From Blastocatellia bacterium (lineage in GTDB: Bacteria > Acidobacteriota > Blastocatellia > RBC074): DNA of 64,000 nt. Location: the NCBI GenBank assembly GCA_016789725.1, contig JAEUQN010000001.1, forward strand, positions 78,588 through 142,587, given 5' to 3'. The translations under genes were made by a program, and so were the position numbers. The notes below the pieces were generated by a model. The model saw nothing but the letters and a program-made list of their open reading frames with translations, had not been told where the DNA came from and made no database searches. Shown here in pieces: positions 1 through 64,000 of this stretch (within the stretch, counting starts at the first letter, position 1; each line of letters opens with the position of its first letter).

Positions 1-41
1 ACTCCTTTGCGGTTCTCCCTCGCCCTAAGCTGCAAGATGAA

Positions 42-359
42 TTGCAAATCTTACAACGCAAAGTGCCGACGGCTTCGCGCGCCTTAATCGCGCAAGCGGC
101 GCTGATCGTGAGCGCCTTTCGACTCAAAAGCGGTTTCGTCGAATACCCAGGCATCCGTGAAGCCGAGGACTTTATTCGCCTGCTTTGGCAGCAAGAGGTG
201 GAAGTCATCACGCCGGATGTCCTGGCGAATTGTGTCGGGTTGCTGGTGAAAAACGAACCCGATTATGGGCGGTTTCTCAAGCGGGAAACCTTGGAATATT
301 TGATTGCAGAAAGCGAGGTCACGCACGCCGAAGTAGAAGCCTTTTTGGCGCAAACATGA
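42..359 (+). CDS. hypothetical protein (105 aa)
   Basis: Intact ORF at the window edge. I recognise no motifs. Confidence 0.3.
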   Translation: MQILQRKVPTASRALIAQAALIVSAFRLKSGFVEYPGIREAEDFIRLLWQQEVEVITPDVLANCVGLLVKNEPDYGRFLKRETLEYLIAESEVTHAEVEAFLAQT

Positions 360-411
360 TGTTGTTCTGCGATGTGAGATCGCTCAATTTTCACCGGAAA
401 GGAACGGATTT

Positions 412-1158
412 ATGCAAAAACGAGTTGGGAAAACAATTGAACGCTACGAACGAATCAAAGGCGCTTTTCTGGACAATGTGTCGGTGATGATGGTGTTGGG
501 GACAATGGTGATATTACTGGCCGGCTATTTTGTCTTCGTAGCCTATCAGCGCCGCATTATGCAGGTGGATGTCGAAGTACTTGACCAAACGAAATTCAGT
601 GAAGAGCAAGTTGCGACAGCGAACCAAAAGATTCAACCCATCGTGACGAAGCATCGCCATCTCTACATCGAAGCCGACCGCCTCCGCATCGCTCAAGCTT
701 TAGCTGCGGCTTCCACTGGCATCTACATCCAAGCCATCGTTGAAGACGTGATGCAACATCGCAATCTCACTTACGATGGCAATGTTCTTGTCAATAAGCT
801 GCAAGCCAATAGCCTCCTACCGCCCGGTGTAACCAATGTGGGGAATGGTCGTTGTGTTTCGGAATTTGGTGTCTACGATGTGCGCGCGGACACGAACCAC
901 AACATCATTGAAGTCCTCGCCGTCGGCAAAACCGATGCTGAAAATGGCGATGCCTACCTGGTGCAGCTTAACCCATCCGATGTCAGCCAAACCGTACGCA
1001 TCTGGCGTTCATCGGCGAAGAGCGTTTCTCTCGCCATCGGCCTTCCTGCTGGGCAATTGCTACAAATGGGCTGGCTCAGCGAACCGCTGCGTAATCCGCA
1101 AATTACCGAAGAGGTGAAGGCGCAGGTACAAGGATGGATTCAGAATGGCGGAAAGTGA
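412..1158 (+). CDS. hypothetical membrane-anchored protein (248 aa)
   Basis: N-terminal hydrophobic helix (VMMVLGTMVILLAGYFVFVAY). It is upstream of the coupling-protein gene and may be a conjugation accessory protein. Confidence 0.4.
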   Translation: MQKRVGKTIERYERIKGAFLDNVSVMMVLGTMVILLAGYFVFVAYQRRIMQVDVEVLDQTKFSEEQVATANQKIQPIVTKHRHLYIEADRLRIAQALAAASTGIYIQAIVEDVMQHRNLTYDGNVLVNKLQANSLLPPGVTNVGNGRCVSEFGVYDVRADTNHNIIEVLAVGKTDAENGDAYLVQLNPSDVSQTVRIWRSSAKSVSLAIGLPAGQLLQMGWLSEPLRNPQITEEVKAQVQGWIQNGGK

Positions 1159-1204
1159 TGGGATTGCGGATTTGGGATTACGGCTGATAGCTGATTGAGG
1201 TTTT

Positions 1205-3457
1205 ATGGGAAATATCATTGAAGTTGCGGTTTTCGTTTTCAAGCTGTATCGGAAGTACAAATCACCAATCACGATTTGTAACGAACTCGATTCAGTTTAT
1301 CCCGTGCCGCGTCCGACGGACACACCGTTTTTACCACCATATCAAGCTGTGCAAGCATTGATCTCAATTGGCACGCGCATGTTCACGATTGGCGTGGCCT
1401 CGGTGGTCGGATTGGTGTGCTGGTTGCTTGCGTTCTACTTTCTGCAATTGAGCTTGTTCGGTGTGACCGGGGCGGTTTTGCTCTTTCTGTGTGCCGGGAC
1501 TTTGTTGATTGCTTACTCGGAAGCCAAACAATTACCGCTGGCTTACCAACGCACGCAACAGCGCGTTTCGCAAGGGACGGCCTACTGGATGGAACCGGAG
1601 ATGATGGAGGATGCGGGTATCTTGTTTGATGCGGAGGATGGTTCTGACCGGATGGATCGTCTGGTGAGTCGTTTCTTTCGGTTCTTTGGGGTGAATCGTG
1701 AGCGGTCGGAGCAGGGAAAAGTATTTCCGCCGGAGGAAGGCTTTTTGGAAATGGGCCGGTATGGTTCCAAAATCATTGGCTTGCCGTGGGAGTTGTCTTC
1801 GCGCCACCTGGCATTGTTTGGCAAGACGGGCAGTGGCAAATCCAAGACGTTTTTCATAAACCAGATGCGCCGTTGGGCGAAACAGGGAAGCGTAATTGCC
1901 CTTGACCCCAAAGGCGAGCTGATGTGGCAAACGGGCCGTCATTTCCGCAATGTCTATCGCTTCAATCTGGTAGACCCGCTTGATTCTGACCACTGGAACT
2001 TTGTGCCAGATTGTCGGGATTCTGCGGTTGCCATTGATATTACTTCCATCATCCTGCAACTCGATCCGGTTAATAAAAAGGCAGGGGGCGTTGATCCGTT
2101 TTGGGAAAATGCCGAAGCGCTGTGTTTGTGGGCGCTCTTGATGTTTCTTTCGTCCTGTCGGAACGCGGACGGCTCGCCGATGATCCCGGCTGATCTCTCG
2201 CGTCTCATCTCTGCCCCGGAAGAATTCGCCACCGAAGAACAAATCGAACGGGCGAAAAAGACGGCGGAAGTCTCGCCGACGCGCTCCTTCAATGTGTCGC
2301 TCATCAATGACCTGATGATGTCCGTACCGGGCGAAATCGGCAAAGAAATCAAACACGCCTGGGGCATGTTTACAATTGTGAAGCAGGAAGGGCACGGGAA
2401 TGTCCTGCTCGGTTTGGGCGTGCGTTTGCGCAGCTTCATGACGGCAACCGTGCGCAGTCTCGCACAACCAATTGGTGGCAAAACCAATGCGCGCTGGATT
2501 TCTTTCAAAGAACTGCGCCAACCCGGTACGGCAGTTTTCCTCATCGTCAACGAAGGCGATACGGCCACCTATCAAGGCTTGCTCGCAACCTTCATGGGGA
2601 TGGCCACGCAGGCCTTGCGCAAGTCCGGCGAAAGCAAACGCGATGCGAAAGTGCTGTGCCTGTTTGATGAAGCGGGCAATATTCCAATTTGGGGGTTAGC
2701 GGAGTTGTTGGGCTTGGGTCGTGGGCGAATGATTTCGGTCGTCTGCTGTTACCAAACGGTCAATCAAATCTATTCCCAGTATGGTAAGGAAAAGGGCGAT
2801 ACGATCTTGGATTTGTTCACCAACTATCTGTTTCTCCCCGGCGCAACGAATCAAACAGCGGAACTGATTACGAAGCTGCTGGATAAGACGACAACGTGGT
2901 CACACACCGCCGTCAATGTTCTCGGTGGTTCTGAAGGTGATAACGAGCGTTCGGCGGAGATCGGGCGGGAATTGATGACGGTTGGTGAAGTGCGACAGTT
3001 GGTCGAATACAAACAAGCGTTAGCGATTGTCTCGACCTTACCACCGATTAAGCTGGCTTTCCCGAAATTCGCTTTTGATGCAGACTTGCCGAGGTTCAAA
3101 ATCGAAGGCGTTGTACTGGAGAAAGTTTCGTCTGCTGCTGTGTTAGAAGATGCAGCGGAGCCGGGGGAATTGGTTGAAGCAGTGGAAATTCAACCCCTCG
3201 CGGTTGCGCCCGCGCCGCCTGTACAGAAGGAATCGCTGATTGATTTTCTCGCCCTGGTGAATAGCGCGAAATCTGCCCCCGCTTCCTCCGTCGAAGTTGC
3301 TTCTCCAGCGGTGACCGATGAAAGCCCCGATGCTGCTCCTCCCTTGCCTCCGACACCTTCCCCCAAACCCAATAATGCGCGTCTCATCAAAGCGACCCCG
3401 CCGGTTTATGATCCATTTGACGAAGACCTCATCGAAAGGGACCCCACACTGTTATGA
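1205..3457 (+). CDS. Type IV secretion coupling protein (VirD4/TraG/TraD family ATPase)
   Basis: N-terminal TM helices. Walker A FGKTGSGKSKT is followed by VIALDPKGEL, as in VirD4/TraG. A Walker-B-like LFDEAGNIP is present. The C-terminal tail is Pro-rich and acidic. Confidence 0.7.
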   Translation: MGNIIEVAVFVFKLYRKYKSPITICNELDSVYPVPRPTDTPFLPPYQAVQALISIGTRMFTIGVASVVGLVCWLLAFYFLQLSLFGVTGAVLLFLCAGTLLIAYSEAKQLPLAYQRTQQRVSQGTAYWMEPEMMEDAGILFDAEDGSDRMDRLVSRFFRFFGVNRERSEQGKVFPPEEGFLEMGRYGSKIIGLPWELSSRHLALFGKTGSGKSKTFFINQMRRWAKQGSVIALDPKGELMWQTGRHFRNVYRFNLVDPLDSDHWNFVPDCRDSAVAIDITSIILQLDPVNKKAGGVDPFWENAEALCLWALLMFLSSCRNADGSPMIPADLSRLISAPEEFATEEQIERAKKTAEVSPTRSFNVSLINDLMMSVPGEIGKEIKHAWGMFTIVKQEGHGNVLLGLGVRLRSFMTATVRSLAQPIGGKTNARWISFKELRQPGTAVFLIVNEGDTATYQGLLATFMGMATQALRKSGESKRDAKVLCLFDEAGNIPIWGLAELLGLGRGRMISVVCCYQTVNQIYSQYGKEKGDTILDLFTNYLFLPGATNQTAELITKLLDKTTTWSHTAVNVLGGSEGDNERSAEIGRELMTVGEVRQLVEYKQALAIVSTLPPIKLAFPKFAFDADLPRFKIEGVVLEKVSSAAVLEDAAEPGELVEAVEIQPLAVAPAPPVQKESLIDFLALVNSAKSAPASSVEVASPAVTDESPDAAPPLPPTPSPKPNNARLIKATPPVYDPFDEDLIERDPTLL

Positions 3458-3981
3458 ATCATTTTGGCGATCAGCAACAACGCTTCTTTATCACCTACAT
3501 CATCGCAATTGTGGCGGTGATCGTCTGTCTCGGCGCGTTTCTCTATCGGGGTTACGCCGACGACAAAGCCATCGCAGCGTTTCTTCCTCAATGCAAAGCA
3601 CGCTCGTTCGTGAAGCTGATGGTGGAGTACCGCAAGCAGAGGCAGGAATTTCCGGTGGATTGGATGGAATTAAAACAAGCGACTCCAGCGCTCGCAAAGG
3701 TGGAGTGGAAATCCATTGGCATGCAGCAAATCACGCTCGCCAATTATCGCTACGTCATCACGCGCCTGCCCGAAGATCGCGCGGCGTTGTGGGCATTCCC
3801 TATCGGTGACTATCGCACGCGCGGCCCGGCCTATTGTGTGATCCTCGGTGCATCCTGGGCGCGTGTCTGGGGGCGACGTGCGCTTTCCGATGAAGCGATC
3901 TTTTCTTTGCCTGTGATTCCAACAGCGGAGGTTTTGCAGGAAGCGAGGTTTCAGGAAGTGCCGACGGACAAGTTGCAGTGA
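3454..3981 (+). CDS. hypothetical membrane-anchored protein (175 aa)
   Basis: Start overlaps the T4CP stop (ATGA-type coupling). N-terminal TM helix. Confidence 0.4.
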   Translation: MNHFGDQQQRFFITYIIAIVAVIVCLGAFLYRGYADDKAIAAFLPQCKARSFVKLMVEYRKQRQEFPVDWMELKQATPALAKVEWKSIGMQQITLANYRYVITRLPEDRAALWAFPIGDYRTRGPAYCVILGASWARVWGRRALSDEAIFSLPVIPTAEVLQEARFQEVPTDKLQ

Positions 3982-4283
3982 ATGTTTTTCATTCTAACCG
4001 ACCTAAAGAGAGGCTGCGTTTGTTTCAGATAGAACGAGAAGAAGAAGGCGCGGGATTATTGTTGACGAACGATCTGAGCCTACTAGCGAAATGGATCGTC
4101 AAGCATTATCAGCAGTGGCCGGATATTGAGCAGGATTACGAGCAACTCAAGAGCAGCAGTTGGTTGCTGACCAGAGCGAGATCCACGGTCACGGCCTCAC
4201 CGTTGCCAGGCTGTCCCCTGCTTGATGGCCGAATATTTTCGCAAGAGACAGGTGCCTATTTCCACCAAAGACAAAATGCTTGA
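3978..4283 (+). CDS. hypothetical protein (101 aa)
   Basis: Translationally coupled to the upstream gene. No motifs. Confidence 0.35.
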   Translation: MNVFHSNRPKERLRLFQIEREEEGAGLLLTNDLSLLAKWIVKHYQQWPDIEQDYEQLKSSSWLLTRARSTVTASPLPGCPLLDGRIFSQETGAYFHQRQNA

Positions 4284-4818
4284 ATAATCTATTCCTGAAG
4301 ACTAGCATAGCGCCGCTCATACAAATGGAAGTAATTTTGCTCGTTAGAGGGTGATCCTCATTTGGCTTTATTGGTTTTTTCGGTAACACATTTCATCTTT
4401 CTGTTTGTGTGAGCGCCAAGTGGCTTGCAATACAGAAGAGCGGTTTTATTAGCAGAGGCCCGTTTCCTTAGTATATGAGATAGGAATTCTACTCAGTCCG
4501 CCCCGGCCTGTCTCTAAATCACAATATCGCAGTACCAAACATGGGTTTCCTCCAAGGGTAAGGTCGAGCATGCATCTGGCGGATTTTCACACCAAACATT
4601 TTGTGTATGAATTGACCAGACGCTTTGCCTCCGATAGGGTCGAGAAACTGGCAGGAGCTGCGGCGGTCGCGCAAGTAGATTGGAATCTGCATCAGGTGGG
4701 TACTGCTTTGTTTCGCTTCTCAGTTGCCGCAAGGTAGAAAGTTGATCGAAGAAGTTTCAGATCACCAGGAACAACAGGAACCTCGGATCACACTTAGCAG
4801 GGAAGAGGTTTTTAAGCA

Positions 4819-5913
4819 ATGGGTATCTGGGTCGAAATCTTAAAACTTGGTGGCGCGGGCGAATATACGATAGCGCGAAAGATGCTCGCGCTGAACCTGC
4901 CTTTTTCATTACGAGATTTTGCTCCGTCAAGTGCAAGTCAGCGTCAGTATCACGGCGTGCTCCCGCGTGCCGTCAGGCGGTTTGCCATGACCCTTCCTAC
5001 CAACGAAAAAGGGTTGCTCCAGAGCTGCGAATCAGATTTTATTGATACTCTCCTGACAGATGTCTGTGAAGAAGTTGAACGGACATTATTACTGGTGGAG
5101 CTATGCCATCGGGAACCACAAGTGACGATAGAGCAGTTGCAACAGCTTTTCCCCTGGTCGCAAGGTCTCAAGCGAAGCGAGGGTTGGAAAAGAGCACGGC
5201 TGCTGGGGTATCTCCGCTCCTTTCAGGCTGTAGGAGTACATCTTCCTCCTGATGTTTGTCACACGGTTGCAGCCGCCGCTGAGCAGGAAGTCCCGGTCTT
5301 TTTATTTGATGAAATTGCTTATGCCGTGTCTGGTAGGCGAATGGAGCAAGGCTGGAAGGATTTCAAAGAAGAGATGGAGTGGAGTGATAGATTTGTCGGA
5401 ATCATCACCGGCGAAGAGGATATGTCAAGCGCCGCTGAGTGCTTGGATTATAGTTCCATTGTCTCCGCGCGATGGCTGGTCAATCCGATTGATGAAGACG
5501 CCGAGCATAAGGTCGAGTGGCTCCTCTTAGGAAGGGAGGTAAGCCCTGATTTGATGGCGCTCCTGGATTCTTTGCACGCGAACAGCCCAACCGATGGCTA
5601 TAGGCCGATTGCTTGGCATAATGTTTTTTGGAATCTCTCTTCCAACTATGAATCTCTGCCCCTCGCGCTGGAACTGCGAAGCCCTTTTCAAGAAACCGAT
5701 CAGGAATTGGCAGATCATATTGTCTCTCATTACACCGAAGTGAAGAGTACCTCGCGCCCTGTCATTTCACGGCGGAGAAAAAAGCTGTATGACATTTGTG
5801 CGGAGCGCATCATCCGCCGTCTGCGAGAATATTTCGCGCCGACGGAAAAAAATGTGATTGAGGTGAACAAAACGAAATCGGAATCACACTTACCCTTGAG
5901 TGAGGAACAATGA
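4819..5913 (+). CDS. hypothetical protein, first gene of the defense-like operon (364 aa)
   Basis: Stop overlaps the start of the 2104-aa helicase gene (ATGA). I recognise no domain. It is preceded by a 535-bp AT-richer intergenic region. Confidence 0.5.
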   Translation: MGIWVEILKLGGAGEYTIARKMLALNLPFSLRDFAPSSASQRQYHGVLPRAVRRFAMTLPTNEKGLLQSCESDFIDTLLTDVCEEVERTLLLVELCHREPQVTIEQLQQLFPWSQGLKRSEGWKRARLLGYLRSFQAVGVHLPPDVCHTVAAAAEQEVPVFLFDEIAYAVSGRRMEQGWKDFKEEMEWSDRFVGIITGEEDMSSAAECLDYSSIVSARWLVNPIDEDAEHKVEWLLLGREVSPDLMALLDSLHANSPTDGYRPIAWHNVFWNLSSNYESLPLALELRSPFQETDQELADHIVSHYTEVKSTSRPVISRRRKKLYDICAERIIRRLREYFAPTEKNVIEVNKTKSESHLPLSEEQ

Positions 5914-8900
5914 GCGGAACAACAACCATCTCGATCTCATCGGCGCTGCTACAAAAGGCGGCGCAATATGCGAGGCTATGTTCTGCTGCGGCCACGCGCG
6001 AACGTGTGTTGGTTTCTCATACGGTAATGCTCGCTGTGCAGGAATATCTGGAAAAGGTGCTAGGCGTAGCAGCGGAGCAGGGGCGTTCGCCCCAACTAAA
6101 ATTTGTCGAATTGCTTGATCTGGCAGATTTCCGTTTACAAGGATGGTCGCTTGAGGTACGGGCGATAACGTCGGTGGTCGAGCCCGCCCTTTATGTTCCT
6201 ACTATGCCCATGCTTGTCGGGGCGTTGGCAGATCATTACTTGGCGGCACAAGTGAATCGCTCGCTGACAGAGATAGAGGTCTTTGGCTTTGCCTGTCGAG
6301 AGGATTTGTCTGAAGCTGAATTGAGCGCGAATGGTCTCTTCGCCATCTTGCCAAGTGACTTACTGAGACCATTTGTCGAGTTGCCTTCGCTTCTCAGTAA
6401 ACCCTCTCGCAAAGACCCTGCGCCAGGAAGCGCATTTGAGGAATGGCAGGTACGAGGGGAGCGATTGTTATTGAACGTGAGTGAATGGCTCACAAACGAA
6501 GCTGTCTTTAGCCCAGAACAAATTGGGCACTTAGCCGCAGGACTGCGGGATGAGGTGCTGCGCGTTTACGGCGAACATCTGCCCGCTACTGGGGTAGAGC
6601 CATTACTAGAGCAACTCTTTCGTCGCTTTGGCATGCGACGCCCTGTACCGGCACCACCGCAGAGTGATTTGTTGTTTGCTCCTAGTGCCGAGGAGCAAAC
6701 AGAATTTGCGCGCTGGGAAAACCGGGAAAGCTATTTTCAGGACAACCTATATCCGGCGGAACGCGCGTCGCTTTACCGCTACTTACTGGCGGATGAAGCC
6801 GCCTTGCAGGAACATCGGCAAATGAGAAAGACGCTGGATCGGGCGACGAAAGGGAAACACCTGGCGTCACCACAGCGACGAAAACGGATGGCCCGACAGC
6901 AACAAAGTCGTTCCGTTTCTGCCACGCTGGAGACAGAACCTATCGCCCCAGACTTGCTCACAGCACTCACACAGGAAAGGGAATTCATGACAGGATCACC
7001 ATCATACGCACCTCACACGGCATCGAATGATTCGATGAATATCTTTGCATTTCGGGATCGCTTGATCGCTGATTACGCCAGCTATGTACAAAGCTTTATT
7101 CAAATTCGTAATCCCCGCGTTCGTGATTACGTCAACGAGCAACTCAATGCGGGTGTCTTTTACCCGGAGCCGTTGATTCAATTGAATCCCTCTTTTGCTC
7201 TTGGCGATTCACTTGACCAACTCATCACTGATCAGGTGTTGCATCCCGAATGTGCGAACATCTTTCGCAAAGATAAAGAAGATACGATTAGTTCAGGCCG
7301 ACTGCTTAATCTTCACCAGCATCAGACGGAAGCGATCAAAGCTGCACAGAAAGGCCATAATTATGTGCTGACGACCGGAACGGGATCGGGCAAAAGCCTC
7401 TCGTACATCATTCCTATCGTGAATCACGTTTTGCGGAATGGCACGGGGCGCGGCATTCAGGCGATTGTTGTCTATCCGATGAATGCACTGGCAAATAGTC
7501 AATTCGGTGAGTTGGAGAAGTTTTTATGTCGTGGGTATCCAGATGGGCCACCTGTTACTTTTGACAAATACACAGGACAGGAAAATGAGGAGGAACGAAA
7601 GCGCATTACACACAATCCTCCTGATATATTGCTCACAAACTATGTGATGTTGGAGCTGATCCTGACGCGCCCGGCTGAGCGGAAAATCATTGAAGCCGCT
7701 CGCGGGTTGCGATTTCTCGTCCTGGATGAATTACATACCTATCGTGGGCGGCAAGGCGCGGATGTGGCCTTACTCGTGCGGCGTGTGCGTGATCGCTTAC
7801 AAGCGAATGAACTGCAATGCGTCGGTACTTCTGCCACGATTGCCGGTGGTGGCACGTTCGAGGAACAACGAACAGAAGTGGCGCGTGTTGCAACACGGCT
7901 CTTTGGGGCAGCGGTGCGCCCGGAGGCCGTCATCATGGAAACGCTACGGCGCACCACCCCAGACCACGATGAACAGGATGCGAAGTTTGTCGCGGAGTTG
8001 AAGCAGCGTCTGGTTGAGATTCGTAAGGGAGAGCTTTTTGCGCGGGATTATGCCAGCTTTGTGAACGACCCATTGGCCATCTGGATCGAAAGCACATTAG
8101 GGGTCAAATCGAAAGACGGGCGACTCGTCAGATGCCAGCCACAAAGCATTACCGGCGAAGAAGGCGCGGCGAAAAAGCTTAGTGATCTGACTGGTATTGA
8201 GCGAGACCACTGTGAGGCTGCGATTGTGCGGGCTTTATTAGCGGGCTATGAATGTGAAAAGAATCCAGCCACGGGGTTCGCGCCCTTTGCTTTTCGCCTC
8301 CATCAATTCATCAGTCGTGGAGATACCGTCTATGCCACACTGGAAGAAGAAGCGGCACGCTATCTCACCATTTATGGACAACAGTACAGGCCCGGATCGC
8401 GTGAACACGTATTGCTCCCGCTCGTTTTCTGCCGTGAATGCGGGCAGGAGTATTACGGAGTACGACGTATCTACAATAAACAAAATCGGCCTGACCATTT
8501 CGCTCCACGCCAATTGAATGATCAATTAAGCGATCAGGAGAGCGAAGCTGGATTTCTTTACTTCAGCACGGACAGGCCATTTCCGACCGATGAAGAACAG
8601 ATTATCAATGAAAATCGTGTGCCCGATGATTGGGTTGAAGAACGAAAGGGGAAGTGGCGTATTCGGAAAGATCGCCAGGCAGATTTACCACGAACTATCT
8701 TGTTGGGGACAGATGGTGTGGAAGCGCCAGAGGGGAGGCACTTCAGTTATATCGCCGCGCCGTTCCGCTTCTGTCTCTGTTGTGGTGTGGCCTACGGTAT
8801 GCGGCAGCGCGATGATTTTGCGAAGCTTTCCTCGCTGGGTTCGGAAGGCCGGAGCACCGCCACCACGATTACCAGTCTTTCGGCGATTCGCTCCTTGCGT

Positions 8901-11900
8901 CGTTCCTCCTTGCCACAACACGCGCGCAAGCTGTTGAGCTTTACGGACAATCGGCAGGACGCTTCTTTGCAAGCGGGCCACTTCAACGACTTCATTGAAA
9001 CGACACTTTTACGCTCAGCCCTTTATCAGGCGGTGCGCAATGCCGGGGCCAATGGTATCAGCTACGATGAACTGACAGGAAAAGCCTTTGACGCATTGCA
9101 ATTGCCGCGCAAGCTATACGCCAAAAACCCGGAAGAGAAATTTCAGCACATCAAAGATACTGACCGCGCTTTGCGCGAGGTCATCGGCTATCGCCTCTAT
9201 CGTGATTTAGAACGGGGCTGGCGCATTACCATGCCGAATCTGGAGCAGTGCGGGCTTTTGCGTATGGAGTATCAATCATTGGATGAACTTTGTGCGGAAG
9301 AAAGCGAATGGATGAATTGTCATCCGTCGCTGACGACAGCAACGCCAGCAGTACGACAACAGATCGCCAAAGTGTTGTTGGATTTCATGCGCCGCGAATT
9401 GACCATCAACGTGAGTTATCTGGATTCACGCGAGCAGGAAAAGATCAAACAACAAAGCAATCAACGTCTCATCGCTCCATGGGCGATAGATGAAAATGAG
9501 AAACTTGAATACGCCGGAATTCTCTTTGCGCGGTCGCGCAAGCCCGGTGATCCTGCCGAAAATACTTATCTTTCGGCGCGCGGTGGCTTTGGGCAATATC
9601 TGCGGCGCACGACAACCTTTACCGACCTGCACCATCGTCTGGACTTGAACGAGACAGAAACGATCATCGCGGACTTACTGCGGATTTTGGCCACAGCCGG
9701 GCTTGTCACAAAAGTCGTAGAGGAACAGAAAGAGGAAGTCGCGGGGTATCAGCTCATGGCGTCGGCCTTACGTTGGACAGTGAGCGATGGTGCGCAGGCA
9801 TTTCACGACCCCATCCGCATGCCCAATGTGCCAGAGGGCGGTGGTCGAACCAATCCCTATTTTGTGAACTTCTATCGCGACCTAACGACGGATTTGCAGG
9901 GTTTGGAAGCGCGTGAGCATACCGCCCAAGTGCAATATGAGTTGCGCGAGGAACGAGAAGAAAAGTTCAAAACAGCGGAATTGCCCATTCTTTATTGCTC
10001 GCCCACGATGGAGCTTGGCGTGGACATCACCGAACTTAATGTGGTGAATATGCGCAACATGCCGCCCACGCCTGCCAATTATGCGCAACGCAGCGGGCGC
10101 GCTGGGCGCAGCGGCCAACCGGCCTTAGTTTTTACTTACTGTACGACCGGTAGCCCGCACGATCAGTATTTCTTCAAACGCCCCGATTTGATGGTGTCCG
10201 GGCAGGTTTCCCCGCCCCGTCTTGATCTGGCAAATGAAGATTTGGTGCGGGCGCATGTTCATGCGATCTGGTTGGCGGAGACAGGCATTTCGCTGGGAAA
10301 ATCCCTGAAAGAGATTCTTGATCTCTCCGGTGAAGAATTAACGCTAGATTTGTTCGAGAGCATCAAATTGCAGGCGGATGCACCTGTCGTCAGGCAACGC
10401 GCAAGTTTATTGGCAGAGAAAATGATGGCCACGATCAAACCGGATTTAGAGGCGTGCGACTGGTACGGCGAGACCTGGTTGGATGAAGTCTTAACGCAGG
10501 CTACAACCCGGTTTGATCGCACCTGCAACCGCTGGCGTGATTTGTATCGTTCTGCCTTAAAGGAGCGGGAACTCCAAAATGACATCATCATCCATCACGA
10601 GCGTAGCCCGCAAGATAAGGAGTTGGCGAAACGAGTGCGCGGGTTAGCTGAATCCCAACTCAAACTTTTGACCGAAGTAGAGAACGTCGCACAATCAGAT
10701 TTTTACAGCTACCGTTATTTTGCGAGCGAAGGCTTTTTGCCCGGGTACAATTTCCCGCGTTTACCGGTATCGGCCTTTATCCCGGCGCGTCGCAATAAGC
10801 AACGTGACGAATTCGTTTCGCGCCCGCGCTTTCTTGCCATTTCAGAATTTGGCCCGCGCGCTTTGGTTTATCACGAAGGCTCAAAATACGTCATCAATAA
10901 GGTCATTCTTCCGATCAGCGAAGGCGGCGATGTCTTGACGCAGCGCGCCAAGCTCTGCGAAGGCTGTGGCTATCTGCACGAGATTACACAAGGGGAAGGA
11001 CTGGATTTGTGCGAACGCTGTCAGCGCCCATTGAGTGCGCCGTTAACCTCACTCTTCCGGCTCCAAAATGTCTCGACGCGGCGGCGTGACAAAATCAACT
11101 CAGATGAAGAGGAGCGCATTCGACTCGGCTATGAAATTATTACCGGCGTGCGTTTCAGCGAGCATGCCGGCCAGCAAGTTTGCCGCACGGCTGAGGTATG
11201 CGTCGGCGATCAAGTCATTGCCCGTCTTTTCTACGGGCAGGCAGCCACCTTATGGCGGATCAATTTGGGATGGGCGCGCCGCCAAAATAAAAACCTGCAC
11301 GGATTCGTTTTGGATGTGGAGCGAGGCTATTGGAAGAGCGAAAGCGATGCCGCAACGGATGACCAGGAAGACCCCATCTCTCGTCGCACCTCGCGCGTGA
11401 TCCCTTATGTGGAAGACACCCGCAACTGCTTAATGATCGAACCGGTCGCGCCGCTCGCGGAAGAGCAAATGGCATCTTTGCAGGCCGCGCTCAAAAACGC
11501 GATTCAGGTACGGTATCAGCTCGAAGACAATGAACTGGCAGCGGAACCGTTACCCACGGTCTATGATCGGCGGCTTTTGCTGTTCTATGAATCTGCTGAA
11601 GGTGGTGCCGGTGTGTTGCGGAGAATGCTGGAAGACGAACAGGCATTTGCAAAGGTTGCCGCAACAGCTCTCGAATTGTGCCACTACACGATTGACGGAA
11701 TAGATCAGCGTCGCGCCTTACGGGCCAAAGAGGACTGTGAAGCAGCTTGCTACGATTGTCTGATGAGCTATTTCAACCAGCGCGAACATCGTCTACTGGA
11801 TCGGAATTTGATTCGTCGAGAGCTATTGCAATTTGCCAATGCGCTGGTCAAAGAGTCACCGACTTCTGTTCCTCGCGCCACTCATCTCGAACAATTGTTA

Positions 11901-12224
11901 CAACAATGTGATTCAGAACTTGAGCGCCAGTGGCTGCGGTATCTGGACGAAAATGGTCATCGGCTACCAAGCCACGCACAATCCCTGATCGAAGCCGCGC
12001 AAACGCGCCCGGACTTTCTCTATCGTGAGGAACAGGTTGCGATCTACATTGATGGGCCGATCCATGATTTTCCTGAGCGGCAACAGCGCGACCGCACCAA
12101 AGCAGACTGGCTTGAAGATCAAGGCTACACGGTCATTCGGTTTGCCCACAATGAGGAATGGGCGGCGGTTCTGCAAAAATATCCCCATATCTTTGGGAAA
12201 CCGCAAACGCCGCAGGAGAAATGA
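5910..12224 (+). CDS. Giant SF2 (DExH) helicase with Zn-ribbon/DUF1998-like Cys clusters and a C-terminal DUF559 (Vsr-like) endonuclease domain; DruE/DrmA-DrmB-like
   Basis: Helicase motif I (LTTGTGSGKSL), motif II (LDELH), motif III (GTSATIAG) and motif VI (QRSGRAGRSG) are all present. Cys clusters: CRECGQEY, CLCCG, CEGCGY..CERCQ, CEAACYDC. The C-terminal ~45 aa (VAIYIDGPIHDFPERQQRDRTKADWLEDQGYTVIRF) matches the DUF559 pattern. Confidence 0.65.
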   Translation: MSGTTTISISSALLQKAAQYARLCSAAATRERVLVSHTVMLAVQEYLEKVLGVAAEQGRSPQLKFVELLDLADFRLQGWSLEVRAITSVVEPALYVPTMPMLVGALADHYLAAQVNRSLTEIEVFGFACREDLSEAELSANGLFAILPSDLLRPFVELPSLLSKPSRKDPAPGSAFEEWQVRGERLLLNVSEWLTNEAVFSPEQIGHLAAGLRDEVLRVYGEHLPATGVEPLLEQLFRRFGMRRPVPAPPQSDLLFAPSAEEQTEFARWENRESYFQDNLYPAERASLYRYLLADEAALQEHRQMRKTLDRATKGKHLASPQRRKRMARQQQSRSVSATLETEPIAPDLLTALTQEREFMTGSPSYAPHTASNDSMNIFAFRDRLIADYASYVQSFIQIRNPRVRDYVNEQLNAGVFYPEPLIQLNPSFALGDSLDQLITDQVLHPECANIFRKDKEDTISSGRLLNLHQHQTEAIKAAQKGHNYVLTTGTGSGKSLSYIIPIVNHVLRNGTGRGIQAIVVYPMNALANSQFGELEKFLCRGYPDGPPVTFDKYTGQENEEERKRITHNPPDILLTNYVMLELILTRPAERKIIEAARGLRFLVLDELHTYRGRQGADVALLVRRVRDRLQANELQCVGTSATIAGGGTFEEQRTEVARVATRLFGAAVRPEAVIMETLRRTTPDHDEQDAKFVAELKQRLVEIRKGELFARDYASFVNDPLAIWIESTLGVKSKDGRLVRCQPQSITGEEGAAKKLSDLTGIERDHCEAAIVRALLAGYECEKNPATGFAPFAFRLHQFISRGDTVYATLEEEAARYLTIYGQQYRPGSREHVLLPLVFCRECGQEYYGVRRIYNKQNRPDHFAPRQLNDQLSDQESEAGFLYFSTDRPFPTDEEQIINENRVPDDWVEERKGKWRIRKDRQADLPRTILLGTDGVEAPEGRHFSYIAAPFRFCLCCGVAYGMRQRDDFAKLSSLGSEGRSTATTITSLSAIRSLRRSSLPQHARKLLSFTDNRQDASLQAGHFNDFIETTLLRSALYQAVRNAGANGISYDELTGKAFDALQLPRKLYAKNPEEKFQHIKDTDRALREVIGYRLYRDLERGWRITMPNLEQCGLLRMEYQSLDELCAEESEWMNCHPSLTTATPAVRQQIAKVLLDFMRRELTINVSYLDSREQEKIKQQSNQRLIAPWAIDENEKLEYAGILFARSRKPGDPAENTYLSARGGFGQYLRRTTTFTDLHHRLDLNETETIIADLLRILATAGLVTKVVEEQKEEVAGYQLMASALRWTVSDGAQAFHDPIRMPNVPEGGGRTNPYFVNFYRDLTTDLQGLEAREHTAQVQYELREEREEKFKTAELPILYCSPTMELGVDITELNVVNMRNMPPTPANYAQRSGRAGRSGQPALVFTYCTTGSPHDQYFFKRPDLMVSGQVSPPRLDLANEDLVRAHVHAIWLAETGISLGKSLKEILDLSGEELTLDLFESIKLQADAPVVRQRASLLAEKMMATIKPDLEACDWYGETWLDEVLTQATTRFDRTCNRWRDLYRSALKERELQNDIIIHHERSPQDKELAKRVRGLAESQLKLLTEVENVAQSDFYSYRYFASEGFLPGYNFPRLPVSAFIPARRNKQRDEFVSRPRFLAISEFGPRALVYHEGSKYVINKVILPISEGGDVLTQRAKLCEGCGYLHEITQGEGLDLCERCQRPLSAPLTSLFRLQNVSTRRRDKINSDEEERIRLGYEIITGVRFSEHAGQQVCRTAEVCVGDQVIARLFYGQAATLWRINLGWARRQNKNLHGFVLDVERGYWKSESDAATDDQEDPISRRTSRVIPYVEDTRNCLMIEPVAPLAEEQMASLQAALKNAIQVRYQLEDNELAAEPLPTVYDRRLLLFYESAEGGAGVLRRMLEDEQAFAKVAATALELCHYTIDGIDQRRALRAKEDCEAACYDCLMSYFNQREHRLLDRNLIRRELLQFANALVKESPTSVPRATHLEQLLQQCDSELERQWLRYLDENGHRLPSHAQSLIEAAQTRPDFLYREEQVAIYIDGPIHDFPERQQRDRTKADWLEDQGYTVIRFAHNEEWAAVLQKYPHIFGKPQTPQEK

Positions 12225-12225
12225 C

Positions 12226-15048
12226 ATGTCCTTTGCTATTGGATCACTCGTCAAAGCGCGAGGTAGAGAATGGGTTGTGCTGCCTGGCTCAGAAACAGAA
12301 TTATTGATGGTGCGCCCACTGGGCGGCACGGAAGACGAAGTCACGGGCTTACTTCTCCCGCTCGAAAAGGTCGAGTCCGCCCAATTCGCGCTGCCCAATC
12401 CGGCGCAGCTTGGCGATTACCGTTCGTGCCGATTACTGCGTGATGCCGTCCGGCTCAGCTTTCGTTCCAGCGCCGGGCCGTTCCGTTCCTTTGCGCGGTT
12501 GGCGGTCGAGCCACGTCCCTATCAATTGGTGCCGCTGATGCTGGCCCTCAAATTGGAACCCGTGCGAATGCTCATCGCGGATGACGTAGGCATCGGCAAA
12601 ACAATTGAAGCGAGTTTGATTGCGCGCGAATTGCTGGATCGCGGGGAAATCGAACGACTCGCCGTTTTATGTTCTCCGCAGTTGGCCACCCAGTGGCAAG
12701 GTGAATTGCGCGACAAGTTTCATATAGAAGCCGAAGTCGTCCTGCCTGGCACAGCTACGCGACTGGAACGCAATTGCCGCTTGAACGAATCATTATTTGA
12801 ACGCTACCCCTTTGTCATCGTCTCCACAGATTTCATCAAATCAGAGCGACGGCGGGCAGAATTCCAACGTACCTGTCCTGAGTTCGTCATTGTGGATGAA
12901 GCCCACACTTGTGCTTACGGCTGGGAAGGCCGAGGCGGACGACATCAACGATACGAATTACTCAAGGCCATTGCTGCCAATCAAGATCGGCATTTGGTAT
13001 TAGTGACGGCGACGCCGCACAGTGGCAACGAAACGGCCTTTCGCTCGCTTCTGACCTTGCTCAATCCTGAATTTGCCAACTTGCCAGAAGAGTTGATGGG
13101 AGCCGCGAATGAGCCTCATCGTCGCCGTCTTTCCGCACATTTCATTCAACGGAAACGGCGCGACATTCGAGATTATTTAGGAGCCGATACGCGATTTCCT
13201 GATCGTAAGGAAATGGAACTTGGCTATAAGCTGTCCAAAGAGTACAAGCAGCTTTTTGACCGTGTCTTGCATTACGCGCGGGAAGTCGTTAGTGATGAAA
13301 ATAACCAGGATCACCGGCAGCGGGTGCGCTGGTGGTCGGTGCTGGCCCTGCTGCGCTCCCTAGCCTCCAGTCCGGCTGCCGCCGCTGCCACGCTACGCAC
13401 TCGGGCTGCCAGCGCTGACGCAATAAGCTTGGCAGAAGCCGATGCGATAGGTCGCCGCACGGTGCTTGATCTGACCGATGATGAATCCGTCGAAAGCGCC
13501 GACCTGACGCACGGCAGCGATATAGGTGATGAAACAGAGGAAGAAAAGAAAAATCATCGCCGGTTACTCGACATGGCGCGTGAGGCAGATGCTTTGCTTG
13601 GTGCCAAAGACCAGAAACTCCAGCACGTCATGGAGATCGTTCGTGATCTCATCAAAGAAGGATTTCACCCCATTCTCTTTTGCCGTTTTATCCCAACGGC
13701 GGAATACGTGGCGGAGGAGTTGCGCAAAAAACTGCGCGGCGTTGAAGTCGTAGCCGTGACCGGCAAACAGCCATCAGACGAACGCGAGGAGCGTGTTAAT
13801 CAATTGGCCCAGTCGCCCCAGCGCGTCCTCGTTTGCACCGATTGTTTGAGCGAGGGCGTCAATTTGCAGGATCACTTCGATACGGTCATTCATTACGATT
13901 TATCGTGGAATCCCACCCGCCATGAACAACGCGAAGGCCGTGTGGATCGCTATGGACAGGAAAAAGACGAAGTCCGCATGGTGACCTATTATGGTCTCGA
14001 CAATCAGATTGATGGGATTGTCCTCAGCGTGCTGATTAGCAAGCACAAGAAGATTCGCAGTTCGCTCGGTATTTCCGTTCCCGTTCCCGTCAACACCGAT
14101 CAAGTCATCGAAGCGATCTTTGAGGGGTTGTTATTGCGCGGAAAAAAAGGCACGCCCGAAGAACAAATGCTGCTGTTTGAGGATTTCATGAAGCCGAAGC
14201 GGGAAGAACTCTATGGCAAATGGGATGAAGCAGGATTACGCGAAGAAAAACTTTCCCAGACGATGTTTTCCCATCGGCCTATTAAGGTGGAAGAAGTATC
14301 CAGAGAGTTGGAGGCTGTGCGCGCGGCCATTGGTGCTGGTGTGGATGTTGCTACTTTCACAAAGCAAGCGCTAACCGCCTACAAAGCAGCCGTCACAGAA
14401 AACAATCATGAGGTTCGGTTTGATATAGCGGAAAGCCCGCGCGCTTTGAAGGATGTCATTGGTTTGGGCCGTGATCAGTTTACCGCGCGCTTTGAATTGC
14501 CTGTCAAAGACGGTCAGCTTTACCTGAACCGCACCCACCCCATTGTCGAAGAGGTTGCCGCGCATGTGCGCGACACTGCACTTGACCCGCTGAGCGATGG
14601 CATTGCGCATCGTTGCGGCGTCATTCGCACACGCGAGGTCAATCGGCGCACGACCCTGATGCTCTTGCGGCTGCGCTATCACATCATCACCAAACGAGGC
14701 GAAGAACAATTTCCCTTGCTGGCCGAAGATGCGCAGCTTGTCGCCTTCGCGGGCGCACCGGCAAACGCCGAATGGTTGGAGGCTGAGGCCGCAGAACACA
14801 TCCTGGAATTACAACCCGATGCCAATGTGTTGCCCGATCAGGCCACGATGTTTCTGCAAAAAGTGCTGGATGAATTCGCACTGCTGCAACCGCATTTACA
14901 GCAGGTCGCTGAGGCGCGCGGCGCTGCACTCTTGGAAGCTCATCGCCGTGTGCGCACTGCCGCACAGATCAAAGGCGCGAGCTACGAAGTGAAAACCGAA
15001 ATGCCCGATGTGCTGGGCATCTATGTTTACCTGCCTGTTGCGTCATAG
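12226..15048 (+). CDS. SNF2-family helicase (DISARM DrmD-like)
   Basis: SNF2 motifs DDVGIGKT, VIVDEAHT and TATPHSGNE. Helicase-C motifs CTDCLSEGVNLQ and HEQREGRVDRYGQ. The start codon lies 1 nt after the upstream stop, with AGGAG 8 nt upstream. Confidence 0.75.
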   Translation: MSFAIGSLVKARGREWVVLPGSETELLMVRPLGGTEDEVTGLLLPLEKVESAQFALPNPAQLGDYRSCRLLRDAVRLSFRSSAGPFRSFARLAVEPRPYQLVPLMLALKLEPVRMLIADDVGIGKTIEASLIARELLDRGEIERLAVLCSPQLATQWQGELRDKFHIEAEVVLPGTATRLERNCRLNESLFERYPFVIVSTDFIKSERRRAEFQRTCPEFVIVDEAHTCAYGWEGRGGRHQRYELLKAIAANQDRHLVLVTATPHSGNETAFRSLLTLLNPEFANLPEELMGAANEPHRRRLSAHFIQRKRRDIRDYLGADTRFPDRKEMELGYKLSKEYKQLFDRVLHYAREVVSDENNQDHRQRVRWWSVLALLRSLASSPAAAAATLRTRAASADAISLAEADAIGRRTVLDLTDDESVESADLTHGSDIGDETEEEKKNHRRLLDMAREADALLGAKDQKLQHVMEIVRDLIKEGFHPILFCRFIPTAEYVAEELRKKLRGVEVVAVTGKQPSDEREERVNQLAQSPQRVLVCTDCLSEGVNLQDHFDTVIHYDLSWNPTRHEQREGRVDRYGQEKDEVRMVTYYGLDNQIDGIVLSVLISKHKKIRSSLGISVPVPVNTDQVIEAIFEGLLLRGKKGTPEEQMLLFEDFMKPKREELYGKWDEAGLREEKLSQTMFSHRPIKVEEVSRELEAVRAAIGAGVDVATFTKQALTAYKAAVTENNHEVRFDIAESPRALKDVIGLGRDQFTARFELPVKDGQLYLNRTHPIVEEVAAHVRDTALDPLSDGIAHRCGVIRTREVNRRTTLMLLRLRYHIITKRGEEQFPLLAEDAQLVAFAGAPANAEWLEAEAAEHILELQPDANVLPDQATMFLQKVLDEFALLQPHLQQVAEARGAALLEAHRRVRTAAQIKGASYEVKTEMPDVLGIYVYLPVAS

Positions 15049-15125
15049 GCGATAGATTTTGCCGAAAACAAAGTCTCGGTACTTGTTGATAACTACCGAG
15101 ACTTTGCTAAAAGCGAGTTGAGGAT

Positions 15126-15404
15126 ATGAACAAGCGTACAGCCTTTGACATCGTGGATTGCCTGGGGGAGGAATTGGATTTGATTGCCGATGCCGCCACA
15201 ACCAAATGGAAAGCCTATTTCGCGCGCTGGGCCTACGAGGTTTTGCAGCAATCGCCGAAGAATTACCTGTACCAGAAAGACGGGCAGGAATATGTGAAGG
15301 TGTTCGATAATCACCACATCCCATTCATTGTTCACATGCGCATTGCCGCCATTGGTGATGACCTCGCGGACGCCTGCGGTTGTCGCCGCGAAATTGACGA
15401 ATAA
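15126..15404 (+). CDS. small hypothetical protein (92 aa)
   Basis: GAGG Shine-Dalgarno 6 nt upstream of the ATG. The stop is 6 nt before the MTase start. I recognise no motifs. Confidence 0.4.
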   Translation: MNKRTAFDIVDCLGEELDLIADAATTKWKAYFARWAYEVLQQSPKNYLYQKDGQEYVKVFDNHHIPFIVHMRIAAIGDDLADACGCRREIDE

Positions 15405-15410
15405 GAATTT

Positions 15411-18400
15411 ATGCAACTTCGACGTCGTAATCTCTTCACCACCATTCGCACCGAGGGTGCAATCCTGCCTGCGGATTTGTTGCAGCGGATCAATGACCGC
15501 GATGCGCAAATCAAAGGGCTGACGCCGGAAGACTATCATTTGGCCGGAAGCCTGAAAGTCAACGAAGCGATCAATCAATCCTATAACCGGATGCTCAGCG
15601 CGTGGGCTTCGTTTCAGACGGCACTGCAAAATCTGACACCCACCGATGCGGGGACGACGGTAACGCGCGAAAAATGGTTGCTGCCGTTGTTTCAGGAACT
15701 CAGTTATGGTCGTTTGCCAACGGCCAAAGCCATCGAAGTCGAAGGCAAGCCGTATCCCATTTCGCACACGTGGCAAAACACGCCGATTCATTTGGTCAGC
15801 GCCAAAGTTGATCTGAATACTCGTACTGCCGGAGTCGCAGGCGCGGCCCGCGTTTCGCCGCACGGATTGGTGCAAGAATTACTCAACAGTTCAGACGCGC
15901 ATTTGTGGGGCTTCGTCTCCAATGGATTGCAACTGCGGATGCTGCGCGACAATGTGAGTTTGACGCGGCAGGCGTATGTCGAATTCGATCTCGAAGCGAT
16001 GATGAACGGCGAACTCTACGCCGATTTTGCGCTGCTCTGGTTGCTGTGTCACGAATCGCGTGTGAATGCCGAAGAGCCGCAGGCCAAACCATCTGATTGC
16101 TGGTTGGAAAAATGGTCGAAGACGGCGCAGGAACAAGGCACACGGGCGCTCGATGCCTTACGCATTGGCGTCGAAGACGCCATCAAAGCGTTGGGGCGCG
16201 GCTTTATTTCGCATCCGGCAAATCAGGGCTTGCTCAGCCAATTGCGCGGCGGCACGCTCGACAAACAGGATTACTATCGGCAACTGCTGCGGCTGGTCTA
16301 TCGGCTGCTGTTTTTGTTTGTAGCCGAAGACCGCGACTTGTTGTTTGCGCCGTCTGCTGATGAAACGATGCGCGGGCGGTACACGCGCTTCTATTCGGTG
16401 TCTCGTTTGCGCAAGCTGGCAGAACGGCGCATCGGTACACGCCACAGCGATTTGTATCACGGCTTGCGGTTGGTGATGCAAAAGCTGGGGAATGGCGGAT
16501 GCAACGAACTCGGCTTGCCTGCGCTCGGCAGCTTTTTGTTCTCGAATGACGCCATTGCTGCGCTGAACAATTGCGAAATTGCGAATCACGATTTGCTGGA
16601 AGCGATTCGCGCGCTGGCCTTCATTCGTGATGAACACGGCTTGCGCACGGTGGATTATAAAAACCTCCGCTCCGAAGAACTCGGCAGCGTCTATGAAGCA
16701 CTGCTTGAACTGCACCCGATTATCAATGCTGAGGCGCGCCATTTCGATCTGGATTCCGCCAGCGGCAACGAACGCAAGACGACGGGCAGCTATTACACGC
16801 CGGACAGTCTGGTGCAATGCCTGTTGGATTCCGCGCTTGATCCGGTCGTTGCGGAAGCAATGAAGCAACCGGATGCAGAGGCCGCACTGCTACGATTTAA
16901 AGTCGTAGACCCTGCCTGCGGTTCTGGTCACTTTCTGATTGCAGCCGCGCATCGGCTCTCGAAGCATTTGGCATCCGTTCGCACAGGCGATGGTGAGCCT
17001 GCGCCGGAAGCGATTCGCACGGCATTGCGTGACGTGATCGGGCATTGCATTTATGGCGTAGACATCAATCCGATGGCGGTCGAATTGTGCAAGGTATCGC
17101 TCTGGATGGAGGCGCTGGAACCCGGCAAGCCGCTCACCTTTTTGGAACATCGCATTCAATGCGGCAATGCGCTGATTGGCACGACTCCGGCGCTGATGAA
17201 ACGCGGGATTCCTGACGAAGCATTCAAGCCCATTGAAGGCGATGACAAAGCGACCTGCGCCGAATACAAACGCTACAACAAAAAGTATCGTGAAAGCGGG
17301 CAGCGCAATATCTTTGAATCTGAAATCAAGCTCGGCAATCTGGCCGTGAGCCTGCTGGCATTGGAAGAGATTGACGACAGTACGATTGCAGGCGTGCGCG
17401 AAAAGCAGCGGCGTTGGGAGCAGCTTGTTCGCTCTAATGATTATCTGTATGGCGGGCTGCTGGCGGATGCGTGGTGCGCGGCGTTTGTGTGGAAGAAAAT
17501 CGAAGACCGCAATCATCCTTACCCAATCACAGAAGAACTCTTCCGCAAAATCGAACAAAGCCCCTGGCACGTTGCTCGCAGTCATCACGAAACGGAAATC
17601 CGTCGGCTGGCGAAGCAGTATCAATTCTTCCATTGGCATCTGGCGTTCCCCGATGTGTTCCGCGTGCCAGTCAATGATGAAGAGCCAGAGAATGAGTTGG
17701 CAGGATGGAATGGCGGGTTTGATGTTGTACTAGGCAATCCGCCGTGGGAGCGTATTAAGCTACAAGAAAAAGAATGGTTTGCCGAACGCAATCCTGAAAT
17801 CGCTAATGCACCAAATTCGGCGGCTCGGCGGCAAAAGATCAAAGAGCTACGCGAAGCAGATAGTTCACTTTATGATGCCTTTCTGGAGGATTGTCGAAAG
17901 GCCGAAGGAGAAGGGCATTTCGTGCGAAGTAGTGATCGTTATCCGCTTTGTGGGCGGGGCGACATTAATACATATGCAATTTTTGCTGAGACGAATCGAA
18001 TGATCGTCAGTAATTGGGGGCGTGTTGGTTGTATAGTACCATCTGGTATAGCAACCGATGACACAACTAAGTTCTTTTTCCAAAATTTGATGGAGCTACA
18101 GCTTCTAATCAGCTTATTCGATTTCGAGAATCGTGATGGAATCTTTCCTGGTGTACACCGAAGTTACAAATTTTGCTTACTCACGCTTACTGGCAAAGAC
18201 AAACCTGCAAAGTTAGGCACAAAGTTTGTGTTCTTTGCGTATTCGATACATGACTTAAACGAAACATCGCGCCAATTTACTTTATCTGCTACTGAAATTG
18301 CGTTGCTCAATCCCAACAGCCACACTTGTCCAATCTTCCGATCCATTAGTGATGCCGAGTTGACTAAATCAATTTATCAACGCGCCCCTATTCTCCTAAG

Positions 18401-19463
18401 AGAATCGCAAACTGAGCTTGGCAATCCTTGGGCTATCGAAATTGGGCGCATGTTCCATACTTCTGATGATTCGCCATTGTTCTGTGCAGAGGGTAGTAGT
18501 AAAATGATGCGTTTATACGAAGCTAAGTGTTACTGGCAATTTGATCATCGCTACGCAACCTTTTCAGAAAATGATTACCAAGAAGTTTGCGAAACTCAGA
18601 AGCAAGACACGCAATTCCAGATTAATGTCCGTTACTATATTGAGTTTGTAAAAATACCCCAGAAGTTTCGCCAGCGGCTATCAAAATGGCATCTTTCGTT
18701 CAGAAAGATAACAAGGTCTACTGACGCAAGAACGCTCATCGCCAGTATTACACCTTTATCTGGTCTGCTTGATTCTGGCAACAACATTTATATTAAGTCG
18801 GCTTCTCATGCCGCTTGTTTGCTAGCATCTCTGAACTCTTTCGTTGTTGATTATGTTTCACGTCAAAAAATTGGTGGCCCAAATATGACTGTTGGTGTCA
18901 TTTCACAAGTTCCGAGTCTGAGTCCTGCCACTTATAATCAGGACTTCTCATTGATAAATGAAACACAAACATTACGCAGGTGGATATTGTCGCGTGTATT
19001 GGAGCTTACTTACACTGCCTACGACCTGCAAGGCTTTGCCGAAGATTGCGGCTATACAGGCGAGCCGTTCCGGTGGGACGAAGCGCGCCGCTTCCTGCTC
19101 CGCGCAGAATTAGACGCTGCCTACTTTCACCTCTACGGTATTGCGCGTGCCGACGTAGACTACATCCTCGACACCTTCCCCATCGTCAAACGCAAGGACG
19201 AAGCGCAGCACGGCGAATACCGTACGAAGCGCGTGATTCTGGAAATCTACGACGCGATGCAACAGGCCATCACCACCGGACAACCGTACCAAACCTTGCT
19301 TGATCCGCCGCCTGCGAATGGCTGGACACCAGCGGAAAGCAGGGATGAGGGCGGAGGGATGAGGGATGAAGAACAGACAGTGACAGCGCCCCAGGCCGAA
19401 GCCTTTCAATTGGAGATGCAGGACGCACGGCCACAGCCGACATTGTTCGATATTGTCGAGTGA
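15411..19463 (+). CDS. N6-adenine DNA methyltransferase, gamma class (PglX / DrmMI / type IIG-like), 1350 aa
   Basis: Motif I VVDPACGSGHFLIAA and motif IV VVLGNPPWE. There is a long N-terminal region. The C-terminal third is AT-rich, consistent with a target-recognition domain. Confidence 0.75.
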   Translation: MQLRRRNLFTTIRTEGAILPADLLQRINDRDAQIKGLTPEDYHLAGSLKVNEAINQSYNRMLSAWASFQTALQNLTPTDAGTTVTREKWLLPLFQELSYGRLPTAKAIEVEGKPYPISHTWQNTPIHLVSAKVDLNTRTAGVAGAARVSPHGLVQELLNSSDAHLWGFVSNGLQLRMLRDNVSLTRQAYVEFDLEAMMNGELYADFALLWLLCHESRVNAEEPQAKPSDCWLEKWSKTAQEQGTRALDALRIGVEDAIKALGRGFISHPANQGLLSQLRGGTLDKQDYYRQLLRLVYRLLFLFVAEDRDLLFAPSADETMRGRYTRFYSVSRLRKLAERRIGTRHSDLYHGLRLVMQKLGNGGCNELGLPALGSFLFSNDAIAALNNCEIANHDLLEAIRALAFIRDEHGLRTVDYKNLRSEELGSVYEALLELHPIINAEARHFDLDSASGNERKTTGSYYTPDSLVQCLLDSALDPVVAEAMKQPDAEAALLRFKVVDPACGSGHFLIAAAHRLSKHLASVRTGDGEPAPEAIRTALRDVIGHCIYGVDINPMAVELCKVSLWMEALEPGKPLTFLEHRIQCGNALIGTTPALMKRGIPDEAFKPIEGDDKATCAEYKRYNKKYRESGQRNIFESEIKLGNLAVSLLALEEIDDSTIAGVREKQRRWEQLVRSNDYLYGGLLADAWCAAFVWKKIEDRNHPYPITEELFRKIEQSPWHVARSHHETEIRRLAKQYQFFHWHLAFPDVFRVPVNDEEPENELAGWNGGFDVVLGNPPWERIKLQEKEWFAERNPEIANAPNSAARRQKIKELREADSSLYDAFLEDCRKAEGEGHFVRSSDRYPLCGRGDINTYAIFAETNRMIVSNWGRVGCIVPSGIATDDTTKFFFQNLMELQLLISLFDFENRDGIFPGVHRSYKFCLLTLTGKDKPAKLGTKFVFFAYSIHDLNETSRQFTLSATEIALLNPNSHTCPIFRSISDAELTKSIYQRAPILLRESQTELGNPWAIEIGRMFHTSDDSPLFCAEGSSKMMRLYEAKCYWQFDHRYATFSENDYQEVCETQKQDTQFQINVRYYIEFVKIPQKFRQRLSKWHLSFRKITRSTDARTLIASITPLSGLLDSGNNIYIKSASHAACLLASLNSFVVDYVSRQKIGGPNMTVGVISQVPSLSPATYNQDFSLINETQTLRRWILSRVLELTYTAYDLQGFAEDCGYTGEPFRWDEARRFLLRAELDAAYFHLYGIARADVDYILDTFPIVKRKDEAQHGEYRTKRVILEIYDAMQQAITTGQPYQTLLDPPPANGWTPAESRDEGGGMRDEEQTVTAPQAEAFQLEMQDARPQPTLFDIVE

Positions 19464-19483
19464 ACCGAAATGAGTTTTCCAGA

Positions 19484-22400
19484 TCAACGGTCAAACATCT
19501 CGTCATAGATACTTGCAGGCGCTGCTGCTGCAATTTCAGTGCGCTCCGGTTCCGTTTGCAATGTGCGTTCGATGCTTTCTGCGCGCTCTTGCCGTTCGTC
19601 GGTACGACCTTCCTTGGCGTGTGTGTAGTCGGATTGCTGATCGTCGCGCATCATCATTGCATTGCGTGTTGCGAGAGCTTGATCGGTGGGCAATTCTTGC
19701 TCACGATTTGTCGTAACTTCGGTTCTTTCGGTCGAACGTTCCAAGCCAGGTTCGCGTTCTATTGCCTGATCTACCAACCGATCCAGTTTCTCGAAGCCGC
19801 CATAGTATTTCTCGCGGGCCGTGAGTTCGGAATGCTGAAACGCTTGCAACATCTCGCGCTCCTGGGGCGTCGCTTGTTGCATCGCTTGGGCCGTGAAGTC
19901 GTTGTTGTTGACTTGTTCTCGGCTTTCCGCGATTGCATTATGACGGGCTGTTTCTGCGCGTGTTGCCGCCTCCCGTAAATACTCCCGGCTGCCTTCCGGG
20001 AGATTGAGGGTTGCGAGTTTGTCACTGAACTGCTGACTATTCGCGCGTCCTTCGTAGTGATCTTTGATGAGCGGCACAAGCTCATCTTTTCGCCCTTCCA
20101 ATACTGCTTTGTAGCCTGGTTCCTGAAGGCCACTCTTCCAAGTGTTAGCCCATTCTGTGCGACCGGCAGATGCCGCTTGCTCCTGCCCTTGCGCTTCGGC
20201 CACGCGCGCTACAATTTCTTGCTTGTGACGGTTGAGCGCATCGCGGGCATTCAGCACATCATTTTGATATTCGCGCATTGTCTCCACTTGCTTGAAGACC
20301 TGATGAGCGGTCAGGTCTTTCTCGGCAACGCTCTGGCCGCGCGCTTCTGCATTGTCTTTGCGGCGATGAATCTCATCGGGTATTGTTGCGACCCACGTTT
20401 CTTTGGAAATCTCTCGTGATAAGAATTCTTTGCTTTCCGGGTTCTGGCGAACGGTCACTTGTCCATCTGCCACCATACGCACTTGTGTGACTACCTCGGT
20501 CTTGGGATCGGCTTTTGCCGCTGTTATGGCCTCGGCGTAGGCTTGATAGCTGCGACTATGAATCGCAACGGCTCCATACAGCCGCTCGCCTGCGTCACGG
20601 CGCAGATGTAGCTCCTCGCTGGCCTGCTTGGCGATAAGGTTCACATAGCGCCGCTCGACATCGTTCAGCGTAGGACGACCCTCTTGTTTGCTGATGGCTT
20701 CTTCCAGCCGCTGACTGAGCGTGTCATGGTCACGCGCAGATTGAATTCGGGTGACGACTTCCTGCGCTTGTGGACTCGCTTTCTCCGGCGCATGCACTAA
20801 GGACTCGGCGCGCAGGCTGGTGACTTGTTGGTAGATAAAATCTTTCTCCGTCGGCCTGAGTTGCGCGACATTTTCCCGCAATTGCCAGGACTGTTCCTGG
20901 GGCGTCATCTCGCGTGAGAGTTTGGTGTTGGGGTTCACTAATGCGGCAAACCGATTGAGCTTTCCGATGTCGGGTCGTCCTTCGCGATCACGCTGTAGAT
21001 CAAGCGCCGTGATGATCTTCTGAACTGGCTCCGAGAGTTGTGTTTTCCCCTGCTGCATTCGCTCCACTTCGTTGCGCTTGTCTTGGGCTGTGAGAAGAGT
21101 GTCATGGAGTGCGCGGTGCATCTCCGGCGTGTAGTGCTGGGTGTGTGGGCCAGGGTTGGCCAGCAGCGCGCGTTGCTCGGTCGTAAATTTCCGATGACTG
21201 GTCTCCTCGCCTGCGCGTTGTTTGGCGGCATTGCTGTTGTTGAAGTCGCGGATCTGACGCGCCATCTTCTCTACATCGTCTGCGGTTTTTTGTTGGCGCA
21301 GAGCCTCGACAGCTCGTTGAAAGACGGGTGAGCGATTGCTCTCTCGCACGTAAGCATCCTCGCGCAGAACTTGTTGGGTGTACTGTTCGGTGAAACGCAC
21401 CAAGCTTTGATATTCCGCTTTGATGTCTGCGGGAGAAGCGCCTTTGGCCCGCGCGGTTTCGATGGCTGCCAAGTGGCTCTCATATTCCCGTGCGTTTTGT
21501 TGGGCGCGATAGGCTTCTCTTCCGGGTCTGTCTTCGATTCGGAGCGGGCGTTCGGCTTGCGCGTCGTTGTAGTTGCGCACATATTCGTTGATCTGGCGTT
21601 GTCCTGCCTGAGATGTCTCCCAATGCGGATTGGGCGCAAGTAATAATTCTTTGTCGCGCGGGCTGAGGTATGGATTCATCAACACCCGCTCGGCAAAGAT
21701 CATTTCTCGTTCCGCTGTCATCGGGCGTTCGCCCATTTTCAGCCGATCTGCATACATCTCCCGAAAATGAGTGTGTTCGCCCTCTGGTGCATTGGTACGA
21801 AGCGCGAATTCCTGCGCCCTTGTCGCATAATCTCGTGACGCCTTGTGCGCCCATTCAGGACTTTGGGCGAGTTGTTGCAGTTCGAAGGAATTGAAGCTAT
21901 TGGCCCGCGCTATTTCTTGCACATGTTGGTATTCGCGTGCGCCTTGCGCCTTGAGATGATCAGTCAAATCTAGTGTTTCTTTGTTGCCAACGTAGGCAGA
22001 ATGCTCCAATAAAGTCGCTGTTTCTTTGCGCGACAATCCTGCGTTGAGAATGTCCTGTCCCAAGCGTTCTGCGTCGGCAGGTGAAAGCTGTCCTTGCTGA
22101 TAAGCGTCGTATCGCCCCGCCAAACCTTGTCCGCGCTCGGTGCTGAGAATCCGGGCGACATCCTGTTGCTGATCGAGATAGTGTCCAGCGAAACGTTGGA
22201 CAGTGCGCGCGCCTTCGACTAACTCTCGCGGGCTGATCTGTAAACGCAATGCTTCCGTGATGCTCGGCATGGCGGTTCTGACGAGATATTGGTCGGTAAA
22301 GAGATGTTCATTGCCTGGGAGGCTGGTTTGCTGATCCAAACCGCCAATCCGAATGGCAGAAGTATTGAAAACTGTCCCTTCTCGCACGGCCTCGAAATCC

Positions 22401-23263
22401 TGCTCCTCGTATCGTTCCTCGGCAAGCTCATACTCTGTGACTTCAAATTCGTCAGCGTGACTGACACTGAAGACTTCTCTCTCGTCGTAGATGATCTGGC
22501 GATCTTCGATCTCTATGTCACGGTCGAACTCCGTTCGGTCTTCGGCTTCCAGCCGCACCAGCTCCTGATCCATTGCACCTCGCGCTTCCAAAATGTACTC
22601 GCTGTTGCCGCTGGCCCCGCCTTGTTCCATCAAGTCATCTTTGGAAAACTCTACAGCTTGGAGTTGCGCTGCGATTTCGCCCATTTGCGTTAAGGCTTCG
22701 CGTGTCGCCGTCAAACGCTCCGCATCCGGGCGATACCCGCCGCGCTCGTCGAAATTGATGGGGCGGAGATATTCATTGATGATCTCTAGTTTGTACGTCG
22801 TATCCGCATTGCGCCCCGCGATGGCTTGAATGTGATCGTGAAACTCCCGCGCCATTTCCCGCGTTGGCAAGTGCTGTATCAAATAGGCAAATTCACCTTT
22901 GTGTGGCTCGTCCGTGTTGGGAGTCGTGCGGGTGTGTTCTTCCGTTGGAATGATGGCGACTTCGCGATTGGCCGTGGCCCCAGCTTCATACATTTCCGCT
23001 AACGTGGTGTAGCCGTCGGCGCGTAACTTACTGGCCCATTGCGCCCGATCATAGCCTTCCGGGGGATTGAATACCGTACTTAAGTCGTCACGGTTGACTA
23101 AATGATGTTCCCCCGTCGCACCCGCAGATCGAGCCACAATCTCCACCATTGTGGCTTTTCCGTAGGGGCTTTTGTGTTCGTCCAATAAGTCCTGAACGCG
23201 TTTGTCTTGGTACGTTGCGGAGTCGGGAAGTTGTCGAAATGGATTGTAGCTCTCACTGGCCAT
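19484..23263 (-). CDS. large acidic, repeat-rich hypothetical protein (1259 aa)
   Basis: Long intact ORF with Gln/Glu/Arg/Ala-rich helical repeats. No enzymatic motif recognised. It is convergent with the MTase, leaving only a 20-bp gap. Confidence 0.45.
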   Translation of the reverse strand: MASESYNPFRQLPDSATYQDKRVQDLLDEHKSPYGKATMVEIVARSAGATGEHHLVNRDDLSTVFNPPEGYDRAQWASKLRADGYTTLAEMYEAGATANREVAIIPTEEHTRTTPNTDEPHKGEFAYLIQHLPTREMAREFHDHIQAIAGRNADTTYKLEIINEYLRPINFDERGGYRPDAERLTATREALTQMGEIAAQLQAVEFSKDDLMEQGGASGNSEYILEARGAMDQELVRLEAEDRTEFDRDIEIEDRQIIYDEREVFSVSHADEFEVTEYELAEERYEEQDFEAVREGTVFNTSAIRIGGLDQQTSLPGNEHLFTDQYLVRTAMPSITEALRLQISPRELVEGARTVQRFAGHYLDQQQDVARILSTERGQGLAGRYDAYQQGQLSPADAERLGQDILNAGLSRKETATLLEHSAYVGNKETLDLTDHLKAQGAREYQHVQEIARANSFNSFELQQLAQSPEWAHKASRDYATRAQEFALRTNAPEGEHTHFREMYADRLKMGERPMTAEREMIFAERVLMNPYLSPRDKELLLAPNPHWETSQAGQRQINEYVRNYNDAQAERPLRIEDRPGREAYRAQQNAREYESHLAAIETARAKGASPADIKAEYQSLVRFTEQYTQQVLREDAYVRESNRSPVFQRAVEALRQQKTADDVEKMARQIRDFNNSNAAKQRAGEETSHRKFTTEQRALLANPGPHTQHYTPEMHRALHDTLLTAQDKRNEVERMQQGKTQLSEPVQKIITALDLQRDREGRPDIGKLNRFAALVNPNTKLSREMTPQEQSWQLRENVAQLRPTEKDFIYQQVTSLRAESLVHAPEKASPQAQEVVTRIQSARDHDTLSQRLEEAISKQEGRPTLNDVERRYVNLIAKQASEELHLRRDAGERLYGAVAIHSRSYQAYAEAITAAKADPKTEVVTQVRMVADGQVTVRQNPESKEFLSREISKETWVATIPDEIHRRKDNAEARGQSVAEKDLTAHQVFKQVETMREYQNDVLNARDALNRHKQEIVARVAEAQGQEQAASAGRTEWANTWKSGLQEPGYKAVLEGRKDELVPLIKDHYEGRANSQQFSDKLATLNLPEGSREYLREAATRAETARHNAIAESREQVNNNDFTAQAMQQATPQEREMLQAFQHSELTAREKYYGGFEKLDRLVDQAIEREPGLERSTERTEVTTNREQELPTDQALATRNAMMMRDDQQSDYTHAKEGRTDERQERAESIERTLQTEPERTEIAAAAPASIYDEMFDR

Positions 23264-23568
23264 GCCGCGTTCTCCTGAAAACAGTTCGCTCCGATCAAGG
23301 CTGCCAATGCAAAATGACCTGACGAAACAGAGTTCTTGCTGCTTCTTCAGGTCATCTTCGCTTTATGCAACTTCTATGCGAGACGTAGGTAACTTCAAGA
23401 AATGGGCATACGGAAGGAAGGTGATGCTCTAAGGTGTGCGCTGCCATCACTTCCTCACCCCAATGCTCGGTCAGCAATCCGTTGTTGAATTTTCCCCGGT
23501 AGGTTGTGGCAAAGATGGTTCGCGCCTGCTTCGTGTAGGCCGCACGCCAGGACTGATAGCTTCTCGCT

Positions 23569-24219
23569 TTATTTCCCTTTCCTGAATTCCTCCGCCGTCA
23601 TCAGCTTTGCAAAGTACCGTTCGCCTTCCTTCTTGCCAGCCAAATAAATCCCTCGGCCTTCACCGTCATGCGTGTAGGGTTCCCCACTCAAAAACGCATT
23701 CGCCCGATACCCTGCTGGCGGAACGCAGTTGAGATAATGCTGATACTGCTCCTCTGTTGTCTCGCGCCACATGGGGGCAAACAGATTCAAGTCAAATACG
23801 GTCGTCGGGAAGATATGCCGCATGACTGATGGATGATTGCATTGTTTGATGCAGTGATAAGCGCGCGCGCCGTTTTCAAAGCGTTGGATCACAATGCTTG
23901 CTGGACTCGCCAAAAAGCCACGCAGCAAATCCGCTGTGTTGGCGTGAACGCCGATTCTTTCATCGCCGCCGGCGACCATTCCGCGATCCAGCTTGTGCGC
24001 GAACCATAGACCGAATTGGTCTATCATAATGGTGTGGGAGTCCTGTCCTAATTGCATGCCGTTGCGTTGTTGTTCCTGGGCGTAGCCTGGGACTTTGCCA
24101 TCGTATTCTGTGATGAAGAGATTGGGCGTGAGATAGCTTTCCGGTGAGAGTACATTTCTTTGTTGATTGGACATATTGCTTGGTAGAGAGGTTGTCGGGT
24201 GTAAGTGACTGGACGACAC
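23569..24219 (-). CDS. hypothetical protein (216 aa)
   Basis: Intact ORF. No motifs recognised. Confidence 0.4.
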   Translation of the reverse strand: MSSSHLHPTTSLPSNMSNQQRNVLSPESYLTPNLFITEYDGKVPGYAQEQQRNGMQLGQDSHTIMIDQFGLWFAHKLDRGMVAGGDERIGVHANTADLLRGFLASPASIVIQRFENGARAYHCIKQCNHPSVMRHIFPTTVFDLNLFAPMWRETTEEQYQHYLNCVPPAGYRANAFLSGEPYTHDGEGRGIYLAGKKEGERYFAKLMTAEEFRKGK

Positions 24220-24281
24220 TTGGTGATTCGCCCAGCGTCTGTAATCGTGTGAGAGGAGCCACGTATTTTGTAATGGGTGGC

Positions 24282-24866
24282 CTATTTGACGGCGAGACGA
24301 GCAATTCCTTCTTCGCCGATCATTTCGTAAGCAAACCCTTGCTTACCGAAAGCTGCGAGAAAATCTGTGGTGACCTGGATTAAGTCAGCGGTGCTTTTGA
24401 TTGCCACTGGAACTTTTAGAGAGTCGTCGTGCTTTGTGCGCTGCCGGATGTACAGCCACACCCCTGCCACCATCAATTCTTCGACCGTCTTGGCTTTCGT
24501 AAGCGCCCGTTGATAAAACTTCTGTACGGCTGTATAGCTGGTTTGCGAGGTGTGTTTCCCTTCTAACGCGACACTGGCGTAATAGCCGTACTGCTGGTCA
24601 TCATACACGCCCCAATCTGGATAATTCTGACACCACTCTTCATTGCTTTTGATGAGGGAAGCACGATCTTCCGCGAGACGCGCCCAGATGTCGGTCTCTG
24701 CCGCAAAAGGAGTATCGTTGGGCGTGACACTGCGATCCCAATGCCAATCGCGTGCGCGACGTCGCGGACTCACTTCCCAGCAATTGTTGTCGCCGCTTTC
24801 GATCATGGGCAGATACTGGCCCTCGGCTTTGATGAATAGAGAACGGTACAAAATTCGATAGCTCAT
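24282..24866 (-). CDS. hypothetical protein (194 aa)
   Basis: Intact ORF immediately upstream of the 216-aa gene on the same strand. Confidence 0.4.
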   Translation of the reverse strand: MSYRILYRSLFIKAEGQYLPMIESGDNNCWEVSPRRRARDWHWDRSVTPNDTPFAAETDIWARLAEDRASLIKSNEEWCQNYPDWGVYDDQQYGYYASVALEGKHTSQTSYTAVQKFYQRALTKAKTVEELMVAGVWLYIRQRTKHDDSLKVPVAIKSTADLIQVTTDFLAAFGKQGFAYEMIGEEGIARLAVK

Positions 24867-25199
24867 AGTATGAAATGAATTGGTCGAGTTGTGATTGGTT
24901 GGGTTATCGCAGCAATTGTGCGAGTGATGAGGCGACTGTGATTGCTCCGTTGATTTAGACGATCATACCACCGTAAAGCATTTTGACTTCGGCTTTCCAA
25001 CATTCAATCTGTGGATACTCTGCTGCGCATGAAAAGAGTCCTTTCATTGCGATCATCTCCTTCCAGCCAGGTTCTTCCACTAAATCGTCAGGGAGAACGC
25101 GAGTCCTCGTATGTGAGATTGATGTGCATTGGCGAGGTGTTGTTGCAAGCGACGGCAGTGTTCTTGGAGTCGGTGAATCACTCCTGAATCTATCGTGCG

Positions 25200-25589
25200 C
25201 TAATCGTTACGCTGTGATTCCAGTTGCAACAGGGGCACGACTAACTGGTATATCTTTTTCGCAAGTGCCTGACAATCTGTCTTGTCTGGTCGCGCCTCAT
25301 CGCTGTACTCGTGATCGAAGATGATGCTTGCAATCGCTTCCTCCGGCTCAATCTGAGCCTCTGTATCCAACTGTGCTGGTTGTTCTGTCGCAGGCTTTTG
25401 TTCGACTTTGATGCGGCCCGTACGGTAGCCATAAGAAATGGCGTTGGCTTTGATGAGTTCGATGATCTCATCCTTTGGAACTTCCTGTGTCCCTGCGAAA
25501 TGAAGTTGGATCGTGGCTTCGCTTTCTTCGAGCAGCGAAATCCAAATCTGGGGTGCGAGGAGAAGAATGGCTTGTTGCAATGCGGTCAT
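25200..25589 (-). CDS. small acidic hypothetical protein (129 aa)
   Basis: Acidic composition. Lies downstream of the relaxase operon on the same strand. Confidence 0.35.
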   Translation of the reverse strand: MTALQQAILLLAPQIWISLLEESEATIQLHFAGTQEVPKDEIIELIKANAISYGYRTGRIKVEQKPATEQPAQLDTEAQIEPEEAIASIIFDHEYSDEARPDKTDCQALAKKIYQLVVPLLQLESQRND

Positions 25590-25599
25590 AGGCGAGTCG

Positions 25600-25851
25600 T
25601 CAGATGGACGTTTGTTGTTGTTGGCTGGTTCTGTGTGTCTCTTTGGCGAAGACAGTGATCGGTTCCAGGTTCCTCAATTCGTGAATCAAAATGCTTTCGT
25701 TCAGATCAGGGTCGAAGTCAAAACCAGCTTGCCGCGCTAATTCGTTCACCTCGTCGGCATTGAGCGACGGTGATAGCAAATCTTTGAGAGATTGCACTAT
25801 CGCTACGGTTTCGCCGTATTCGTGTTGATGAACGAGAATATATGGTTTCAT
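25600..25851 (-). CDS. small hypothetical protein (~83 aa, internal Met start MKPYILVHQ)
   Basis: ORF 25600..25965. The N-terminal 38 aa look non-protein-like, so the later Met is preferred. Confidence 0.3.
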   Translation of the reverse strand: MKPYILVHQHEYGETVAIVQSLKDLLSPSLNADEVNELARQAGFDFDPDLNESILIHELRNLEPITVFAKETHRTSQQQQTSI

Positions 25852-25984
25852 GCCGATTCCTTGTGGTGGGTCTGATGGAAGCTTTCGTTGGTTGCGAAAA
25901 GACAATGAAGTAGTTCCTGTCTCGCAACCTCCCTGTCTTGATAAGAGACGCGCTGGCCTTCTCAATGGTTCGTGGCGTGGTTTC

Positions 25985-26434
25985 TTAATATTCAGGGCCA
26001 GCGACGTCAGCCGTTGTGAGTGTCGCCGCCGCTTCCATTGCCAAGTCAGTCAAATCGAGATGCCTCAATTCACCTTCGGAATTGATCACCCAGGCTTGTG
26101 CGTTGAGATACCGCATCTTTTCGTTACCGACTTCAAGGATGATAGCGACTTGTCCCTGTGCGAGCAATTGGCACAGTTCGCCCAACACGTCGGTATCTTC
26201 TTCGGTTTCTAGGTCCCAGCCATTATTCGAGAATCCACTTTCCTTGCTGTCGGACATCAGGAAGCCGACGCGATTCTCCTTTTCGATCAATTCCAGATTG
26301 TGTCGTTCGCAGAATGCTTGGAATGCTTCTGCATCGTTAACTTCAAAGTAATTGGATCGGAATTTTGCTTCGTAATTTGCCATAGGTGATTTTTGCTTCG
26401 AGTTTAGTGGCTGCCTTATCGCTCCGGCATCCAA
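25985..26434 (-). CDS. acidic hypothetical protein (149 aa)
   Basis: Overlaps the relaxase stop by 19 nt. Asp/Glu-rich. Possible DNA-mimic or anti-restriction candidate; this is inference only. Confidence 0.4.
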   Translation of the reverse strand: MDAGAIRQPLNSKQKSPMANYEAKFRSNYFEVNDAEAFQAFCERHNLELIEKENRVGFLMSDSKESGFSNNGWDLETEEDTDVLGELCQLLAQGQVAIILEVGNEKMRYLNAQAWVINSEGELRHLDLTDLAMEAAATLTTADVAGPEY

Positions 26435-28662
26435 TCCACGTCTGCGCGCTGTTCTTGCGCTGGCGTGCGTTCGATGGTTTCCGTGCGTTCGGGGTCGGTT
26501 TGCGATTGCGCTTCAATGCGGCTCATTTGTTCGATTACTTCTCGCTCTTCTTCCCGCTCCATTCCTTTCCGTTCATATTCCCAGCTAAGCTGCTGTTGCG
26601 TTTGCTCTTTGAACTCTTGCACCGCTTCTTTGTCGCGGCCCGCTAAGGTATGAACGTGCTGCAACATCTCTGCCAATGCTTTTGTCTCGTGGCTCGGCTT
26701 GAAATTGAAAAGCCGCTGCGTGTCATTGTAGAGGGATTGTTTGAGGCTCAGCGCGACTTCCTGACCTGCCTTGTCGGTGACGACCATCGTTGTCCGTTCG
26801 CCGCGTTTTTCGATCTGGTCAAGCGCGAAATTCGCACTTCGTTCTTCCCTCGCCACTAACGCCTGCATTCGTAGGTCGTGGTCTGCCAAGGCTCGCCCAA
26901 CATCGTTGCTGCTCATCCTATCCGCCACAATTTCTGCTTTCCGCGCTTCTTTCAGTAGCTCAATATCACGCGTCTCTACTGCAATTCGCGTGATCTCTGC
27001 GTATTCGCTGAACCGCAAGGTCGGGCGAACCGTGTCTTTCTCGCCACTTGCTTGCTGCTGTAAGAAAGTTGTGATGCCCGCCAACGATTCGCGCGTCTGT
27101 GCCAGTCCTTCGGCTTTTCGCTCCAGATAGTCACCAATTCTGGCGACGGGTTCCTTCGCGGCTTCGGCTTTCTCCTGTTTGGCGTATCGAACACTGGGGA
27201 TTACATTCTCAAGGTTGATGTTGCCATTGTAATCAACGTATTTTGCCTGGTGCGCTAAATACTGTGCTTCCCGCAACGCTGACGCATACGATCTTCCTTC
27301 GACCACTTCCTTGTTTTTGCCGTTCTCAAAGCGGTGCAGGTCGTTTTCGTTTCCTTGCAAGCGGGCTTGTGTGAGCAATTGTTGTCCACGCAGCCAGCTT
27401 TGCTGTTTCGCTTCATCGAAGCCGTTCTTCTGCCGCTCGGCTGCCAATGCCAACGCCAAGCGATCTACCTTGCCGCTGCGAATCGCCTCCGTTTTGATCC
27501 AATCCGCTTGCGCCTGAGTAAGTTTGGGAATGACGTGCGCGCCCTCAACCCCCAGCGATTCGCGCCCGACGCTTACTCGCTCCTCGTAGTCGTTAACCTG
27601 TCCTTGTAATTGCTGCGCCTTCGCTTCCAACTGCGACTGAATGGCTTCTTTGTGCAGCGCGTACTTTTGCTCCATCTCTTCTTTCGCTTGCGGTACGGTT
27701 TGCAAATTGGGTTTGATGCCTTCTCTGCGCAGCTTGGCAAAGGCTTCATCATTGATCCGCTTGTCAATGTCATACAGCGAAAGGGGGCGAAGCTCGCCCT
27801 CTACACGAAACTTCCAACGTTCGCCATGATCCTCCAACGAAGCTTGTTGGCGACGTAACGCGTCCAGCTTCGTCTCCTGAAGCAATTGCAGTCCCTTCGC
27901 TTCAGCAAGGTCTTTGGTGATTGCAATGTTGGATTTTGGTTCGCTGGTCTCATATTGCTCGGCTTCTGAGTCAAATCGTTCTGCCCTCAGCAGTGGTTCG
28001 TTGTACTCCGATCTCGGTTGTTGGCTGTCCGTAATCGGAGTCATTGTCTGCGCCACATCGCGCGCAAAACCAACTGACCGCTCATAGTCTGGGTTGCGTT
28101 CTCGAAAAGCGGCTTGCTGTTGGTCGAGTTCGGCTTCGAGGCGCGCCAGAAACGGACTCGGTATGACTACTTTGTCCGCTCCGAATCCTTCCGACTTCGG
28201 CAGCCACCGATAGGGCATTTCGTTGAGCGTCATCTGCTTTCTGTGTTCTGTGTTCTTGTACTCCTTCCAAATCACGACGTGAGTGTGCGGATTGTCGGTA
28301 TTCAGATGAATTCCAGCTACCCATCGCAAATGATCTGCCTTGATTGACTCTCTTGCTTCTTCCATTCCCTGGCGAATTACCTCCCGGAATGCGGCGGTAC
28401 GCTCTTTGTCTGTGGCTCCCATTTTGTCGAAATCCTCCGGGCGCAAGGACAGCACCAGGTGAAAGGTGTCGGCGCGGCTGAGCGTATCTTTTCCGTTCAA
28501 GATGCGATTGGCTTCTTCGACAGAAAGCTTGTCGTGTTCAGCCGAAAAGAGATCGCGGTGCTGCCTCCCTTCGCGGCTTTCATCCCGATCTCGCTCAGAA
28601 ATGTATTTCGTCGGAGACATTGCGGCGCTTTTGGCTTGTGGCGCTCGGATGGAAACTCTCAT
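26416..28662 (-). CDS. Relaxase (MobA/VirD2 family) with long coiled-coil C-terminal extension
   Basis: His-triad motif HLNTDNPHTHVVIW (HxDxxxPHxH). An N-terminal Tyr-containing region SPTKYISERD. 748 aa. Confidence 0.7.
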   Translation of the reverse strand: MRVSIRAPQAKSAAMSPTKYISERDRDESREGRQHRDLFSAEHDKLSVEEANRILNGKDTLSRADTFHLVLSLRPEDFDKMGATDKERTAAFREVIRQGMEEARESIKADHLRWVAGIHLNTDNPHTHVVIWKEYKNTEHRKQMTLNEMPYRWLPKSEGFGADKVVIPSPFLARLEAELDQQQAAFRERNPDYERSVGFARDVAQTMTPITDSQQPRSEYNEPLLRAERFDSEAEQYETSEPKSNIAITKDLAEAKGLQLLQETKLDALRRQQASLEDHGERWKFRVEGELRPLSLYDIDKRINDEAFAKLRREGIKPNLQTVPQAKEEMEQKYALHKEAIQSQLEAKAQQLQGQVNDYEERVSVGRESLGVEGAHVIPKLTQAQADWIKTEAIRSGKVDRLALALAAERQKNGFDEAKQQSWLRGQQLLTQARLQGNENDLHRFENGKNKEVVEGRSYASALREAQYLAHQAKYVDYNGNINLENVIPSVRYAKQEKAEAAKEPVARIGDYLERKAEGLAQTRESLAGITTFLQQQASGEKDTVRPTLRFSEYAEITRIAVETRDIELLKEARKAEIVADRMSSNDVGRALADHDLRMQALVAREERSANFALDQIEKRGERTTMVVTDKAGQEVALSLKQSLYNDTQRLFNFKPSHETKALAEMLQHVHTLAGRDKEAVQEFKEQTQQQLSWEYERKGMEREEEREVIEQMSRIEAQSQTDPERTETIERTPAQEQRADVDWMPER

Positions 28663-28730
28663 AATCCTTCATAGATTTTCGGGATTCGTTTTTCGTCAAA
28701 CTCAAACCGAGAGGCGAATGTTGACAACCA

Positions 28731-29339
28731 TTATTTGGGTTCTTCGTTGAGAAGAAGTTTCCGATACTTACTGATTTGGGCTTCGACCTTCTCCAAACCG
28801 GCAGCAAGAATCTTTGGTGCTTCCGGGTCTTTGCCGAGTAAGGCTTGTGTGAGATGGGCCGTTAAGGTTGACTCGCCAGTCATCGCCAACAGAATCTTGC
28901 TGAGGTTGTTGTTCTGTTCGCGCAGGAGTTCAATTTGCGTGAGTAAGCGGGCGTTCTCATCTATGGTTACTTGCAGCGCGATCAAGTCTTTACTGAGCTT
29001 GTCGAATTGAATCCCATTCACATCCTGCGCATGCCTGCTCGATACCTGGATGTGTTCGACAAGCTCGCCGATGATTTCCCCTTTGAGGATCGCGATACTT
29101 TGTGGGGAGTTCGGGTTGAACTTTCCTTCGCGGATATCCTTGTACTCTTCGCCACGTTCTTCGGCCTTGATGCCAAGTTCAATGAGTCTGCGCAGGTATC
29201 GTTGCTCATTGTAGAGCGGCGACTTCCGCTTTTTCTCGTTCAAGTAGGCGCGCTGCTCTTTCTTGAGTCGGAGCGGAATCGGATTACTTTCAAATTCAGA
29301 GGGCTTCTTCTTCTTGAGCAAAGCAGGTTTCGATTTCAT
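28731..29339 (-). CDS. relaxosome accessory protein (MobC-like), 202 aa
   Basis: Lies immediately upstream of the relaxase on the same strand. Basic N-terminus (LRLKKEQRAYLNEKKRK) followed by a coiled coil. Confidence 0.4.
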   Translation of the reverse strand: MKSKPALLKKKKPSEFESNPIPLRLKKEQRAYLNEKKRKSPLYNEQRYLRRLIELGIKAEERGEEYKDIREGKFNPNSPQSIAILKGEIIGELVEHIQVSSRHAQDVNGIQFDKLSKDLIALQVTIDENARLLTQIELLREQNNNLSKILLAMTGESTLTAHLTQALLGKDPEAPKILAAGLEKVEAQISKYRKLLLNEEPK

Positions 29340-29972
29340 ACAATTCGTCGCACCTTTCTGGAAAAATTCGCCGAGGAGGCAAACTGGAAATATCCTTACT
29401 TGTGGAATGAGCTAGACGATTGTGGCTGCGGCAATTAACGTGCCAGATTATACTTGTATAACTTGTTATCGCCGGAAATTTACCTCACGCAATTGGTTGC
29501 AATGTTTCGGCTTACACGCTGTTTCGGAGAACTTTGCGAATTCCTTCCTGCGCCCACCGCCGAAATACCCCAACCATTCCCAAAGAACGAAGACTTGATG
29601 GCATTGTCAGAGGCACGGACGGAAGCACGGCGAAGAGAAAATCCACAGGGGAGAGGCAAAGACGAAGGGGGCAAAGCTCATTCGGCAGACCGTTCAGGTG
29701 GCTCGATGGAGGAAGAACGCTCAAACGGTGATTGACGGATGAAGGACAGTGCTGGCTGTCAACGCGAGGGTGCTTATGGCTCAAGCCGAATTATCAAAGA
29801 GCGAGATGCAGGGACGATGAGGCGCATTCCACTCTGATTTATTCCTGACGTGACATGGAAGCGGGAAGAAAGAGGGAGGGGTTTACGAAAGGAAAAAGAA
29901 AAGGCGGTGATCCGAAGACAACCGCCGAAAGACAAGGAGTATTGAGATGCGAAGAACACAACGATATGAACC

Positions 29973-29981
29973 GTAAAAACC
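29973..29981 (-). promoter_or_regulatory. GT[AG]AAAACC motif instance 1
   Basis: ccGTAAAAACCaa. It lies between the DUF4326 stop and the mobC-like gene. Confidence 0.3.
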
Positions 29982-29987
29982 AAAGCT

Positions 29988-30353
29988 TCACAGTTTGTCA
30001 GTTTCGAGGAGCCAAAGGATGGCCGCCTTGATGATGTCGCAGTGACAAGGTTGCGGGACACACCAGCAAAAAAGGGAAACGGGGTTGCCGTCTTTGACGA
30101 TGCGCGCGATGCGAAAGAGTTCGTCGTAGGCTGCTTGTCCGTTGAGTCGGTCGCAGGGTTGGTGGTTGAGCGCGCGCCAAAGGTCTTGTCGGAAAAGTTG
30201 GATGGCTTGATCACGATTGCCATCTTTTCCGAGGACAAATGGGTTGCCAAGAGGAGAAGCAGACAGGGCAGACATTTTGCGACCGCAGTAAATGTGTTTG
30301 GGGTTATGAGGATTGGGACGTTGGGATTTGCAGTTGTAGATTGAGATAGTCAT
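29988..30353 (-). CDS. DUF4326 domain protein (121 aa)
   Basis: YCGRKMSALSASPLGNPFVLGKDGNRDQAIQLFRQDLW matches the DUF4326 signature (GNPF...G...R..AI..F). GGAGG lies 4 nt upstream of the ATG. Confidence 0.55.
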   Translation of the reverse strand: MTISIYNCKSQRPNPHNPKHIYCGRKMSALSASPLGNPFVLGKDGNRDQAIQLFRQDLWRALNHQPCDRLNGQAAYDELFRIARIVKDGNPVSLFCWCVPQPCHCDIIKAAILWLLETDKL

Positions 30354-30385
30354 GCAGCCTCCGAAAGAACGTGGGAGTACTGGCA

Positions 30386-30394
30386 GTAAAAACC
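30386..30394 (-). promoter_or_regulatory. GT[AG]AAAACC motif instance 2
   Basis: caGTAAAAACCgg. It is 33 nt upstream of the DUF4326 ATG. Confidence 0.4.
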
Positions 30395-30533
30395 GGAGGC
30401 GTGAGAGGAAAGGCGCTGGGGAATAGCGTGCGGAATGCAGAATAAAGAGTGATGCGGTAACGGGGTGTGATTCTGGATGGGCGATTTTGGATTTTGGATT
30501 CGGGGAATCCGAGCAAGCCGCGAATAACTGCTC

Positions 30534-30568
30534 AAAAAAAGAGGCGACCCAACCGAAGCCGGATCGCC
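30534..30568 (-). terminator. Rho-independent terminator (11-bp stem, UUCG tetraloop, U7 tail), copy A
   Basis: The minus-strand transcript reads GGCGAUCCGGC-UUCG-GUUGGGUCGCC-UCUUUUUUU. It is 57 nt downstream of the PEP-CTERM-like gene. Confidence 0.6.
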
Positions 30569-30624
30569 AGTGAAAGAAAGGAGATTATGAAGCAATGGTC
30601 TACCTTCAGTAAAAAACCGAAGGC

Positions 30625-30894
30625 TTATGGACGGTTCCGTTTCTTGAGCAAGGACGCGATGCCAGCAAGACTGGAGCCTAAGAGGAGAAGGCTTACAGAT
30701 TCAGGAACGTTGGCTTGGGGAAGCTTGGCGAAGAACTCTTGTTGATCCAGGTTTCTGTCCGCCGGGGTAATGAGGCCGACACCAGCGGTGGGCGCGTTGG
30801 AGTAAGCAACGGAGCGGTTGAGCCAGGTGTTGGTGTCAGCTCGAGAGAGAAGTGAAAAGAAGGAGAGCAGAGTGAGAATGGTGAACAGTTTCAT
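30625..30894 (-). CDS. small secreted protein with PEP-CTERM-like C-terminus (89 aa)
   Basis: Signal peptide MKLFTILTLLSFFSLLSRA. C-terminus VPESVSLLLLGSSLAGIASLLKKRNRP, i.e. P-E-x followed by a TM segment and a basic cluster. Confidence 0.4.
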   Translation of the reverse strand: MKLFTILTLLSFFSLLSRADTNTWLNRSVAYSNAPTAGVGLITPADRNLDQQEFFAKLPQANVPESVSLLLLGSSLAGIASLLKKRNRP

Positions 30895-31185
30895 GGGAAT
30901 TACTGGTAAGAAAAAGGGCGGCTGAAAACCAAACAAGGAAAGTTGTTTTGACCTGCTTGACGGCTTCAGTGACTGGATCAGACTGGATCAAGGCTTTGGT
31001 AGAAACGAGATTCGCCCATACCAGCTTGCGCCGCCGGGAAAAGGGGCAAGCTTTCGTAGAAGTCGCGGTTGGGCGCGCCGAGACGCCAAAGGGTTTCGGG
31101 TTCCGCCAGCAAGAAGGTGTCATCGTCAACAGGGAAGGTGTTTTGTGGTTCAACCCAGAGATGGAAGCGATCGGGGGGATGTTGG

Positions 31186-31383
31186 TTAGCGGGCATGCGC
31201 GTCACCCCCGAACAAACGATAGGCGATGTCGGATAATTCAACCGAGACACATTCGCTACAGATGACTTCACCGAAATCGGCGTCAACGAAGTGTTTGCCG
31301 CGCGTGACGAGGTGTTCTTCGCCGCAGTTAGGACAGACGTGGGATTGGTTACTGGTCGGGAAAAATTGAATTGAAACGGACAT
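31186..31383 (-). CDS. small zinc-ribbon protein (65 aa)
   Basis: CPNC..17 aa..CSEC. Confidence 0.35.
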   Translation of the reverse strand: MSVSIQFFPTSNQSHVCPNCGEEHLVTRGKHFVDADFGEVICSECVSVELSDIAYRLFGGDAHAR

Positions 31384-31465
31384 AGTTACTCCTGATGGTG
31401 GATTTGAGATGGCGGATTTTCGAGAGACGAAACCCGAAGCTGTGAAAGACGCTTAGATAGAAACA

Positions 31466-31474
31466 GTAAAAACC
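31466..31474 (-). promoter_or_regulatory. GT[AG]AAAACC motif instance 3
   Basis: caGTAAAAACCgg. It is ~83 nt upstream of the Zn-ribbon gene. Confidence 0.4.
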
Positions 31475-31585
31475 GGAAACGTGATTGGGAGGGGGCTTGC
31501 TTGAGTAGGAAGAGTGACGAGGTTGTGTTTGGCAGGCAAGGTAATGACGTTGCGTGTCAGGTATGAGTCCTTCTGGTTGGAATGC

Positions 31586-32452
31586 TCAATAGTGTTCGTG
31601 GAGGGTGGCTTCGATCAGAGCGAAGTTATCCATCGTCTTCAGGTGCAAGATAGCCTTAATGTGTGCGAAGAAGAATTTGACAGGTTTGCCGGCTTCGAGC
31701 AGCGAACGGGTCAAGTCGAGGGTATCGTCGTGTTTTGCGGGACGGCGAAATGCAACGTGATTCGTCTCGTCGTAGAGCGCAAGCCCGAAGTTCGCACTGG
31801 AACAGGCGGCTTGCTTGGTGGCCACGAAGAAGTCTGCTCCAAATTCCGCTGGCACAGGTACGGTCGTGAAGTTCCCGTGATTGATGAGCGCTCTATCCCC
31901 AACGTGATAGAGCGCCACTTCTGGGTAGCGTTCGTCGGCGATGAAGAGTTGGATGCGCGAACTGAAGCCTGCCTCATCAGTAAGCAGAAAACGGCCTTCC
32001 TGGTTGATGATGGTGGCGAGTGTCATTGCGATTCGCAAGGGAAGTTGGGTGATGGTCGGACTACCAAAACAGAAGACATTCATTGCTTTCGCCTTACGGA
32101 ACAGAACAGCGGCGAAGAAGTCGCCGCGCGTTCCATTGATCCAGATGTCCCAGCCGCGCCGTTGGTATTGTTCGATGAGTGGTGGGAGAGCGTCTTGAGA
32201 AGTGGCGTTGATGTACAAGTGATCGTATCCGGGTTCCAAGTCCCAGGGATGTCCGGCATTGATGTCAAGGTCTTGTTGGATCAGCGCTTCCTCTGAATCT
32301 CCCTTGGTTGCTCTGTGCGAGCGTCTTCGTGCTGGGTGCGGTTTAGAAAATGATGAGTTAGGAATTGGCAACTCCCTCCTGTTCCATGAAGGCTTGCAGT
32401 GGCCTGATGACTTGTGGATTGATGTCGCGCCGCTCGCGGATTTCTTGCGCAA
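31586..32452 (-). CDS. hypothetical protein (start uncertain, probably internal)
   Basis: The C-terminal ~200 aa look protein-like. The N-terminal part of the ORF overlaps the upstream 117-aa gene and looks non-coding. Confidence 0.4.
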   Translation of the reverse strand: MRKKSASGATSIHKSSGHCKPSWNRRELPIPNSSFSKPHPARRRSHRATKGDSEEALIQQDLDINAGHPWDLEPGYDHLYINATSQDALPPLIEQYQRRGWDIWINGTRGDFFAAVLFRKAKAMNVFCFGSPTITQLPLRIAMTLATIINQEGRFLLTDEAGFSSRIQLFIADERYPEVALYHVGDRALINHGNFTTVPVPAEFGADFFVATKQAACSSANFGLALYDETNHVAFRRPAKHDDTLDLTRSLLEAGKPVKFFFAHIKAILHLKTMDNFALIEATLHEHY

Positions 32453-32711
32453 TGATCTTGGTGATTTGCGCTTCGTCAGGTGTTGCGGAGGGAAGCGGGG
32501 CGAAGAACGAATCTGCGATGTCCGGGCGGGACAGTGAGAAATCAGGGAATCGCTCTTGATAAAGAGTGAGCCGTTGCGCTACAAGACTGTATTCGTGCGC
32601 GAGGAATGTATCGCGTTCGTGCTGGGTACGCGTGAAGTGGGACTTGTAGTAAGCGGACTTCAGCGTAAGGAATGCCAGAATCGTAAAGAGATCAGACGGT
32701 TGCAGTTGCAT
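32358..32711 (-). CDS. hypothetical protein (117 aa)
   Basis: Intact ORF. Its start overlaps the GGDEF gene's stop by 20 nt. Confidence 0.4.
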   Translation of the reverse strand: MQLQPSDLFTILAFLTLKSAYYKSHFTRTQHERDTFLAHEYSLVAQRLTLYQERFPDFSLSRPDIADSFFAPLPSATPDEAQITKIIAQEIRERRDINPQVIRPLQAFMEQEGVANS

Positions 32712-33228
32712 AAAGAGACTCCTGCTTACGTTGTTGTTTGCGGAAATACATCGCGTCGTCCGCGTCGCTCAGGGAACAGCCGATACCACCAGAGATGCAA
32801 ACGCCAAGCCGTTGGACTTCCGGGACGTGGGCAATCAATTGATCAAAGCGGATTTCCGCCCTGCGGCGAAACGCCTCGGCGATTTCCTTTGGCACCAAGC
32901 AAACAAATTCGTCGCCGCCCAACCGAAAGACACGACGACAATGAAATTCAGCCGCAGTACAAGCCAGTGATTCCGCGACAGTACGCAACAAGCCATCGCC
33001 CGTTTTGTGTCCGAGCGTGTCATTGACGGCCTTGAATGAGTTCACGTCAAAGAGGACAACGACGAATCCTTCAGCGAAAGCGGCGGGAAAAGCAGCTTCG
33101 AGTGCGCGGCGATTGCCGATTTGGGTCAGAGGATCGGTATAGGCTGCCTGGATGGCGTTCTTGCGGCGCTCGGCCAGTTCAGGGGAAATGAAATCCGCAA
33201 TGCGAGCTCGTGTTTGATCGAGAATCAT
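32692..33228 (-). CDS. standalone GGDEF-domain diguanylate cyclase (~178 aa; start at MILDQTR)
   Basis: RLGGDEFVCLV with an intact GGDEF motif. DVNSFKAVNDTLGHKTGD is present. No sensor domain. Confidence 0.6.
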   Translation of the reverse strand: MILDQTRARIADFISPELAERRKNAIQAAYTDPLTQIGNRRALEAAFPAAFAEGFVVVLFDVNSFKAVNDTLGHKTGDGLLRTVAESLACTAAEFHCRRVFRLGGDEFVCLVPKEIAEAFRRRAEIRFDQLIAHVPEVQRLGVCISGGIGCSLSDADDAMYFRKQQRKQESLYATATV

Positions 33229-33287
33229 GTTGTAACTCTTTCGGCATAGAGAACGAGTTGTTCGGCCGTGGCAGTGGGGTACGGGCG

Positions 33288-33296
33288 GTAAAAACC
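33288..33296 (-). promoter_or_regulatory. GT[AG]AAAACC motif instance 4
   Basis: cgGTAAAAACCgg. It is ~60 nt upstream of the GGDEF start. Confidence 0.4.
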
Positions 33297-33489
33297 GGGC
33301 GCATCGCGCGCAAATCAAATGGCAAAGGGCAGAAAGCAGAAGGGAGACATGGTGTTGTTTGCCTTATTGTGAGGCGGGGATTGCGGAGGGCGGAATGAGG
33401 AAGAATTGTCTGTGAAACAGAAAGGGCGACCGCGTGGGAAAGGGACAGCCGCCCAAGAGGGGGTACGAAATGTTAGATCATTGCTTGTG

Positions 33490-33798
33490 TTAGTTGCGCG
33501 TGAGGTTGGCCGAGAGCCGCGCGATGGCGTCATCGGACATCTCGCTGGCAGCGTTCAAGACGTCGGTGAAGGAGAAGTCGGCTCTGACGTAGGAGGTGGT
33601 AGGTGGCTTGCCGGGATCAGTGACTTGAACGACGGCAAGTCCGAGCCAATAAGGATCAAGAAGGATCACTTCCTCAGAGGGCGTTGTGATGGTTTCGCCT
33701 GCTTGAAACAATCGAACCGAGCAGTGGCTATGACAACGATTCAGTTGGACGGGCAGCCCGGCCAACAGGGCGTGCAGTACGGTCTGCGCTTTGGACAT
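33490..33798 (-). CDS. hypothetical protein (102 aa)
   Basis: Intact ORF co-oriented with its neighbours. Confidence 0.3.
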   Translation of the reverse strand: MSKAQTVLHALLAGLPVQLNRCHSHCSVRLFQAGETITTPSEEVILLDPYWLGLAVVQVTDPGKPPTTSYVRADFSFTDVLNAASEMSDDAIARLSANLTRN

Positions 33799-33840
33799 TG
33801 AAACTCCAGATTGATAGTGGTGGTTGGAAAGGGAAGGGAA

Positions 33841-34152
33841 TTAGCCGACGCGACGTCCGCCGCATGTGTCGGGATGATTGCGGACAACCATACCTTTTGC
33901 CTCAATCCAGGCCTGGGCTTCTTCGTCGGTCAGATTGTTGCCATCGTTGCTTGTCAGCGTCTGGAACAAATTGGTAGCCAGAAAAATTTCGCCGTTGTGA
34001 AGCGTGATGTAGAAGTCCCCTGGAAATTTGGGTGTGGATTCAATGGACGCGACTTGCTGGCGGGTGATTTCCCAACAGTTGCCAGTCGGGGAATAGAGGC
34101 CGACGACCCTGGTTTGCAATGCGAAGCTGATAGGAGGGGGTGAGTTCTGCAT
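33841..34152 (-). CDS. hypothetical protein (103 aa)
   Basis: Intact ORF co-oriented with its neighbours. Confidence 0.35.
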   Translation of the reverse strand: MQNSPPPISFALQTRVVGLYSPTGNCWEITRQQVASIESTPKFPGDFYITLHNGEIFLATNLFQTLTSNDGNNLTDEEAQAWIEAKGMVVRNHPDTCGGRRVG

Positions 34153-34253
34153 ATGAAATTCCTGCGAGAGAATAACGGAAAGTGAACAAAAGAAGAAACC
34201 ACGTTGGATTCTGAATTTAGAGATCTGGAGAAGGCGGTGTCAAAAGCCTTCCG

Positions 34254-34288
34254 AAAAAAAGAGGCGACCCCGCCGAAGCAGGATCGCC
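34254..34288 (-). terminator. Rho-independent terminator, copy B (32/35 nt identical to copy A)
   Basis: The minus-strand transcript reads GGCGAUCCUGC-UUCG-GCGGGGUCGCC-UCUUUUUUU. Confidence 0.6.
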
Positions 34289-35059
34289 GAGAGAAGAACG
34301 CGTGTTTTTTAGGAGAGAGACTTGGGTTCCTGCGCCACGCCAGCGAACCTTGGGCCTGATCACGCTGCCGAACCCCCTGCGGAGACAACCGACTCCGGCT
34401 TGTTCGGTGCGTCTGGTACGCGCGATGGCGCAGGAAGAGGAAGCGCAGAGAGGGGCGGTTTCGGCGCAAAGAAATGTTTCCGAAACGAAATGTCGCCGTG
34501 TGGGAGACGTTGCGCTTTGACAAAGAAGCCACTACGCCGCGCCCATCGTTCCAGCACGACCATCCTTGGGTTGTGTTCTTTGGACAAGTTGGCCTCCATC
34601 GTTGTGGCGTGCCGAGAGGCCGTGGGTGGCCGTCCGGCACGCCGTGCTTGACCGAGCAAACGTGATCGGTCAAGGCCGGGGCACGAGAGCGGGAGTTGGT
34701 GTTGGCTCTCGTTCGGGATAGGGAAGAAAGCACACGGAAACGGTCGGGTTCTGATCGAAGGCTCAGCTTGCGTGGTCGTGCAAGCCAGTCTTGTAGCAAC
34801 AAAGCAACGTCCCCAGTTGATTGTTGCGCCGACCGCTTCCGTCTACGCTCCGCCGTAAGCAGGAGTTAAACTTACAGCAGCGCCGTCAGAGGCAGCGCGG
34901 CTGGCATCGCTTGGAAGACCGCACAAGGCCAGCCGCTTTCGTGGTGGATGTCGTTGAAGGTTGAGAGATGAGTTGCCGTACAGCTTGCCGGAATCCATCT
35001 TGTGTGATTGCTAGTTGGGTTAGAGGCGAATCCAGCCGCCTAGCAATTTCTTATCATCC

Positions 35060-35068
35060 GTAAAAACC
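35060..35068 (-). promoter_or_regulatory. GT[AG]AAAACC motif instance 5
   Basis: ccGTAAAAACCct. It sits at the head of the ORF-less 34.3-35.0 kb segment. Confidence 0.35.
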
Positions 35069-35369
35069 CTACTGGACGGAGATGGTCACGGTGTTGGCGG
35101 GCTTTTCTTGGATGACAATTTCTAGCGGGTAATTTCCCGTCATGACTAGGGAAGTGAGCCTTTTGATTGGGTACGACCCGCGAGAGTGCGTACGACGAAA
35201 ACAATCAGAAACGGGAATGTGAGTAGCGCCACCCCGACGGTGACAAGCACAAGAAAAAGTGCCTGCGCGAGCTGAAGAAGACGATTCATACGAAAAGAAC
35301 AGCCCAGCCAAGGGCGAATCCTGACTGGGCGGTTGTGGTTCCAATGGTTGAAGCGCGAAAGGCTGGGAA

Positions 35370-35777
35370 TTAGCTGCGCGGCACTTTGCCGACAAACTGG
35401 ACGCGGAACGCGTCGAGTCGGTTGGAGTGGTATTCCTGGCCGTCCTGGCCTTCTTTCGTGATGTTGATGGATAAGCGACCATCTTGCACCGCGATCCGGG
35501 AGCCGGGCTTAGCCGCTTGCATCAGCTTGACGACACCCGGATTGCTGGAAACGATTTCGACCCACTGGCCCTTCTCGTTACGTTCGGCTTGTTTGTCATT
35601 CAGCTTTTCGCCTTTGACTGGACGGCGGGTGACGACCCCCAGAAACGCACAGTAACTGTTGCCGTTTTTGTCTTTGCCGAAGTGGATGAGGGATTCTTTG
35701 TTCGTCGGTTGAACGACGGTGACAATTGTGTTGGTGACGTTGAAGGAGGGAAGCGGATTGGTGTTTGCGTTTGCCAT
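35370..35777 (-). CDS. hypothetical OB-fold-like protein (~135 aa; start MANANTNPLP)
   Basis: Protein-like only from the internal Met onward. Adjacent to ssb. OB-fold assignment is tentative. Confidence 0.35.
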   Translation of the reverse strand: MANANTNPLPSFNVTNTIVTVVQPTNKESLIHFGKDKNGNSYCAFLGVVTRRPVKGEKLNDKQAERNEKGQWVEIVSSNPGVVKLMQAAKPGSRIAVQDGRLSINITKEGQDGQEYHSNRLDAFRVQFVGKVPRS

Positions 35778-35859
35778 AGAGAGAGTAGACCTTTCAGTGA
35801 TTTGGTTGTCTTGAAGTGAGGTGAACGCACGCTGCGTTCGGAACAAGGATTTATTCCCT

Positions 35860-35868
35860 GTGAAAACC
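35860..35868 (-). promoter_or_regulatory. GT[AG]AAAACC motif instance 6
   Basis: ctGTGAAAACCac. It is ~85 nt upstream of the 135-aa OB-like gene. Confidence 0.35.
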
Positions 35869-36000
35869 ACGCGCGAAGCGCGCCTTCGGCGTTGGTTGTA
35901 AACGTGCGCAAAACTCTTTTGCAGCAGTGACAGGAATAGAAAAAGCCAGGACGCAGTGAATCCGAATCCTGACTTTTGCGGATGATAGGGAAGGGGGCAC

Positions 36001-36453
36001 CTAGAACGGAATATCCTCTGTATCGTCGGTGCCTTGCAACTCCGGCGCTTGCTCTGTGGCAGGTGCGGCAGTGCTGGTTCCATTGCCGTTTTTGCGGAAC
36101 AGGATTGAGAACTTGGTACCGGTCATGCGAATTTCGTTGTAGACCGTGCCTTCTTTCTCGTTGGCGTTTTCGTACGCATCGGTCGCGTCAATGCGCACCC
36201 GGTCGCCTTTGCCTACGCCGCTCTTGGCGACCGCATTGGCCTGTCCGCCCCAGAAGGTCACGATGCGGACGGAACGACGTTGTTGGTTGCCGCGCACGAC
36301 GTTGCTGATGACTTTCAGGTCAACGACCGCGCGGTCTTCACCGTTGACTTTGACGGTACGAACTTCCGGCGTGACGGCAAGGTTGGCTTCAAAGCTGATC
36401 TGTTGGTAATCGGAGAATTGGCGAGTTGCATTACTGTTGTTGGTTTCTGACAT
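36001..36453 (-). CDS. ssb: single-stranded DNA-binding protein
   Basis: Acidic C-terminal tail ending DDTEDIPF, matching the canonical SSB D-D-D-I-P-F. 150 aa with a Gly/Gln-rich linker. Confidence 0.75.
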   Translation of the reverse strand: MSETNNSNATRQFSDYQQISFEANLAVTPEVRTVKVNGEDRAVVDLKVISNVVRGNQQRRSVRIVTFWGGQANAVAKSGVGKGDRVRIDATDAYENANEKEGTVYNEIRMTGTKFSILFRKNGNGTSTAAPATEQAPELQGTDDTEDIPF

Positions 36454-36577
36454 GGTGGGAAAATCCTTTCAAATGGTTGTGATTGATTCGGGGAAACATA
36501 CAAGGCGGTCTGCACCTGTTATGCCAGTGTCGCTCAAGCGAGGAAGCTTTTTCCTGTCGAGCGATTTTGTATTGCCT

Positions 36578-36586
36578 GTAAAAACC
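36578..36586 (-). promoter_or_regulatory. GT[AG]AAAACC motif instance 7
   Basis: ctGTAAAAACCca. It is ~125 nt upstream of ssb. Confidence 0.4.
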
Positions 36587-36679
36587 CAGAGGCTTTGTGA
36601 GGTGAACTATTGGGAGAAGCTGTGACTTTGGCTTTTGGATTGGGAAGCCATTATGCCGCGACCAACCTCGAATCGAAGC

Positions 36680-37048
36680 TCATTTCACCGCGTACCCCTG
36701 ACGTGCTTGCTGGTACGGACGAATTGCTCTCTGGATCGAATTGAAGACGCGCTCCGAATATCGCTTACGGCGTTCCGTTGCCTTTGTTGCAAACTGCGGA
36801 AAGTCATGCAGGATGTCCGTGATCTGCCCGGCTACCTCTTGCATGCCTGCAAGCTTCAGTATCTGATCGAACCAGAACTGAGGTTTGTACTGATTGACGC
36901 GAACCGTGTGTGCCATCTTGAGCACTGGCTGACTGGCAGCCGTCATGGCAGCTTCCTCTTTGGCGAGAAGTTGATGCAGTTGGTTGAGAACGTAGGCATT
37001 CTCGATGCGATCCTGCCCGGTAACATCCTTGTAACTTGCAGCGTTCAT
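36680..37048 (-). CDS. hypothetical protein (122 aa)
   Basis: Intact ORF with a GT[AG]AAAACC motif 52 nt upstream. Confidence 0.35.
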   Translation of the reverse strand: MNAASYKDVTGQDRIENAYVLNQLHQLLAKEEAAMTAASQPVLKMAHTVRVNQYKPQFWFDQILKLAGMQEVAGQITDILHDFPQFATKATERRKRYSERVFNSIQRAIRPYQQARQGYAVK

Positions 37049-37099
37049 AGCGGTGACTCCTGATCGTGAAATGTTGTTTGAGGCAGTGGGCTATGAACC

Positions 37100-37108
37100 G
37101 TGAAAACC
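37100..37108 (-). promoter_or_regulatory. GT[AG]AAAACC motif instance 8
   Basis: ccGTGAAAACCcg. It is ~52 nt upstream of the 122-aa gene. Confidence 0.4.
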
Positions 37109-37335
37109 CGGCGGCTACGCCGCAACGCAAACGGCAAATCTCAAAATGCAAAAGGGCGGAAGACGGTTTGGGCTTTATTGGGTTTGGGAAATGGGGCGGA
37201 GTGAGGACTTCACGAGATTGGAATAGCAAGCGACAGCGGATTTCGTGTAGGAGCGGGCGGAAAGCGGCTGAACCCTCAGCACATATCGCTTTTCGGGATG
37301 TCCGCTTTCTCTAATTAGCGATGAAGGTCAATGAT

Positions 37336-37668
37336 TCAATCTGCGCGCTTGTCATCATTCCACGCCTGCTCTGCATCCTCGTCGGATTCAAACCGCGCGC
37401 AAGCATCGCATCGTTCGATCACACCGCTTGCCGCACGCAAAACACCGGGTACACCACTGTGCAAGATTTCTTGCGGGTCTTCGCAAAGACAGACAAAGAC
37501 AATCGCAGATTTCGGTTGAACCTCGCCTTGGAGTCTCCATTCAGTGAGGTGTGTTTGCGCGGCGGCTTCGGTCTCGAACTGACGCGCGAAGAAGGGACTG
37601 CTTGTCCACGTTTGGTTGCCGTAGACAAATTCAGTCTCGGAGCCAGTGGTGCGAGTGATGACGTACAT
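37336..37668 (-). CDS. hypothetical protein (110 aa)
   Basis: Intact ORF. Confidence 0.35.
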   Translation of the reverse strand: MYVITRTTGSETEFVYGNQTWTSSPFFARQFETEAAAQTHLTEWRLQGEVQPKSAIVFVCLCEDPQEILHSGVPGVLRAASGVIERCDACARFESDEDAEQAWNDDKRAD

Positions 37669-37683
37669 CCGCTCTTCCTTTCG

Positions 37684-38385
37684 TTATATGGTCTGCAAAA
37701 AGTCACCCGGTTCTTCTTCCGAGAGCGCATCAGCCAGATAGCCCGTTGGGAATTGCGCTTTCAAGTGGGCCGCAACCAAGAGTCGAATGCCTTCTTGGAG
37801 CTGTCGGATTTGCGCTTCGAGTTCGGCGATCTCCGGTGCGATCTCAGCGGCGGCAGCTTGCCACGACGACTGCGCAGCACGACACTCGTTTTGTTGTTCG
37901 GTGATCTGCGCAAGCGCGACAGGAACGTCGTACTGTTCTATCGTGCGGTATTCGTCGGCGAGGATGGCGGCGTATTTGCGAAAGGCTTCGGGCCAAGTGC
38001 TGGCGGAGCGCGCTTCTTCTGCGGCGGCCTCGCGCAACTCGCGCCGACGGCGTTCCTGCGCTTCGTACTGACGGTCTTGCAGGTCGTTTAGTTGTTGGCG
38101 GAGGTCGGTAGCTTCGGCTTGTGCATAGCGCGCGGTATCGTGGAGAGGTTGATAATTTTTACTCATCAGCAGAGCCCTCTTGAAGTTGTTCGTTCGCGGC
38201 ATCCCTTGCACGTTGCGTTTGTAACGTGCGATTTCCTTCGCACCATGAACAGCCCCCATGATTGCGACGGCTTCTATCGTGGCGTTTGGAACCGCGATAG
38301 CGTTTCCGGCGCTCTTTGCCGGAGGCGATGGCTTTGTCGAGTGGCATAAGTTACTCCCAGAGTGAAAAGCAAAGTTTGTCGGCAA
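37684..38385 (-). CDS. coiled-coil hypothetical protein (start uncertain; likely MSKNYQ at 38166)
   Basis: Heptad-like Glu/Arg/Gln/Ala-rich segment. AGAGGG lies 9 nt upstream of the internal Met. Confidence 0.4.
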   Translation of the reverse strand: MPTNFAFHSGSNLCHSTKPSPPAKSAGNAIAVPNATIEAVAIMGAVHGAKEIARYKRNVQGMPRTNNFKRALLMSKNYQPLHDTARYAQAEATDLRQQLNDLQDRQYEAQERRRRELREAAAEEARSASTWPEAFRKYAAILADEYRTIEQYDVPVALAQITEQQNECRAAQSSWQAAAAEIAPEIAELEAQIRQLQEGIRLLVAAHLKAQFPTGYLADALSEEEPGDFLQTI

Positions 38386-38551
38386 CCGCTTCCAGGGCGG
38401 TCTTGAGATTCGTCGCGGCTTCGAACGTGATTCCGTCAGCGATAGTTTCGCGGCGCGTAGTATGGCTGGCGTCTTGCCAGTAGACGTTTAGGAAGTGCGT
38501 CCCGTCAGCGTTTTGATAGATAGCGAATGAGGGTGGTCTTGTATCAGGCAT
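38351..38551 (-). CDS. small hypothetical protein (66 aa)
   Basis: Intact ORF. Confidence 0.3.
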   Translation of the reverse strand: MPDTRPPSFAIYQNADGTHFLNVYWQDASHTTRRETIADGITFEAATNLKTALEAVADKLCFSLWE

Positions 38552-38557
38552 CGGTAA

Positions 38558-39052
38558 TTATCCTTTCTGAAATAGTCCCACTCGCAAGGCGGGGTAGTTG
38601 GCGGCGAAACGCTCAATGCCTCGTTCGTATTCCGCCCAATTTCCTCCGGCGAGGCCACAGCCAATCCCGAATGGCAACGCGACCGACGTGATGCCTTCGA
38701 TCTTGCCCACCAGCATCAACGCATACTTGAATGCGCCCAGCCGATGCCGTGTGTTGTCGGTGTTGCGCGGATCGGGATTTGGCTTGCCCGGCGCAATCTG
38801 CCCGTACAAATTGATGACGGGATCGTGAACGGAAATCCGTGCGTACTGGTCGCGGTGGTTGAGCTTGTCCGTGCGCTCGGTATAGACATTGGCCTGTGGA
38901 TACTTAGCGAAGATGGCTGCCGCCACGCCCTTCGCATACGTCGAAAGGCAATTCGTTTGATGGCAGATGTATTGGAAGCTGTAGTTGTCCACGGCGCGCA
39001 ACAAATCGTCGTGGATGATTTCGAGATTTGACAGTGTGGACTTTGTGGTCAT
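38558..39052 (-). CDS. macro-domain (ADP-ribose binding/processing) protein
   Basis: ICHQTNCLSTYAKGVAAAIFAKYP resembles the macro NAAN...GGGV..AI motif. SVALPFGIGCGLAGGNW resembles the second Gly-rich macro motif. Confidence 0.55.
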   Translation of the reverse strand: MTTKSTLSNLEIIHDDLLRAVDNYSFQYICHQTNCLSTYAKGVAAAIFAKYPQANVYTERTDKLNHRDQYARISVHDPVINLYGQIAPGKPNPDPRNTDNTRHRLGAFKYALMLVGKIEGITSVALPFGIGCGLAGGNWAEYERGIERFAANYPALRVGLFQKG

Positions 39053-39110
39053 AGTGTTTCCTGAATGACAGGCAACAGATTACAAGCAGAATGATCAAGC
39101 ACCATTCCAT

Positions 39111-40763
39111 TTATCGTTCTGACCTCCGCGCTTCAATCAGCTTTCTCTTCAACCCTGTGTGGCGTATCGGCACGCGCTTGATCGCATCAAAGAAGGCTTT
39201 CTTCTGGCCAACGAAGACGACGTGCTTCTCAGCGCGGGTCATCGCCGTGTAGACCAGCGCGCGAATCAACATCCGGCTCATGGAGCTATGAATCGGAATG
39301 ACCACACACGGCCACTGAGAGCCTTGCGATTTGTGGATCGTGATCGCAAACGCATACAGCAATTGATTCCAGGTGTCAGTGGAGTAGTGGACGCGCTTGC
39401 CTTTCTCGAATTTGACTTCCAGCGCATCACCGACAGCGTGCTTCACTTCTCCAACTTCACCATTCATCACACCCAACTTGCGGTTGTTCTTGGTGTGAAT
39501 CACTTTGTCGCCTGTGCGGAAGTTCAACGAGCCAGCAACCGACGTGCCGCCATCCCCGATGCCGCGCAAGATGTCATTCAAGTTGTTTGTTCCTACCGTG
39601 CCTTTCTTCATCGGCACGAGACATTGAATCTGGCTGATCGGATCGTAGCCAAGCCGTTTCGGTAACGATTGGTTGATGATGAGCGGCATCATCTTCGCAA
39701 TCTCCTCGGCAGACTCGATTTCGATGAAGTACGAATCCGATTTCTCCGCGCCCGGTTTCGCAAAGCGAATATCATCATAGCGGCCTTCCCGGATTGCGGC
39801 GGCGTTGCGTGCAACCCAACTCGATTCGTCCTGCCGAAACACTTTCGTGAGTCGAACGATTGCGACCGCTTTGCTTTCAATGAGGTCTTTGAGCACTTGC
39901 CCCGCATCCACCGAGGCCAATTGTTCAGGATCACCGACGATGATGAGCCGGGTGCGCGACGTGCATGCCAGACAAAGCTGCGCCATCATCCACGTGTCCA
40001 CCATTGAGAACTCATCCACGATCAGCACATCGCCAACGACTGGAAAGAGGAAGTTCCAAACGTATTTCTTGACCGCGCCGCAGTAGTACATCAAGCGATG
40101 GAGTGTTTCCGCGGATCGTCCCGTCGCTTCCGCCATGCGCTGGGAAGCGCGCCCTGTCGGTGCGGCGCAATGCACCAACAAGCCTTGCTGCCGAAACAAT
40201 TCGAGGATCGCATTCACCGTCGTCGTCTTGCCTGTGCCCGGATAGCCTGCCAGGATCAAAACGCCTTCGGCTGCCGCCGCGCGTACCGCCTCTTGTTGCT
40301 CGTCGGAAAGTGGTTTGTTGTAGGTGCGAAGAAACGCTTCGACAGTGGCGGCTTCAATCGGTTTGCAATTCCTACCAATGGACTTCAACCGCTCCGCGAT
40401 CATCGTTTCGGTTTGGAAGGTGGCGGGTGTGAAAATGTAGTTGTCCGTGTCTCGCACCAACTCGCCGCGTGCGATCACTTCCTCCAGCGATGCTTGCACG
40501 TCTTCTGGTTTGGCGGCATAGCGGGCGCATAGTTCGGCGACCAGCTTGTCTTGTGGAAAACATGTATGGCCTTCCTTCCGGGCGCGGTCTAAGGCTTCGA
40601 GGAAACGAGTAGTGTGGGGATGAACCGGAAGGGGGGTGCGAAGCAGCGAGTAAAGCTGCAACAGCCGGGCAATGAACGCGACGGCTAAGACTGCTTTCAG
40701 CTTGTGTGGTTGTATCCGAATTCGCATGATAGCAACTCCTGATGAATGACTTTCCACGATCAT
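39111..40763 (-). CDS. RecD-like SF1 DNA helicase (plasmid TraA / Dda-like)
   Basis: Walker A LAGYPGTGKTT. VLIVDEFSMVD. IIVGDPEQLASV. TIHKSQGSQW. YTAMTRAEKHVVFVG. The true start may be Met13 at 40727. Confidence 0.7.
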   Translation of the reverse strand: MIVESHSSGVAIMRIRIQPHKLKAVLAVAFIARLLQLYSLLRTPLPVHPHTTRFLEALDRARKEGHTCFPQDKLVAELCARYAAKPEDVQASLEEVIARGELVRDTDNYIFTPATFQTETMIAERLKSIGRNCKPIEAATVEAFLRTYNKPLSDEQQEAVRAAAAEGVLILAGYPGTGKTTTVNAILELFRQQGLLVHCAAPTGRASQRMAEATGRSAETLHRLMYYCGAVKKYVWNFLFPVVGDVLIVDEFSMVDTWMMAQLCLACTSRTRLIIVGDPEQLASVDAGQVLKDLIESKAVAIVRLTKVFRQDESSWVARNAAAIREGRYDDIRFAKPGAEKSDSYFIEIESAEEIAKMMPLIINQSLPKRLGYDPISQIQCLVPMKKGTVGTNNLNDILRGIGDGGTSVAGSLNFRTGDKVIHTKNNRKLGVMNGEVGEVKHAVGDALEVKFEKGKRVHYSTDTWNQLLYAFAITIHKSQGSQWPCVVIPIHSSMSRMLIRALVYTAMTRAEKHVVFVGQKKAFFDAIKRVPIRHTGLKRKLIEARRSER

Positions 40764-40776
40764 TTTTTTACTGACG

Positions 40777-40785
40777 GTGAAAACC
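40777..40785 (-). promoter_or_regulatory. GT[AG]AAAACC motif instance 9
   Basis: cgGTGAAAACCga. It is 14-50 nt upstream of the RecD-like helicase start. Confidence 0.4.
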
Positions 40786-41512
40786 GAAGTCGTTATTGCC
40801 GGAAAGCTCGTGGGATGTGTCTAGGGGAAAGTCTAGGAGGCCGATTTTCTTCGAGCGGAAAGCGGAAACAGGTTGGGCACAAGATGAGGCATGACACGCA
40901 GAGAGCAGACACATTCACACACGCTTCAGCGATACCTGTAAGAAGGAGTAGTTGCTGTTGGTTGGCACATTTACTGGGGCGATTAACGGGCTGGTGGTTC
41001 TGTATTCACTGACGAGACAGACGGATCACAACCGAAAGTATTGCACCCTTCCTCTTGTGGTTTTATTTTCTCCCTCGGCGAGATTCTTCATGCGTTGGGC
41101 ATTCATCCGGGTAACCTGTCGCCCCGCCATGGGTAGATTCGTCCTGTTCAGAAGCAGCGCTAACAATTCTTTGTTGAAGAGGAAGAGACGAATTTTTCCG
41201 CCTCGGTCTTATGCGTTGCCGGAAAGCAGTGGTTGCCCGATAAATAGGTCAGATATGGATGCCATGTGTAGGGTTATCAATCATGCTTAGCCTCTAAAAG
41301 ATGCCAATTTATGGGCCGGAAGGAAAAAGAAGAAGGGGTACCTTTCCAACCGCTGATTATTAGGCTCGATGCCGCCTCTCTTTTGGAATGCGCCAACCCA
41401 CAGAGCTATTGGTATGTTTCCGCTCCACTGCGTTGTCTCACTCGGTCACGAAATAAAATTGACCGAAGAAAATGGCCTGTGATACCGTCTGGAAGCTTTG
41501 GAATAGCGAGCT

Positions 41513-41911
41513 ATGAGAAGTGGGTTCACAAATCGCAGAAAATTACACACGTGGCAGCGCAACGTTTCGCTGGTGCTGTTGTTGTTTTGTTTCTACGATA
41601 TGGCCGTTGCGGATGTTCTCTTTCCCGGTTCGTGTGAACGGGAAGGGGCGATGATGCCATCCTCTGCTACTCCAGCATCAGACCAGCAAAGCCGTTCCAC
41701 GATAGCGGACGTTGAGCAGGAACAGCATCAGACTCCGGCAGATTCGATGCCAGTGGAAGATGATTGTTTTTGCTGCTGCGCTCATATCGTGCCTGCGGAG
41801 AGTTACAAGTTTCCGCCTCTCCTGCTCCAACCTACACCCATCGAATCTCATCCGGGGAACATTCCCGCTACCCCTGTCGCTGAACTCTTCCGTCCTCCAC
41901 GCCTTGCTTAA
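41513..41911 (+). CDS. small Cys/His-rich hypothetical protein
   Basis: Contains DDCFCCCAHIVP. It is upstream of the czc-like operon. The start is uncertain. Confidence 0.3.
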   Translation: MRSGFTNRRKLHTWQRNVSLVLLLFCFYDMAVADVLFPGSCEREGAMMPSSATPASDQQSRSTIADVEQEQHQTPADSMPVEDDCFCCCAHIVPAESYKFPPLLLQPTPIESHPGNIPATPVAELFRPPRLA

Positions 41912-41950
41912 TCCTCTCGCATTGTAATCACCCTAATAAGGCCGTCGTGT

Positions 41951-43429
41951 GTGCAGTTGTACGCCCGTGCCTTGCGCGCAAGGGAAGTTCTCCCCTGTCG
42001 CCGTAAATTCAAGAGGTTAAGCATGGATTCCAAGAAGTCTTTTCCTGGGATCACTTCACTGTCTCTTTGGTGGAGTGTTCTCACTATAAGTTGTCTCTTT
42101 GTCAGTTTCCCATCTTCAGGGCAGGGGCAACCGCCTGCGCCGAATCTTTCCCCAAACGAGGGAGCAGAGCGCCAAACGTTTCGTAGCGTCACGGAAGTCG
42201 TGACAGAGCAAACCGTGAATGCCCGACAGGGGCTTTCAGCGACGGAACTAATTACACGCGCGCTGACTTCCAACCAGGAGTTGGCGGCAGTGCGCCTGGA
42301 GCTTGAACGGGCACGCGCACGAGTACAACAAGCCGGATTGCGCCCCAATCCAACATTGGATTTTGAGCAGCAACGCGGCGTGTTCAATTCGCCGGGCGAA
42401 CGTGTAACGACAGTCGGCATTTCCGTCCCAATCGAAATGGGCGGCAAACGAGCGCGGCGGCTGACGCTGGCACAGGCCGAACTCGAAGTCGCGCAAGCTG
42501 AAGTTGCGGAACGGGAGCGTAGATTAGCGGCGGAAGTGCGCGCCGCCTATGTGGAAGCGATGGCTGCGCAGCGTGAACTCAGCATCACGGAAGGACTGAA
42601 CCGTCTCGACACCCAAACCGTGCGCGTCGTAGAAGCGCGCGTGACCGAAGGCGATGCCGCGCCGCTCGAAGTGAATCTGTTGCGCGTGGAAGTTGACCGC
42701 TTGCGGGCGCGGCGGGCACTTATCGAGGGACGCTTGCAGGCCGCCTTGCTGAAGCTCAAAACTTTGGCTGGCATTCCGCCCAGCGATGTCTTGCAAGTAC
42801 GAGAAGAACTGGCGCAACCCCTGCTGCGGGAACCACCGGCTGCGGTGGAAGCAGCAGTAGAGATTGCGTTGCGCACTCGTCCCGATCTACGGCTGGCGCG
42901 CTTGCTGGAAGAAGCGGCACAAGCCGGATTGAAATTAGCGCAAGCCCAGGCCCGACCAGACATCATCGTCTCGGCCCGCTACGGCACGAGTCAAAACAGC
43001 TTTGATGAAACGCCGATTGGCTTTCTGACCGACCGCGACAAACTCTTCTCGGTCGGCGTTTCCATTCCCTTACCACTTTTCAATCGCAATCAGGGAGCAG
43101 TGGCGGAAGCCGCAACGACCATCACGCAGGCGCAGCGTCGCCGCGAATTTGTGGAATCCGTCGTGCGCTCGGAGGTCAGCAGCGCGCTCGCGCGCTACCA
43201 AGCGGCTCAGGCCGCGCTCACCACCTTTGAGCAAGGCGTCATCGTGCGCTCGAACGAGAACATTCGCGCCATTCGCGCCGCCTACGATGTGGGCGCATTC
43301 CGCGTGACGGATCTGATTGCCGAACAGCGGCGGCTCCTGGATTCTCAGCGCGAATACACCGAGGCGCTCACCGAACGGTATCGCGCGCTGGCGGATTTTC
43401 AGTCGGCACTGGGAGGCAACGAGAAATGA
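41951..43429 (+). CDS. outer membrane efflux protein (CzcC/CusC/TolC family)
   Basis: Signal peptide. Two repeated helical OMF-like halves. First gene of an OMF-MFP-RND triplet. The start is probably MDSKK at 42023. Confidence 0.7.
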   Translation: MQLYARALRAREVLPCRRKFKRLSMDSKKSFPGITSLSLWWSVLTISCLFVSFPSSGQGQPPAPNLSPNEGAERQTFRSVTEVVTEQTVNARQGLSATELITRALTSNQELAAVRLELERARARVQQAGLRPNPTLDFEQQRGVFNSPGERVTTVGISVPIEMGGKRARRLTLAQAELEVAQAEVAERERRLAAEVRAAYVEAMAAQRELSITEGLNRLDTQTVRVVEARVTEGDAAPLEVNLLRVEVDRLRARRALIEGRLQAALLKLKTLAGIPPSDVLQVREELAQPLLREPPAAVEAAVEIALRTRPDLRLARLLEEAAQAGLKLAQAQARPDIIVSARYGTSQNSFDETPIGFLTDRDKLFSVGVSIPLPLFNRNQGAVAEAATTITQAQRRREFVESVVRSEVSSALARYQAAQAALTTFEQGVIVRSNENIRAIRAAYDVGAFRVTDLIAEQRRLLDSQREYTEALTERYRALADFQSALGGNEK

Positions 43430-44856
43430 GGAACCAAATGAACGAAATGAAAATTCCATCACCTGAAATCAAATCACTACGGCTGCGTGCCGCCTTGCTG
43501 AGTGCGGGAATACTGATCCTGACAGCGTTGTTCTTGTCCGCGTGTGGTGGGGCGAAGAAGGAAGAGGCGGCGAAGGCGGAAGCCGGTGAAAAGGCAGGCG
43601 AACATAAGGAAGGTACAGGCGAGGAAGTCAGCTTGTCGCCGGAAGCCCTGGCCGCTGCCAAACTCGAATTTGCGGAAGTCACCGCGCGCGCAGGCGGCGG
43701 GTTACTGCGTGTGACCGGCTCAGTCGAAGTCAATCAGCAGCAAACCCAACAGGCGACGCCGCTCGTGTCGGGGCGCGTCGAACGGGTGTATGTGGCGCTC
43801 GGTGACCGCGTGCGTGTGGGGCAGCCGCTCGCCGTGATTGCCAGCCCACAGATCGCGCAGATGCACGGCAAACTGCACGAAGCGGAAACAAAACTTGCGC
43901 TGGCACAACGCGAATTGGAGCGGGTGCAGAAAGCCGAAAATCGGGCGGCAGTCTTGACGGCCAAAGCCCGACTGGATGAAGCGGAGGCGGCGCTCACACG
44001 CACGCGGCGGCTGATTGAAATTGGCGCAGGCGCAGGCAAAGACCTCGTCGCAGCAGAGACAGCGTATCGCACAGCCAAAGCCGAGTACGACTTTCAAAAC
44101 AACATTGCGCTGAACAAAGAACTTCAGGAAGCCCGCGCCAATGTGGAGACCTCCCGTGTGGATGTGGCGCATATCCGCGATGAATTGAAGTCGCTCGGTG
44201 CGCCCGTCAACCGCGAGGAACACAGCAAGCAGGGCGACGATCATAAACAAGATACTTCGCTGATTGCATTGCGCGCTCCTGTTTCCGGCACGGTCACGGA
44301 ACGACTCGTCAATGCGGGCGCAGGAATTGAGGTCGGCAAACCGCTCTTCACCATCGCCAATCTCTCCACCGTTTGGGTGATTGCCAACGTGCCGGAAGCA
44401 CAGGTCAGTCGTCTGCGTGTCGGCACAGCAGCCCGAATTTCCTCCGCTACGCTAGGTGGTGATGCGCGCACCGGACGCATCACCTACATTGATCCGCAAC
44501 TGAATGAAGAAACGCGCACGGCGAAAGTGCGGATCGAACTTGCCAACGCGGGCGAGCGGCTGAAAGGCGGCATGTTTGTCGAAGTCGAGTTTCAGGTGAG
44601 CGGAGCGGAAGCCGCTGGCGAAGAACTGGCTGTCCCGGCGGCAGCAATTCAACGAATGGGCGAGCGCACTATCGTCTTTCTTGCCGATGAAAACGAACCG
44701 GGGCATTTCAAGGTGCGCGAAGTGGAATTGGGCGGCGAAAGCAACGGCTACCGCGTGATCACGGGCGGACTCAAAGCGGGTGAGCGCGTCGTGACGAAGG
44801 GCAGCTTCACGCTGAAATCGCAGTTGCAGAAAGGCGAACTGGGGGAGGAACACTGA
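43426..44856 (+). CDS. RND efflux periplasmic adaptor (CzcB/CusB, HlyD family)
   Basis: N-terminal lipoprotein-like signal (LSACGG), a coiled-coil hairpin and beta-barrel segments. Translationally coupled to both neighbours. Confidence 0.7.
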   Translation: MRNQMNEMKIPSPEIKSLRLRAALLSAGILILTALFLSACGGAKKEEAAKAEAGEKAGEHKEGTGEEVSLSPEALAAAKLEFAEVTARAGGGLLRVTGSVEVNQQQTQQATPLVSGRVERVYVALGDRVRVGQPLAVIASPQIAQMHGKLHEAETKLALAQRELERVQKAENRAAVLTAKARLDEAEAALTRTRRLIEIGAGAGKDLVAAETAYRTAKAEYDFQNNIALNKELQEARANVETSRVDVAHIRDELKSLGAPVNREEHSKQGDDHKQDTSLIALRAPVSGTVTERLVNAGAGIEVGKPLFTIANLSTVWVIANVPEAQVSRLRVGTAARISSATLGGDARTGRITYIDPQLNEETRTAKVRIELANAGERLKGGMFVEVEFQVSGAEAAGEELAVPAAAIQRMGERTIVFLADENEPGHFKVREVELGGESNGYRVITGGLKAGERVVTKGSFTLKSQLQKGELGEEH

Positions 44857-47800
44857 TGATTAGCGCACTCATTCGCTTTGCTGTGGCGCAACGGCTGCTC
44901 GTGTTGCTGGCTGTCGTATTGCTCATCGGCGCAGGCATTTATAGTTTACTGAACCTGCCGATTGACGCCGTGCCGGATGTCACGAATGTGCAGGTGCAAG
45001 TGCTGACTGCTGCGCCCGCCCTTTCCCCGCTTGATGTCGAGCGACAGATCACGTTCCCCGTCGAAGTGGCGATGAGCGGCTTGCCTGATATTGAAGAGAT
45101 TCGTTCGGTCTCGAAGTTTGGCCTCTCGGCGGTCACCATCGTTTTTGACGACAGCATAGATATTTACTTTGCGCGCCAACTCGTGCTGGAGCGGCTCTCA
45201 CAGGCGCGCGAGCAAATCCCGGCAGAGATTGGCGCACCGGAGATGGGGCCGATTTCGACGGGACTGGGCGAGATTTACCAATACGAGTTGAAAGCGAAAA
45301 ATCCGCAGGAATACGACGCGACGGCGCTGCGCACCATTCAGGATTGGAGCGTGCGGCGGCAATTGCTCGGTGTGCCGGGCGTGACCGAAGTCAACAGCTT
45401 CGGCGGGTTTGAGAAGCAGTATCAAGTGCGGCTCGATCCGGCGAAGTTGCAGGCTTACGGCTTGAGCTTACGCGATGTATTTGACGCCGTCGCCCGCAAC
45501 AATGCGAACGTCGGCGGCGCGTATATTGAGAAAGACGCCGAACAATATCTGCTGCGCGGCATCGGCTTGGTGAGTTCGCCCGAAGACATTGCGATGATCG
45601 TCGTCAAGACGGGCAAAGACGGCGTGCCAGTCTTTGTGCGCGATGTGGGCGAAGTGGTCGCGGGCGCTACGGTACGGCAAGGCGCAGTGACCTCGAACGG
45701 CGAGGGCGAAATCGTCGCAGGCATTGCGATGATGCTCAAAGGCGAGAACTCACGTTCCGTCGTGGAGCGCGTCAAAGCGCGCGTCGAGGAAATCAAAAAG
45801 ACGTTACCCAAAGGCGTCGAACTGATTCCGTTTTATGACCGCACAGAACTTGTTGACCGCACGATCTGGACGGTAGCGAAAAACTTAATTGAAGGCGCGA
45901 TTTTCGTTATCGTCGTATTGATTTTGCTGCTCGGCAACTGGCGCGGCGCGTTGGTGGTGGCGACGATCATTCCGCTCTCGATGTTGTTTGCGGCCATTCT
46001 GATGCGCGTCTTCAACGTGTCGGGCAATCTGATGAGTCTGGGCGCGCTTGATTTTGGTTTGATTGTGGACGGCGCGGTGGTAATGGTCGAGAACGCCGTG
46101 CGCAGGCGTGCGGAAGCGCAACACGAAGGCAAAGACGAAGCGCCGGAAAAAACGATTCTTGACGCTTGTCTGGAAGTCGCGCGTCCGGTCGTGTTTGCAG
46201 TGGCAATCATTGCCATCGTTTACCTGCCCATCCTCAGTCTGACCGGCATTGAAGGCAAGATGTTCAAGCCGATGGCGCTGACGGTTGTGTTTGCGCTGAT
46301 TGGATCACTGCTACTCTCGCTGACTTACGTGCCAGCCATGCTGACGTTCGTGTTGCGCGGGAAAGTAGCAGAGACCGAAAGCCCGATCCTTCGCATCGCG
46401 CGGCGCTGGTACGAACCGGCGCGGGCGTTCGTGATGCGGCGGCGCATTCCAGCGCTAACGGTGGCATTGGTCTTGGTGATCGTGAGCGGCGCGTTGTTTC
46501 CTTTCCTCGGTGCAGAATTCATTCCGCGCCTTGACGAAGGCTCGTTGGCAGTGCAAATCGGGCGACTGCCCAGCGTGTCATTGACCGAATCCATTCGCAT
46601 CGGGACGGAAACGGAGAAAGTGCTAAAGAGCTTTCCTGAAGTGACAACGGTCATTTCCAAGACCGGACGCGCTGAAGTCGCTACCGACCCGATGGGCGTG
46701 GAAGTCAGCGACCTGTACATCGCGCTCAAACCGCGCGATGAATGGACGACGACCAAAAGCCGCGAAGAGTTGATTGAGAAAATGTCTGAGGCGCTGGAAA
46801 ACAAAGTGCCGGGCGCGGCCTTCAGCTTCTCGCAGCCGATTGAATTGCGCGTCTCGGAGTTAATTTCCGGCGTGCGCTCCGATGTCGCCATCAAGCTCTT
46901 CGGCGATGATCTCGACACGCTCAAGACTGAGGGCGAGAAGATCGCGCGCGTCGTCGGCAAGGTGAGTGGCGCGGAAGATGTCAAAGTCGAGCAGATTTCC
47001 GGCCTGCCGCAGTTGCAGATCAAACCCAACCGGGCAGCGATTGCGCGTTACGGCATCAACGTCGAGGCCGTCAACGATCTGGTCGAATCCGTCGTCGCCG
47101 GCAAGCAGGCAGGTTTGGTGTACGAAGGCGAGCAACGCTTCAATCTGGTCGTGCGCCTGCACGAAGCCGCAGGCCGCGATGTGGAGACGATCAAGGGGCT
47201 ACTCGTCTCGGCCCCCAATGGCGCGCGTATACCGCTCGCACAACTGGCTGACATCTCTATCGTCGAAGGCCCGGCGCAGATTTCGCGCGAAGACACGCGC
47301 CGCCGCATTGTGGTCGAATTGAATGTGCGGGGGCGCGACATCGGCAGCTTCGTCAAAGACGCGCAGGCCGCGATTGATCGTGAGGTTAAGCTGCCTGCCG
47401 CGTATTATCTCAAGTGGGGTGGGCAATTTGAAAACCTGCAACGCGCGTCGGAACGATTGCTGATCGTCGTGCCGCTCGCACTCTTCCTGATCTTCGTGCT
47501 GCTCTTCACGACGTTCAATTCGCTCAAGCAAGCCGTGTTGATTTACACCGGCATTCCGTTCGCCATTGTCGGCGGCGTGTTTGCACTGGCAATGCGTGGA
47601 CTGCCGTTTTCCATCTCGGCAGGCGTGGGCTTTATTGCGCTCTTTGGCGTCGCGGTACTGAACGGCGTCGTGATGGTGAGCGCGATCAATCGGCTGCGCG
47701 AAGAAGGCCGCAGCGTAGATGACGCCGTCAGTGAAGGAGCGTCCACCCGCTTACGTCCTGTGCTGATGACGGCGTTAGTCGCCAGCCTGGGGTTTATTCC

Positions 47801-48017
47801 GATGGCGATTGCCACATCCGCTGGAGCCGAAGTGCAACGTCCGCTGGCAACGGTTGTCATCGGCGGGTTAATTACATCAACGATTCTCACCCTGTTAATT
47901 CTACCGATGCTCTATCGGTGGTTTGAGCGAGAACCAAACGAAAATTCGCAGTTCACTTCATCGCAAGAGCGCGCCGCTGAAGAAAGTGATGTGGCGGAAG
48001 TGCAGGCAGTACCGTAA
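44856..48017 (+). CDS. heavy-metal efflux RND transporter (CusA/CzcA family)
   Basis: 1053 aa. The N-terminus MISALIRFAVAQRLLVLLAVVLLIGAGIYSLLNLPIDAVPDVTNVQVQV is typical of CzcA/CusA. 12-TM architecture. Confidence 0.85.
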   Translation: MISALIRFAVAQRLLVLLAVVLLIGAGIYSLLNLPIDAVPDVTNVQVQVLTAAPALSPLDVERQITFPVEVAMSGLPDIEEIRSVSKFGLSAVTIVFDDSIDIYFARQLVLERLSQAREQIPAEIGAPEMGPISTGLGEIYQYELKAKNPQEYDATALRTIQDWSVRRQLLGVPGVTEVNSFGGFEKQYQVRLDPAKLQAYGLSLRDVFDAVARNNANVGGAYIEKDAEQYLLRGIGLVSSPEDIAMIVVKTGKDGVPVFVRDVGEVVAGATVRQGAVTSNGEGEIVAGIAMMLKGENSRSVVERVKARVEEIKKTLPKGVELIPFYDRTELVDRTIWTVAKNLIEGAIFVIVVLILLLGNWRGALVVATIIPLSMLFAAILMRVFNVSGNLMSLGALDFGLIVDGAVVMVENAVRRRAEAQHEGKDEAPEKTILDACLEVARPVVFAVAIIAIVYLPILSLTGIEGKMFKPMALTVVFALIGSLLLSLTYVPAMLTFVLRGKVAETESPILRIARRWYEPARAFVMRRRIPALTVALVLVIVSGALFPFLGAEFIPRLDEGSLAVQIGRLPSVSLTESIRIGTETEKVLKSFPEVTTVISKTGRAEVATDPMGVEVSDLYIALKPRDEWTTTKSREELIEKMSEALENKVPGAAFSFSQPIELRVSELISGVRSDVAIKLFGDDLDTLKTEGEKIARVVGKVSGAEDVKVEQISGLPQLQIKPNRAAIARYGINVEAVNDLVESVVAGKQAGLVYEGEQRFNLVVRLHEAAGRDVETIKGLLVSAPNGARIPLAQLADISIVEGPAQISREDTRRRIVVELNVRGRDIGSFVKDAQAAIDREVKLPAAYYLKWGGQFENLQRASERLLIVVPLALFLIFVLLFTTFNSLKQAVLIYTGIPFAIVGGVFALAMRGLPFSISAGVGFIALFGVAVLNGVVMVSAINRLREEGRSVDDAVSEGASTRLRPVLMTALVASLGFIPMAIATSAGAEVQRPLATVVIGGLITSTILTLLILPMLYRWFEREPNENSQFTSSQERAAEESDVAEVQAVP

Positions 48018-48058
48018 CAGAAATAAAAAAATCGCCTCTGACTGGAAAGGAGAATTGA

Positions 48059-48940
48059 ATGCAGAAGTTGAGAAAACGGATTGGATTGCTGCTCGTTGTT
48101 TTGCCCTTGCCAATTGGGGGCAGCGCCCAATCGCTACCTGCGGTGACCCCGACTACAGCAGTAGTGGGATCGTCGCCAACCGAATTGCCGCGCACGACAG
48201 CAGCACCCAACGAGAAACTCGAACCGGCAGAACAAGCGGAACAAGAGAAACGGAATGGTCTTCCTTCCCCATCTCCGACTACCTCGACGCCAACCGCCCC
48301 TCAGTCCGATCCGACTGAGGGATTTCGTTGGCGCTCTGCCATGAAGCAGTCGCTCCTTTTTCTGGCCGTCGAACACGGCTTTCGCTTTGCTACTGAACCA
48401 GGAACACGGGCAGATTTGAAGGGACCATTTTTCCGCAACTGGTTTGAATCTGCCTCGAATCTTCGCGGCTGGCGCGATGGCGACCCCTTCATCGTGAATT
48501 ATATCGGCCATGCGATGCAGGGCGCAGTCACCGGCTTCATTCAAATTCAGAACGATCCGCTGGGGATCAAACCCAAGCCGGGCTTCAATCGAGCTTATGT
48601 GCGCAGCCGGACGCGCGCGTTCTGGTGGAGTGCGGCCTACAGCACGCAGTTTGAACTCGGCCCCTTGAGTGAATCATCGCTCGGCAATGTCGGCTTGCGC
48701 CCCACCAAAGCCTCCCAACATCCGCAGGCGTTTGTAGACATGGTGATCACGCCTACGGTCGGAACAGCCTGGCTCGTAGGGGAAGATACGCTCGATCACT
48801 ATTTGATTCGCCGCCTTGAAAACAAAACTACGAACCGCGTTGTCCGGCTTCTGGTGCGTAGCTTCCTGAATCCGGGGCGCAGTTTTGCCAACGCGATGCG
48901 TGGCAAATATCCCTGGTATCGAGATGACCGGAGATTATAA
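48059..48940 (+). CDS. secreted hypothetical protein (293 aa)
   Basis: Signal peptide, then a Pro/Thr-rich linker, then a globular C-terminal domain. Confidence 0.45.
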   Translation: MQKLRKRIGLLLVVLPLPIGGSAQSLPAVTPTTAVVGSSPTELPRTTAAPNEKLEPAEQAEQEKRNGLPSPSPTTSTPTAPQSDPTEGFRWRSAMKQSLLFLAVEHGFRFATEPGTRADLKGPFFRNWFESASNLRGWRDGDPFIVNYIGHAMQGAVTGFIQIQNDPLGIKPKPGFNRAYVRSRTRAFWWSAAYSTQFELGPLSESSLGNVGLRPTKASQHPQAFVDMVITPTVGTAWLVGEDTLDHYLIRRLENKTTNRVVRLLVRSFLNPGRSFANAMRGKYPWYRDDRRL

Positions 48941-48987
48941 CCACTTCAACTTGCAGTAGTGCCTAAGCCTCAACACGAAGGAGGAAT

Positions 48988-49506
48988 ATGTCAGTTCTAA
49001 GTCTCCGAACCAATGTAGATGTGCCGCAGGAAGTCACGCCGCGCCCCACGACCAACGAAACCGTTTTACTGGAAACCCTCTGGCAACGGCATGCGCGGCA
49101 CGTCTACACCCTGGCGTTGCGGCTCCTGGCCGATGTCAATGAGGCGGAAGCGATCACGGCAGAAGTCTTTCAGCGTGCTTATCAGGGCGTACCCGATCAG
49201 GCAGGCGAGGAACATCGTTTTCTGTTGGCATTGACGATAGACCGTTCGCTGGCGTGGCTGCGCAAACAACAGCGGCTGCTTATCCCAGACAAAAGCGATG
49301 CTCCCGTAGAGGTAACTGCGCCCTCATCCTATCCGGTTGACCTGGAAGCGCATCTGCTGCGCTTGCCCGATTACTGGCGCGTCGCGTTTGTGTTGCACGA
49401 TGTGATGGGCTTGCGTCACGAGGAAATCGCTACCTATCTCCGCACGGAGGAGGCGTATGTGCGACGAGTCGTGCATCGCGCTCGCTTAGCCTTGCGCAAT
49501 GCATGA
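48988..49506 (+). CDS. ECF-type RNA polymerase sigma factor
   Basis: A sigma-70 region 2-like segment (HARHVYTLALRLLADVNEAEAITAEVFQRAY) and a region 4-like segment (HEEIATYLRTEEAYVRRVVHRARLALR). Confidence 0.65.
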   Translation: MSVLSLRTNVDVPQEVTPRPTTNETVLLETLWQRHARHVYTLALRLLADVNEAEAITAEVFQRAYQGVPDQAGEEHRFLLALTIDRSLAWLRKQQRLLIPDKSDAPVEVTAPSSYPVDLEAHLLRLPDYWRVAFVLHDVMGLRHEEIATYLRTEEAYVRRVVHRARLALRNA

Positions 49507-49524
49507 AAGAAAGCAGGATGGCTA

Positions 49525-50409
49525 ATGGATACAATTTTGCGCAATGCACTGCTCTCTGGAAGCCTGGCGGTGATTGTCGTTCTGGTCGGGGCTGGCCTGT
49601 TTCTCGTGCGACCATTAAGCACGATCTGGCGTAGCAGGCTCCATGTCTTTGCAGCAGGAGCCTTATTTGCCGTCCTTGCGCTCGAACTGATGCCAGACCT
49701 GTTAATTGCGCATCACTTTGCGGCAATGTCCGCCTTTCTCTGTGGCCTGCTTCTGCGGATGGCTATGAAATGGTTGACGGGGAAAATCAAAAAAGAGCGG
49801 GACGACTTACCCAAGCCACTACTCACGACAATGATGGAAGCCTTGGTCTATGCCTTGATGGTAGGCATTCTGATGGGCAGCAGCTTCGTTGCCGGCGTCA
49901 GAGAAGGGCTGCTACTCACCCCCGCCTTGACGCTGGCGGCACTCGCTATCTGCCTGGTCGCGCTGGCACGCTTAGGACAAGCAAGTAGTTCGCGCCAACG
50001 GGTGACATTCTTTCTGCTCAGTCTGGCGGCACTCATTCTGAGCGGCGCAGCCACAGGCGCGACCTTGCTCTGGGGACGGGCAACCGTTGATCTTGACCTG
50101 TTGTATGCGTTCGGTATGGCGGTGCTTTTACTTTGGGCGCTGGAATCGTTAATTGAGGCTGGCGAGGATGAGTCGCCTGTTCACACCCTCTTCTTTTTCG
50201 TCCTCGGCGCGCTATTGTTCATATTTCTGGCAGGCCGGTTTGGGCGCGCGCATCCCGATCATCCAGGCCGTCCGGCCACCACAACAAGCGCCCCATACAA
50301 TCACCCACCCAATGAATCATTCACTTTCTCAGACAAACTGACTTTGGAGGCCCCGTATGGAAAAACTGGAACTGGATTTGGAACTACTGCTGCCCGGCTT
50401 GGTGGATGA
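49525..50409 (+). CDS. polytopic membrane protein (possible anti-sigma/unknown)
   Basis: Multiple TM helices. Lies immediately downstream of the ECF sigma gene. The 3' end overlaps the ATPase start. Confidence 0.4.
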   Translation: MDTILRNALLSGSLAVIVVLVGAGLFLVRPLSTIWRSRLHVFAAGALFAVLALELMPDLLIAHHFAAMSAFLCGLLLRMAMKWLTGKIKKERDDLPKPLLTTMMEALVYALMVGILMGSSFVAGVREGLLLTPALTLAALAICLVALARLGQASSSRQRVTFFLLSLAALILSGAATGATLLWGRATVDLDLLYAFGMAVLLLWALESLIEAGEDESPVHTLFFFVLGALLFIFLAGRFGRAHPDHPGRPATTTSAPYNHPPNESFTFSDKLTLEAPYGKTGTGFGTTAARLGG

Positions 50410-52684
50410 GCAGGATCAATGCGTCGCGCGCTTGCAGGAACGCTTGCAAACGACACGCGGCGTGACCGAAGCTCACCTTGAAAAAAATGACGGCAAAGCA
50501 CAACTCTGCATTCACTACGATGTAACGCAAACAACGCTCGCGGCCATTCAACGGCTCGCCACACAGACCGGCGCGGAAATCTCCGAACGCTATCAACACG
50601 ACCTCATCCGCATCGAAGGCATGGATTGTTCGGATTGCACGCTCGCCATCGAACACGGCCTCAAACGCATGGACGGCGTGTTGACGGCGACGGTGAATTA
50701 CGCGGCGCAAACGGCGCGCGTGGAATACGACACCGAGAAACTCAATCGCAATGCTATTGAAAAGCGCATTCACGGCCTGGGCTACGCGGTGGCGAAAGAA
50801 GGCGTGGCGGCTTTTTTCGCCGAGCGGCGCGAATTGATTTTCGCGTTGCTGGCAGGCGCGTTCGTGCTGGCGGGCTGGTTGTCGGGACGCTTTTTCGGCG
50901 CAGGCGAATGGGTCACGACACCGCTGTATTTGGCGGCGTATTTATTCGGTGGCTGGGACATTGCGCGCCACGCGGTTCACGCGCTGCTCGAAAAACATTT
51001 CGACACCGATTTGCTGATGGTGCTGGCGGCGCTCGGCGCAGGGGCGCTCGGCGAATTCTTTGAAGGCGGGTTGCTGTTGTTTCTTTTCAGTTTGGGACAC
51101 GCGCTCGAAGAAATGGCGCTGGATCGCGCGCGCGATGCGGTGCGCAAACTCGGCGACCTCGCGCCCAAGACCGCACTGGTGCGGCGCGACGGCAAAGAAG
51201 TGGAACTGAGCGTCGAACAACTCAACGTGGACGACACGGTGATCGTGCGGCCTGGCGTGCGCATTCCCGTGGACGGCGCAATCCTGAGCGGTGCATCCGC
51301 CGTCAATCAGGCTCCGGTCACGGGCGAGAGCGTACCGGTTGAGAAAGCGCCGGGTGACAAAGTCTTCGCCGGAACGGTCAACGGCGACGGCGCGCTCGAA
51401 GTGAAAGTCACGCGGCTGGCAAAAGACAACACGCTGGCGCGCGTGATGCAGATGGTCGAAGAAGCGCAAACGCAAAAGACGCGCACGCAACAGATGACCG
51501 AAAAGTTCACGCGCTGGTTCGTGCCTGCCGTGCTGATCGGCGTCGCACTGATGATCGTCGTGCCGCTGTTGTTCGGCGGCGGGTTTCGTGAATCCTTCCT
51601 GCGCGCGATGACCTTGCTCGTAGCGTGTTCGCCTTGCGCGCTTGCGCTCGGCACGCCTTCCGCGATGCTGGCGGGCATCGCACAGGCGGCACGCAAGGGG
51701 CTGCTCATCAAAGGCGGCGCGCATCTCGAAACGCTCGGTGCCTTGACGACCATTGCCTTTGATAAAACCGGTACGCTGACGCACGGCCAGCCCGAAGTCA
51801 CCGATGTCATCACCGAAGCGGGCCGCGACGCCGATGAATTTCTCGCAACGGCGGCGGCGCTCGAAAGCCGCTCCGGTCATCCGCTGGCACCGGCCGTCGT
51901 GCGCGCGGCGAATCAGCGTCCGCTCACGTTGCCGCCAGCGGGAGAATTGACTTCGTTCACGGGGCGCGGCATTCGCTCAACGGTCAACGACACGGACGTG
52001 CTGATCGGCAATCGCAAGTTGTTTGCTGAATTCAGCATTGCGCTTCCCGACACCTTGCGCGAACAGATGGAACAACTGGAGGCTGACGGCAAGACCACGA
52101 TGATCGTAGCCATCGGCGGCGCAGCAGCAGGCGTGATTGCATTGGCTGATACGCCGCGCGCCGATGCGAAAGCGACTTTGCAACAACTCAAAGCACTCGG
52201 CATCCGCCAGACGCTGTTGCTGACGGGCGATAACCGGCGCGTCGGTGAAAAGATGGCGAGCTTGCTCGGACTTGATGCGGTGCGCGCGGAGTTGATGCCG
52301 GAAGACAAAGTGACGGCGATTCGGGAACTCGCAGCGGGAGAAATCGTAGCGATGGTCGGCGACGGCGTGAACGATGCGCCCGCATTGGCAGCGGCCAGCG
52401 TCGGCATTGCGATGGGCGGCGCGGGAACCGATGTCGCGCTTGAAACCGCAGACGTGGCGCTGATGGGTGATGAACTGAGTAAACTGCCTTTCGCCGTCGG
52501 GCTGGGACGCGCGACGCGCCGTGTGGTGTTTCAAAACCTGGCGATCTCGGCGTTGGTGATTGCTTTTCTGATTATCACGTCTATTCTCGGTGTCGTCGGC
52601 ATCGGGCTGGCGATTGTCTTTCACGAAGGCAGTACGCTGGTTGTGGTTGCCAATTCGCTCCGGCTGCTGGCTTATCGAGAGTAG
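50357..52684 (+). CDS. heavy-metal translocating P1B-type ATPase
   Basis: N-terminal HMA domain with GMDCSDC. Transmembrane SPC motif (VACSPCALALG). DKTGTLT. HP motif (SRSGHPLA). GDGVNDAP. Confidence 0.85.
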   Translation: MEKLELDLELLLPGLVDEQDQCVARLQERLQTTRGVTEAHLEKNDGKAQLCIHYDVTQTTLAAIQRLATQTGAEISERYQHDLIRIEGMDCSDCTLAIEHGLKRMDGVLTATVNYAAQTARVEYDTEKLNRNAIEKRIHGLGYAVAKEGVAAFFAERRELIFALLAGAFVLAGWLSGRFFGAGEWVTTPLYLAAYLFGGWDIARHAVHALLEKHFDTDLLMVLAALGAGALGEFFEGGLLLFLFSLGHALEEMALDRARDAVRKLGDLAPKTALVRRDGKEVELSVEQLNVDDTVIVRPGVRIPVDGAILSGASAVNQAPVTGESVPVEKAPGDKVFAGTVNGDGALEVKVTRLAKDNTLARVMQMVEEAQTQKTRTQQMTEKFTRWFVPAVLIGVALMIVVPLLFGGGFRESFLRAMTLLVACSPCALALGTPSAMLAGIAQAARKGLLIKGGAHLETLGALTTIAFDKTGTLTHGQPEVTDVITEAGRDADEFLATAAALESRSGHPLAPAVVRAANQRPLTLPPAGELTSFTGRGIRSTVNDTDVLIGNRKLFAEFSIALPDTLREQMEQLEADGKTTMIVAIGGAAAGVIALADTPRADAKATLQQLKALGIRQTLLLTGDNRRVGEKMASLLGLDAVRAELMPEDKVTAIRELAAGEIVAMVGDGVNDAPALAAASVGIAMGGAGTDVALETADVALMGDELSKLPFAVGLGRATRRVVFQNLAISALVIAFLIITSILGVVGIGLAIVFHEGSTLVVVANSLRLLAYRE

Positions 52685-52696
52685 GAAACACATCCC

Positions 52697-53302
52697 ATGA
52701 CGGAAACTGCTCTGAAAATCTTTTTGCCGATTTATTTTCTCGCCTGGTTCGCACTGGCGTTTGCCTGGCGTTCCTATCTGACCTGGAAGCGCACCGGACG
52801 CAATCCTTATCGGCTGGGCAAGAGTGACAACGCGCATGATTTTGTTGGCGTGTTGTTTCGTCTGACGATGGTAGTGAGCGCAGGCGTTGTCTTGCTCCAT
52901 TCGTTGTCGAGTGAACTCTATGGTTATTTTGCGCCGATAGCTTGGCTACAACATCCGACCTTGGTGACGCTCGGCGTCGTTTTACTGTTGGTCTCTTTCC
53001 TCTGGATTCTGCTGGCGCAAAAACAGATGGGCGATTCGTGGCGCATCGGGATTGACCACGAAGTAAAAACGCCGCTGGTCAGAGAGGGCGTCTTCAAGCT
53101 TTCACGCAACCCGATCTTTCTGGGCATGCGCCTCAACCTGTTGGGACTCTTCCTTATTCTGCCTAATGCCGTCACCTTGTCTGTGCTGATCTTGGGTGAC
53201 GCGCTGATGCAGATTCAGGTGCGTTTGGAAGAGGAGTACCTGGGCCGCATGCACGGTCAGGAGTACGAATATTATCGCCGCCAGACACGCCGTTGGTTGT
53301 AA
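52697..53302 (+). CDS. isoprenylcysteine carboxyl methyltransferase (ICMT/PEMT) family membrane protein
   Basis: LVREGVFKLSRNPIFLGMRLNLLG resembles the ICMT-family C-terminal signature. Multiple TM helices. Confidence 0.55.
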   Translation: MTETALKIFLPIYFLAWFALAFAWRSYLTWKRTGRNPYRLGKSDNAHDFVGVLFRLTMVVSAGVVLLHSLSSELYGYFAPIAWLQHPTLVTLGVVLLLVSFLWILLAQKQMGDSWRIGIDHEVKTPLVREGVFKLSRNPIFLGMRLNLLGLFLILPNAVTLSVLILGDALMQIQVRLEEEYLGRMHGQEYEYYRRQTRRWL

Positions 53303-53348
53303 GAGTCTGGCGATTCCCAATCAACATTATTTACAGGAGGAACTCTCA

Positions 53349-53843
53349 ATGACACTTCATTTCAGAACAATGTTGTTGCTGCTGGTCGTGCTTTGGCTTT
53401 GCGGCAACATCTTGACGCTTGCCCAAACCGCTGACGAAAAAGCCGTGCGCGAAGTTGTGCTGAAAAACGCGGAGGCGTTTGAAAAAGGTGACCTCGCACT
53501 AATGGACAAAATCTGGGCCGATGACGACAAAGTCACGGTGATCGAGGCGGGCAATTTTGATTACGGCTGGCGCAACTTCCGCGACAAGCATCTCGGCCCG
53601 GAACTGAAGGCGATGCAAAACCGCAAGTTCACCGCCAGCGACATTCGCGTTCACGTCAAAGACAAGACGGCGTGGGCCACGTTTGCCTACAAAATCGAGG
53701 CCGATTTCAATGGGCGGCACATTGACGCGGAGGGCGCAGGTGCAATGGTGATGGAGAAGATCAAAGGGGAATGGCGCATTGTGATGTATTCCACCAGCGG
53801 CAAGCGGCGTCCGGCGACTCCGGCCCCGGAGAAGAAGCATTGA
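53349..53843 (+). CDS. secreted SnoaL-like/DUF4440-like protein
   Basis: Signal peptide plus an NTF2-like fold pattern. This is a weak assignment. Confidence 0.4.
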   Translation: MTLHFRTMLLLLVVLWLCGNILTLAQTADEKAVREVVLKNAEAFEKGDLALMDKIWADDDKVTVIEAGNFDYGWRNFRDKHLGPELKAMQNRKFTASDIRVHVKDKTAWATFAYKIEADFNGRHIDAEGAGAMVMEKIKGEWRIVMYSTSGKRRPATPAPEKKH

Positions 53844-53867
53844 GCACAAGCGGAAGCCTCTCATCTG

Positions 53868-54311
53868 TTATTGTTGGGCGCGAACGATGAACCCTTTCAA
53901 CCAGGCGCGGATTTCATCGCGTACCCGGCGAAAGATGGCTAACGTTTCTTCCGGGCTTTTTGCGCCGGGGGCAGGTGGGTCTTCAAAGCTCTGATGAATC
54001 CGTTCGGCTTGGCCGGGAAAAAAAGGGCAAGTTTCTTTCGCGTTATCGCAGACGGTAATAATGTAATCGAATTCCTGGCTCGTGAATTCATCCGCCGCCT
54101 TTGACCGGTGGCCGGAAATATCAATCCCGATCTCCTGCATGGCTTGAATCGCTTCAGGCCGCACGCTGGAGGGTTTTACTCCGGCGCTCTCGACTGTCAA
54201 AGCAACGCCGCCATCGTGCCGTAGAATGCCTTCGGCCATTTGGCTGCGGGCCGAATTCCCGGTGCAAAGAATAAGAACTCGTTTTGGGTTATTCACAATC
54301 ATTCCTTTCAT
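53868..54311 (-). CDS. arsC: arsenate reductase, LMW-PTP family
   Basis: CTGNSARSQMAEG P-loop (CX5R) near the N-terminus. ~147 aa from the MKGMIV start. Confidence 0.7.
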   Translation of the reverse strand: MKGMIVNNPKRVLILCTGNSARSQMAEGILRHDGGVALTVESAGVKPSSVRPEAIQAMQEIGIDISGHRSKAADEFTSQEFDYIITVCDNAKETCPFFPGQAERIHQSFEDPPAPGAKSPEETLAIFRRVRDEIRAWLKGFIVRAQQ

Positions 54312-54511
54312 TTTGAGCGGTAAAGCATACGGCTGACGATCACCGCTATGAGGGCGGCTCCGGCGAGTACCCACACAAGACGCTCACTCGCACCTGAAAC
54401 CCATAGTAAGGTCGTGGCACCCGCAAGTATAATCTGCAAAGTGCCTAAGAATATGCGGAGCCATCCCTCAGTCAACTTATGCCGTGTTCCTTCCTTCATT
54501 ATCTGGAACAA
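54308..54511 (-). CDS. small membrane protein (67 aa)
   Basis: Two predicted TM helices. Overlaps the arsC start. Confidence 0.3.
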   Translation of the reverse strand: MFQIMKEGTRHKLTEGWLRIFLGTLQIILAGATTLLWVSGASERLVWVLAGAALIAVIVSRMLYRSK

Positions 54512-54527
54512 ATGAAGCTAAAACATT

Positions 54528-55280
54528 TTATTCGTGTTTGTGAGCATCTGCTTTGCCCTTTTCGGTTTTCACAGGGCTTCCTTTGAGAGCAAAGATAACG
54601 ACCTCAGCGGACTCGCCTTTTATCCCCTTAATTTGGGCTTTCTCTCCGGTTGCCAGCCACTGCGTTTTCCCTGACGCAAGCGTGATGCGCTGGCTTTTCC
54701 CCGTAAGTGCAACTTGCACGCTGGTGAGTCCGACGATGAGTTGTGGCTCTGCGCCTAAAGCAGAAAGTTCACAGACTTTCCCCTTCGCACAGACAAGCCG
54801 CGTGGCACGAAGCTGCTCATTTTCAAATTCCACTTGTTGGATGTTCTCGGCACTCGCCAAGTCTCCCGGCTGAAACTTACCTCGTAACGGTTTTTTCGTG
54901 TCTTCTACGGTTTTGAATTCAATGCGCAGAAAATCACTCGCGGTGTCGTTGGGGTTTTCGACTTCGTGTACCTCTTTCACCGCTTTATAGAGGCGAAAGC
55001 TCCGCGCCTTTACCGCCGCGCGCGTGACACCTGCATAACTGAGTCCAATATGCTTGAAGATTACTGGGCCGCTATCACTCAGGTAAACATACGCCGCGCC
55101 TGTCTCCGTATGATCGTGGGCCGGAATTTTCGCGTGGGGGGCGTAATGCACTTTCGTTACTTTCACCCATTCATTTTCAAAGTCGAGCTTGTAGGCATTG
55201 GGGGCAACTTTCGTCGGGTCTTGCGCAAAAGTAACGGCAGTTAAAAACAGAACGAGACAAGTGAGAACTAAATGCTTCAT
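54528..55280 (-). CDS. secreted hypothetical protein (250 aa)
   Basis: Signal peptide. Overlaps the aquaporin stop. Confidence 0.4.
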   Translation of the reverse strand: MKHLVLTCLVLFLTAVTFAQDPTKVAPNAYKLDFENEWVKVTKVHYAPHAKIPAHDHTETGAAYVYLSDSGPVIFKHIGLSYAGVTRAAVKARSFRLYKAVKEVHEVENPNDTASDFLRIEFKTVEDTKKPLRGKFQPGDLASAENIQQVEFENEQLRATRLVCAKGKVCELSALGAEPQLIVGLTSVQVALTGKSQRITLASGKTQWLATGEKAQIKGIKGESAEVVIFALKGSPVKTEKGKADAHKHE

Positions 55281-56011
55281 TGATAAATTTCCTTCTGCTC
55301 CCGGCTCGTCTCGTGTGGAGTAACGAGCGCCGGAGCGGTTAGCGGGAGTGCTGGCACAAGCCAGCGAAACAGCGCAGTGGCCGCAACCGCGCCAAGGAAC
55401 TGTGCAATGATAAAGCCCGGCGCATCTGCCGGGCGGATGCCGGAAAAAGTATTCGTGAGTGAACGCGCGAGGGTGACAGCAGGATTAGCAAAGGAGGTGG
55501 AAGCCGTAAACCAGTACGCGGCGGTGATGTACGCACCAACTGCAAACGGCACTAATGCTGCGCGTCTTCTTGCTACGCTCCAAATCACCGAGAGAAGCCC
55601 AAAGGTGGCAACAAACTCACTAAAGATTTGTGCGCTGCCGCTGCGCGTATGCACTGAAAAAGAAAAGAGCGGCTCACCAAACATCAAGTGCGCCGCTGCT
55701 ACCCCGAAGGTGGCTCCGAACACTTGAGCCGCAAGGTAGCCTGGGGCTTCCCGCCAGGGAATGCCGCCCTGCCAAGCATCCATCAACGTGACTGCCGGGT
55801 TAAAGTGGGCACCGGAGACGGGGCCGAATGTGAGAATAAAAGCCACCAATCCCGCGCCAGTGGCAAGGGTATTGGCAAGTAAAGCAAGCGCCACATTCCC
55901 ATTGGCTAAGCGTTCTCCCATAATCCCACTTCCCACGACAGTAGCGAGTAAGAGGGCTGTGCCAAGAGCCTCCGCTACGACTTTTCGAGTCAGGCTCACA
56001 TTTTCATTCAT
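55277..56011 (-). CDS. aquaglyceroporin (MIP family; putative arsenite channel)
   Basis: Two NPA boxes: GAHFNPAVTL and FANPAVTLARS. The start is probably MNENVSL. Confidence 0.75.
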   Translation of the reverse strand: MNENVSLTRKVVAEALGTALLLATVVGSGIMGERLANGNVALALLANTLATGAGLVAFILTFGPVSGAHFNPAVTLMDAWQGGIPWREAPGYLAAQVFGATFGVAAAHLMFGEPLFSFSVHTRSGSAQIFSEFVATFGLLSVIWSVARRRAALVPFAVGAYITAAYWFTASTSFANPAVTLARSLTNTFSGIRPADAPGFIIAQFLGAVAATALFRWLVPALPLTAPALVTPHETSREQKEIYQ

Positions 56012-56469
56012 TTGCTTTTTCCCAGTGCGAGCTTCATAAAAACGGCAGTTGAGCAGCGCGGCAGAGTCCATTCCGGGGAGTCTTTGAGCGCCTGGTTGTA
56101 GCGTGTGCGGTTTGCTTCCCGAAAGCCGAATACTTTGGCAAAGAAATCTTTCGCCGTTGTGGTGAGAAGCACCATTTCTGTGAGGTTATCTTTTGCTGCG
56201 ATGTCGAGAAGCGCATACGTCAGCCGGGTTCCTATCTTGTGCCTTTGGTAGTCTGGGTGAACTGCCAGTGAACGCAAGAGGCCGATCTTTGCGTGACGCT
56301 CCAGGCCGATGCAGCCGATGATTTTTCCGATTCCATCAACGGCGACTAAAAAGTCCTCGAAATGTTCCTTCACTCCCTCGTGTGGCAGATCAACCACACG
56401 AAGAAGTGAGAGAACTTTATCAAGCACAGCAGGTGTGGCCTTTGTAATCGTAATCAGAGGCTCTGCCAT
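56008..56469 (-). CDS. GNAT family N-acetyltransferase (ArsN-like by context)
   Basis: Acetyl-CoA binding-like region RSLAVHPDYQRHKIGTRL. Lies within the ars cluster. Confidence 0.55.
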   Translation of the reverse strand: MAEPLITITKATPAVLDKVLSLLRVVDLPHEGVKEHFEDFLVAVDGIGKIIGCIGLERHAKIGLLRSLAVHPDYQRHKIGTRLTYALLDIAAKDNLTEMVLLTTTAKDFFAKVFGFREANRTRYNQALKDSPEWTLPRCSTAVFMKLALGKSK

Positions 56470-56470
56470 A

Positions 56471-56923
56471 TTAACGTGTGATCCCAACAAGCTCCGTCGT
56501 TGCGGTGACACAGCAAGCGGTCGCTTCTGCTTTCTCTGGGAGATTGTCTTCTAAGACCACGAATACTTCCCACGCATTGCCGTCCGGGTCTTGCACCCAA
56601 GACTTATCCTGCACGGCATAGCAGCAACTTGTTTTCTCTTCATCGCGCGTCGTGAGTCCTGCTTGAATCCAACGCTCCCGAATGGCTAAGACATCCTCGG
56701 TTGAGGCAACTTGTAGTCCTAAGTGAGAGAGCGCTCCGCGTTCTTTCACCGGCGCTTCGTTCATTGCCAAATTGAGCGGCGGATTTTGCACATCGAATTT
56801 CGCGTAGCCAGTGCGGACTTTGGCCGGTTCGATGCCGAACATCTTCTTGTAGAATTCAATGCTCGCTTGGACGTTTCGCACGTTGATCGAGACGTGCGGT
56901 TTCAAAACGGTAACTGATTTCAT
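56471..56923 (-). CDS. VOC/glyoxalase-family protein with vicinal Cys pair (ArsI/CadI-like)
   Basis: KTSCCYAVQDKSWVQDPDGNAWEVF: a vicinal Cys-Cys followed by DPDGN.WE, as in ArsI C-As lyase / CadI. Confidence 0.55.
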   Translation of the reverse strand: MKSVTVLKPHVSINVRNVQASIEFYKKMFGIEPAKVRTGYAKFDVQNPPLNLAMNEAPVKERGALSHLGLQVASTEDVLAIRERWIQAGLTTRDEEKTSCCYAVQDKSWVQDPDGNAWEVFVVLEDNLPEKAEATACCVTATTELVGITR

Positions 56924-57028
56924 AGTGTTCTCCTCTTTCATATTCGGTAAATCAAATATGAAGGCACTGTACGCCTCTTCAACATATTCGTCAAATCAAA
57001 TATATTCTGTGTTATACTTTTTTCTGTT

Positions 57029-57430
57029 ATGAGCAAAACGGCTGAGTTTGATTTAGAGCAGTTCTTTTTGGCGTTGTCGGATAAAACCCGGTTGCGCATA
57101 ATCAATCTGATAGGGGAGGATGAGCTTTGCGTGTGCTTCTTTGTGGAGGTGTTGGATGAGTTGCAGCCGAAGATTTCGCGGCATTTGGGCGTATTGCGTG
57201 AGACGGGATTAGTGTCGGCGCGTAAGGATGGCAAATGGATGCACTACCGTGTTGAGACACCACAGCATCCGCACGCGGCAAAAGTCCTCGCGGATGTCCG
57301 CGCTTGGCTCAAAGACGATCAGGAAATGCAACGCGATAGGGCGCGGCTGGTCAAAGTGTGCTGTGGTTCCTGCCTCCCTCCAGCACTCAACGGTGCGCCG
57401 CTTCCGGCAAGTATCTTGGCCGAGCGATGA
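57029..57430 (+). CDS. arsR: ArsR/SmtB family metalloregulator
   Basis: ELCVCFFVEVL metal-binding motif immediately before the HTH (ISRHLGVLRETGLV). Divergent from the ars operon. Confidence 0.7.
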   Translation: MSKTAEFDLEQFFLALSDKTRLRIINLIGEDELCVCFFVEVLDELQPKISRHLGVLRETGLVSARKDGKWMHYRVETPQHPHAAKVLADVRAWLKDDQEMQRDRARLVKVCCGSCLPPALNGAPLPASILAER

Positions 57431-57546
57431 AGCCTTGCCTGATCGCTTGACTCTTGAGCCTGTACAATGGGCTAAAGTGACAGAAGCTCATGGGGAATTA
57501 ACAGCGCGGGCATAAATAAATCCTTGCGCCAACTCTCTGGCGATTT

Positions 57547-58332
57547 ATGCAACTCTACAGCCAACTCATTGATGGCTCGCATGCAGAAACGATTCTGTTC
57601 ATTCCCGGCCTCACAGGGTCGCACACTTGCTGGGATGAGCATTTTCAAGCTCTGAGCCGCAACTACAATCTGCTGTTGCTTGATACGCTCGGCTTTGGTC
57701 ATTCGCCGAAACCGGACATCGCCTACTCGCTGGATGACCATTTGCACGCTCTGAGTGAGACATTGGAAAGATGGCAGGTGCAACAGACACACTTGGTTGG
57801 GCATTCGATGGGATGTTTGTTGGGCTTGGCATTTGCGCAACGGTATCCCGAACGAATCGGAAAACTATGTTTGCTGGCTTTGCCCTGGTTTCAAAACGAA
57901 CAGGAAGCGCGGGAGAGCATCAGTCACAGTTCGCTCTTTAATCGCTGGCTGGCGATGGATAGCTCACTCGCACATGCGGCCTGTACGTTGATGTGTGCCT
58001 TGCGCCCCTGGCTGTTACCGATCATCCCACATCTGGTCAGAGATGTGCCGCCGATGGTCGCTCAGGATGCGCTGCGCCATACTTGGTATTCCTATTCGAG
58101 AACGTTACAGCATGTGATCTTTGCGGCGGAAACCTCCAAATGGATGGCAGAAATCTCGCATCCGCTGCTGTTGATCCACGGGAGGCGAGATACGACGGCT
58201 CCGCTTGAGAATGTGAAAACCCGGCTGGCTTCAACACACCCTGCGGAACTGATCGAATTAGATGCTGATCACGGCTTGATCTTCACGCATAGCCAGACGA
58301 TTGCCACCAGAATAGCGGAGTTCATTCCCTGA
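57547..58332 (+). CDS. alpha/beta hydrolase
   Basis: GHSMG nucleophile elbow (LVGHSMGCLLG). 261 aa. Confidence 0.6.
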   Translation: MQLYSQLIDGSHAETILFIPGLTGSHTCWDEHFQALSRNYNLLLLDTLGFGHSPKPDIAYSLDDHLHALSETLERWQVQQTHLVGHSMGCLLGLAFAQRYPERIGKLCLLALPWFQNEQEARESISHSSLFNRWLAMDSSLAHAACTLMCALRPWLLPIIPHLVRDVPPMVAQDALRHTWYSYSRTLQHVIFAAETSKWMAEISHPLLLIHGRRDTTAPLENVKTRLASTHPAELIELDADHGLIFTHSQTIATRIAEFIP

Positions 58333-58452
58333 AATGTGATGCGAAATCAATCCGCCCTCATCATGCCCCTCTCCCTTAATCGGCAATACAGCAATCTGCC
58401 CCGTGCAGCCGCACGTGAATGGACTCTTGCGATTCACGGGCACAAGAATTCG

Positions 58453-59568
58453 TTATCGGTATAACTCTTGTGACGAAAACTCTTTCTTGCGACATTCTGC
58501 CATCGGGTCTTCGTCGGCACAGCAATCAATAACCGTCTCCTGCGCTATTGTGGGCGATTCATTCGCCGCAATAACTGAGAGATTCTGGCTTGAAGAGTTC
58601 CCGGCATAATAGCCTGTGCGAGTGCGCACGATAGTGCGCTTGGCCGTTAAAGGTGCCTCGACTTCAACTTTGAGGCGATGCCATTTTCCATCAGCGGTCG
58701 GATTTGAAGGAGTGTAGCCGATAGAATATTGGCGGCGCAGTTCCAGCGCGATTTGCTCGAAATCCTCACTCATTTTCTCGTCATTGCGCGGGAAGAATGA
58801 TTTTCCGCCCGACACCGTAGCGAGTTTATCCATCACACTTCCACCATTGCTGCGTGGTAGCAACGGGCCAATCAGGATTGTGTAGATTGTCACGCCTGCC
58901 TCTTGCACTTTCCGTCGCACTTGCCCGAAATCGGTACGAGAATGATTGTCTTCCCCGTCACTAATGACAATTAAAGCACGCTTCGCGTACCTACCGCGCG
59001 CGACGGCTTCCAGTCCGAGTATGACGGCATCGTAGAGAGCGGTGTTCCCTTTCAGCTTAACGTTGCCAAATTGCGAGAGCAGCGCCTCGCTGTCGCGCGT
59101 TTTATCCAGCAGCAGTTTGGCCGTGTCACTGAAACTAATAAGCGAATATTCGTCTTCCGGGTGGCTGGTTTGGATGAAGCGCGCGAGCGCATTCTTGGCG
59201 CGCAGGATTTTATCTCCGGTCATTGAGCCTGAGACATCAAAGACAATGCCCACGGAGGCAGGCGCGTCACGGTCACTGAAGTAGCTGATCTCCTGTCGGA
59301 CACCGTCGTCGTATACGGTGAAGGCCGTAGGGTCGAGTCCTGGCACATACTGCCCCTCTTTATCTGTCACGGTCACAGCAAAGGAAACCAGCTCAGTGCT
59401 AATCACAACGCGACTGTCATTCTCTAAGGCTGATGCTTTCGGCGCGATGGCAGCGGCTCCGCTGCTCGACTGCGCCACCAGTGGTTGCGGCATGGCAAGT
59501 AGAGATGCGAAAGCGAGAAGAACAGTGACGAACGCAGTTCGCCACAAAACAGGTAACGGTGTGTTCAT
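58453..59568 (-). CDS. secreted VWA domain protein
   Basis: Signal peptide. MIDAS motif VGIVFDVSGSMTG. Confidence 0.65.
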   Translation of the reverse strand: MNTPLPVLWRTAFVTVLLAFASLLAMPQPLVAQSSSGAAAIAPKASALENDSRVVISTELVSFAVTVTDKEGQYVPGLDPTAFTVYDDGVRQEISYFSDRDAPASVGIVFDVSGSMTGDKILRAKNALARFIQTSHPEDEYSLISFSDTAKLLLDKTRDSEALLSQFGNVKLKGNTALYDAVILGLEAVARGRYAKRALIVISDGEDNHSRTDFGQVRRKVQEAGVTIYTILIGPLLPRSNGGSVMDKLATVSGGKSFFPRNDEKMSEDFEQIALELRRQYSIGYTPSNPTADGKWHRLKVEVEAPLTAKRTIVRTRTGYYAGNSSSQNLSVIAANESPTIAQETVIDCCADEDPMAECRKKEFSSQELYR

Positions 59569-59576
59569 AATGACTC

Positions 59577-60434
59577 CTATTGCTTTGGCGTGGGCGCGGG
59601 ACTTAACCCTATCTTGCGCCCTTGCTCATACACCTTTTTCCAAAGACTTTCGTACTCGACCTCAGTCAGCGGGCGCTTGAGGTCAAAGACGTAGCTCTTG
59701 CCATCCACCCCAAACTGTCCTTCCCAGGTCGCCAGCTCGAACTGATAGCGACCGAGTTGACCGATGTCACGGATGTCTGTGTAGCGCCAGAAGCGCGCGC
59801 CGCCCGTGTCATCCGCGTTGAGAACCATGTATTGCTCATAGACCCGCAGCCAGCCTGACTTCCCGCCGACATGCTGGCGATGGAAGACGGGAATCTCAAA
59901 CAGCAGTCGGCCAGATTCCGTCTCGTTATTTGGGAGAACGCTGGTTTCAATCGGGCGGTGGAAGCGCGCGAGCAGTTGCTGCACCACTTCCGGCGTGATC
60001 TCTCCTTCACGCAGACGAAAGAGGTAATCGTGTTCGGAGCCGGTGCGCATTGCTTTGCCGTCCGTGAACGGCGCTTTGCGCGGGATGAGCGGGAGGCGCG
60101 ACGCTTCGTAAACTGTCACCCGCAATTCATCCCGCGCAATGGATAGCCGCTTGATGTCATCGTCACGCCAAGTGCGGCTGTGACGTTCCTCGTCCTTGCC
60201 TTCGCCTTGGAAGGCAATGCCGTTCTCCATAATGCGAAGCTCACCCCGGCCCTGGCCGAGGGCGTGATCGTGGATAACCTTGTAGGTCGGTGACGCGGGT
60301 TGGCTCGGCGGCGGGTTTTGTGCGTTGACACTATTTGCCAACGCACTCCACAACACGGCCAGCAGGAACGGCTGACCGACTTGTCTGGCAATTCTGATCA
60401 TCTTGTTTTGTCCTTCCCAGACGCGGCTGTTCAT
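59577..60434 (-). CDS. secreted hypothetical protein (285 aa)
   Basis: Signal peptide. No motifs. Confidence 0.4.
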   Translation of the reverse strand: MNSRVWEGQNKMIRIARQVGQPFLLAVLWSALANSVNAQNPPPSQPASPTYKVIHDHALGQGRGELRIMENGIAFQGEGKDEERHSRTWRDDDIKRLSIARDELRVTVYEASRLPLIPRKAPFTDGKAMRTGSEHDYLFRLREGEITPEVVQQLLARFHRPIETSVLPNNETESGRLLFEIPVFHRQHVGGKSGWLRVYEQYMVLNADDTGGARFWRYTDIRDIGQLGRYQFELATWEGQFGVDGKSYVFDLKRPLTEVEYESLWKKVYEQGRKIGLSPAPTPKQ

Positions 60435-60787
60435 TCGACAATCAACTTGCCTTTCAGCATGTTCATCCCGCAGGCGAACGTGAACTCGCCCTTGCGCGGC
60501 GTGAATTCCACTGTCACCGGCTCGTTGAGCGGCAACGCGCGGTTGATGTTGTACTCCTTGATGACGATCTCTTTCGCGCAGCCTTCGTCGGTCTTGCGCA
60601 CGAAGGTCACTTTGGCGTGTACACCGGCTTTGAGTTTGAGGCTGCCCGGGTCAAAGCCTTTGCTATTGATCTCGACAGTCGCAGTCTGTCCGTCGTTAGG
60701 CTGCGAGAGAGGTTTGCCGAATACGGCCAGGGAGACTACTGCGAGGAGCAGTGCGCCGATAACGAAAATGGATTTTCTACTGTTCAT
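60431..60787 (-). CDS. secreted cupredoxin-like small protein
   Basis: Signal peptide. Beta-rich with a C-terminal Cys/Met motif (FACGMNMLKG). Confidence 0.4.
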   Translation of the reverse strand: MNSRKSIFVIGALLLAVVSLAVFGKPLSQPNDGQTATVEINSKGFDPGSLKLKAGVHAKVTFVRKTDEGCAKEIVIKEYNINRALPLNEPVTVEFTPRKGEFTFACGMNMLKGKLIVE

Positions 60788-60793
60788 AGTTTT

Positions 60794-61783
60794 TCACCTC
60801 ATTGATTGATTGAAGATGGTTGGTTGATTGGTTGGCCTTCGCGCATCGCCTGCTGCTTGATCGGCCACCTTGAGTAATTGCGCCGCCGCTAGTACCGACG
60901 GCACGTAGTTAATGGTTTCGAGCGGGAGCAGACCGCGCTCCGCCAACACCCGGAAATCACGTGTACCCGCCCGCTGCATCGCCCGTGCCACGCGCCCTTC
61001 GCCTGCGTTGTAGGCCGCCAGCGCGAGTTGCCAATCGCCGAAGAGCGCGTGCAAATCGCGCAGGTAACGCGCCGCCGCCCGCGTGGATTTCTCCGGGTGT
61101 TGCCGCTCGTCCATCCACGCCGTTTGCCGCAAACCATAACGCGCGCCGGTCGTTGGAATGAATTGCCAGATGCCGCGCGCCGATTGCGGTGAAAGTGCTG
61201 CCGCGTTGTAGCCGCTCTCGACCAGGCCGACCGCGAGCAACCATTCCGGTACGCCTTCCTCGCGGAAGATGCGCGCCATCATCGGACGATACGCGGCCAA
61301 TCGCCTTTGCCCGTTCTTCAGCCGCTCGCTGCCGCGCCCTCGGTAATAGTTGAGGTACGCTGCTACTTGCGGAGAGGGGGCTTCACTTGCGCCCAATGTC
61401 GGAGCGGGTTTGGTGGCCCTCTCATCAAGTGCCACGAGTGCTGCCGTGACTTCGCGCAGATACTCGCCGAGCATTGGATCATCGCGCTTCGCATCGCCAT
61501 CGGGGGCTGCCGCCGCGATCATCGCGCCTGCTTGTCGGAATAACTGGCGCGCGGCCTCGCGTTGCCCGACCGCTTGCTTCTGCACGGCCTCACGCCGCAG
61601 CCTGTCGGCCTCGACAATGACGCTTGCAGCGTCGGCAGCGACCGTTACCCGCGCCAGAAAGCGGTCGAGCGATTGGCCGACATCGGCGCTTTGTGCGCGC
61701 ACCATCGCAGCGAAGGCGAGCAAGCCCCCAAGCGCCGCGATGATGCGCGCGGTCTTTTTGTTTACGAGCTTTGATGGCATCAT
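60794..61783 (-). CDS. lytic transglycosylase (SLT domain)
   Basis: [27 protein letters not shown], an SLT active-site Glu-Ser motif plus a GxWQ-type segment. Confidence 0.65.
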
Positions 61784-62214
61784 CACTGCACATTGATTGG
61801 GAACATCACGCGCTGGTTCGCGCCGAAGGTCGCCCCGAAATTCCATTTGCCGCGCATCTCAAAATCGCTTTCGACGGTGTAGCGCCCCGGCGTGCCCGAA
61901 GGCGTGGCCGACGCGCCGCCGAGCATGTCGGACATGCCCGGCATCGGCATGCGGGAACTCAGTTTGACTTCGCCGACATCCACTAGTTGATTGTCGGCAG
62001 CTTTGCGGAACTCCAGTGCATATTTGTTCTTGCCTTGCTTCAACTGCCCGTTCTCGGCGAGCAGCGTGACGACATAATCGCCGACGCGCTGCTGCGCGAT
62101 CTGTTTCAGTTCAGCCCCACTGTTACCGGCACTGTTGCCCGTGCTGTTGCACGCCGCCAACGTGATGCCAAACACGACGGCGACTAGCGCCGCCAGCATT
62201 GCTTTCGTTTTCAT
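61783..62214 (-). CDS. lipoprotein with Met-rich motif (possible Cu(I)-binding)
   Basis: Lipobox [16 protein letters not shown] Met-rich segment. Confidence 0.4.
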
Positions 62215-62273
62215 GGTTGTGATCTCCTTTGTGATGGCAGAGCCAGACCATCTGACCCGGCCAATTGGTGCGC

Positions 62274-62693
62274 TCATTTTCCTTCCAGTTCTCTGGCCCG
62301 GAAGGTGTGGAACTTCGCCATCTCTTCCGCTTCCTGCGCGGCGCTTGTGGTCGCCTTGATGTACTTCTCGCAGTGCAGCCGCATCTTCCTGATGTAGGGG
62401 TTTTCGCCTGTATCCTTTGGATTTCGAGCGACGCGCTTGCTGAAATCCGCCAGCATCTTCTTGTGCATCTCGATCTCCTGGCGATATTCCGCGGCCTTCT
62501 TCTGGTATCGCTCTGCCAGTTCGTAGTGATCTTTGGCAGTTTGCGGAATCTTCATCTCCTGACTGTGCGTTGCATGATCCTGTTTCGCTTCCTGTCCATA
62601 CGAGGGGGCAGCGAGCGCCAGCAGCAGGCTCAAGGCGCTGATGGCAAGCCAGATCGTTGCCGGGCTGTTTTTGTGTTGGTTGTTTTCAAACAT
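62274..62693 (-). CDS. secreted hypothetical protein (~139 aa)
   Basis: Signal peptide from the MFENNQ start. Helical and charged. Confidence 0.35.
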   Translation of the reverse strand: MFENNQHKNSPATIWLAISALSLLLALAAPSYGQEAKQDHATHSQEMKIPQTAKDHYELAERYQKKAAEYRQEIEMHKKMLADFSKRVARNPKDTGENPYIRKMRLHCEKYIKATTSAAQEAEEMAKFHTFRARELEGK

Positions 62694-62934
62694 GATGTTT
62701 CTCCTTCTTGATGGTTGTGTTTGCAGATGGGAAGACTTCGATAGAAATCTCCCGTGATGTTCGGTTTCGTCATTGCGGCCTCCGCTCGCCTGTTGACGAG
62801 GAAGGTCGGTTGGTTGGCGTCCGTGTGCGGTGCTGATGCGCATACTTGCCGTCAATCGTCTGTTGCAGTTCCGCCATTGATTTACCTTCGTGGTACAGAG
62901 TCATCGCGTCACGCGCGACGTCGAGGCAGATGTC

Positions 62935-63360
62935 TCAGATAAAGCCCATCTCATCCCACTGCAGTTTGCCCTCCGCCGTGCGGCCTTTGACAAAGCAATC
63001 CCGCGCGCTTTTGTGCCCACCACTTTCACAGCCGCAATAGCAGGGCGCATATTCCAGCACCTCAGGATGCCGGGCAGCGAAGGCGTACATGGCGCGCACC
63101 TGATCAAGCGGCCTAGCCGGCGTCTCGGCGGTGGGCAAGGGTGGCCACTTCGCCTCCCAGGCGGTATCTTTCAATGCCTGTTCGGTCATCGGCGGCGTTG
63201 GCTGTGTCTGGGCGGCACTCTCTTTTTTCGGCGCTCGATGAAGGAAGGCGTACAGTGTGACGAGCGCCCCTATCAACAACACGACGAGCGCGAGCGCAGG
63301 CCACATAGGGGGCGCGCTCTTCTGCGGTTTGGTTTTGTTTGGTGATTTCTGCCGATTCAT
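62935..63360 (-). CDS. PCYCGC-motif protein
   Basis: Contains YAPCYCGCESGGH exactly. N-terminal TM/signal. Confidence 0.55.
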   Translation of the reverse strand: MNRQKSPNKTKPQKSAPPMWPALALVVLLIGALVTLYAFLHRAPKKESAAQTQPTPPMTEQALKDTAWEAKWPPLPTAETPARPLDQVRAMYAFAARHPEVLEYAPCYCGCESGGHKSARDCFVKGRTAEGKLQWDEMGFI

Positions 63361-63369
63361 AACTGCTCC

Positions 63370-64000
63370 TTAACTAACTAATTCAGGTTCTTTGAGTTTG
63401 TCCTTTTCCGTTGTCTCTTCGTTCCCTGCATCTGGTTGTGCCGCTGCCTTCTCTGCGCGCCGGATTTCGCGCTCACGCAGCCACAGGAAGATCGCGGGCG
63501 TGACGATCAACACGTGCAGCAGCGACGAAACCATGCCGCCCAGCACGGGCGTGGCGAGCGGCTTCATCACTTCTGCGCCTGTGCGTGTTGACCACATAAT
63601 TGGCAACAGCCCGGCGACCACTGTGGAAACCGTCATCACTTTTGGCCGCAGCCGCAGCAACGCGCCTTCCATCACCGCTTCCCGCAGCCCCGCAAGCGTC
63701 AATGTGCCGCCGAGTTCTTCGCGTTTGCGTGCGACCGCTTCTTCCAAATAAACGACCATCACCATCCCTGTTTGTGTGGCGGTGCCAAAGAGCGCGATAA
63801 AGCCGACCCAGACTGCGACCGAAAAGTTGTAGCCGAGCAGCCAGACCAGCACGACACCGCCCGTCAATGCGAACGGCACAGCCAGCAACACGTGCGCGGC
63901 TTCTTTCACGGAGTGATAGGTGAAGTAGAGCAGCAGGAAGGTGATGGCGAGCGCAATCGGAATGACGATCTGCAACCGTTGCTTAGCACGAATCTGATTT
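63370..64000 (-). CDS. CusA/CzcA-family RND transporter, 3' portion (continues beyond window)
   Basis: The C-terminal ~200 aa carry typical RND TM10-12 and a charged tail. The ORF is open at the window end. Confidence 0.7.

Follow-up and report, generated by a model that had tools for sequence, protein, structure and literature searches.

An ARMADA type I-like defence operon as cargo in the probable transfer region of a conjugative element from a Blastocatellia bacterium

In a 64-kb stretch of DNA from a Blastocatellia bacterium (the window), a helicase-methylase operon stands between the genes of a coupling protein and a relaxase, which raises the question of whether it is cargo of a mobile element and of what kind that element is. 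The analysis established the identities of the genes and, across nine related loci that share the backbone, a conserved backbone with a variable slot. With a probability of about 0.8, we read positions 1-29339 as the transfer region of a conjugative element, either a plasmid or an ICE, with an ARMADA type I-like operon in the slot. The backbone consists of two facing operons, with the end of a mating block and the coupling-protein gene on the + strand and DNA-processing genes on the - strand. Every ORF named in an earlier sequence-only reading of this DNA was present at its coordinates. The backbone features are as follows, with the basis of each in brackets (L numbers denote related loci).

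1-359, + strand: 3' end of the final ATPase gene in the mating block, AAA_5/MadB-like (DNA identity to L001)
412-1158, + strand: 248-aa membrane protein, conserved backbone, directly before the coupling-protein gene (conserved position)
1205-3457, + strand: type IV coupling protein of the VirD4/TraG/TraD superfamily, 750 aa (Pfam, motifs, homologues)
3454-3981, + strand: 175-aa membrane protein that ends the coupling-protein operon and borders the cargo slot on the left (conserved)
19484-23263, - strand: 1259-aa backbone protein that ends the relaxase (DNA-processing) operon (conserved)
23569-26434, - strand: five small relaxase-operon genes, functions not known (order as in L017), namely the next five
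23569-24219, - strand: 216-aa ORF (201 aa in L017)
24282-24866, - strand: 194 aa
25200-25589, - strand: 129 aa
~25642-25851, - strand: ~69 aa (placed from L017)
25985-26434, - strand: 149-aa ORF (132 aa in L017)
26416-28662, - strand: MobL-type (MOB-P-like) relaxase, 748 aa (Pfam, motifs)
28731-29339, - strand: putative accessory protein of the relaxosome, 202 aa, opens the relaxase operon (conserved position)
29340-29990, no strand: non-coding stretch ahead of the relaxase operon, where an oriT and promoter may lie

The protein encoded at 1205-3457 had been called a coupling protein on the strength of its GKTGSGKS and DPKGE motifs. Both are present (Walker A at residue 206 and DPKGE at 234, followed by a Walker B, LCLFDEA, at 484), and the protein passes the Pfam cut-off for T4SS-DNA_transf (E 7.9e-32, 111 bits, cut-off 20.1), with further matches to TrwB_AAD_bind (2e-20) and TraG-D_C (3e-17) and two N-terminal TM helices. 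It has the TrwB and TraG-D_C domains in common with VirD4-type coupling proteins of the CD1115 kind, and is just 22-25% identical to any PLSDB coupling protein. The assigned MOB relaxase with a His triad likewise passes the cut-off for Pfam MobL (E 1.8e-12, 47.5 bits, cut-off 28.5). As in MOB-P/MobL relaxases, a catalytic Tyr lies near the N-terminus (Tyr20 in KYISER) and motif III has the form HxNTDNxHxH (HLNTDNPHTH at 119-128); behind the ~200-aa N-terminal nuclease domain comes a long tail, charged and helical. The relaxase differs from these families in scoring below NCBIfam subfamily cut-offs (MobP3, 62 bits against 150) and in having its relaxase-associated domain on the separate 1259-aa protein. 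Homologues were found at 93% (P0024), 63% (P0025/L008) and 36% (L009) identity. Because profile HMMs support both proteins, the doubt that the sequence-only reading had itself raised on this point falls away.

Upstream of the coupling-protein gene, the first 375 nt of the window are ~94% DNA-identical to positions 8637-9011 of L001, within a gene (7994-8995) whose product matches Pfam AAA_5 (7e-14) and the NCBIfam MadB-like model (7e-24). This gene closes a block that precedes the coupling-protein gene in all six relatives with a whole upstream flank (L001-L004, L014, L020) and that contains an SLT transglycosylase, an AAA ATPase and several proteins without known role; part of it is visible in L009 and L015. 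Coupling-protein homologues at 96%, 64%, 51% and ~35% identity adjoin the block in every case. The intervening 248-aa protein, with one TM helix and no family match in Pfam or NCBIfam, keeps its position at 94% (L001/L002), 59% (L003) and 30% (L004) identity. In L001 the block comprises genes for a VirB4-like protein, 107-aa and 117-aa proteins, the SLT transglycosylase, proteins of 238, 429 and 473 aa, and the AAA ATPase. The VirB4-like gene lies at the far edge of the block in the four relatives whose flank extends there (L001, L003, L004, L014), and comes after the 117-aa and 107-aa genes as virB4 comes after virB2 and virB3. For the 107-aa protein there is a weak match to TIGR03750/DUF3487. 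All five NCBIfam matches of the 903-aa VirB4-like protein of L001 are VirB4/TraC models, with scores far below the cut-offs (TraC-F-type 4e-12, CD1110 5e-11 and VirB4_CagE 3e-8 over residues 316-843; more weakly Mbov_0397 2e-7 and PRK13721 TraC 0.004). In hhalign comparisons the protein aligned with F TraC at 82% probability (339 columns) and with a Lactiplantibacillus VirB4 at 91%, and the Walker A reads AASGNGKT; no match was found in Pfam or in a PDB sequence search. Compared with VirB4-based mating-pair-formation systems (Guglielmini et al., PMC3548315), the loci have in common a lytic transglycosylase, a coupling protein, a relaxase, a virB2-virB3-virB4-like trio and a Walker A ATPase of ~900 aa. 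They differ in a VirB4 with no Pfam match and with sub-threshold NCBIfam matches, and in a MoxR/MadB-like AAA ATPase where none of the VirB11 type was seen.

We suggest from relatives at 96% protein and ~94% DNA identity that a VirB4-bearing mating block would lie upstream of the window. The window itself holds neither a VirB4 gene nor the remainder of the block, and the earlier statement that no mating-pair-formation genes are visible was nearly right, save for the ATPase gene end at bases 1-359. The absence of any complete mating-apparatus gene from the 64 kb would fit an IME or mobilizable plasmid that brings its own coupling protein and relaxase and borrows a channel, as the sequence-only reading had allowed. 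We consider this very improbable: the window begins inside the ATPase gene of the conserved block directly before the coupling-protein gene, the six relatives with a whole flank have the SLT transglycosylase, membrane proteins and AAA ATPase there, all four with sufficient flank add the VirB4-like ATPase, and the block-bearing relatives include ones 96% identical to the window. Because the window starts inside a mating block seen whole in relatives, we favour a conjugative over a mobilizable element, in line with the other option then offered, part of a larger conjugative plasmid or ICE. Alternatively, the region might be what decay has left of such an element, now immobile and fixed in a chromosome, the defence operon then being one component of a genomic island. 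The window was found to contain no integrase, replication, partition or tRNA gene, the region directly adjoins a metal-resistance island whose G+C is higher, and the distant relative L009 sits in a 1.05-Mb contig. We nevertheless regard decay as unlikely, given that every backbone ORF is intact with catalytic motifs kept and that at least two other samples (JGI 3300015615, ERR13655520) contain 93-96% identical copies whose genes are intact. The cargo also differs between these close copies, indicating recent turnover.

On the facing strand, the sequence-only reading had placed the 1259-aa ORF at 19484-23263 among the bracketed contents. The ORF is real, but it is a conserved, relaxase-linked part of the backbone rather than cargo: it keeps the same convergent position at 58-59% identity in L003 and ~35% in L004. 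Residues ~20-240 form a relaxase-associated domain (domain X), for which a low-confidence model (pLDDT 60) gave no fold match. The domain recurs in a 1517-aa protein of L020 (9e-21) that directly follows the relaxase gene, and is fused after the MobL relaxase domain in four distant proteins (P0053/L018, P0061, P0063, P0026). These fusions point to the 1259-aa protein as a putative split relaxase partner, which would be the free-standing counterpart of the relaxase-fused domain. The accessory gene at 28731-29339 is also a real ORF, conserved beside the relaxase gene: in L017 it stands directly upstream, and L008 has two paralogues, 48% and 45% identical. Its former MobC label lacks support, since searches of Pfam, NCBIfam and PHROG gave no match for the 202-aa protein. 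The five small genes keep their order in L017 at 93% DNA identity; they have no family match in Pfam, PADLOC or PHROG, and no homologues were detected in L003 or L004. The non-coding region at 29340-29990 contains an 18-nt inverted repeat (29494-29511 / 29559-29576) and is, by its position, a candidate oriT.

Between the two operons lies a slot of 15.5 kb, delimited by two stop codons (3981 to 19484). Its left edge, the 175-aa protein, is conserved at 98% (L001), 78% (L003) and 49% (L004) identity and is homologous to a 179-aa protein of L014 (7e-27) and a 190-aa protein of L020 (1e-10). In the window the slot holds the following genes.

3978-4283, + strand: 101-aa ORF, first gene of the variable region (98% identical in L001)
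4819-5913, + strand: 364-aa protein, function not known, opens the defence operon (95% identical in L001)
5910-12224, + strand: YprA/DruE-like helicase-nuclease (ArmC-like), 2104 aa (Pfam, PADLOC)
12226-15048, + strand: SNF2 helicase of BrxHII/RapA/DrmD type (ArmA-like), 940 aa (PADLOC, motifs)
15126-15404, + strand: small 92-aa gene immediately preceding the methylase gene (accompanies the methylase in L017 too)
15411-19463, + strand: N6-adenine DNA methyltransferase of PglX/DrmMI/type IIG kind (ArmB-like), 1350 aa (Pfam, PADLOC)

The 14.6-kb defence-like operon described earlier was recovered as co-directional genes at 4819-19463 (14,645 nt) with strong helicase and methylase matches. Before it, the 101-aa ORF occurs only in the 96% relative L001 and is absent from L003, L004 and the Deinococcus radiodurans MP1 locus (L019). 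The 364-aa gene, whose stop overlaps the helicase start, matched nothing in Pfam, PADLOC, NCBIfam or PHROG and gave no tblastn match in PLSDB. The 2104-aa helicase (PADLOC DruE3, 7.5e-109) has the Pfam order DUF1822, DEAD, Helicase_C, MZB (DUF1998), Vsr/DUF559, with GSGKS at 492, LVLDELH at 603 and five CxxC motifs. The SNF2 helicase, which begins at the ATG at 12226 and not at the GTG at 12025, carries GIGKT and DEAH and best matches the PADLOC DpdE model PDLC02853 (1.7e-260, aligned from residue 69), followed by DrmD (1e-84) and BrxHI/II (3e-64). The methylase matches Eco57I (1e-20), N6_Mtase (6e-10) and PADLOC DrmMI (3.5e-70), and has DPACGSG at 500 and NPPW at 776. These three core genes occur in the same order, flanked by IS elements, on D. 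radiodurans plasmid MP1, at 46% (residues 364-2097 of the YprA-like helicase), 50% (SNF2 helicase, full length) and 41% (methylase) identity.

The content of the slot differs among the loci.

Window and L001 (96% relative): ARMADA type I-like operon
L017 (93% DNA backbone), edge beside the 1259-aa gene: related methylase with AbiE and DUF4062 neighbours
L003: C5 methylase and RRXRR/HNH
L004: DUF1963 protein
L014: PD-(D/E)xK, AbiEi/AbiEii and a 2629-aa NACHT protein
L015: Cas4-like gene and others
L020 (33% relative): empty, 366 nt
L009, L018: relaxase gene next, co-directional

Several of the relatives' unrelated slot genes are themselves defence genes. In L017 a 103-aa counterpart of the 92-aa gene (21989-22300) stays beside the methylase even though the other neighbours differ. 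No flanking repeats were found that mark a cargo insertion.

Because this site is occupied by other genes, or by none, in relatives that share the backbone, the operon is cargo, and the nine-locus comparison bears out the earlier view of a defence operon carried between the coupling-protein and relaxase operons. It is extremely unlikely that the operon instead belongs to the element's machinery, acting for example in DNA processing or anti-restriction methylation during transfer. It does follow closely and co-directionally on the coupling-protein operon, occurs in L001 as well as in the window, and large helicase-methylase fusion proteins are frequent in conjugative elements; yet it is missing from L003, L004, L014, L015 and L020 despite the common backbone, its three core genes recur as a module between IS elements on an unrelated plasmid of Deinococcus, and its best profile matches are all to defence families. 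As to its identity, domain content and gene order suggest an ARMADA type I-like system. In ARMADA type I, a YprA homologue nearest to Druantia's, with a C-terminal Vsr nuclease, is followed by a BrxHII-like helicase and a PglX-like methylase, and two genes are common to DISARM class 1 (Bell et al. 2025 preprint, PMC12458937, whose experiments covered type II only, not type I). The operon has in common with it this gene order, with a BrxHII/RapA-like SNF2 helicase in second place, the DUF1998/MZB zinc module and Vsr-type nuclease of the first helicase, and DruE as the nearest profile matches of that protein. The top PADLOC matches, DruE, DrmD and DrmMI, together with DISARM DrmD as the best NCBIfam match of the SNF2 protein, would speak for Druantia or DISARM class 1 (DrmD, DrmMI, DrmA, DrmB, DrmC). 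DISARM class 1 indeed has homologues of the SNF2 helicase and N6-adenine methylase and a helicase with a DUF1998 module. We judge either assignment quite unlikely. Here a single protein unites helicase and DUF1998, with no separate DrmB gene, a fused Vsr domain stands in place of the PLD nuclease DrmC, and scores fall below the NCBIfam equivalog cut-offs (DrmD 309 bits against 610; DrmA negligible, 20.7 against 950). Of Druantia, no DruA-D, DruH, DruM/F/G or other PADLOC match was found among five unassigned neighbours scanned, the 92-aa gene being left out. PADLOC 2.0.0 (2023) is moreover older than ARMADA, and ARMADA as described has helicases nearest to Druantia's and two genes in common with DISARM class 1 (PMC12458937). 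The ARMADA type I-like operon has three additions, the 364-aa gene before the helicase, the 92-aa gene before the methylase and a ~360-aa helicase N-terminal region with the DUF1822 match. All three are absent from the ARMADA description in PMC12458937, the helicase extension and the 364-aa gene have no PLSDB match, and the 92-aa gene has no counterpart in the MP1 module; the additions are specific to the lineage of the window.

Together, these data suggest how the element would work. The relaxase, aided by the 202-aa and 1259-aa proteins, would nick an oriT, probably located a short way upstream of the relaxase operon, and the coupling protein would pass the DNA-relaxase complex to a channel made by the upstream block, including the divergent VirB4, so that the element would be active in transfer. 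In the cargo, the PglX-like methylase would mark host DNA at adenines, and incoming DNA that lacks the mark would be acted on by both helicases, SNF2 and YprA, the latter with its Vsr nuclease.

SXT/R391 ICEs have a conserved transfer backbone with a fixed intergenic site; its genes change from one close relative to the next, and anti-phage systems abound among them. The slot resembles these hotspots in being a fixed, variable and anti-phage-rich site within a conserved transfer backbone, a comparison that here draws on nine relatives only, and differs in backbone family, in host phylum and in lying at the junction of convergent transfer operons. Defence cargo in a variable slot of a conjugative backbone is a known pattern, and the element family itself is undescribed. 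It is known so far mostly from Acidobacteriota metagenome bins, and the element in the window comes from a little-studied lineage, probably acidobacterial, in which the cargo would shield the host cell and hence the element.

We found every open reading frame named in the sequence-only reading in place. The genes on which the argument turns are the following:

1205-3457, + strand: type IV coupling protein, 750 aa (Pfam T4SS-DNA_transf, E 7.9e-32)
4819-5913, + strand: 364-aa protein, first gene of the defence operon; its stop overlaps the helicase start
5910-12224, + strand: YprA-family helicase-nuclease, 2104 aa, with DUF1822, DEAD, Helicase_C, MZB (DUF1998) and DUF559/Vsr in that order
12226-15048, + strand: SNF2 helicase (PADLOC DpdE, DrmD and BrxH models)
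15126-15404, + strand: 92-aa gene, before the methylase gene
15411-19463, + strand: N6-adenine methylase of the PglX/DrmMI/type IIG kind, 1350 aa, motifs DPACGSG and NPPW
26416-28662, - strand: MobL-type relaxase, 748 aa (Pfam MobL 47.5 bits, cut-off 28.5)
28731-29339, - strand: accessory protein, 202 aa, a real reading frame conserved in position beside the relaxase gene

The coupling protein exceeds the curated cut-offs of the Pfam families T4SS-DNA_transf, TrwB_AAD_bind and TraG-D_C (PF02534, 111 bits, cut-off 20.1; PF10412, 73.5, cut-off 20.5; PF12696, 63.2, cut-off 22). It carries Walker A (GKTGSGKS, 206), DPKGE (234) and Walker B (LCLFDEA, 484) motifs and an N-terminal membrane anchor of two hydrophobic helices (52-70 and 71-89), and its earlier identification holds. 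It falls outside the named NCBIfam subfamilies CD1115, TraD and TraG (best CD1115, 175 bits versus 250; the others far lower) and is very divergent, with at most 25% identity to any coupling protein in 72,556 PLSDB plasmids. The relaxase, likewise claimed before as a MOB enzyme with a His triad, passes the MobL cut-off and contains the catalytic Tyr20 in TKYISERD (motif I) and the triad HLNTDNPHTH at 119-128 (motif III), which aligns with that of the solved PDB relaxase 9qq7; at 62 bits versus 150 it lies outside the NCBIfam MobP3 subfamily. The adjoining 202-aa gene had been labelled MobC. Its product has no match in Pfam (MobC included), NCBIfam or PHROG, so that the label is only a positional guess, although the gene itself is real. 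The candidate oriT region, 29340-29990, holds an 18-nt inverted repeat. A PHROG scan of ten proteins of unassigned function returned one weak match, of a 194-aa protein to a major tail protein family (E 0.0067), which we took for chance.

We gathered relatives via the coupling protein and via the relaxase and read their contigs, which range from 38 kb to 1.05 Mb.

Relatives of the locus: coupling-protein identity to the window and source, and what follows the 175-aa gene in the slot between the coupling-protein and relaxase operons
Window: ARMADA-like operon
L001, L002: 96%, JGI and Logan samples; in L001, ARMADA-like operon
L003: 64%, Blastocatellia bin; C5 methylase and RRXRR/HNH protein
L004: 51%, Logan sample; DUF1963 protein
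L014: 35%, Acidobacteriota bin; PD-(D/E)xK protein, AbiEi/AbiEii and a 2629-aa NACHT protein
L015: Cas4-like gene and others
L020: 33%, ENA/NCBI sample; empty, the convergent stop codons being 366 nt apart

Upstream of the slot these loci share a mating block, in which proteins of ~900, 107 and 117 aa on the opposite strand are followed by an SLT transglycosylase, three unannotated proteins, an AAA ATPase, a ~240-aa membrane protein, the coupling protein and a 173-190-aa membrane protein. The part from the SLT gene to the coupling-protein gene was present in 6/6 loci with the upstream flank seen whole (L001-L004, L014, L020). The divergently transcribed trio is complete in L001, L003 and L014; of the L002 trio the two small genes and just 75 N-terminal residues of the large ATPase were seen, a single 148-aa gene replaces the two small genes in L004, and in L020 the position lies past the contig end. 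The block was partly seen in L009 (Pyrinomonadaceae) and L015 (36%, Nitrosomonas nitrosa). Because the first 375 nt of the window align at 94% inside the AAA ATPase gene of the L001 block, the block is expected directly upstream of the window. No VirB4 or other mating-pair-formation gene lies in the 64 kb; the candidates for them were read in the relatives at 96% identity.

In L001 the first protein of the trio has 903 residues and a Walker A motif, and its gene comes after the 117-aa and 107-aa genes, much as virB4 comes after virB2 and virB3. Its NCBIfam matches are all to VirB4/TraC models (5/5: TraC-F-type 4e-12, CD1110 5e-11, VirB4_CagE 3e-8 over 316-843, Mbov_0397 2e-7 and PRK13721 TraC 0.004), all five far below cut-off. 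Probabilities from hhalign were 82% for F TraC (F plasmid NC_002483; 339 columns) and 91% for a Lactiplantibacillus VirB4; an Enterococcus plasmid taken as a further source was without VirB4. The protein has no Pfam match, and a PDB sequence search with the single protein or a four-sequence profile returned no VirB4, the relationship being detected by NCBIfam and hhalign only. We read the 903-aa protein as a putative divergent VirB4 and the element as probably conjugative. The sequence-only reading had left the choice between a mobilizable element and part of a larger conjugative plasmid or ICE. With the mating block expected directly upstream, we reject the former and favour the latter, be it plasmid or ICE. 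No integrase, tRNA, replication or partition gene occurs in the 64-kb window.

The AAA ATPase of the block, encoded just before the coupling-protein operon (L001 7994-8995, whose 3' end is window 1-359), is a MoxR/MadB-like AAA_5 protein (NCBIfam MadB 7e-24) and not of the VirB11/T2SSE type. None of the relatives' blocks showed a VirB11-like gene, which is uncommon among type IV secretion systems. A second SLT lytic transglycosylase of 350 aa (60794-61846, - strand; 41% over 108 aa to the L001 block SLT) lies far from the transfer genes, near a VWA-domain gene (58453-59568), with a 285-aa reading frame of unassigned function between them. Window 1-25000 had no megablast match in PLSDB or in E. 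coli genomes, the exact protein sequences of the coupling protein and the relaxase had no database record, and two metagenome scans (coupling-protein alignment; YprA helicase) confirmed no relative. A genome scan added only a Blastocatellia contig already among the relatives and the 5.5-kb contig L005 (CAZWAK010000297.1), whose coupling protein is 96% identical to that of the window; this short contig of a mobile element is binned as 'uncultured Heliobacteriaceae', probably by mistake. Apart from one Nitrosomonas, nearly all other relatives with a taxon name are Acidobacteriota.

Between these conserved operons the content differs from relative to relative, which makes 3981 to 19484 a variable slot whose content is often defensive. 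The proposal that the defence operon is cargo is thereby supported: relatives with the same backbone hold other genes or nothing in its place, and we reject the alternative that the operon is part of the element's own machinery. A further relative, L017, has the same relaxase operon and is 93% identical in DNA across window 19475-33711; its locus reaches only the slot edge beside the gene for a 1259-aa protein, where it carries AbiEi/AbiEii, the same 92-aa gene, a related methylase and three more genes including one for a DUF4062 protein. We looked for repeats, direct or inverted, on either side of the cargo; the only matches were chance ones of at most 13 nt, so that repeats do not explain the insertion. 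At the DNA level the methylase genes of the window and L017 are ~91% identical across their first two thirds and again close to the 3' end (protein 74% overall), and a central 1.35 kb (17659-19011) does not align; G+C dips to 0.467 at 17-19 kb. This segment looks like an exchanged target-recognition region, which would mean that close copies of the element differ in methylation specificity.

The cargo consists of five co-directional genes within 4819-19463, with a 101-aa reading frame (3978-4283) just upstream. Pfam matches of the 2104-aa helicase include DEAD (2e-29), Helicase_C (2e-13), MZB (2.6e-9) and DUF559 (1e-6, residues 2035-2082); the Vsr-like segment PDF...YIDGPIHD...VIRF is intact, and the protein has five CxxC motifs. 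The SNF2 gene has its true start at ATG 12226, two bases past the helicase stop; its product matches the PADLOC models BrxHI/II (3e-64) and DrmD (1e-84) and NCBIfam RapA (1.7e-34), with NCBIfam DrmD below cut-off. The methylase matches PADLOC DrmMI (3.5e-70) and PglX (2.4e-16). Its gene is followed by the convergent 1259-aa backbone gene, and the GajB-RelE gene of ARMADA type II is absent there. Compared with the 96% relative L001, ~335-350 bp are missing from the 3' end of the helicase gene (window 12196-12213 versus L001 20925-21278), so that the window protein (2104 aa, versus 2218 aa in L001) lacks the C-terminal ~110 aa that L001 has beyond its Vsr domain, the Vsr-like segment itself being untouched; DNA identity to L001 falls from ~94% to 87% in the SNF2 gene.

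In content and order the operon matches ARMADA type I as defined by Bell et al. (PMC12458937), in which a YprA homologue with a C-terminal Vsr nuclease is followed by a BrxHII/RapA-like helicase and then a PglX-like methylase. The window has, in one operon and in this order, a YprA helicase with a DUF1998 zinc module and a C-terminal Vsr-type nuclease (5910-12224), a BrxHII/RapA-like SNF2 helicase (12226-15048) and a PglX-like methyltransferase (15411-19463). The best PADLOC matches of its YprA helicase are the Druantia DruE models (7.5e-109), as the same work describes for ARMADA helicases, which are nearest to DruE (PMC12458937). Druantia itself (types I-III) was weighed for this reason and rejected: the DruE-like helicase is present, but a PADLOC scan for its partners DruA-D, DruM/F/G and DruH gave no match among the genes covered, which were those of 175, 101, 364, 216, 194 and 1259 aa. 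DISARM class 1, whose core is DrmA, a separate DrmB (DUF1998) and the PLD nuclease DrmC, was also rejected; in the window DUF1998 is fused to the helicase, no PLD domain occurs in the operon, and the NCBIfam DrmA score is 20.7 bits against a cut-off of 950.

The core of this ARMADA type I-like operon recurs elsewhere. Its three genes lie in the same order, flanked by IS elements, on the Deinococcus radiodurans plasmid MP1 (identities 46% for the YprA-like protein, 50% for SNF2 and 41% for the methylase), which makes the core a portable module in its own right. Neither the MP1 module nor the ARMADA description of Bell et al. includes the ~360-residue helicase N-terminus, the 364-aa gene or the 92-aa gene of the window version. 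Within that N-terminus (5910-7019) a DUF1822 match scores 34.6 bits; DUF1822 is a family found mostly in cyanobacteria. The 364-aa protein has no match in Pfam, PADLOC, NCBIfam, PHROG or PLSDB, and the helicase N-terminus likewise has none across all PLSDB. Since the 364-aa stop overlaps the helicase start, the two may form one lineage-specific sensor or regulator module.

The 1259-aa protein belongs to the backbone, since L003 (58-59% identity) and L004 (~35%) have it in the same convergent place. Pfam, PADLOC, NCBIfam and PHROGs all returned nothing for it. Its N-terminal domain, residues ~20-240, here called domain X, is shared by 17 cluster representatives in an exhaustive phmmer search. 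In three proteins (P0053, P0061 and P0063) domain X, at ~220-400, directly follows an N-terminal MobL relaxase domain, which has the same His triad as the relaxase of the window and 32-36% identity to it; P0026, from the relaxase search, shows the same fusion. The gene for P0053 stands in locus L018 directly after the coupling-protein gene and a 178-aa gene, and L020 encodes a 1517-aa domain-X protein directly after the relaxase gene. We argue from these fusions that the 1259-aa protein is a probable relaxase partner and part of the DNA-processing machinery. An AlphaFold2 model of domain X from 17 sequences reached pLDDT 60, and no Foldseek match to it in the PDB had an E-value under 0.9.

Beyond the relaxase operon, a co-directional - strand array (29400-40763) runs into it and is syntenic with L008 and L017. 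Its first gene encodes a RecD2-like SF1B helicase (39111-40763; NCBIfam RecD2 3e-137, below cut-off), and it includes two weak SSB-like genes (35370-36083 and 36001-36453), a GGDEF homologue (~32692-33229), a DUF4326 homologue (29988-30353) and many small unannotated genes. The array resembles a plasmid leading region and might hold anti-defence genes. GC skew is strongly and unusually positive (0.15-0.26) over 29-36 kb. The repeat GTAAAAACC occurs in six copies (0.31 expected), all on the + strand within 29.97-36.6 kb, with two further near-copies, so that the repeat region spans 29965-37108 (sites 29973, 30386, ~30610, 31466, 33288, 35060, 36578 and ~37100); on the - strand it reads GGTTTTTAC-N6-TA. 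Six of the eight sites lie ~33-125 nt upstream of the next - strand small gene and three are conserved in L017; the repeat may be a recurrent promoter or operator of the small-gene array. Farther on, a metal-resistance island of higher G+C (0.56-0.61; 41951-53302 and 61783-63975) carries genes for an RND efflux trio of OEP/HlyD/AcrB type (41951-48017), for an ECF sigma factor (48988-49506), for an HMA-domain P-type ATPase (50357-52684) and for YtkA-like and PCYCGC proteins, as well as, at the window edge, the end of a second RND pump. An arsenic-type cluster (53868-57430) encodes an ArsC-like low-molecular-weight phosphatase, a MIP channel, a glyoxalase-family protein and an ArsR-type regulator.

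In the working model that we propose, the relaxase with the 202-aa and 1259-aa proteins would nick the candidate oriT in 29340-29990, and the coupling protein would pass the complex to the upstream channel. In the host, the methylase would mark adenines, and the SNF2 helicase and YprA-Vsr helicase-nuclease would attack unmarked DNA, as proposed for ARMADA and DISARM. More tentatively, at odds of roughly one in three, the backbone would represent a family of conjugation systems without an assigned MPF type, centred on Acidobacteriota (Blastocatellia, Pyrinomonadaceae). Such a family would be marked by a VirB4 without Pfam match, a MoxR/MadB-like AAA ATPase for VirB11, domain X either fused or in a separate protein of more than 1200 aa, and a fixed slot with fast turnover even between copies 93-96% identical.

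One of the main ways in which bacteria exchange immunity is through defence systems that conjugative elements carry in fixed slots. Both patterns seen here are known, the defence cargo in such a slot and the defence system itself, and the locus does not overturn current views. New is the membership, with an uncharacterised and probably acidobacterial backbone family, a probable split-off relaxase partner and an ARMADA type I-like variant with extra parts. The locus extends the pattern to a phylum, probably Acidobacteriota, in which conjugation is, to our knowledge, almost unstudied. It places an ARMADA type I-like system on a probably conjugative backbone; ARMADA is a class named only in 2025, and the mobile elements carrying it in that work are prophage- or satellite-like (PMC12458937). 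The relatives provide a comparison series for cargo turnover, from an empty site through small and large cargo to a methylase with a replaced central segment, a replacement between close relatives that possibly changes specificity. The link between the 1259-aa protein and the relaxase would give a first functional handle on an unannotated protein family.

Follow-up and report, generated by a model that had tools for sequence, protein, structure and literature searches.

A probable ARMADA Type I defence operon with a two-part helicase accessory, carried by a Blastocatellia integrative conjugative element

ARMADA, a group of defence systems defined in 2025, has been called a "missing link" between DISARM and Druantia, and in its Type I the genes for a helicase with a C-terminal nuclease, an SNF2 protein and a methyltransferase (MTase) follow one another in that order (Bell et al., bioRxiv 10.1101/2025.09.15.676423). 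The Table S1 entries listed in that work include the helicase of Blastocatellia DATMAG010000119.1 and DR_B0135, whose locus lies on D. radiodurans MP1, both under the name "ARMADA Type I helicase". Helicases of this type are further characterised by BrxA-like, beta-barrel zinc module and MarR-like insertions lying between and within their RecA domains. ARMADA Type II, found in E. coli NCTC 12900 and ATCC 8739, has the gene order ArmA-ArmB-ArmC and an obligatory fourth gene, ArmD, encoding a RelE-GajB-like helicase; among the ARMADA types it alone has been proved by experiment to act against phages directly and non-abortively. In E. coli it gave protection from 13 of 80 phages, which depended on all of its genes, on the Walker motifs and on the NPPW motif of its MTase (bioRxiv 2025.09.15.676423). 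DISARM class 1 (DrmD, DrmMI, DrmA, DrmB, DrmC) likewise contains an SNF2 protein, an N6-adenine MTase and a YprA-type helicase with DUF1998, the last two functions being split between DrmA and DrmB, and a PLD nuclease, DrmC. The DruE protein of Druantia is a large helicase-nuclease, again of the PLD type, that has no SNF2 and MTase partners, and Hma consists of an SNF2 helicase (HmaA), a DUF1156 methylase (HmaB) and a DUF499 ATPase (HmaC).

The DNA analysed here is a stretch of 64,000 nucleotides (hereafter the window), from a host described as a soil Blastocatellia (Acidobacteriota) bacterium. ORF coordinates and junction reads place five co-directional, tightly packed genes on the forward strand at positions 4819-19463 (Table 1). 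The gene number, sizes, domains and motifs given in the initial annotation were all reproduced by ORF coordinates, Pfam and a motif scan, and so was the tight coupling: the g1 and helicase genes share an ATGA overlap, the helicase and SNF2 genes are 1 nt apart, g4 and the MTase gene 6 nt, and the single larger gap, of 77 nt, lies between the SNF2 gene and g4. In the mechanical ORF list the SNF2 gene started at a GTG at 12025 (1007 aa); the ATG at 12226 has a Shine-Dalgarno sequence, AGGAGA, 6 nt upstream and gives a 940-aa product, which is exactly that of MBL8202640.1 at NCBI. The five-gene run is not a set of chance ORFs, because the cassette is kept as a unit in many genomes. Scans of the locus for promoters and terminators gave values at or near background, and the operon had no megablast match among complete E. 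coli genomes.

Table 1. Positions in the window of the operon genes, their domains and neighbouring features
Feature	Positions	Strand	Description
VirD4/TraG-type T4SS coupling protein	1205-3457	+	750 aa; Pfam T4SS-DNA_transf, TrwB_AAD_bind, TraG-D_C
Putative helicase-like gene relic	4570-4737	+	55-codon 5' piece in 535-nt spacer upstream of g1
g1	4819-5913	+	364 aa, all-helical; predicted partner of the helicase N-terminal module
ArmC, whole gene	5910-12224	+	2104 aa
ArmC N-terminal module	5910-6944	+	aa 1-345
Module residues 1-150			DUF1822 alpha/beta domain, PD-(D/E)xK-like fold
Module residues ~170-221			helices homologous to zinc anti-sigma (zf-HC2) domain; zinc ligands absent
Module beyond residue 221			more helices, up to residue 340
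ArmC core	7035-12224	+	aa 376-2104; YprA-family DExH, DUF1998/MZB, C-terminal Vsr/DUF559 nuclease
ArmC DEAD domain	7317-7844	+	aa 470-645 (Pfam)
ArmC Helicase_C	9861-10115	+	aa 1318-1402 (Pfam)
ArmC MZB/DUF1998	11478-11762	+	aa 1857-1951 (Pfam)
ArmC DUF559	12012-12155	+	aa 2035-2082 (Pfam, E 1e-6, above gathering score)
ArmA	12226-15048	+	940 aa, BrxHII/RapA-like SNF2 helicase; Pfam SNF2-rel_dom, Helicase_C
Hairpin	15070-15105	+	12-bp perfect, just 3' of SNF2 stop, at edge of variable slot
g4	15126-15404	+	92 aa
ArmB methyltransferase	15411-19463	+	1350 aa
ArmB putative target-recognition region	17808-19010	+	aa ~800-1200; mosaic identity against L003 and L021
MobL/MobA-type relaxase	26416-28662	-	Pfam MobL 47.5 bits, weak Relaxase match

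The second gene, ArmC, is a YprA-family DExH helicase, assigned an OB-CON-DUF1998 region, in which the DEAD, Helicase_C and MZB domains occur in a single ORF, so that the joining of helicase and DUF1998 functions in one protein, as first annotated, holds; the DUF559 match at its C-terminus bears out the proposal of a fused nuclease (Vsr-type PD-(D/E)xK) in place of a PLD enzyme, and Pfam detected no PLD domain in the five proteins. The motif scan found intact GTGSGKS490, DELH606 and QRSGRAGR1393 and five CxxC pairs, of which those at 841 and 955 fall between RecA1 and RecA2. Over its core, ArmC shares 80% identity with the DATMAG010000119.1 helicase and, across 1757 aligned columns, 46% with DR_B0135; ArmC and DR_B0135 align collinearly over the full length. 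In JGI annotation ArmC is named "ATP-dependent helicase YprA" and its homologues "very-short-patch-repair endonuclease"; a C-terminal tail of ~115 aa present in a 96%-identical relative is absent from the window protein.

ArmC is adjoined by ArmA, an SNF2 protein with motifs GIGKT122 and DEAH224, which scores 865 bits over the full length of the PADLOC "DpdE" model PDLC02853, 216 bits with BrxHI/II and 119 bits with NCBIfam RapA. Downstream lies ArmB, a PglX-like N6-adenine MTase with Eco57I, N6_Mtase and MmeI_Mtase domains in Pfam, partial NCBIfam PglX matches, and the motifs DPACGSG500 and NPPW776. The three genes and their order, helicase-SNF2-MTase, are shared with the published Type I loci, as the synteny of the Deinococcus plasmids also shows, at identities of 46-80% for the helicase, 49-51% for SNF2 (compared with the neighbours of Deinococcus ArmC) and 41-43% for the MTase. 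The locus has no ArmD, and no UvrD-like ORF occurs within 4819-19463. Since MBL8202639.1 is not among the Table S1 entries listed (bioRxiv 2025.09.15.676423), the placement of ArmC in the Type I clade is based on similarity. The initial annotation knew of no described system with this arrangement; for the three-gene core that statement is superseded by Bell et al. (2025).

Other systems fit less well. The same annotation had called the operon DISARM/Druantia-like, which is apt insofar as it is methylation-linked, helicase-rich and intermediate between the two, whereas model scores and partner genes assign it to neither. The PADLOC and Pfam checks suggested at that stage were run, and Pfam confirmed the helicase, SNF2 and MTase domains. 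DISARM was rejected on the NCBIfam scores, 309 bits for DrmD where the cut-off is 610 and 20.7 bits for DrmA where it is 950, and on the lack of a DrmMI equivalog match, the PADLOC scores for DrmD (283 bits, ArmA) and DrmMI (235 bits, ArmB) being partial-family matches; its split DrmA and DrmB and its PLD nuclease also differ from the fused helicase-DUF1998 and fused Vsr nuclease of the window. In PADLOC ArmC is closest to the DruE models (DruE3 363 bits, DruE1 317 bits), and both are large helicase-nucleases, but these matches are partial (for example residues 385-1049 on model positions 13-679 of 2055), the nuclease is of the Vsr type, no DruH, DruA-D or DruM-F-G is present at the locus, and neither g1 nor g4 matches a PADLOC model. 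Compared with ARMADA Type II, the window has homologous ArmA, ArmB and ArmC functions in reversed gene order and lacks ArmD; its close relatives L010, L011, L018 and L021 have a GajB-like UvrD helicase beside ArmC, and in close relatives such a helicase lies between ArmC and ArmA. The window copy could be a reduced form.

We consider it probable, at roughly 85%, that the operon represents an intact anti-phage or anti-MGE system of ARMADA Type I, with an added g1-module pair, and that it travels as cargo of an integrative conjugative element (ICE). By analogy with Type II, the assayed type, which has the fourth gene ArmD, the operon would act in defence as follows. ArmB would methylate host copies of a motif read through an exchangeable recognition region, a self-marking step; the ArmA and ArmC ATPases would translocate on and unwind incoming unmarked DNA; the Vsr nuclease of ArmC would cut that DNA; and the outcome would be direct, non-abortive protection. 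The comparison of ArmB with L003 and L021 agrees with such a scheme: residues 1-800 and 1200-1300 are 90-100% identical and residues 800-1200 only 22-56%, and from this mosaic the putative recognition region appears to have been swapped relative to near-identical relatives, which suggests sequence-specific recognition.

The mobile-element setting described in the initial annotation was upheld; the MobL/MobA-type relaxase lies ~7 kb past the MTase gene and is not adjacent to it. The coupling protein on the other side scores 175 bits with NCBIfam conju_CD1115 and is 96% identical in the sister element L003. The spacer between it and g1 is ~97% identical to that of L003, where the relic has a further deletion of 72 nt; read by eye, the translation of the relic suggests a resemblance to helicase N-termini, it has no PADLOC match and no assigned family, and it lies outside the working system. 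A 1259-aa ORF convergent with the MTase gene matched nothing in any library searched. The element also bears metal-resistance genes.

Two other functions for the cassette were weighed. It might serve the conjugative element itself, either in anti-restriction and establishment, by methylating transferred DNA, or in exclusion of competing elements; its position in the transfer region, between coupling protein and relaxase, and its retention at the corresponding site of the almost identical sister element speak for this. We regard it as improbable, however, because the cassette including the add-on is also found in chromosomal, non-ICE contexts (L004, L011), Deinococcus plasmids carry the cassette without transfer genes nearby, a predicted active nuclease and two translocases would be superfluous for anti-restriction methylases, and ARMADA Type II is a genuine defence against phages. 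Defence cargo is, moreover, common on ICEs. Much less probable still is a role in DNA repair like that of MrfA/YprA, a reading that draws on the YprA family of the helicase and on a DEDDh exonuclease gene near some relatives, which recalls MrfB; ArmC groups with the defence branch, as its identity to the listed DATMAG010000119.1 helicase indicates, and the linkage to a large sequence-specific MTase with a swapped recognition region, the toxin-antitoxin insertions and the mobile-element location all point away from repair.

The window differs from published ARMADA Type I in three additions: g1 upstream, a 375-aa N-terminal extension of ArmC (DUF1822 plus anti-sigma-like helices), and the 92-aa g4 before the MTase gene. 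Two unknown small proteins had indeed been noted as additions, and both are present, but they differ in kind: g1 recurs as the conserved partner of the module, and g4 is sporadic. Only six homologues of g4 were found; the closest (82%) follows AbiEi/AbiEii and precedes the MTase gene in L021, those at 52-58% identity are in unrelated contexts, and g4 is absent from L003, L004, L011 and the Deinococcus loci. A role as a conserved ARMADA component was accordingly ruled out. The slot that g4 occupies is variable and holds toxin-antitoxin pairs in relatives, and g4 is incidental cargo in it. At the position of the window hairpin L003 and L021 have a related hairpin, followed by a T-run.

The other two additions form a pair. 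Pfam places DUF1822 at residues 7-151 of the helicase, a domain missed by the initial annotation, and the structure of the module was predicted from an alignment without the row of L008. Fourteen loci (that of the window and 13 related ones) have readable sequence 3' of a g1 homologue, and in each of them g1 directly precedes the module, which is fused to ArmC, fused to HmaA, or upstream of a UvrD-like helicase (L018); the linkage is strict. The Hma loci concerned (L006, L008, L013, L015, L017; PADLOC HmaA 641 bits, HmaB 390 bits) are Acidobacteriota copies in which the module fused to HmaA is 44-51% identical to that of the window, while the Hma core is unrelated, having a DUF1156 methylase and a DUF499 ATPase and neither a YprA helicase nor a Vsr nuclease. 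In chromosomal copies a DEDDh/PolB-exo2 exonuclease gene often stands immediately upstream of g1 (L006, L011, L013, L017). Searches with g1 found nothing in Pfam (46 members, E<=5), PDB sequences, PHROGs, PADLOC or NCBIfam, and its structural model had no Foldseek match in PDB with E<0.7; a paralogous relation to the module was rejected (hhalign probability 0.3%). N-terminal DNA-binding domains are reported only for DISARM and Dpd helicases, and DUF1822 does not occur in the main text of the ARMADA paper (bioRxiv 2025.09.15.676423). The g1 protein and the ArmC module are a two-part accessory absent from the published description of ARMADA, and g1 appears to be undescribed. We propose that they bind one another and serve as a regulatory or sensing attachment of the lead helicase.

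What such an attachment might do can be approached through the relatives of the module, whose residues 1-221 are homologous to DUF1822-zf-HC2 proteins (hhalign probability 99.6%, E 5e-24). These are 700-1300 aa long with TonB_C-type C-termini, have the same domain order of DUF1822 followed by anti-sigma helices, keep the H-x3-C-x2-C zinc motif that the window module lacks, and adjoin a recognisable ECF sigma gene as the next gene downstream, whereas g1 is not recognisably a sigma factor; DUF1822 has also been noted beside ECF sigma genes in conflict systems (Kaur et al. 2021). As a refinement of the ARMADA reading, not a replacement, the add-on could be a partner switch derived from a sigma/anti-sigma pair, with g1 as a highly diverged, sigma-like protein that binds DNA or RNAP and is retained by the module helices. 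It would be freed when the helicase engages foreign DNA, and would then alter how the operon or genes elsewhere are transcribed. The ATGA-coupled adjacency of g1 and module fits a 1:1 complex, and the best hhalign stretch puts g1 269-328 on region 4 of RpoE, non-significantly and with an approximate E. coli RpoE sequence as query. We nevertheless judge a partner switch rather unlikely: all three hhalign comparisons of g1 (with the sigma beside DUF1822-zf-HC2, with RpoE and with a four-sequence sigma profile) were non-significant, which led to rejection of g1 as an ECF sigma, and sigma regions 2 and 4 were not recognised in it; Foldseek was non-significant, an ECF sigma is half as long as g1, and the zinc ligands are lost. 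The three DUF1822-zf-HC2 loci are, furthermore, orthologous and therefore count as one context. The DUF1822 domain may instead be active itself, as a second PD-(D/E)xK nuclease, or may sense DNA ends or modification, with g1 as inhibitor or specificity subunit, in which case the add-on would broaden or gate DNA cleavage and transcription would be uninvolved. This we hold possible, if doubtful. Among module homologues D70, D73 and E82 are invariant and E31 nearly so, and the exonuclease gene directly 5' of g1 in four loci would suit a nuclease function; against it, both the module and its anti-sigma-linked relatives have an invariant arginine (E82-V-R84) where (D/E)xK has its lysine, and DUF1822 occurs in membrane anti-sigma-type proteins, where it is unlikely to be a nuclease.

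As one more ARMADA Type I on a conjugative element, the core shows the spread of the family and is not surprising in itself. The swapped region of ArmB may provide natural variants, otherwise matched, from which to identify an ARMADA methylation motif, none having been reported yet. The g1-module pair, homologous to the head of anti-sigma-type proteins, travels as a unit between ARMADA and Hma; should the lead helicase be regulated or gated by it, the pair would stand as a rare case of a control module that can be transferred between restriction-like defence systems, and Pfam DUF1822 would gain its first functional context. It is conceivable, though we think it unlikely, that ArmC and HmaA, from unrelated Acidobacteriota systems, have acquired, from an anti-sigma factor of the ECF type, its cytoplasmic head (DUF1822 plus anti-sigma) together with g1 as a portable partner switch; if true, a restriction-like effector would be tied directly to a transcriptional alarm through release of a sigma-like or DNA-binding factor once the helicase engages foreign DNA.

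Five co-directional genes make up the cassette, and their order and sizes, first proposed from the sequence alone, were borne out by the ORF list, the junction sequences and Pfam. The end of g1 and the start of the helicase gene share the sequence ATGA, and the remaining intergenic gaps are 1 nt (helicase-SNF2), 77 nt (SNF2-g4) and 6 nt (g4-methyltransferase). The SNF2 gene starts at ATG 12226 with AGGAGA in front; an alternative, longer GTG ORF from 12025 runs over the helicase gene. The helicase (ArmC) carries DEAD, Helicase_C, MZB/DUF1998 and DUF559 domains, together with a DUF1822 domain at residues 7-151; the initial annotation had listed DUF1998 and DUF559, both found by Pfam, and had missed DUF1822. 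SNF2-rel_dom and Helicase_C were detected in the SNF2 protein (ArmA), and Eco57I and N6_Mtase in the methyltransferase (ArmB). By exact-sequence look-up the window belongs to a Blastocatellia bacterium MAG; its proteins are MBL8202635 to MBL8202672, the helicase (MBL8202639.1) being annotated as "DUF1822 family protein".

Table. Positions of the cassette genes and neighboring features in the window, and of features in related loci (L numbers)
Feature	Sequence	Position	Strand	Remark
VirD4-type coupling protein	window	1205-3457		
Helicase-like relic	window	4570-4737		spacer upstream of g1
g1	window	4819-5913	+	364 aa
Helicase (ArmC)	window	5910-12224	+	2104 aa
SNF2 (ArmA)	window	12226-15048	+	940 aa
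Hairpin	window	15070-15105		just 3' of SNF2 stop
g4	window	15126-15404	+	92 aa
Methyltransferase (ArmB)	window	15411-19463	+	1350 aa
Large ORF	window	19484-23263	minus	1259 aa
MobL-type relaxase	window	26416-28662	minus	
Cus-like RND efflux operon	window	41951-48017		OEP, HlyD, AcrB-family genes
Heavy-metal P-type ATPase	window	50357-52684		
DEDDh/PolB-exo2-type exonuclease	L006	9287-9985		
DEDDh/PolB-exo2-type exonuclease	L011	8199-8888		
DEDDh/PolB-exo2-type exonuclease	L013	9279-9959		
DEDDh/PolB-exo2-type exonuclease	L017	2540-3166		
GajB-like UvrD helicase	L011	16652-18700		next to ArmC
GajB-like UvrD helicase	L021	1553-3583		next to ArmC
GajB-like UvrD helicase	L010	15617-17572		next to ArmC
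GajB-like UvrD helicase	L018	4909-6942		next to ArmC
Acidic ArmC tail	L003	16301-16657		absent from window (12200-12224)

The core of the cassette is placed by sequence comparison in a described family, ARMADA Type I, whose operons combine a YprA-like helicase, a BrxHII-like helicase and a PglX-like methyltransferase, with a C-terminal Vsr nuclease, predicted to be active, on the helicases (Bell et al. 2025, bioRxiv 2025.09.15.676423). A tblastn search of plasmids located a 46%-identical version of the helicase core on Deinococcus megaplasmids, where the genes after it encode an SNF2 "helicase-related protein" and an N6 methylase. The core of the window shares 80% identity with a Blastocatellia helicase encoded on DATMAG010000119.1 (P0007, locus L010). 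The assignment follows from entries in Table S1 of Bell et al. 2025, where DR_B0135 and the DATMAG010000119.1 protein both stand as ARMADA Type I helicases. The same table also has an entry for a second ARMADA Type I helicase from the same MAG on another contig (JNM09_10995, JAEUQN010000040.1). The ARMADA Type I gene set of the window is thus intact and lies on a mobile element, and on motif reading all catalytic motifs (ATPase, nuclease-domain and methyltransferase) are intact. The cassette is neither DISARM nor Druantia, because the NCBIfam DISARM equivalogs score far below cut-off on the window proteins (DrmD 309 against 610, DrmA 21 against 950), the PADLOC DruE models cover the helicase only partly, and DrmC, DruH and other DISARM or Druantia partners were not found in the cassette by PADLOC, NCBIfam or Pfam. 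The initial annotation of a candidate undescribed DISARM/Druantia-like operon was apt as to its intermediate character, but the family has been named and partly characterized since September 2025 (Bell et al. 2025). In several close relatives ArmC has a UvrD helicase of GajB-like type beside it. This helicase recalls the ArmD of ARMADA Type II, yet the operon order is that of Type I; it is absent from the window and from the nearly identical sister element L003. The L003 ArmC (96% identical) also has an extra acidic C-terminal tail of ~115 aa past the Vsr domain; in the window the stop is followed after 1 nt by the SNF2 start.

The small protein g4 is cargo and not a system component, since it has few homologues (six), the more distant ones lie in unrelated loci, and the contents of the SNF2-methyltransferase slot vary: L003 and the related locus L021 have AbiE there, whereas L011 has a toxin-antitoxin pair of the PIN type. 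In L021 a g4 homologue (82% identical) follows the AbiEi/AbiEii pair and precedes the methyltransferase gene. The upstream edge of the slot is marked by a conserved hairpin, a perfect 12-bp one in the window, with a related hairpin and T-run at the same position in L003 and L021 before the AbiE insertion; it could serve as an attenuator that separates the methyltransferase gene from the helicase genes. ArmB itself is a mosaic: its identity to L003 and L021 is 90-100% over residues 1-800 and 1200-1300 but falls to 22-56% over residues 800-1200, just past NPPW776; the remaining cassette genes are 95-96% identical to those of L003. This pattern carries the signature of a natural swap of the putative target-recognition region, which argues for sequence-specific recognition.

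Compared with ARMADA Type I as published, the window adds an N-terminal DUF1822/anti-sigma-like module of ~345 aa on ArmC and a dedicated partner protein, g1. Bell et al. 2025 describe N-terminal DNA-binding domains only on DISARM and Dpd helicases, and their main text does not mention DUF1822. In the AF2 model of the module (pLDDT 86.7) the part outside DUF1822 is helical; D70, D73 and E82 are invariant, and position 84 is arginine in place of the usual lysine. The full module is rare: a profile search covering 1.84 billion representative proteins gave 35 representatives below 1e-30, whereas its first 165-215 residues match many proteins of 700-1300 aa at their N-terminal ends. Seven of these long proteins were scanned, and five have DUF1822 together with zf-HC2, a zinc anti-sigma domain; some contain TonB_C as well. 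The gene after the DUF1822-zf-HC2 protein encodes an ECF-type sigma factor in three loci, which count as one context because they are orthologous; DUF1822 beside ECF sigma genes in conflict systems was noted earlier by Kaur et al. 2021.

The 87 homologues of g1 (~350 aa, without Pfam domain) come nearly all from Acidobacteriota. In a tblastn tally of the window and 13 related loci with readable sequence downstream of the g1 homologue, the module follows g1 directly in 14/14; this linkage is strict. The module sits on the ArmC core (residues 376-2104 in the window) in the window, L003, L004, L011 and L012, and on the HmaA-type SNF2 helicase of Hma defense systems in L006/L007, L008/L009, L013, L015 and L017 (HmaA 641 bits, HmaB 390 bits); in L018 it stands before a UvrD-like helicase, and ArmC lies farther downstream; in L005 and L016 the contig stops within or right after the module, so that the fusion partner is not readable. 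Hma systems of Acidobacteriota thus have the module and its g1 partner in common with the window. Identities to the window co-vary for g1 (34-58%) and module (42-58%), and the Hma-linked copies are no farther from the window than the ARMADA-linked copy in L004, so the pair appears to have been transferred between systems as a unit. In chromosomal copies, ARMADA and Hma alike, g1 is often immediately preceded by an exonuclease gene (DEDDh/PolB-exo2; L006/L007, L011, L013 and L017; 64-65% identical between loci), of which L008 and L009 keep a relic. Both ICE copies, the window and L003, lack this gene, which may form a third component of the add-on. The 2.8-kb contig of L012 (CAZXHW010001017.1), binned as "Heliomicrobium sp.", has g1 and the ArmC start at 95-98% identity to the window, reflecting either a binning error or an element that crossed phyla. 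The coupling protein of the window is of the Firmicutes-type CD1115 family.

Defense by ARMADA Type II is direct and non-abortive and depends on every gene as well as on the Walker and NPPW motifs (Bell et al. 2025). We propose that ArmB would read and methylate a DNA motif, that ArmA and ArmC would translocate on and unwind incoming DNA without the mark, and that the Vsr domain would then cut it, with g1 binding the N-terminal module and gating or reporting helicase activity. One reading of the add-on is a sigma/anti-sigma-like partner switch, which we consider improbable. In hhalign, module residues 1-221 match the DUF1822-zf-HC2 proteins (probability 99.6%, E 5e-24) and the alignment passes through the zf-HC2 helices, with the H/C ligands gone in the module. 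The g1 model is all-helical (pLDDT 83.9), and a sigma-like reading of it is a hypothesis, since sequence-based tests and Foldseek gave nothing significant. The other reading of the add-on, an accessory nuclease or sensor regulated by g1, is only slightly less improbable. That the whole cassette serves the ICE in anti-restriction or exclusion would suit its location in the window and L003, but the cassette also occurs in chromosomal and non-transfer contexts, making such a role unlikely; an MrfA-like repair module is likewise unlikely because the helicase falls in the defense branch of its family.

The 535-nt spacer upstream of g1 holds the remains of a helicase-like gene, 55 codons from its 5' end (MHLADFHTKHFVYELTRR...HQV..ALFRF). 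L003 has this relic too, with a further 72-nt deletion, for which reason it is taken to be the degenerating trace of a gene that once occupied the cargo site. Convergent with the methyltransferase gene is the large ORF, without match in Pfam, NCBIfam, PADLOC or PHROGs, whose position holds other genes in L003 (438 aa) and L021 (464-482 aa). Since the efflux operon and P-type ATPase (41951-52684) are on the same element, defense and metal resistance co-travel. For the family at large, the SNF2 protein matches the PADLOC 2.0 model PDLC02853, labelled DpdE, over its full length (865 bits), and its NCBIfam DpdE score of 205 is well under the cut-off, which is 500; PDLC02853 probably represents an ArmA-like subfamily carrying a Dpd label, which could make ARMADA loci be called Dpd in error.

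Follow-up and report, generated by a model that had tools for sequence, protein, structure and literature searches.

ARMADA Type I systems are built around a YprA-like helicase which carries an insert at the RecA1-RecA2 junction, CxxC zinc modules, an OB-CON-DUF1998 array and a C-terminal Vsr domain predicted to be active; a BrxHII-like SNF2 helicase and then a PglX-like methylase usually lie downstream, and the canonical system consists of these three genes and has no UvrD. ARMADA Type II contains a homologous SNF2 helicase (ArmA), an NPPW-bearing PglX-like methylase (ArmB) and a YprA-Vsr helicase (ArmC), however its gene order is ArmA-ArmB-ArmC-ArmD, the fourth gene being an essential RelE-UvrD; extra inactive EEP and Vsr domains are often present. 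A literature search found experiments for Type II only and none on Type I; defence by ArmA-D from E. coli is non-abortive and requires both the Walker motifs and NPPW. An active Vsr nuclease is predicted for ARMADA I and II, while predicted N-terminal DNA-binding domains are reported only for the Dpd and DISARM Class 1 helicases (Bell et al. 10.1101/2025.09.15.676423). No helicases are more closely related to DruE from Druantia than those of ARMADA, and the insert in all ARMADA and Druantia helicases is described as comprising BrxA-like, beta-barrel zinc-module and MarR-like domains (Bell et al. 10.1101/2025.09.15.676423).

DruE loads on ssDNA and acts as a helicase in the 3'-to-5' direction; it has a split-RecA layout with a gap of ~750 aa between the RecA halves, MZB zinc modules and a fused nuclease. 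Class 1 DISARM (DrmA/DrmB/DrmC/DrmD/DrmMI) likewise combines a YprA-family helicase and DUF1998 with SNF2 and N6-adenine methylase partners, however its DUF1998 resides on a separate protein, DrmB, its nuclease is the PLD protein DrmC, and DrmA possesses an EVE domain and a trigger loop.

Assignment of the locus

The window (the whole 64,000-nucleotide stretch of DNA that was analysed) carries the following genes.

4819 to 5913, forward strand: gene X, encoding a 364-aa all-helical protein, with a stop that overlaps the helicase start (ATGA)
5910 to 12224, forward strand: YprA-like helicase-nuclease, putatively of ARMADA Type I; a complete ORF with an ATG start, 2104 aa, with an N-terminal add-on module
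12226 to 15048, forward strand: SNF2/BrxHII-like helicase (ArmA equivalent), 940 aa, starting 1 nt past the helicase stop; GIGKT at 122, DEAH at 224, QREGRVDR at 568
15411 to 19463, forward strand: PglX-like N6-adenine DNA methyltransferase (ArmB equivalent), 1350 aa; DPACGSG at 500, NPPW at 776

The 2104-aa ORF very probably encodes the counterpart of ArmC, a helicase-nuclease at the centre of an anti-phage system of ARMADA Type I that is carried as cargo of a conjugative element. An exact-sequence look-up of the 2104-aa protein returned none on record; its family numbers 1791 homologues at E ≤ 1e-20, and identity to the closest relatives that consist of the core alone (~1720 aa) is 60-63% across aa ~380-2104. 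Over the whole core, HWQ36643.1 (P0007) is 80%, HXG08670.1 (P0042) 62% and MBW2072408.1 (P0075) 61% identical, and Table S1 of Bell et al. (2025 bioRxiv 10.1101/2025.09.15.676423) names each of these an 'ARMADA Type I helicase'; by homology to these members the core is assigned to the ARMADA Type I clade. The order helicase, SNF2 helicase, PglX-like methylase is the usual one for Type I and is syntenic in six related loci (L001-L006); both helicases have intact Walker A and B motifs, and NPPW is present in the methylase. Conjugative context within the window consists of a T4SS coupling protein, a MobL relaxase and a RecD-like helicase; a plasmid database gave no match to the window DNA. A promoter and terminator scan of 4200-20000 performed no better than on shuffled sequence, and flanking ORFs of 172 aa and 1259 aa had zero PADLOC matches.

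It is highly improbable that the gene is instead a Druantia DruE, working with DruH or with DruA-D / DruM-F-G in place of a methylase and an SNF2 helicase. The best PADLOC matches are indeed DruE models (DruE3, E 7.5e-109; DruE1, E 1e-94), and the closest solved structure is DruE from E. coli (9tu7, type III-A; E 2e-44), with which the protein shares its split-RecA layout, MZB zinc modules and a fused nuclease; PADLOC-DB 2.0 (2023), however, is older than ARMADA and contains no ARMADA model, and ARMADA helicases are the nearest kin of DruE according to Bell et al. DruE from type III-A (9tu7) and type III (ECOR19) differs in having two C-terminal PLD domains and no active Vsr domain, and in having DruH as partner with neither methylase nor SNF2 helicase; no flanking ORF in the window matches a Druantia partner model in PADLOC, whereas the downstream genes match DrmD/DpdE/BrxHII and DrmMI/PglX. 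The Table S1 listing of the 61-80% identical homologues also speaks for ARMADA Type I and against DruE.

These downstream matches raise the question of a Class 1 DISARM system with fused DrmA-DrmB, in which the fused Vsr domain would replace the PLD nuclease DrmC. The SNF2 gene (Pfam SNF2-rel_dom and Helicase_C) matches DpdE PDLC02853 at 865 bits, DrmD at 283 bits and BrxHII in PADLOC, and DrmD (E 7e-92) as well as RapA in NCBIfam; the methylase (Pfam N6_Mtase, Eco57I, MmeI_Mtase) matches DrmMI at 235 bits in PADLOC and BREX PglX models in NCBIfam. An SNF2 helicase with an adenine methylase is common to DISARM Class 1 and ARMADA, and the lead gene argues strongly against DISARM: the PADLOC DrmA match is weak and covers RecA2 only (E 8e-15, versus 1e-109 for DruE), the NCBIfam DrmA model reaches 20.7 bits where its cut-off is 950, and the N-terminal EVE domain and trigger loop of DrmA are absent. 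The OB-CON-DUF1998 array is fused, with MZB above its cut-off in the same polypeptide as the helicase, and there is neither a separate DrmB nor a PLD gene; a DISARM identity is thus scarcely credible, and ARMADA Type I is retained for the locus.

Domain architecture of the helicase-nuclease

The features of the 2104-aa protein are as follows; Pfam matches were counted only above the gathering score.

5910 to 6944, forward strand: DUF1822-like module (aa 1-345), with an alpha/beta core at aa 1-150 (nt 5910-6359) followed by a helical part at aa 155-340
7035 to 7859, forward strand: N-terminal strand region and RecA1 (aa 376-650), with motifs I-III and the Pfam DEAD match
7860 to 9860, forward strand: insert of ~670 aa that separates RecA1 from the portion of RecA2 bearing motifs V/VI, the gap between the Pfam matches
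9861 to 10274, forward strand: C-terminal part of RecA2 with motifs V and VI and the Pfam Helicase_C match
10275 to 11477, forward strand: post-RecA2 helical and OB/connector region (named by analogy) with an inserted zinc module, CxxC 1683/1686 and CxxC 1701/1704
11478 to 11762, forward strand: MZB/DUF1998 four-Cys zinc domain, C1924, C1943, C1947 and C1950, Pfam match at aa 1857-1951
11862 to 12203, forward strand: Vsr/DUF559-type PD-(D/E)xK nuclease domain (aa 1985-2098), Pfam DUF559 at aa 2035-2082

The original prediction described a 2104-aa helicase at 5910-12224 with a long insert between its RecA-like halves, several Cys clusters, a DUF1998/MrfA-type zinc domain and a C-terminal DUF559/Vsr-like domain, and this description is borne out, each motif lying where it had been placed. 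The helicase motifs are GTGSGKS (490-496), DELH (606-609), TSAT (640-643) and QRSGRAGR (1393-1400), the Pfam matches are DEAD at aa 470-645 (E 2e-29) and Helicase_C at aa 1318-1402 (E 2e-13), and the ~670 aa between these two confirm that the insert is real. The Cys clusters are CRECGQEY (841-848), CLCCG (955-959), CEGCGY (1683-1688), CERCQ (1701-1705) and CEAACYDC (1943-1950). MZB/DUF1998 scores 38.1 bits against a cut-off of 24.2, with its Cys residues at least 95% conserved in 121 homologues, and DUF559 scores 29.1 bits against 20.6, with its residues conserved in the same number of homologues; neither of the outcomes named as counting against the prediction, a lack of DUF559 or DUF1998 matches or catalytic residues that are not conserved, occurred.

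The alignment with ~1720-aa homologues that do not have the N-terminal add-on starts at ~aa 380. The insert contains conserved CxxC pairs; its Cys residues form CxxC 841/844 together with C955/C957/C958, and FTDNRQDA (1011-1018) is probably the first RecA2 strand, motif IV. The PADLOC DruE profiles span the insert in register, and in the alignment with DruE 9tu7, whose RecA2 lies at 1076-1197, query residues 954-1044 correspond to chain residues 589-680; the best aligned stretch is query 1334-1455, and the coverage of PADLOC DruE1 is aa 1331-1735. Pfam scans of the isolated segments aa 650-840, 830-1010, 1010-1330 and 1400-1860 at E ≤ 1 gave nothing usable. The BrxA-like, zinc-module and MarR-like folds would be expected for the insert of the window copy by transfer from Bell et al., and the names of the post-RecA2, OB and connector domains likewise follow Bell et al. 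(10.1101/2025.09.15.676423).

The C-terminal segment contains RPDFLY (2033-2038) and IYIDGPIH (2045-2052). E2005, D2035, D2048, H2052, R2060 and D2061 are kept at 95% or more among the 121 homologues, and E2005, D2035, D2048 and H2052 are invariant in the C-terminal domain of the homologues. A single-sequence PDB search with the last 125 aa returned chance matches only; a 20-sequence family profile against the PDB recovered the DUF559 structure 3hrl_A (E 0.018), aligning D-F, D-G and H, and did not recover Vsr from E. coli. From the conserved residues, the Vsr-type nuclease of the window copy is predicted to be active. The fused PLD nucleases of DruE were dispensable for defence in one study, an observation which counts against assuming a nuclease role here.

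For a helicase of the ARMADA Type I family, a long insert, zinc clusters and a fused nuclease are ordinary; they are defining traits of the ARMADA/Druantia branch of YprA helicases and are not peculiar to the gene. The helicase-nuclease interpretation is essentially right and already known, these being family traits in Bell et al. (10.1101/2025.09.15.676423). A DUF1998 helicase with a fused nuclease as an effector agrees with the profile matches, the residue conservation and the family literature; the further suggestion that it forms a stand-alone compact module does not hold, as the gene shares an ARMADA Type I operon with two other core genes.

Gene X and the N-terminal module

The window copy differs from ARMADA Type I as described in having an N-terminal extension of ~375 aa (the DUF1822-like module, connected to the helicase by a linker that is disordered at aa ~340-375), and in having gene X upstream; neither the extension nor gene X is mentioned in the text and available supplements of Bell et al. 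(10.1101/2025.09.15.676423). The first ~350 residues are the new part of the gene, an add-on with a predicted nuclease-like fold which is also present on an unrelated defence helicase elsewhere. They had been thought to contain no recognisable domain in the first ~360 aa, which is wrong for aa 7-151; these match Pfam DUF1822 (PF08852) at 34.6 bits against 25 over model positions 1-149, only the first 40% of the 370-position model. A Pfam scan of aa 151-380 alone at E ≤ 1 gave nothing usable. The sole functional comment found on DUF1822 is 'TPR protein', made for a gene beside ECF sigma genes, whereas the predicted structure of the window module (pLDDT 83.5) has an alpha/beta nuclease-like core followed by helices. 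The best-aligned structural neighbours of this core are PD-(D/E)xK nucleases, suggesting that in the model it adopts a PD-(D/E)xK-like, restriction-endonuclease-like fold; E31...D73...(E/D)82-x-R84 is invariant across 16 loci, with E82 in the window copy. Proteins of the PD-(D/E)xK superfamily have an alpha-beta-beta-beta-alpha-beta core in which one strand opens with Asp and the next carries (D/E)xK. A profile search of a word-indexed database for canonical DUF1822 proteins gave matches confined to a small subfamily of 33 clusters, and the plasmid database gave no match to the N-terminal protein.

Gene X belongs to a rare family of ~350-aa proteins and precedes the DUF1822-like module in every case; none of the 33 family members matched a Pfam model, a family profile retrieved nothing from the PDB, and gene X has zero PADLOC matches. 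The idea that gene X or the helicase start is a frameshifted piece of a longer gene was rejected, since a 96%-identical relative has the same start Met; the extra 114 aa of this relative are at its C-terminus.

Among the related loci, which include those from a search with an 8-sequence alignment, gene X and the DUF1822-like module stand ahead of, or are fused with, ARMADA helicases in the window and in L001-L006, L008 and L010, and HmaA-like SNF2 helicases in L007, L009 and L011-L018. The latter belong to Hma/Type-1 BREX-related, DUF499-centred systems, in which the same exonuclease-X-DUF1822 cassette is usually N-terminally fused to the lead helicase in metagenome-assembled genomes of Blastocatellia (where these fusions are mainly found) and Tepidisphaeraceae; their core genes are unrelated, in that the SNF2 helicase bears a NOV_C nuclease at its C-terminus and is accompanied by a methylase (DUF1156) and an ATPase (DUF499), and no such system is present in the window. 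Fifteen residues are invariant or nearly so in both the ARMADA and the Hma-type contexts, and a PolB-type exonuclease gene usually lies upstream of X-DUF1822. A literature search found no description of gene X with a DUF1822-like module. It is tentatively proposed, at a little short of an even chance, that gene X and the ~345-aa N-terminus, usually with the PolB-type 3'-5' exonuclease gene, are an undescribed portable cassette used on two unrelated lead helicases (the YprA-like helicase of ARMADA I and the SNF2 helicase HmaA of the Hma/BREX-related type 1), which would add either a second PD-(D/E)xK-type site with an unusual (E/D)xR or a helicase-gating sensor. The occurrence of the module on two evolutionarily unrelated helicases is a 'Rosetta-stone' sign, which suggests that it may act physically on the lead helicase of methylase-plus-helicase defences. 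A plausible, though less than even, alternative is that the DUF1822-like domain is an inert docking or sensor domain which binds a sigma-factor-like gene X product and couples helicase activation to transcription or partner recruitment.

The nearest relatives of the window copy add UvrD and PolB-type exonuclease genes to the Type I set: the layout of L002-L006 is exonuclease, X, helicase with a C-terminal domain of ~110 aa, UvrD, SNF2 helicase, methylase, and the closest subclade relatives (L002-L006 and L019) have all three additions whereas the window has none. A tblastn search of the entire window detected no remnant of either the exonuclease or the UvrD gene, and the window copy may have been reduced or in part disabled. 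That it is a decaying remnant, in which defence was lost with the exonuclease, UvrD and ~110-aa domain so recently that the long ORF is still intact, is considered unlikely. Both the window and L001 are without the exonuclease and UvrD, the window alone also being without the C-terminal domain that its 96%-identical relative keeps, and the UvrD-like ArmD is essential in ARMADA Type II; however, none of the four remaining ORFs is truncated, their catalytic motifs are intact and their junctions tight (the ATGA overlap and the 1-nt spacer), UvrD is no part of canonical Type I, and many homologues (about 1717-1740 aa) also stop right past the Vsr domain. Furthermore, L001 comes from a different sample and, at 96% protein identity, shows the same reduced layout without exonuclease and UvrD.

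Proposed mechanism and significance

For the ARMADA Type I system of the window a mechanism may be sketched in which every biochemical step is modelled on the genetics of ARMADA Type II and on the structures and biochemistry of DruE and MrfA. The PglX-like methylase (15411-19463) would mark host DNA, and the SNF2/BrxHII-like helicase (12226-15048) and the YprA-like helicase would act on unmarked invading DNA; the YprA core would load on ssDNA and then translocate, as its relatives MrfA and DruE do, while the BrxA-like/zinc-module/MarR-like insert and the OB/DUF1998 'canopy' may guide the strands and the fused C-terminal Vsr-type nuclease would cut the DNA. Defence would be direct and not abortive. 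The DUF1822-like domain and gene X most likely provide a second means of recognising or cutting DNA, or else have a regulatory role.

The value of the finding is mostly one of annotation, as it places ARMADA Type I on a conjugative element of an uncultured lineage, probably of the Acidobacteriota, and explains every oddity that had been flagged. If the cassette is real, ARMADA and Hma could share a plug-in for re-tooling, for example against phage anti-defence proteins. DUF1822 gains a testable fold and candidate active-site residues, and the accessory module may help to explain what triggers or reinforces ARMADA and Hma systems.

Domain content and family of the 2104-aa helicase

The helicase is encoded by an ORF at 5910-12224 on the + strand, which has an ATG start and a 2104-aa product. 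The original prediction described it as a helicase with an insertion of about 700 aa between its RecA-like halves, multiple Cys clusters, a DUF1998-type zinc domain and a fused C-terminal DUF559/Vsr-like endonuclease; all sequence features it named lie where it placed them, and both Pfam domains score above the gathering threshold.

Motifs and Pfam domains (all above gathering score) of the 2104-aa protein
aa 490-496, motif GTGSGKS
aa 606-609, motif DELH
aa 640-643, motif TSAT
aa 1393-1400, motif QRSGRAGR
aa 841-848, Cys cluster CRECGQEY
aa 955-959, Cys cluster CLCCG
aa 1683-1688, Cys cluster CEGCGY
aa 1701-1705, Cys cluster CERCQ
aa 1943-1950, Cys cluster CEAACYDC
aa 2033-2052, nuclease-domain motifs RPDFLY...IYIDGPIH
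aa 7-151, Pfam DUF1822
aa 470-645, Pfam DEAD
aa 1318-1402, Pfam Helicase_C
aa 1857-1951, Pfam MZB/DUF1998
aa 2035-2082, Pfam DUF559

Among 121 homologues, the C-terminal residues E2005, D2035, D2048, H2052, R2060 and D2061 each reach 95% conservation or higher, and a family profile matches the DUF559 crystal structure 3hrl. Given the DUF559 and DUF1998 matches and these conserved residues, the earlier reading stands; the observation is confirmed and its interpretation supported. Pfam scans of segments of the insert between the RecA halves found nothing. FTDNRQDA (aa 1011-1018) resembles SF2 motif IV; should it be that motif, RecA2 would begin there and then be interrupted again.

The top PADLOC match of the helicase is to the Druantia DruE models (E 7.5e-109), with weak matches to the DISARM DrmA models. 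The top solved-structure match is 9tu7 (E 2e-44), the 2108-aa DruE helicase of E. coli EDL933, in which RecA1 and RecA2 align at chain residues 100-327 and 1076-1197; the gap of roughly 700 aa is therefore conserved. Two further genes lie downstream:

12226-15048, SNF2 helicase, matching DpdE, DrmD and BrxHII models
15411-19463, large N6-adenine methylase, matching DrmMI and PglX models, with DPACGSG and NPPW motifs

ARMADA Type I, named by Bell et al. (bioRxiv 10.1101/2025.09.15.676423), consists of a YprA-like helicase closest to DruE, followed by a BrxHII-like helicase and a PglX-like methylase. Membership of the window helicase is supported directly by three homologues, HWQ36643.1, HXG08670.1 and MBW2072408.1 (80%, 62% and 61% identical across the entire core), each of which is an ‘ARMADA Type I helicase’ in Table S1 of Bell et al.; the trio is ARMADA Type I. 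According to the same study, all ARMADA and Druantia helicases carry a BrxA-like domain after RecA1, their RecA2 is interrupted by a CxxC-bearing beta-barrel and a MarR-like domain, extra zinc modules occur in the OB region, and the C-terminal Vsr nuclease is predicted to be active in ARMADA I and II. The traits originally flagged as unusual are family traits of ARMADA helicases.

State of the window operon

The window helicase ends directly after its Vsr domain (…FGKPQTPQEK, then stop), and the SNF2 gene begins 1 nt later (12190-12230). An extra C-terminal domain (CTD) of about 110 aa (DLFD…IEPGGDV…GRVxGxYxAE…) is absent from it; this domain is present in the 96%-identical relative L001 (16300-16657) and in many other homologues, and members of the helicase family are either about 1720 or about 1840 aa long. 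Genes for a PolB-type exonuclease and a UvrD-family helicase, found in related operons, are absent from both the window and L001, and the window holds no remnants of either. The locus could be a decaying remnant, but all four genes that remain have their full length and undamaged motifs, the junctions between them are tight, and canonical ARMADA Type I itself comprises only three genes (Bell et al., bioRxiv 10.1101/2025.09.15.676423); a functional streamlined variant is therefore rated above a remnant.

UvrD-family helicase genes between the YprA and SNF2 helicase genes of related loci
L002, 14652-16700
L003, 12631-14661
L005, 12950-14980
L006, 14696-16771
L019, 11617-13572

The UvrD of these closest Type I relatives recalls ArmD of ARMADA Type II, but its position in the operon differs. 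The stretch that separates SNF2 from the methylase gene (15049-15410 in the window) is a variable slot. In the window and in L006 (19667-19957) it holds an ORF of 92/96 aa (window 15126-15404; 59% identical) without Pfam match; it is occupied by AbiEi/AbiEii in L001 (19559-21087), an oppositely oriented PIN toxin pair in L002 (19578-20213) and a C39-peptidase pair in L003 (17557-18283), and is empty in L005.

The DUF1822-like module and its cassette

Among the 120 top homologue clusters, about 100 consist of proteins of roughly 1720 aa whose start corresponds to aa ~380 of the window protein; the N-terminal extension, a DUF1822-like module, is present in about 16 clusters. AF2 models aa 1-380 with confidence (pLDDT 83.5, pTM 0.77), giving an alpha/beta core (aa 1-150), a helical part to about aa 340 and then a disordered linker. 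Across 16 loci with mutual identity of only 31-50%, E31 on a helix, D73 opening one strand and (E/D)82-x-R84 on the next strand are invariant, as are R32, G58, R59, D70, P97, P100, Y110, G126 and N141; D108 is Asn in one locus and otherwise kept. These residues fit the modelled alpha/beta fold. The tree drawn in this analysis was a crude neighbour-joining one.

Related loci were compared by gene-neighbourhood look-ups and mapped by tblastn. The full ARMADA operon (L002-L006) comprises the exonuclease (PF10108), gene X (which in the window encodes a 364-aa all-helical protein), the DUF1822-helicase-Vsr-CTD gene, UvrD, SNF2 and the methylase. In ten further loci (L007, L009, L011-L018), mostly Pyrinomonadaceae/Blastocatellia metagenome-assembled genomes plus one Tepidisphaeraceae, the same portable cassette of exonuclease, X and DUF1822 precedes an HmaA-like SNF2/NOV_C helicase, a DUF1156 methylase and a DUF499 ATPase; this host system is Hma, also known as a Type-1 BREX-related system. 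In most of these loci the module and the SNF2 helicase form a single in-frame ORF of 1293-1552 aa; in L007 the module is free-standing. On the ENA long contigs L008 and L009 the same operons (helicase, UvrD, DUF1156, DUF499) are split into many short ORFs, likely through assembly frameshift errors, so ‘stand-alone’ DUF1822 calls on such contigs are untrustworthy.

The L019 helicase is 81% identical in its core and its operon has UvrD, yet it lacks X and DUF1822; the cassette is therefore acquired and lost within short periods. A contig of 2.8 kb (CAZXHW010001017.1) matches window 5300-8100 at 95-98% identity and carries the bin label ‘uncultured Heliomicrobium sp.’; since the remaining relatives all belong to Acidobacteriota or Planctomycetota, it is probably a mis-binned mobile-element fragment. 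The cassette is unmentioned in the ARMADA paper (text and accessible supplements) and in the BREX-related survey, and ‘DUF1822’ is scarcely mentioned in the literature searched.

Mobile-element context and proposed mechanism

The window also carries a mobile-element backbone and efflux cargo:

1205-3457, T4SS coupling protein
26416-28662, minus strand, MobL-type relaxase
39111-40763 (minus strand), 41951-48017 and 50357-52684, remaining backbone and cargo: a RecD-like helicase, a CzcCBA-type efflux system (OEP, HlyD, AcrB) and a heavy-metal P-type ATPase

The coupling protein, relaxase and RecD-like helicase thus mark the defence locus as conjugative-element cargo; the coupling protein and synteny are common to the window and L001, and a plasmid collection gave no match. 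A 1259-aa ORF convergent with the methylase gene (19484-23263, minus strand) matches nothing in Pfam or PADLOC; the 172-aa GTG ORF overlapping it (19460-19978, + strand) looks like a non-coding artefact, being Cys-rich and of low complexity.

ARMADA Type II defence is non-abortive and requires the helicase Walker motifs and the methylase NPPW motif; DruE binds ssDNA, and its zinc and OB modules help it to unwind in the 3'-to-5' direction; MrfA translocates beneath its OB-CON-DUF1998 canopy. Beyond domain content, we infer each step in the window system by analogy: the methylase would mark self DNA, both helicases would act on invader DNA that lacks the mark, and the Vsr domain would cut it. 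The N-terminal module and X may provide a second site for cutting or recognition, or else make a regulatory contact. In its core, the finding adds a member to a family already described in 2025; the X gene and the fused DUF1822-like module with its putative nuclease fold, reused on Hma helicases, are a modestly novel and testable lead.
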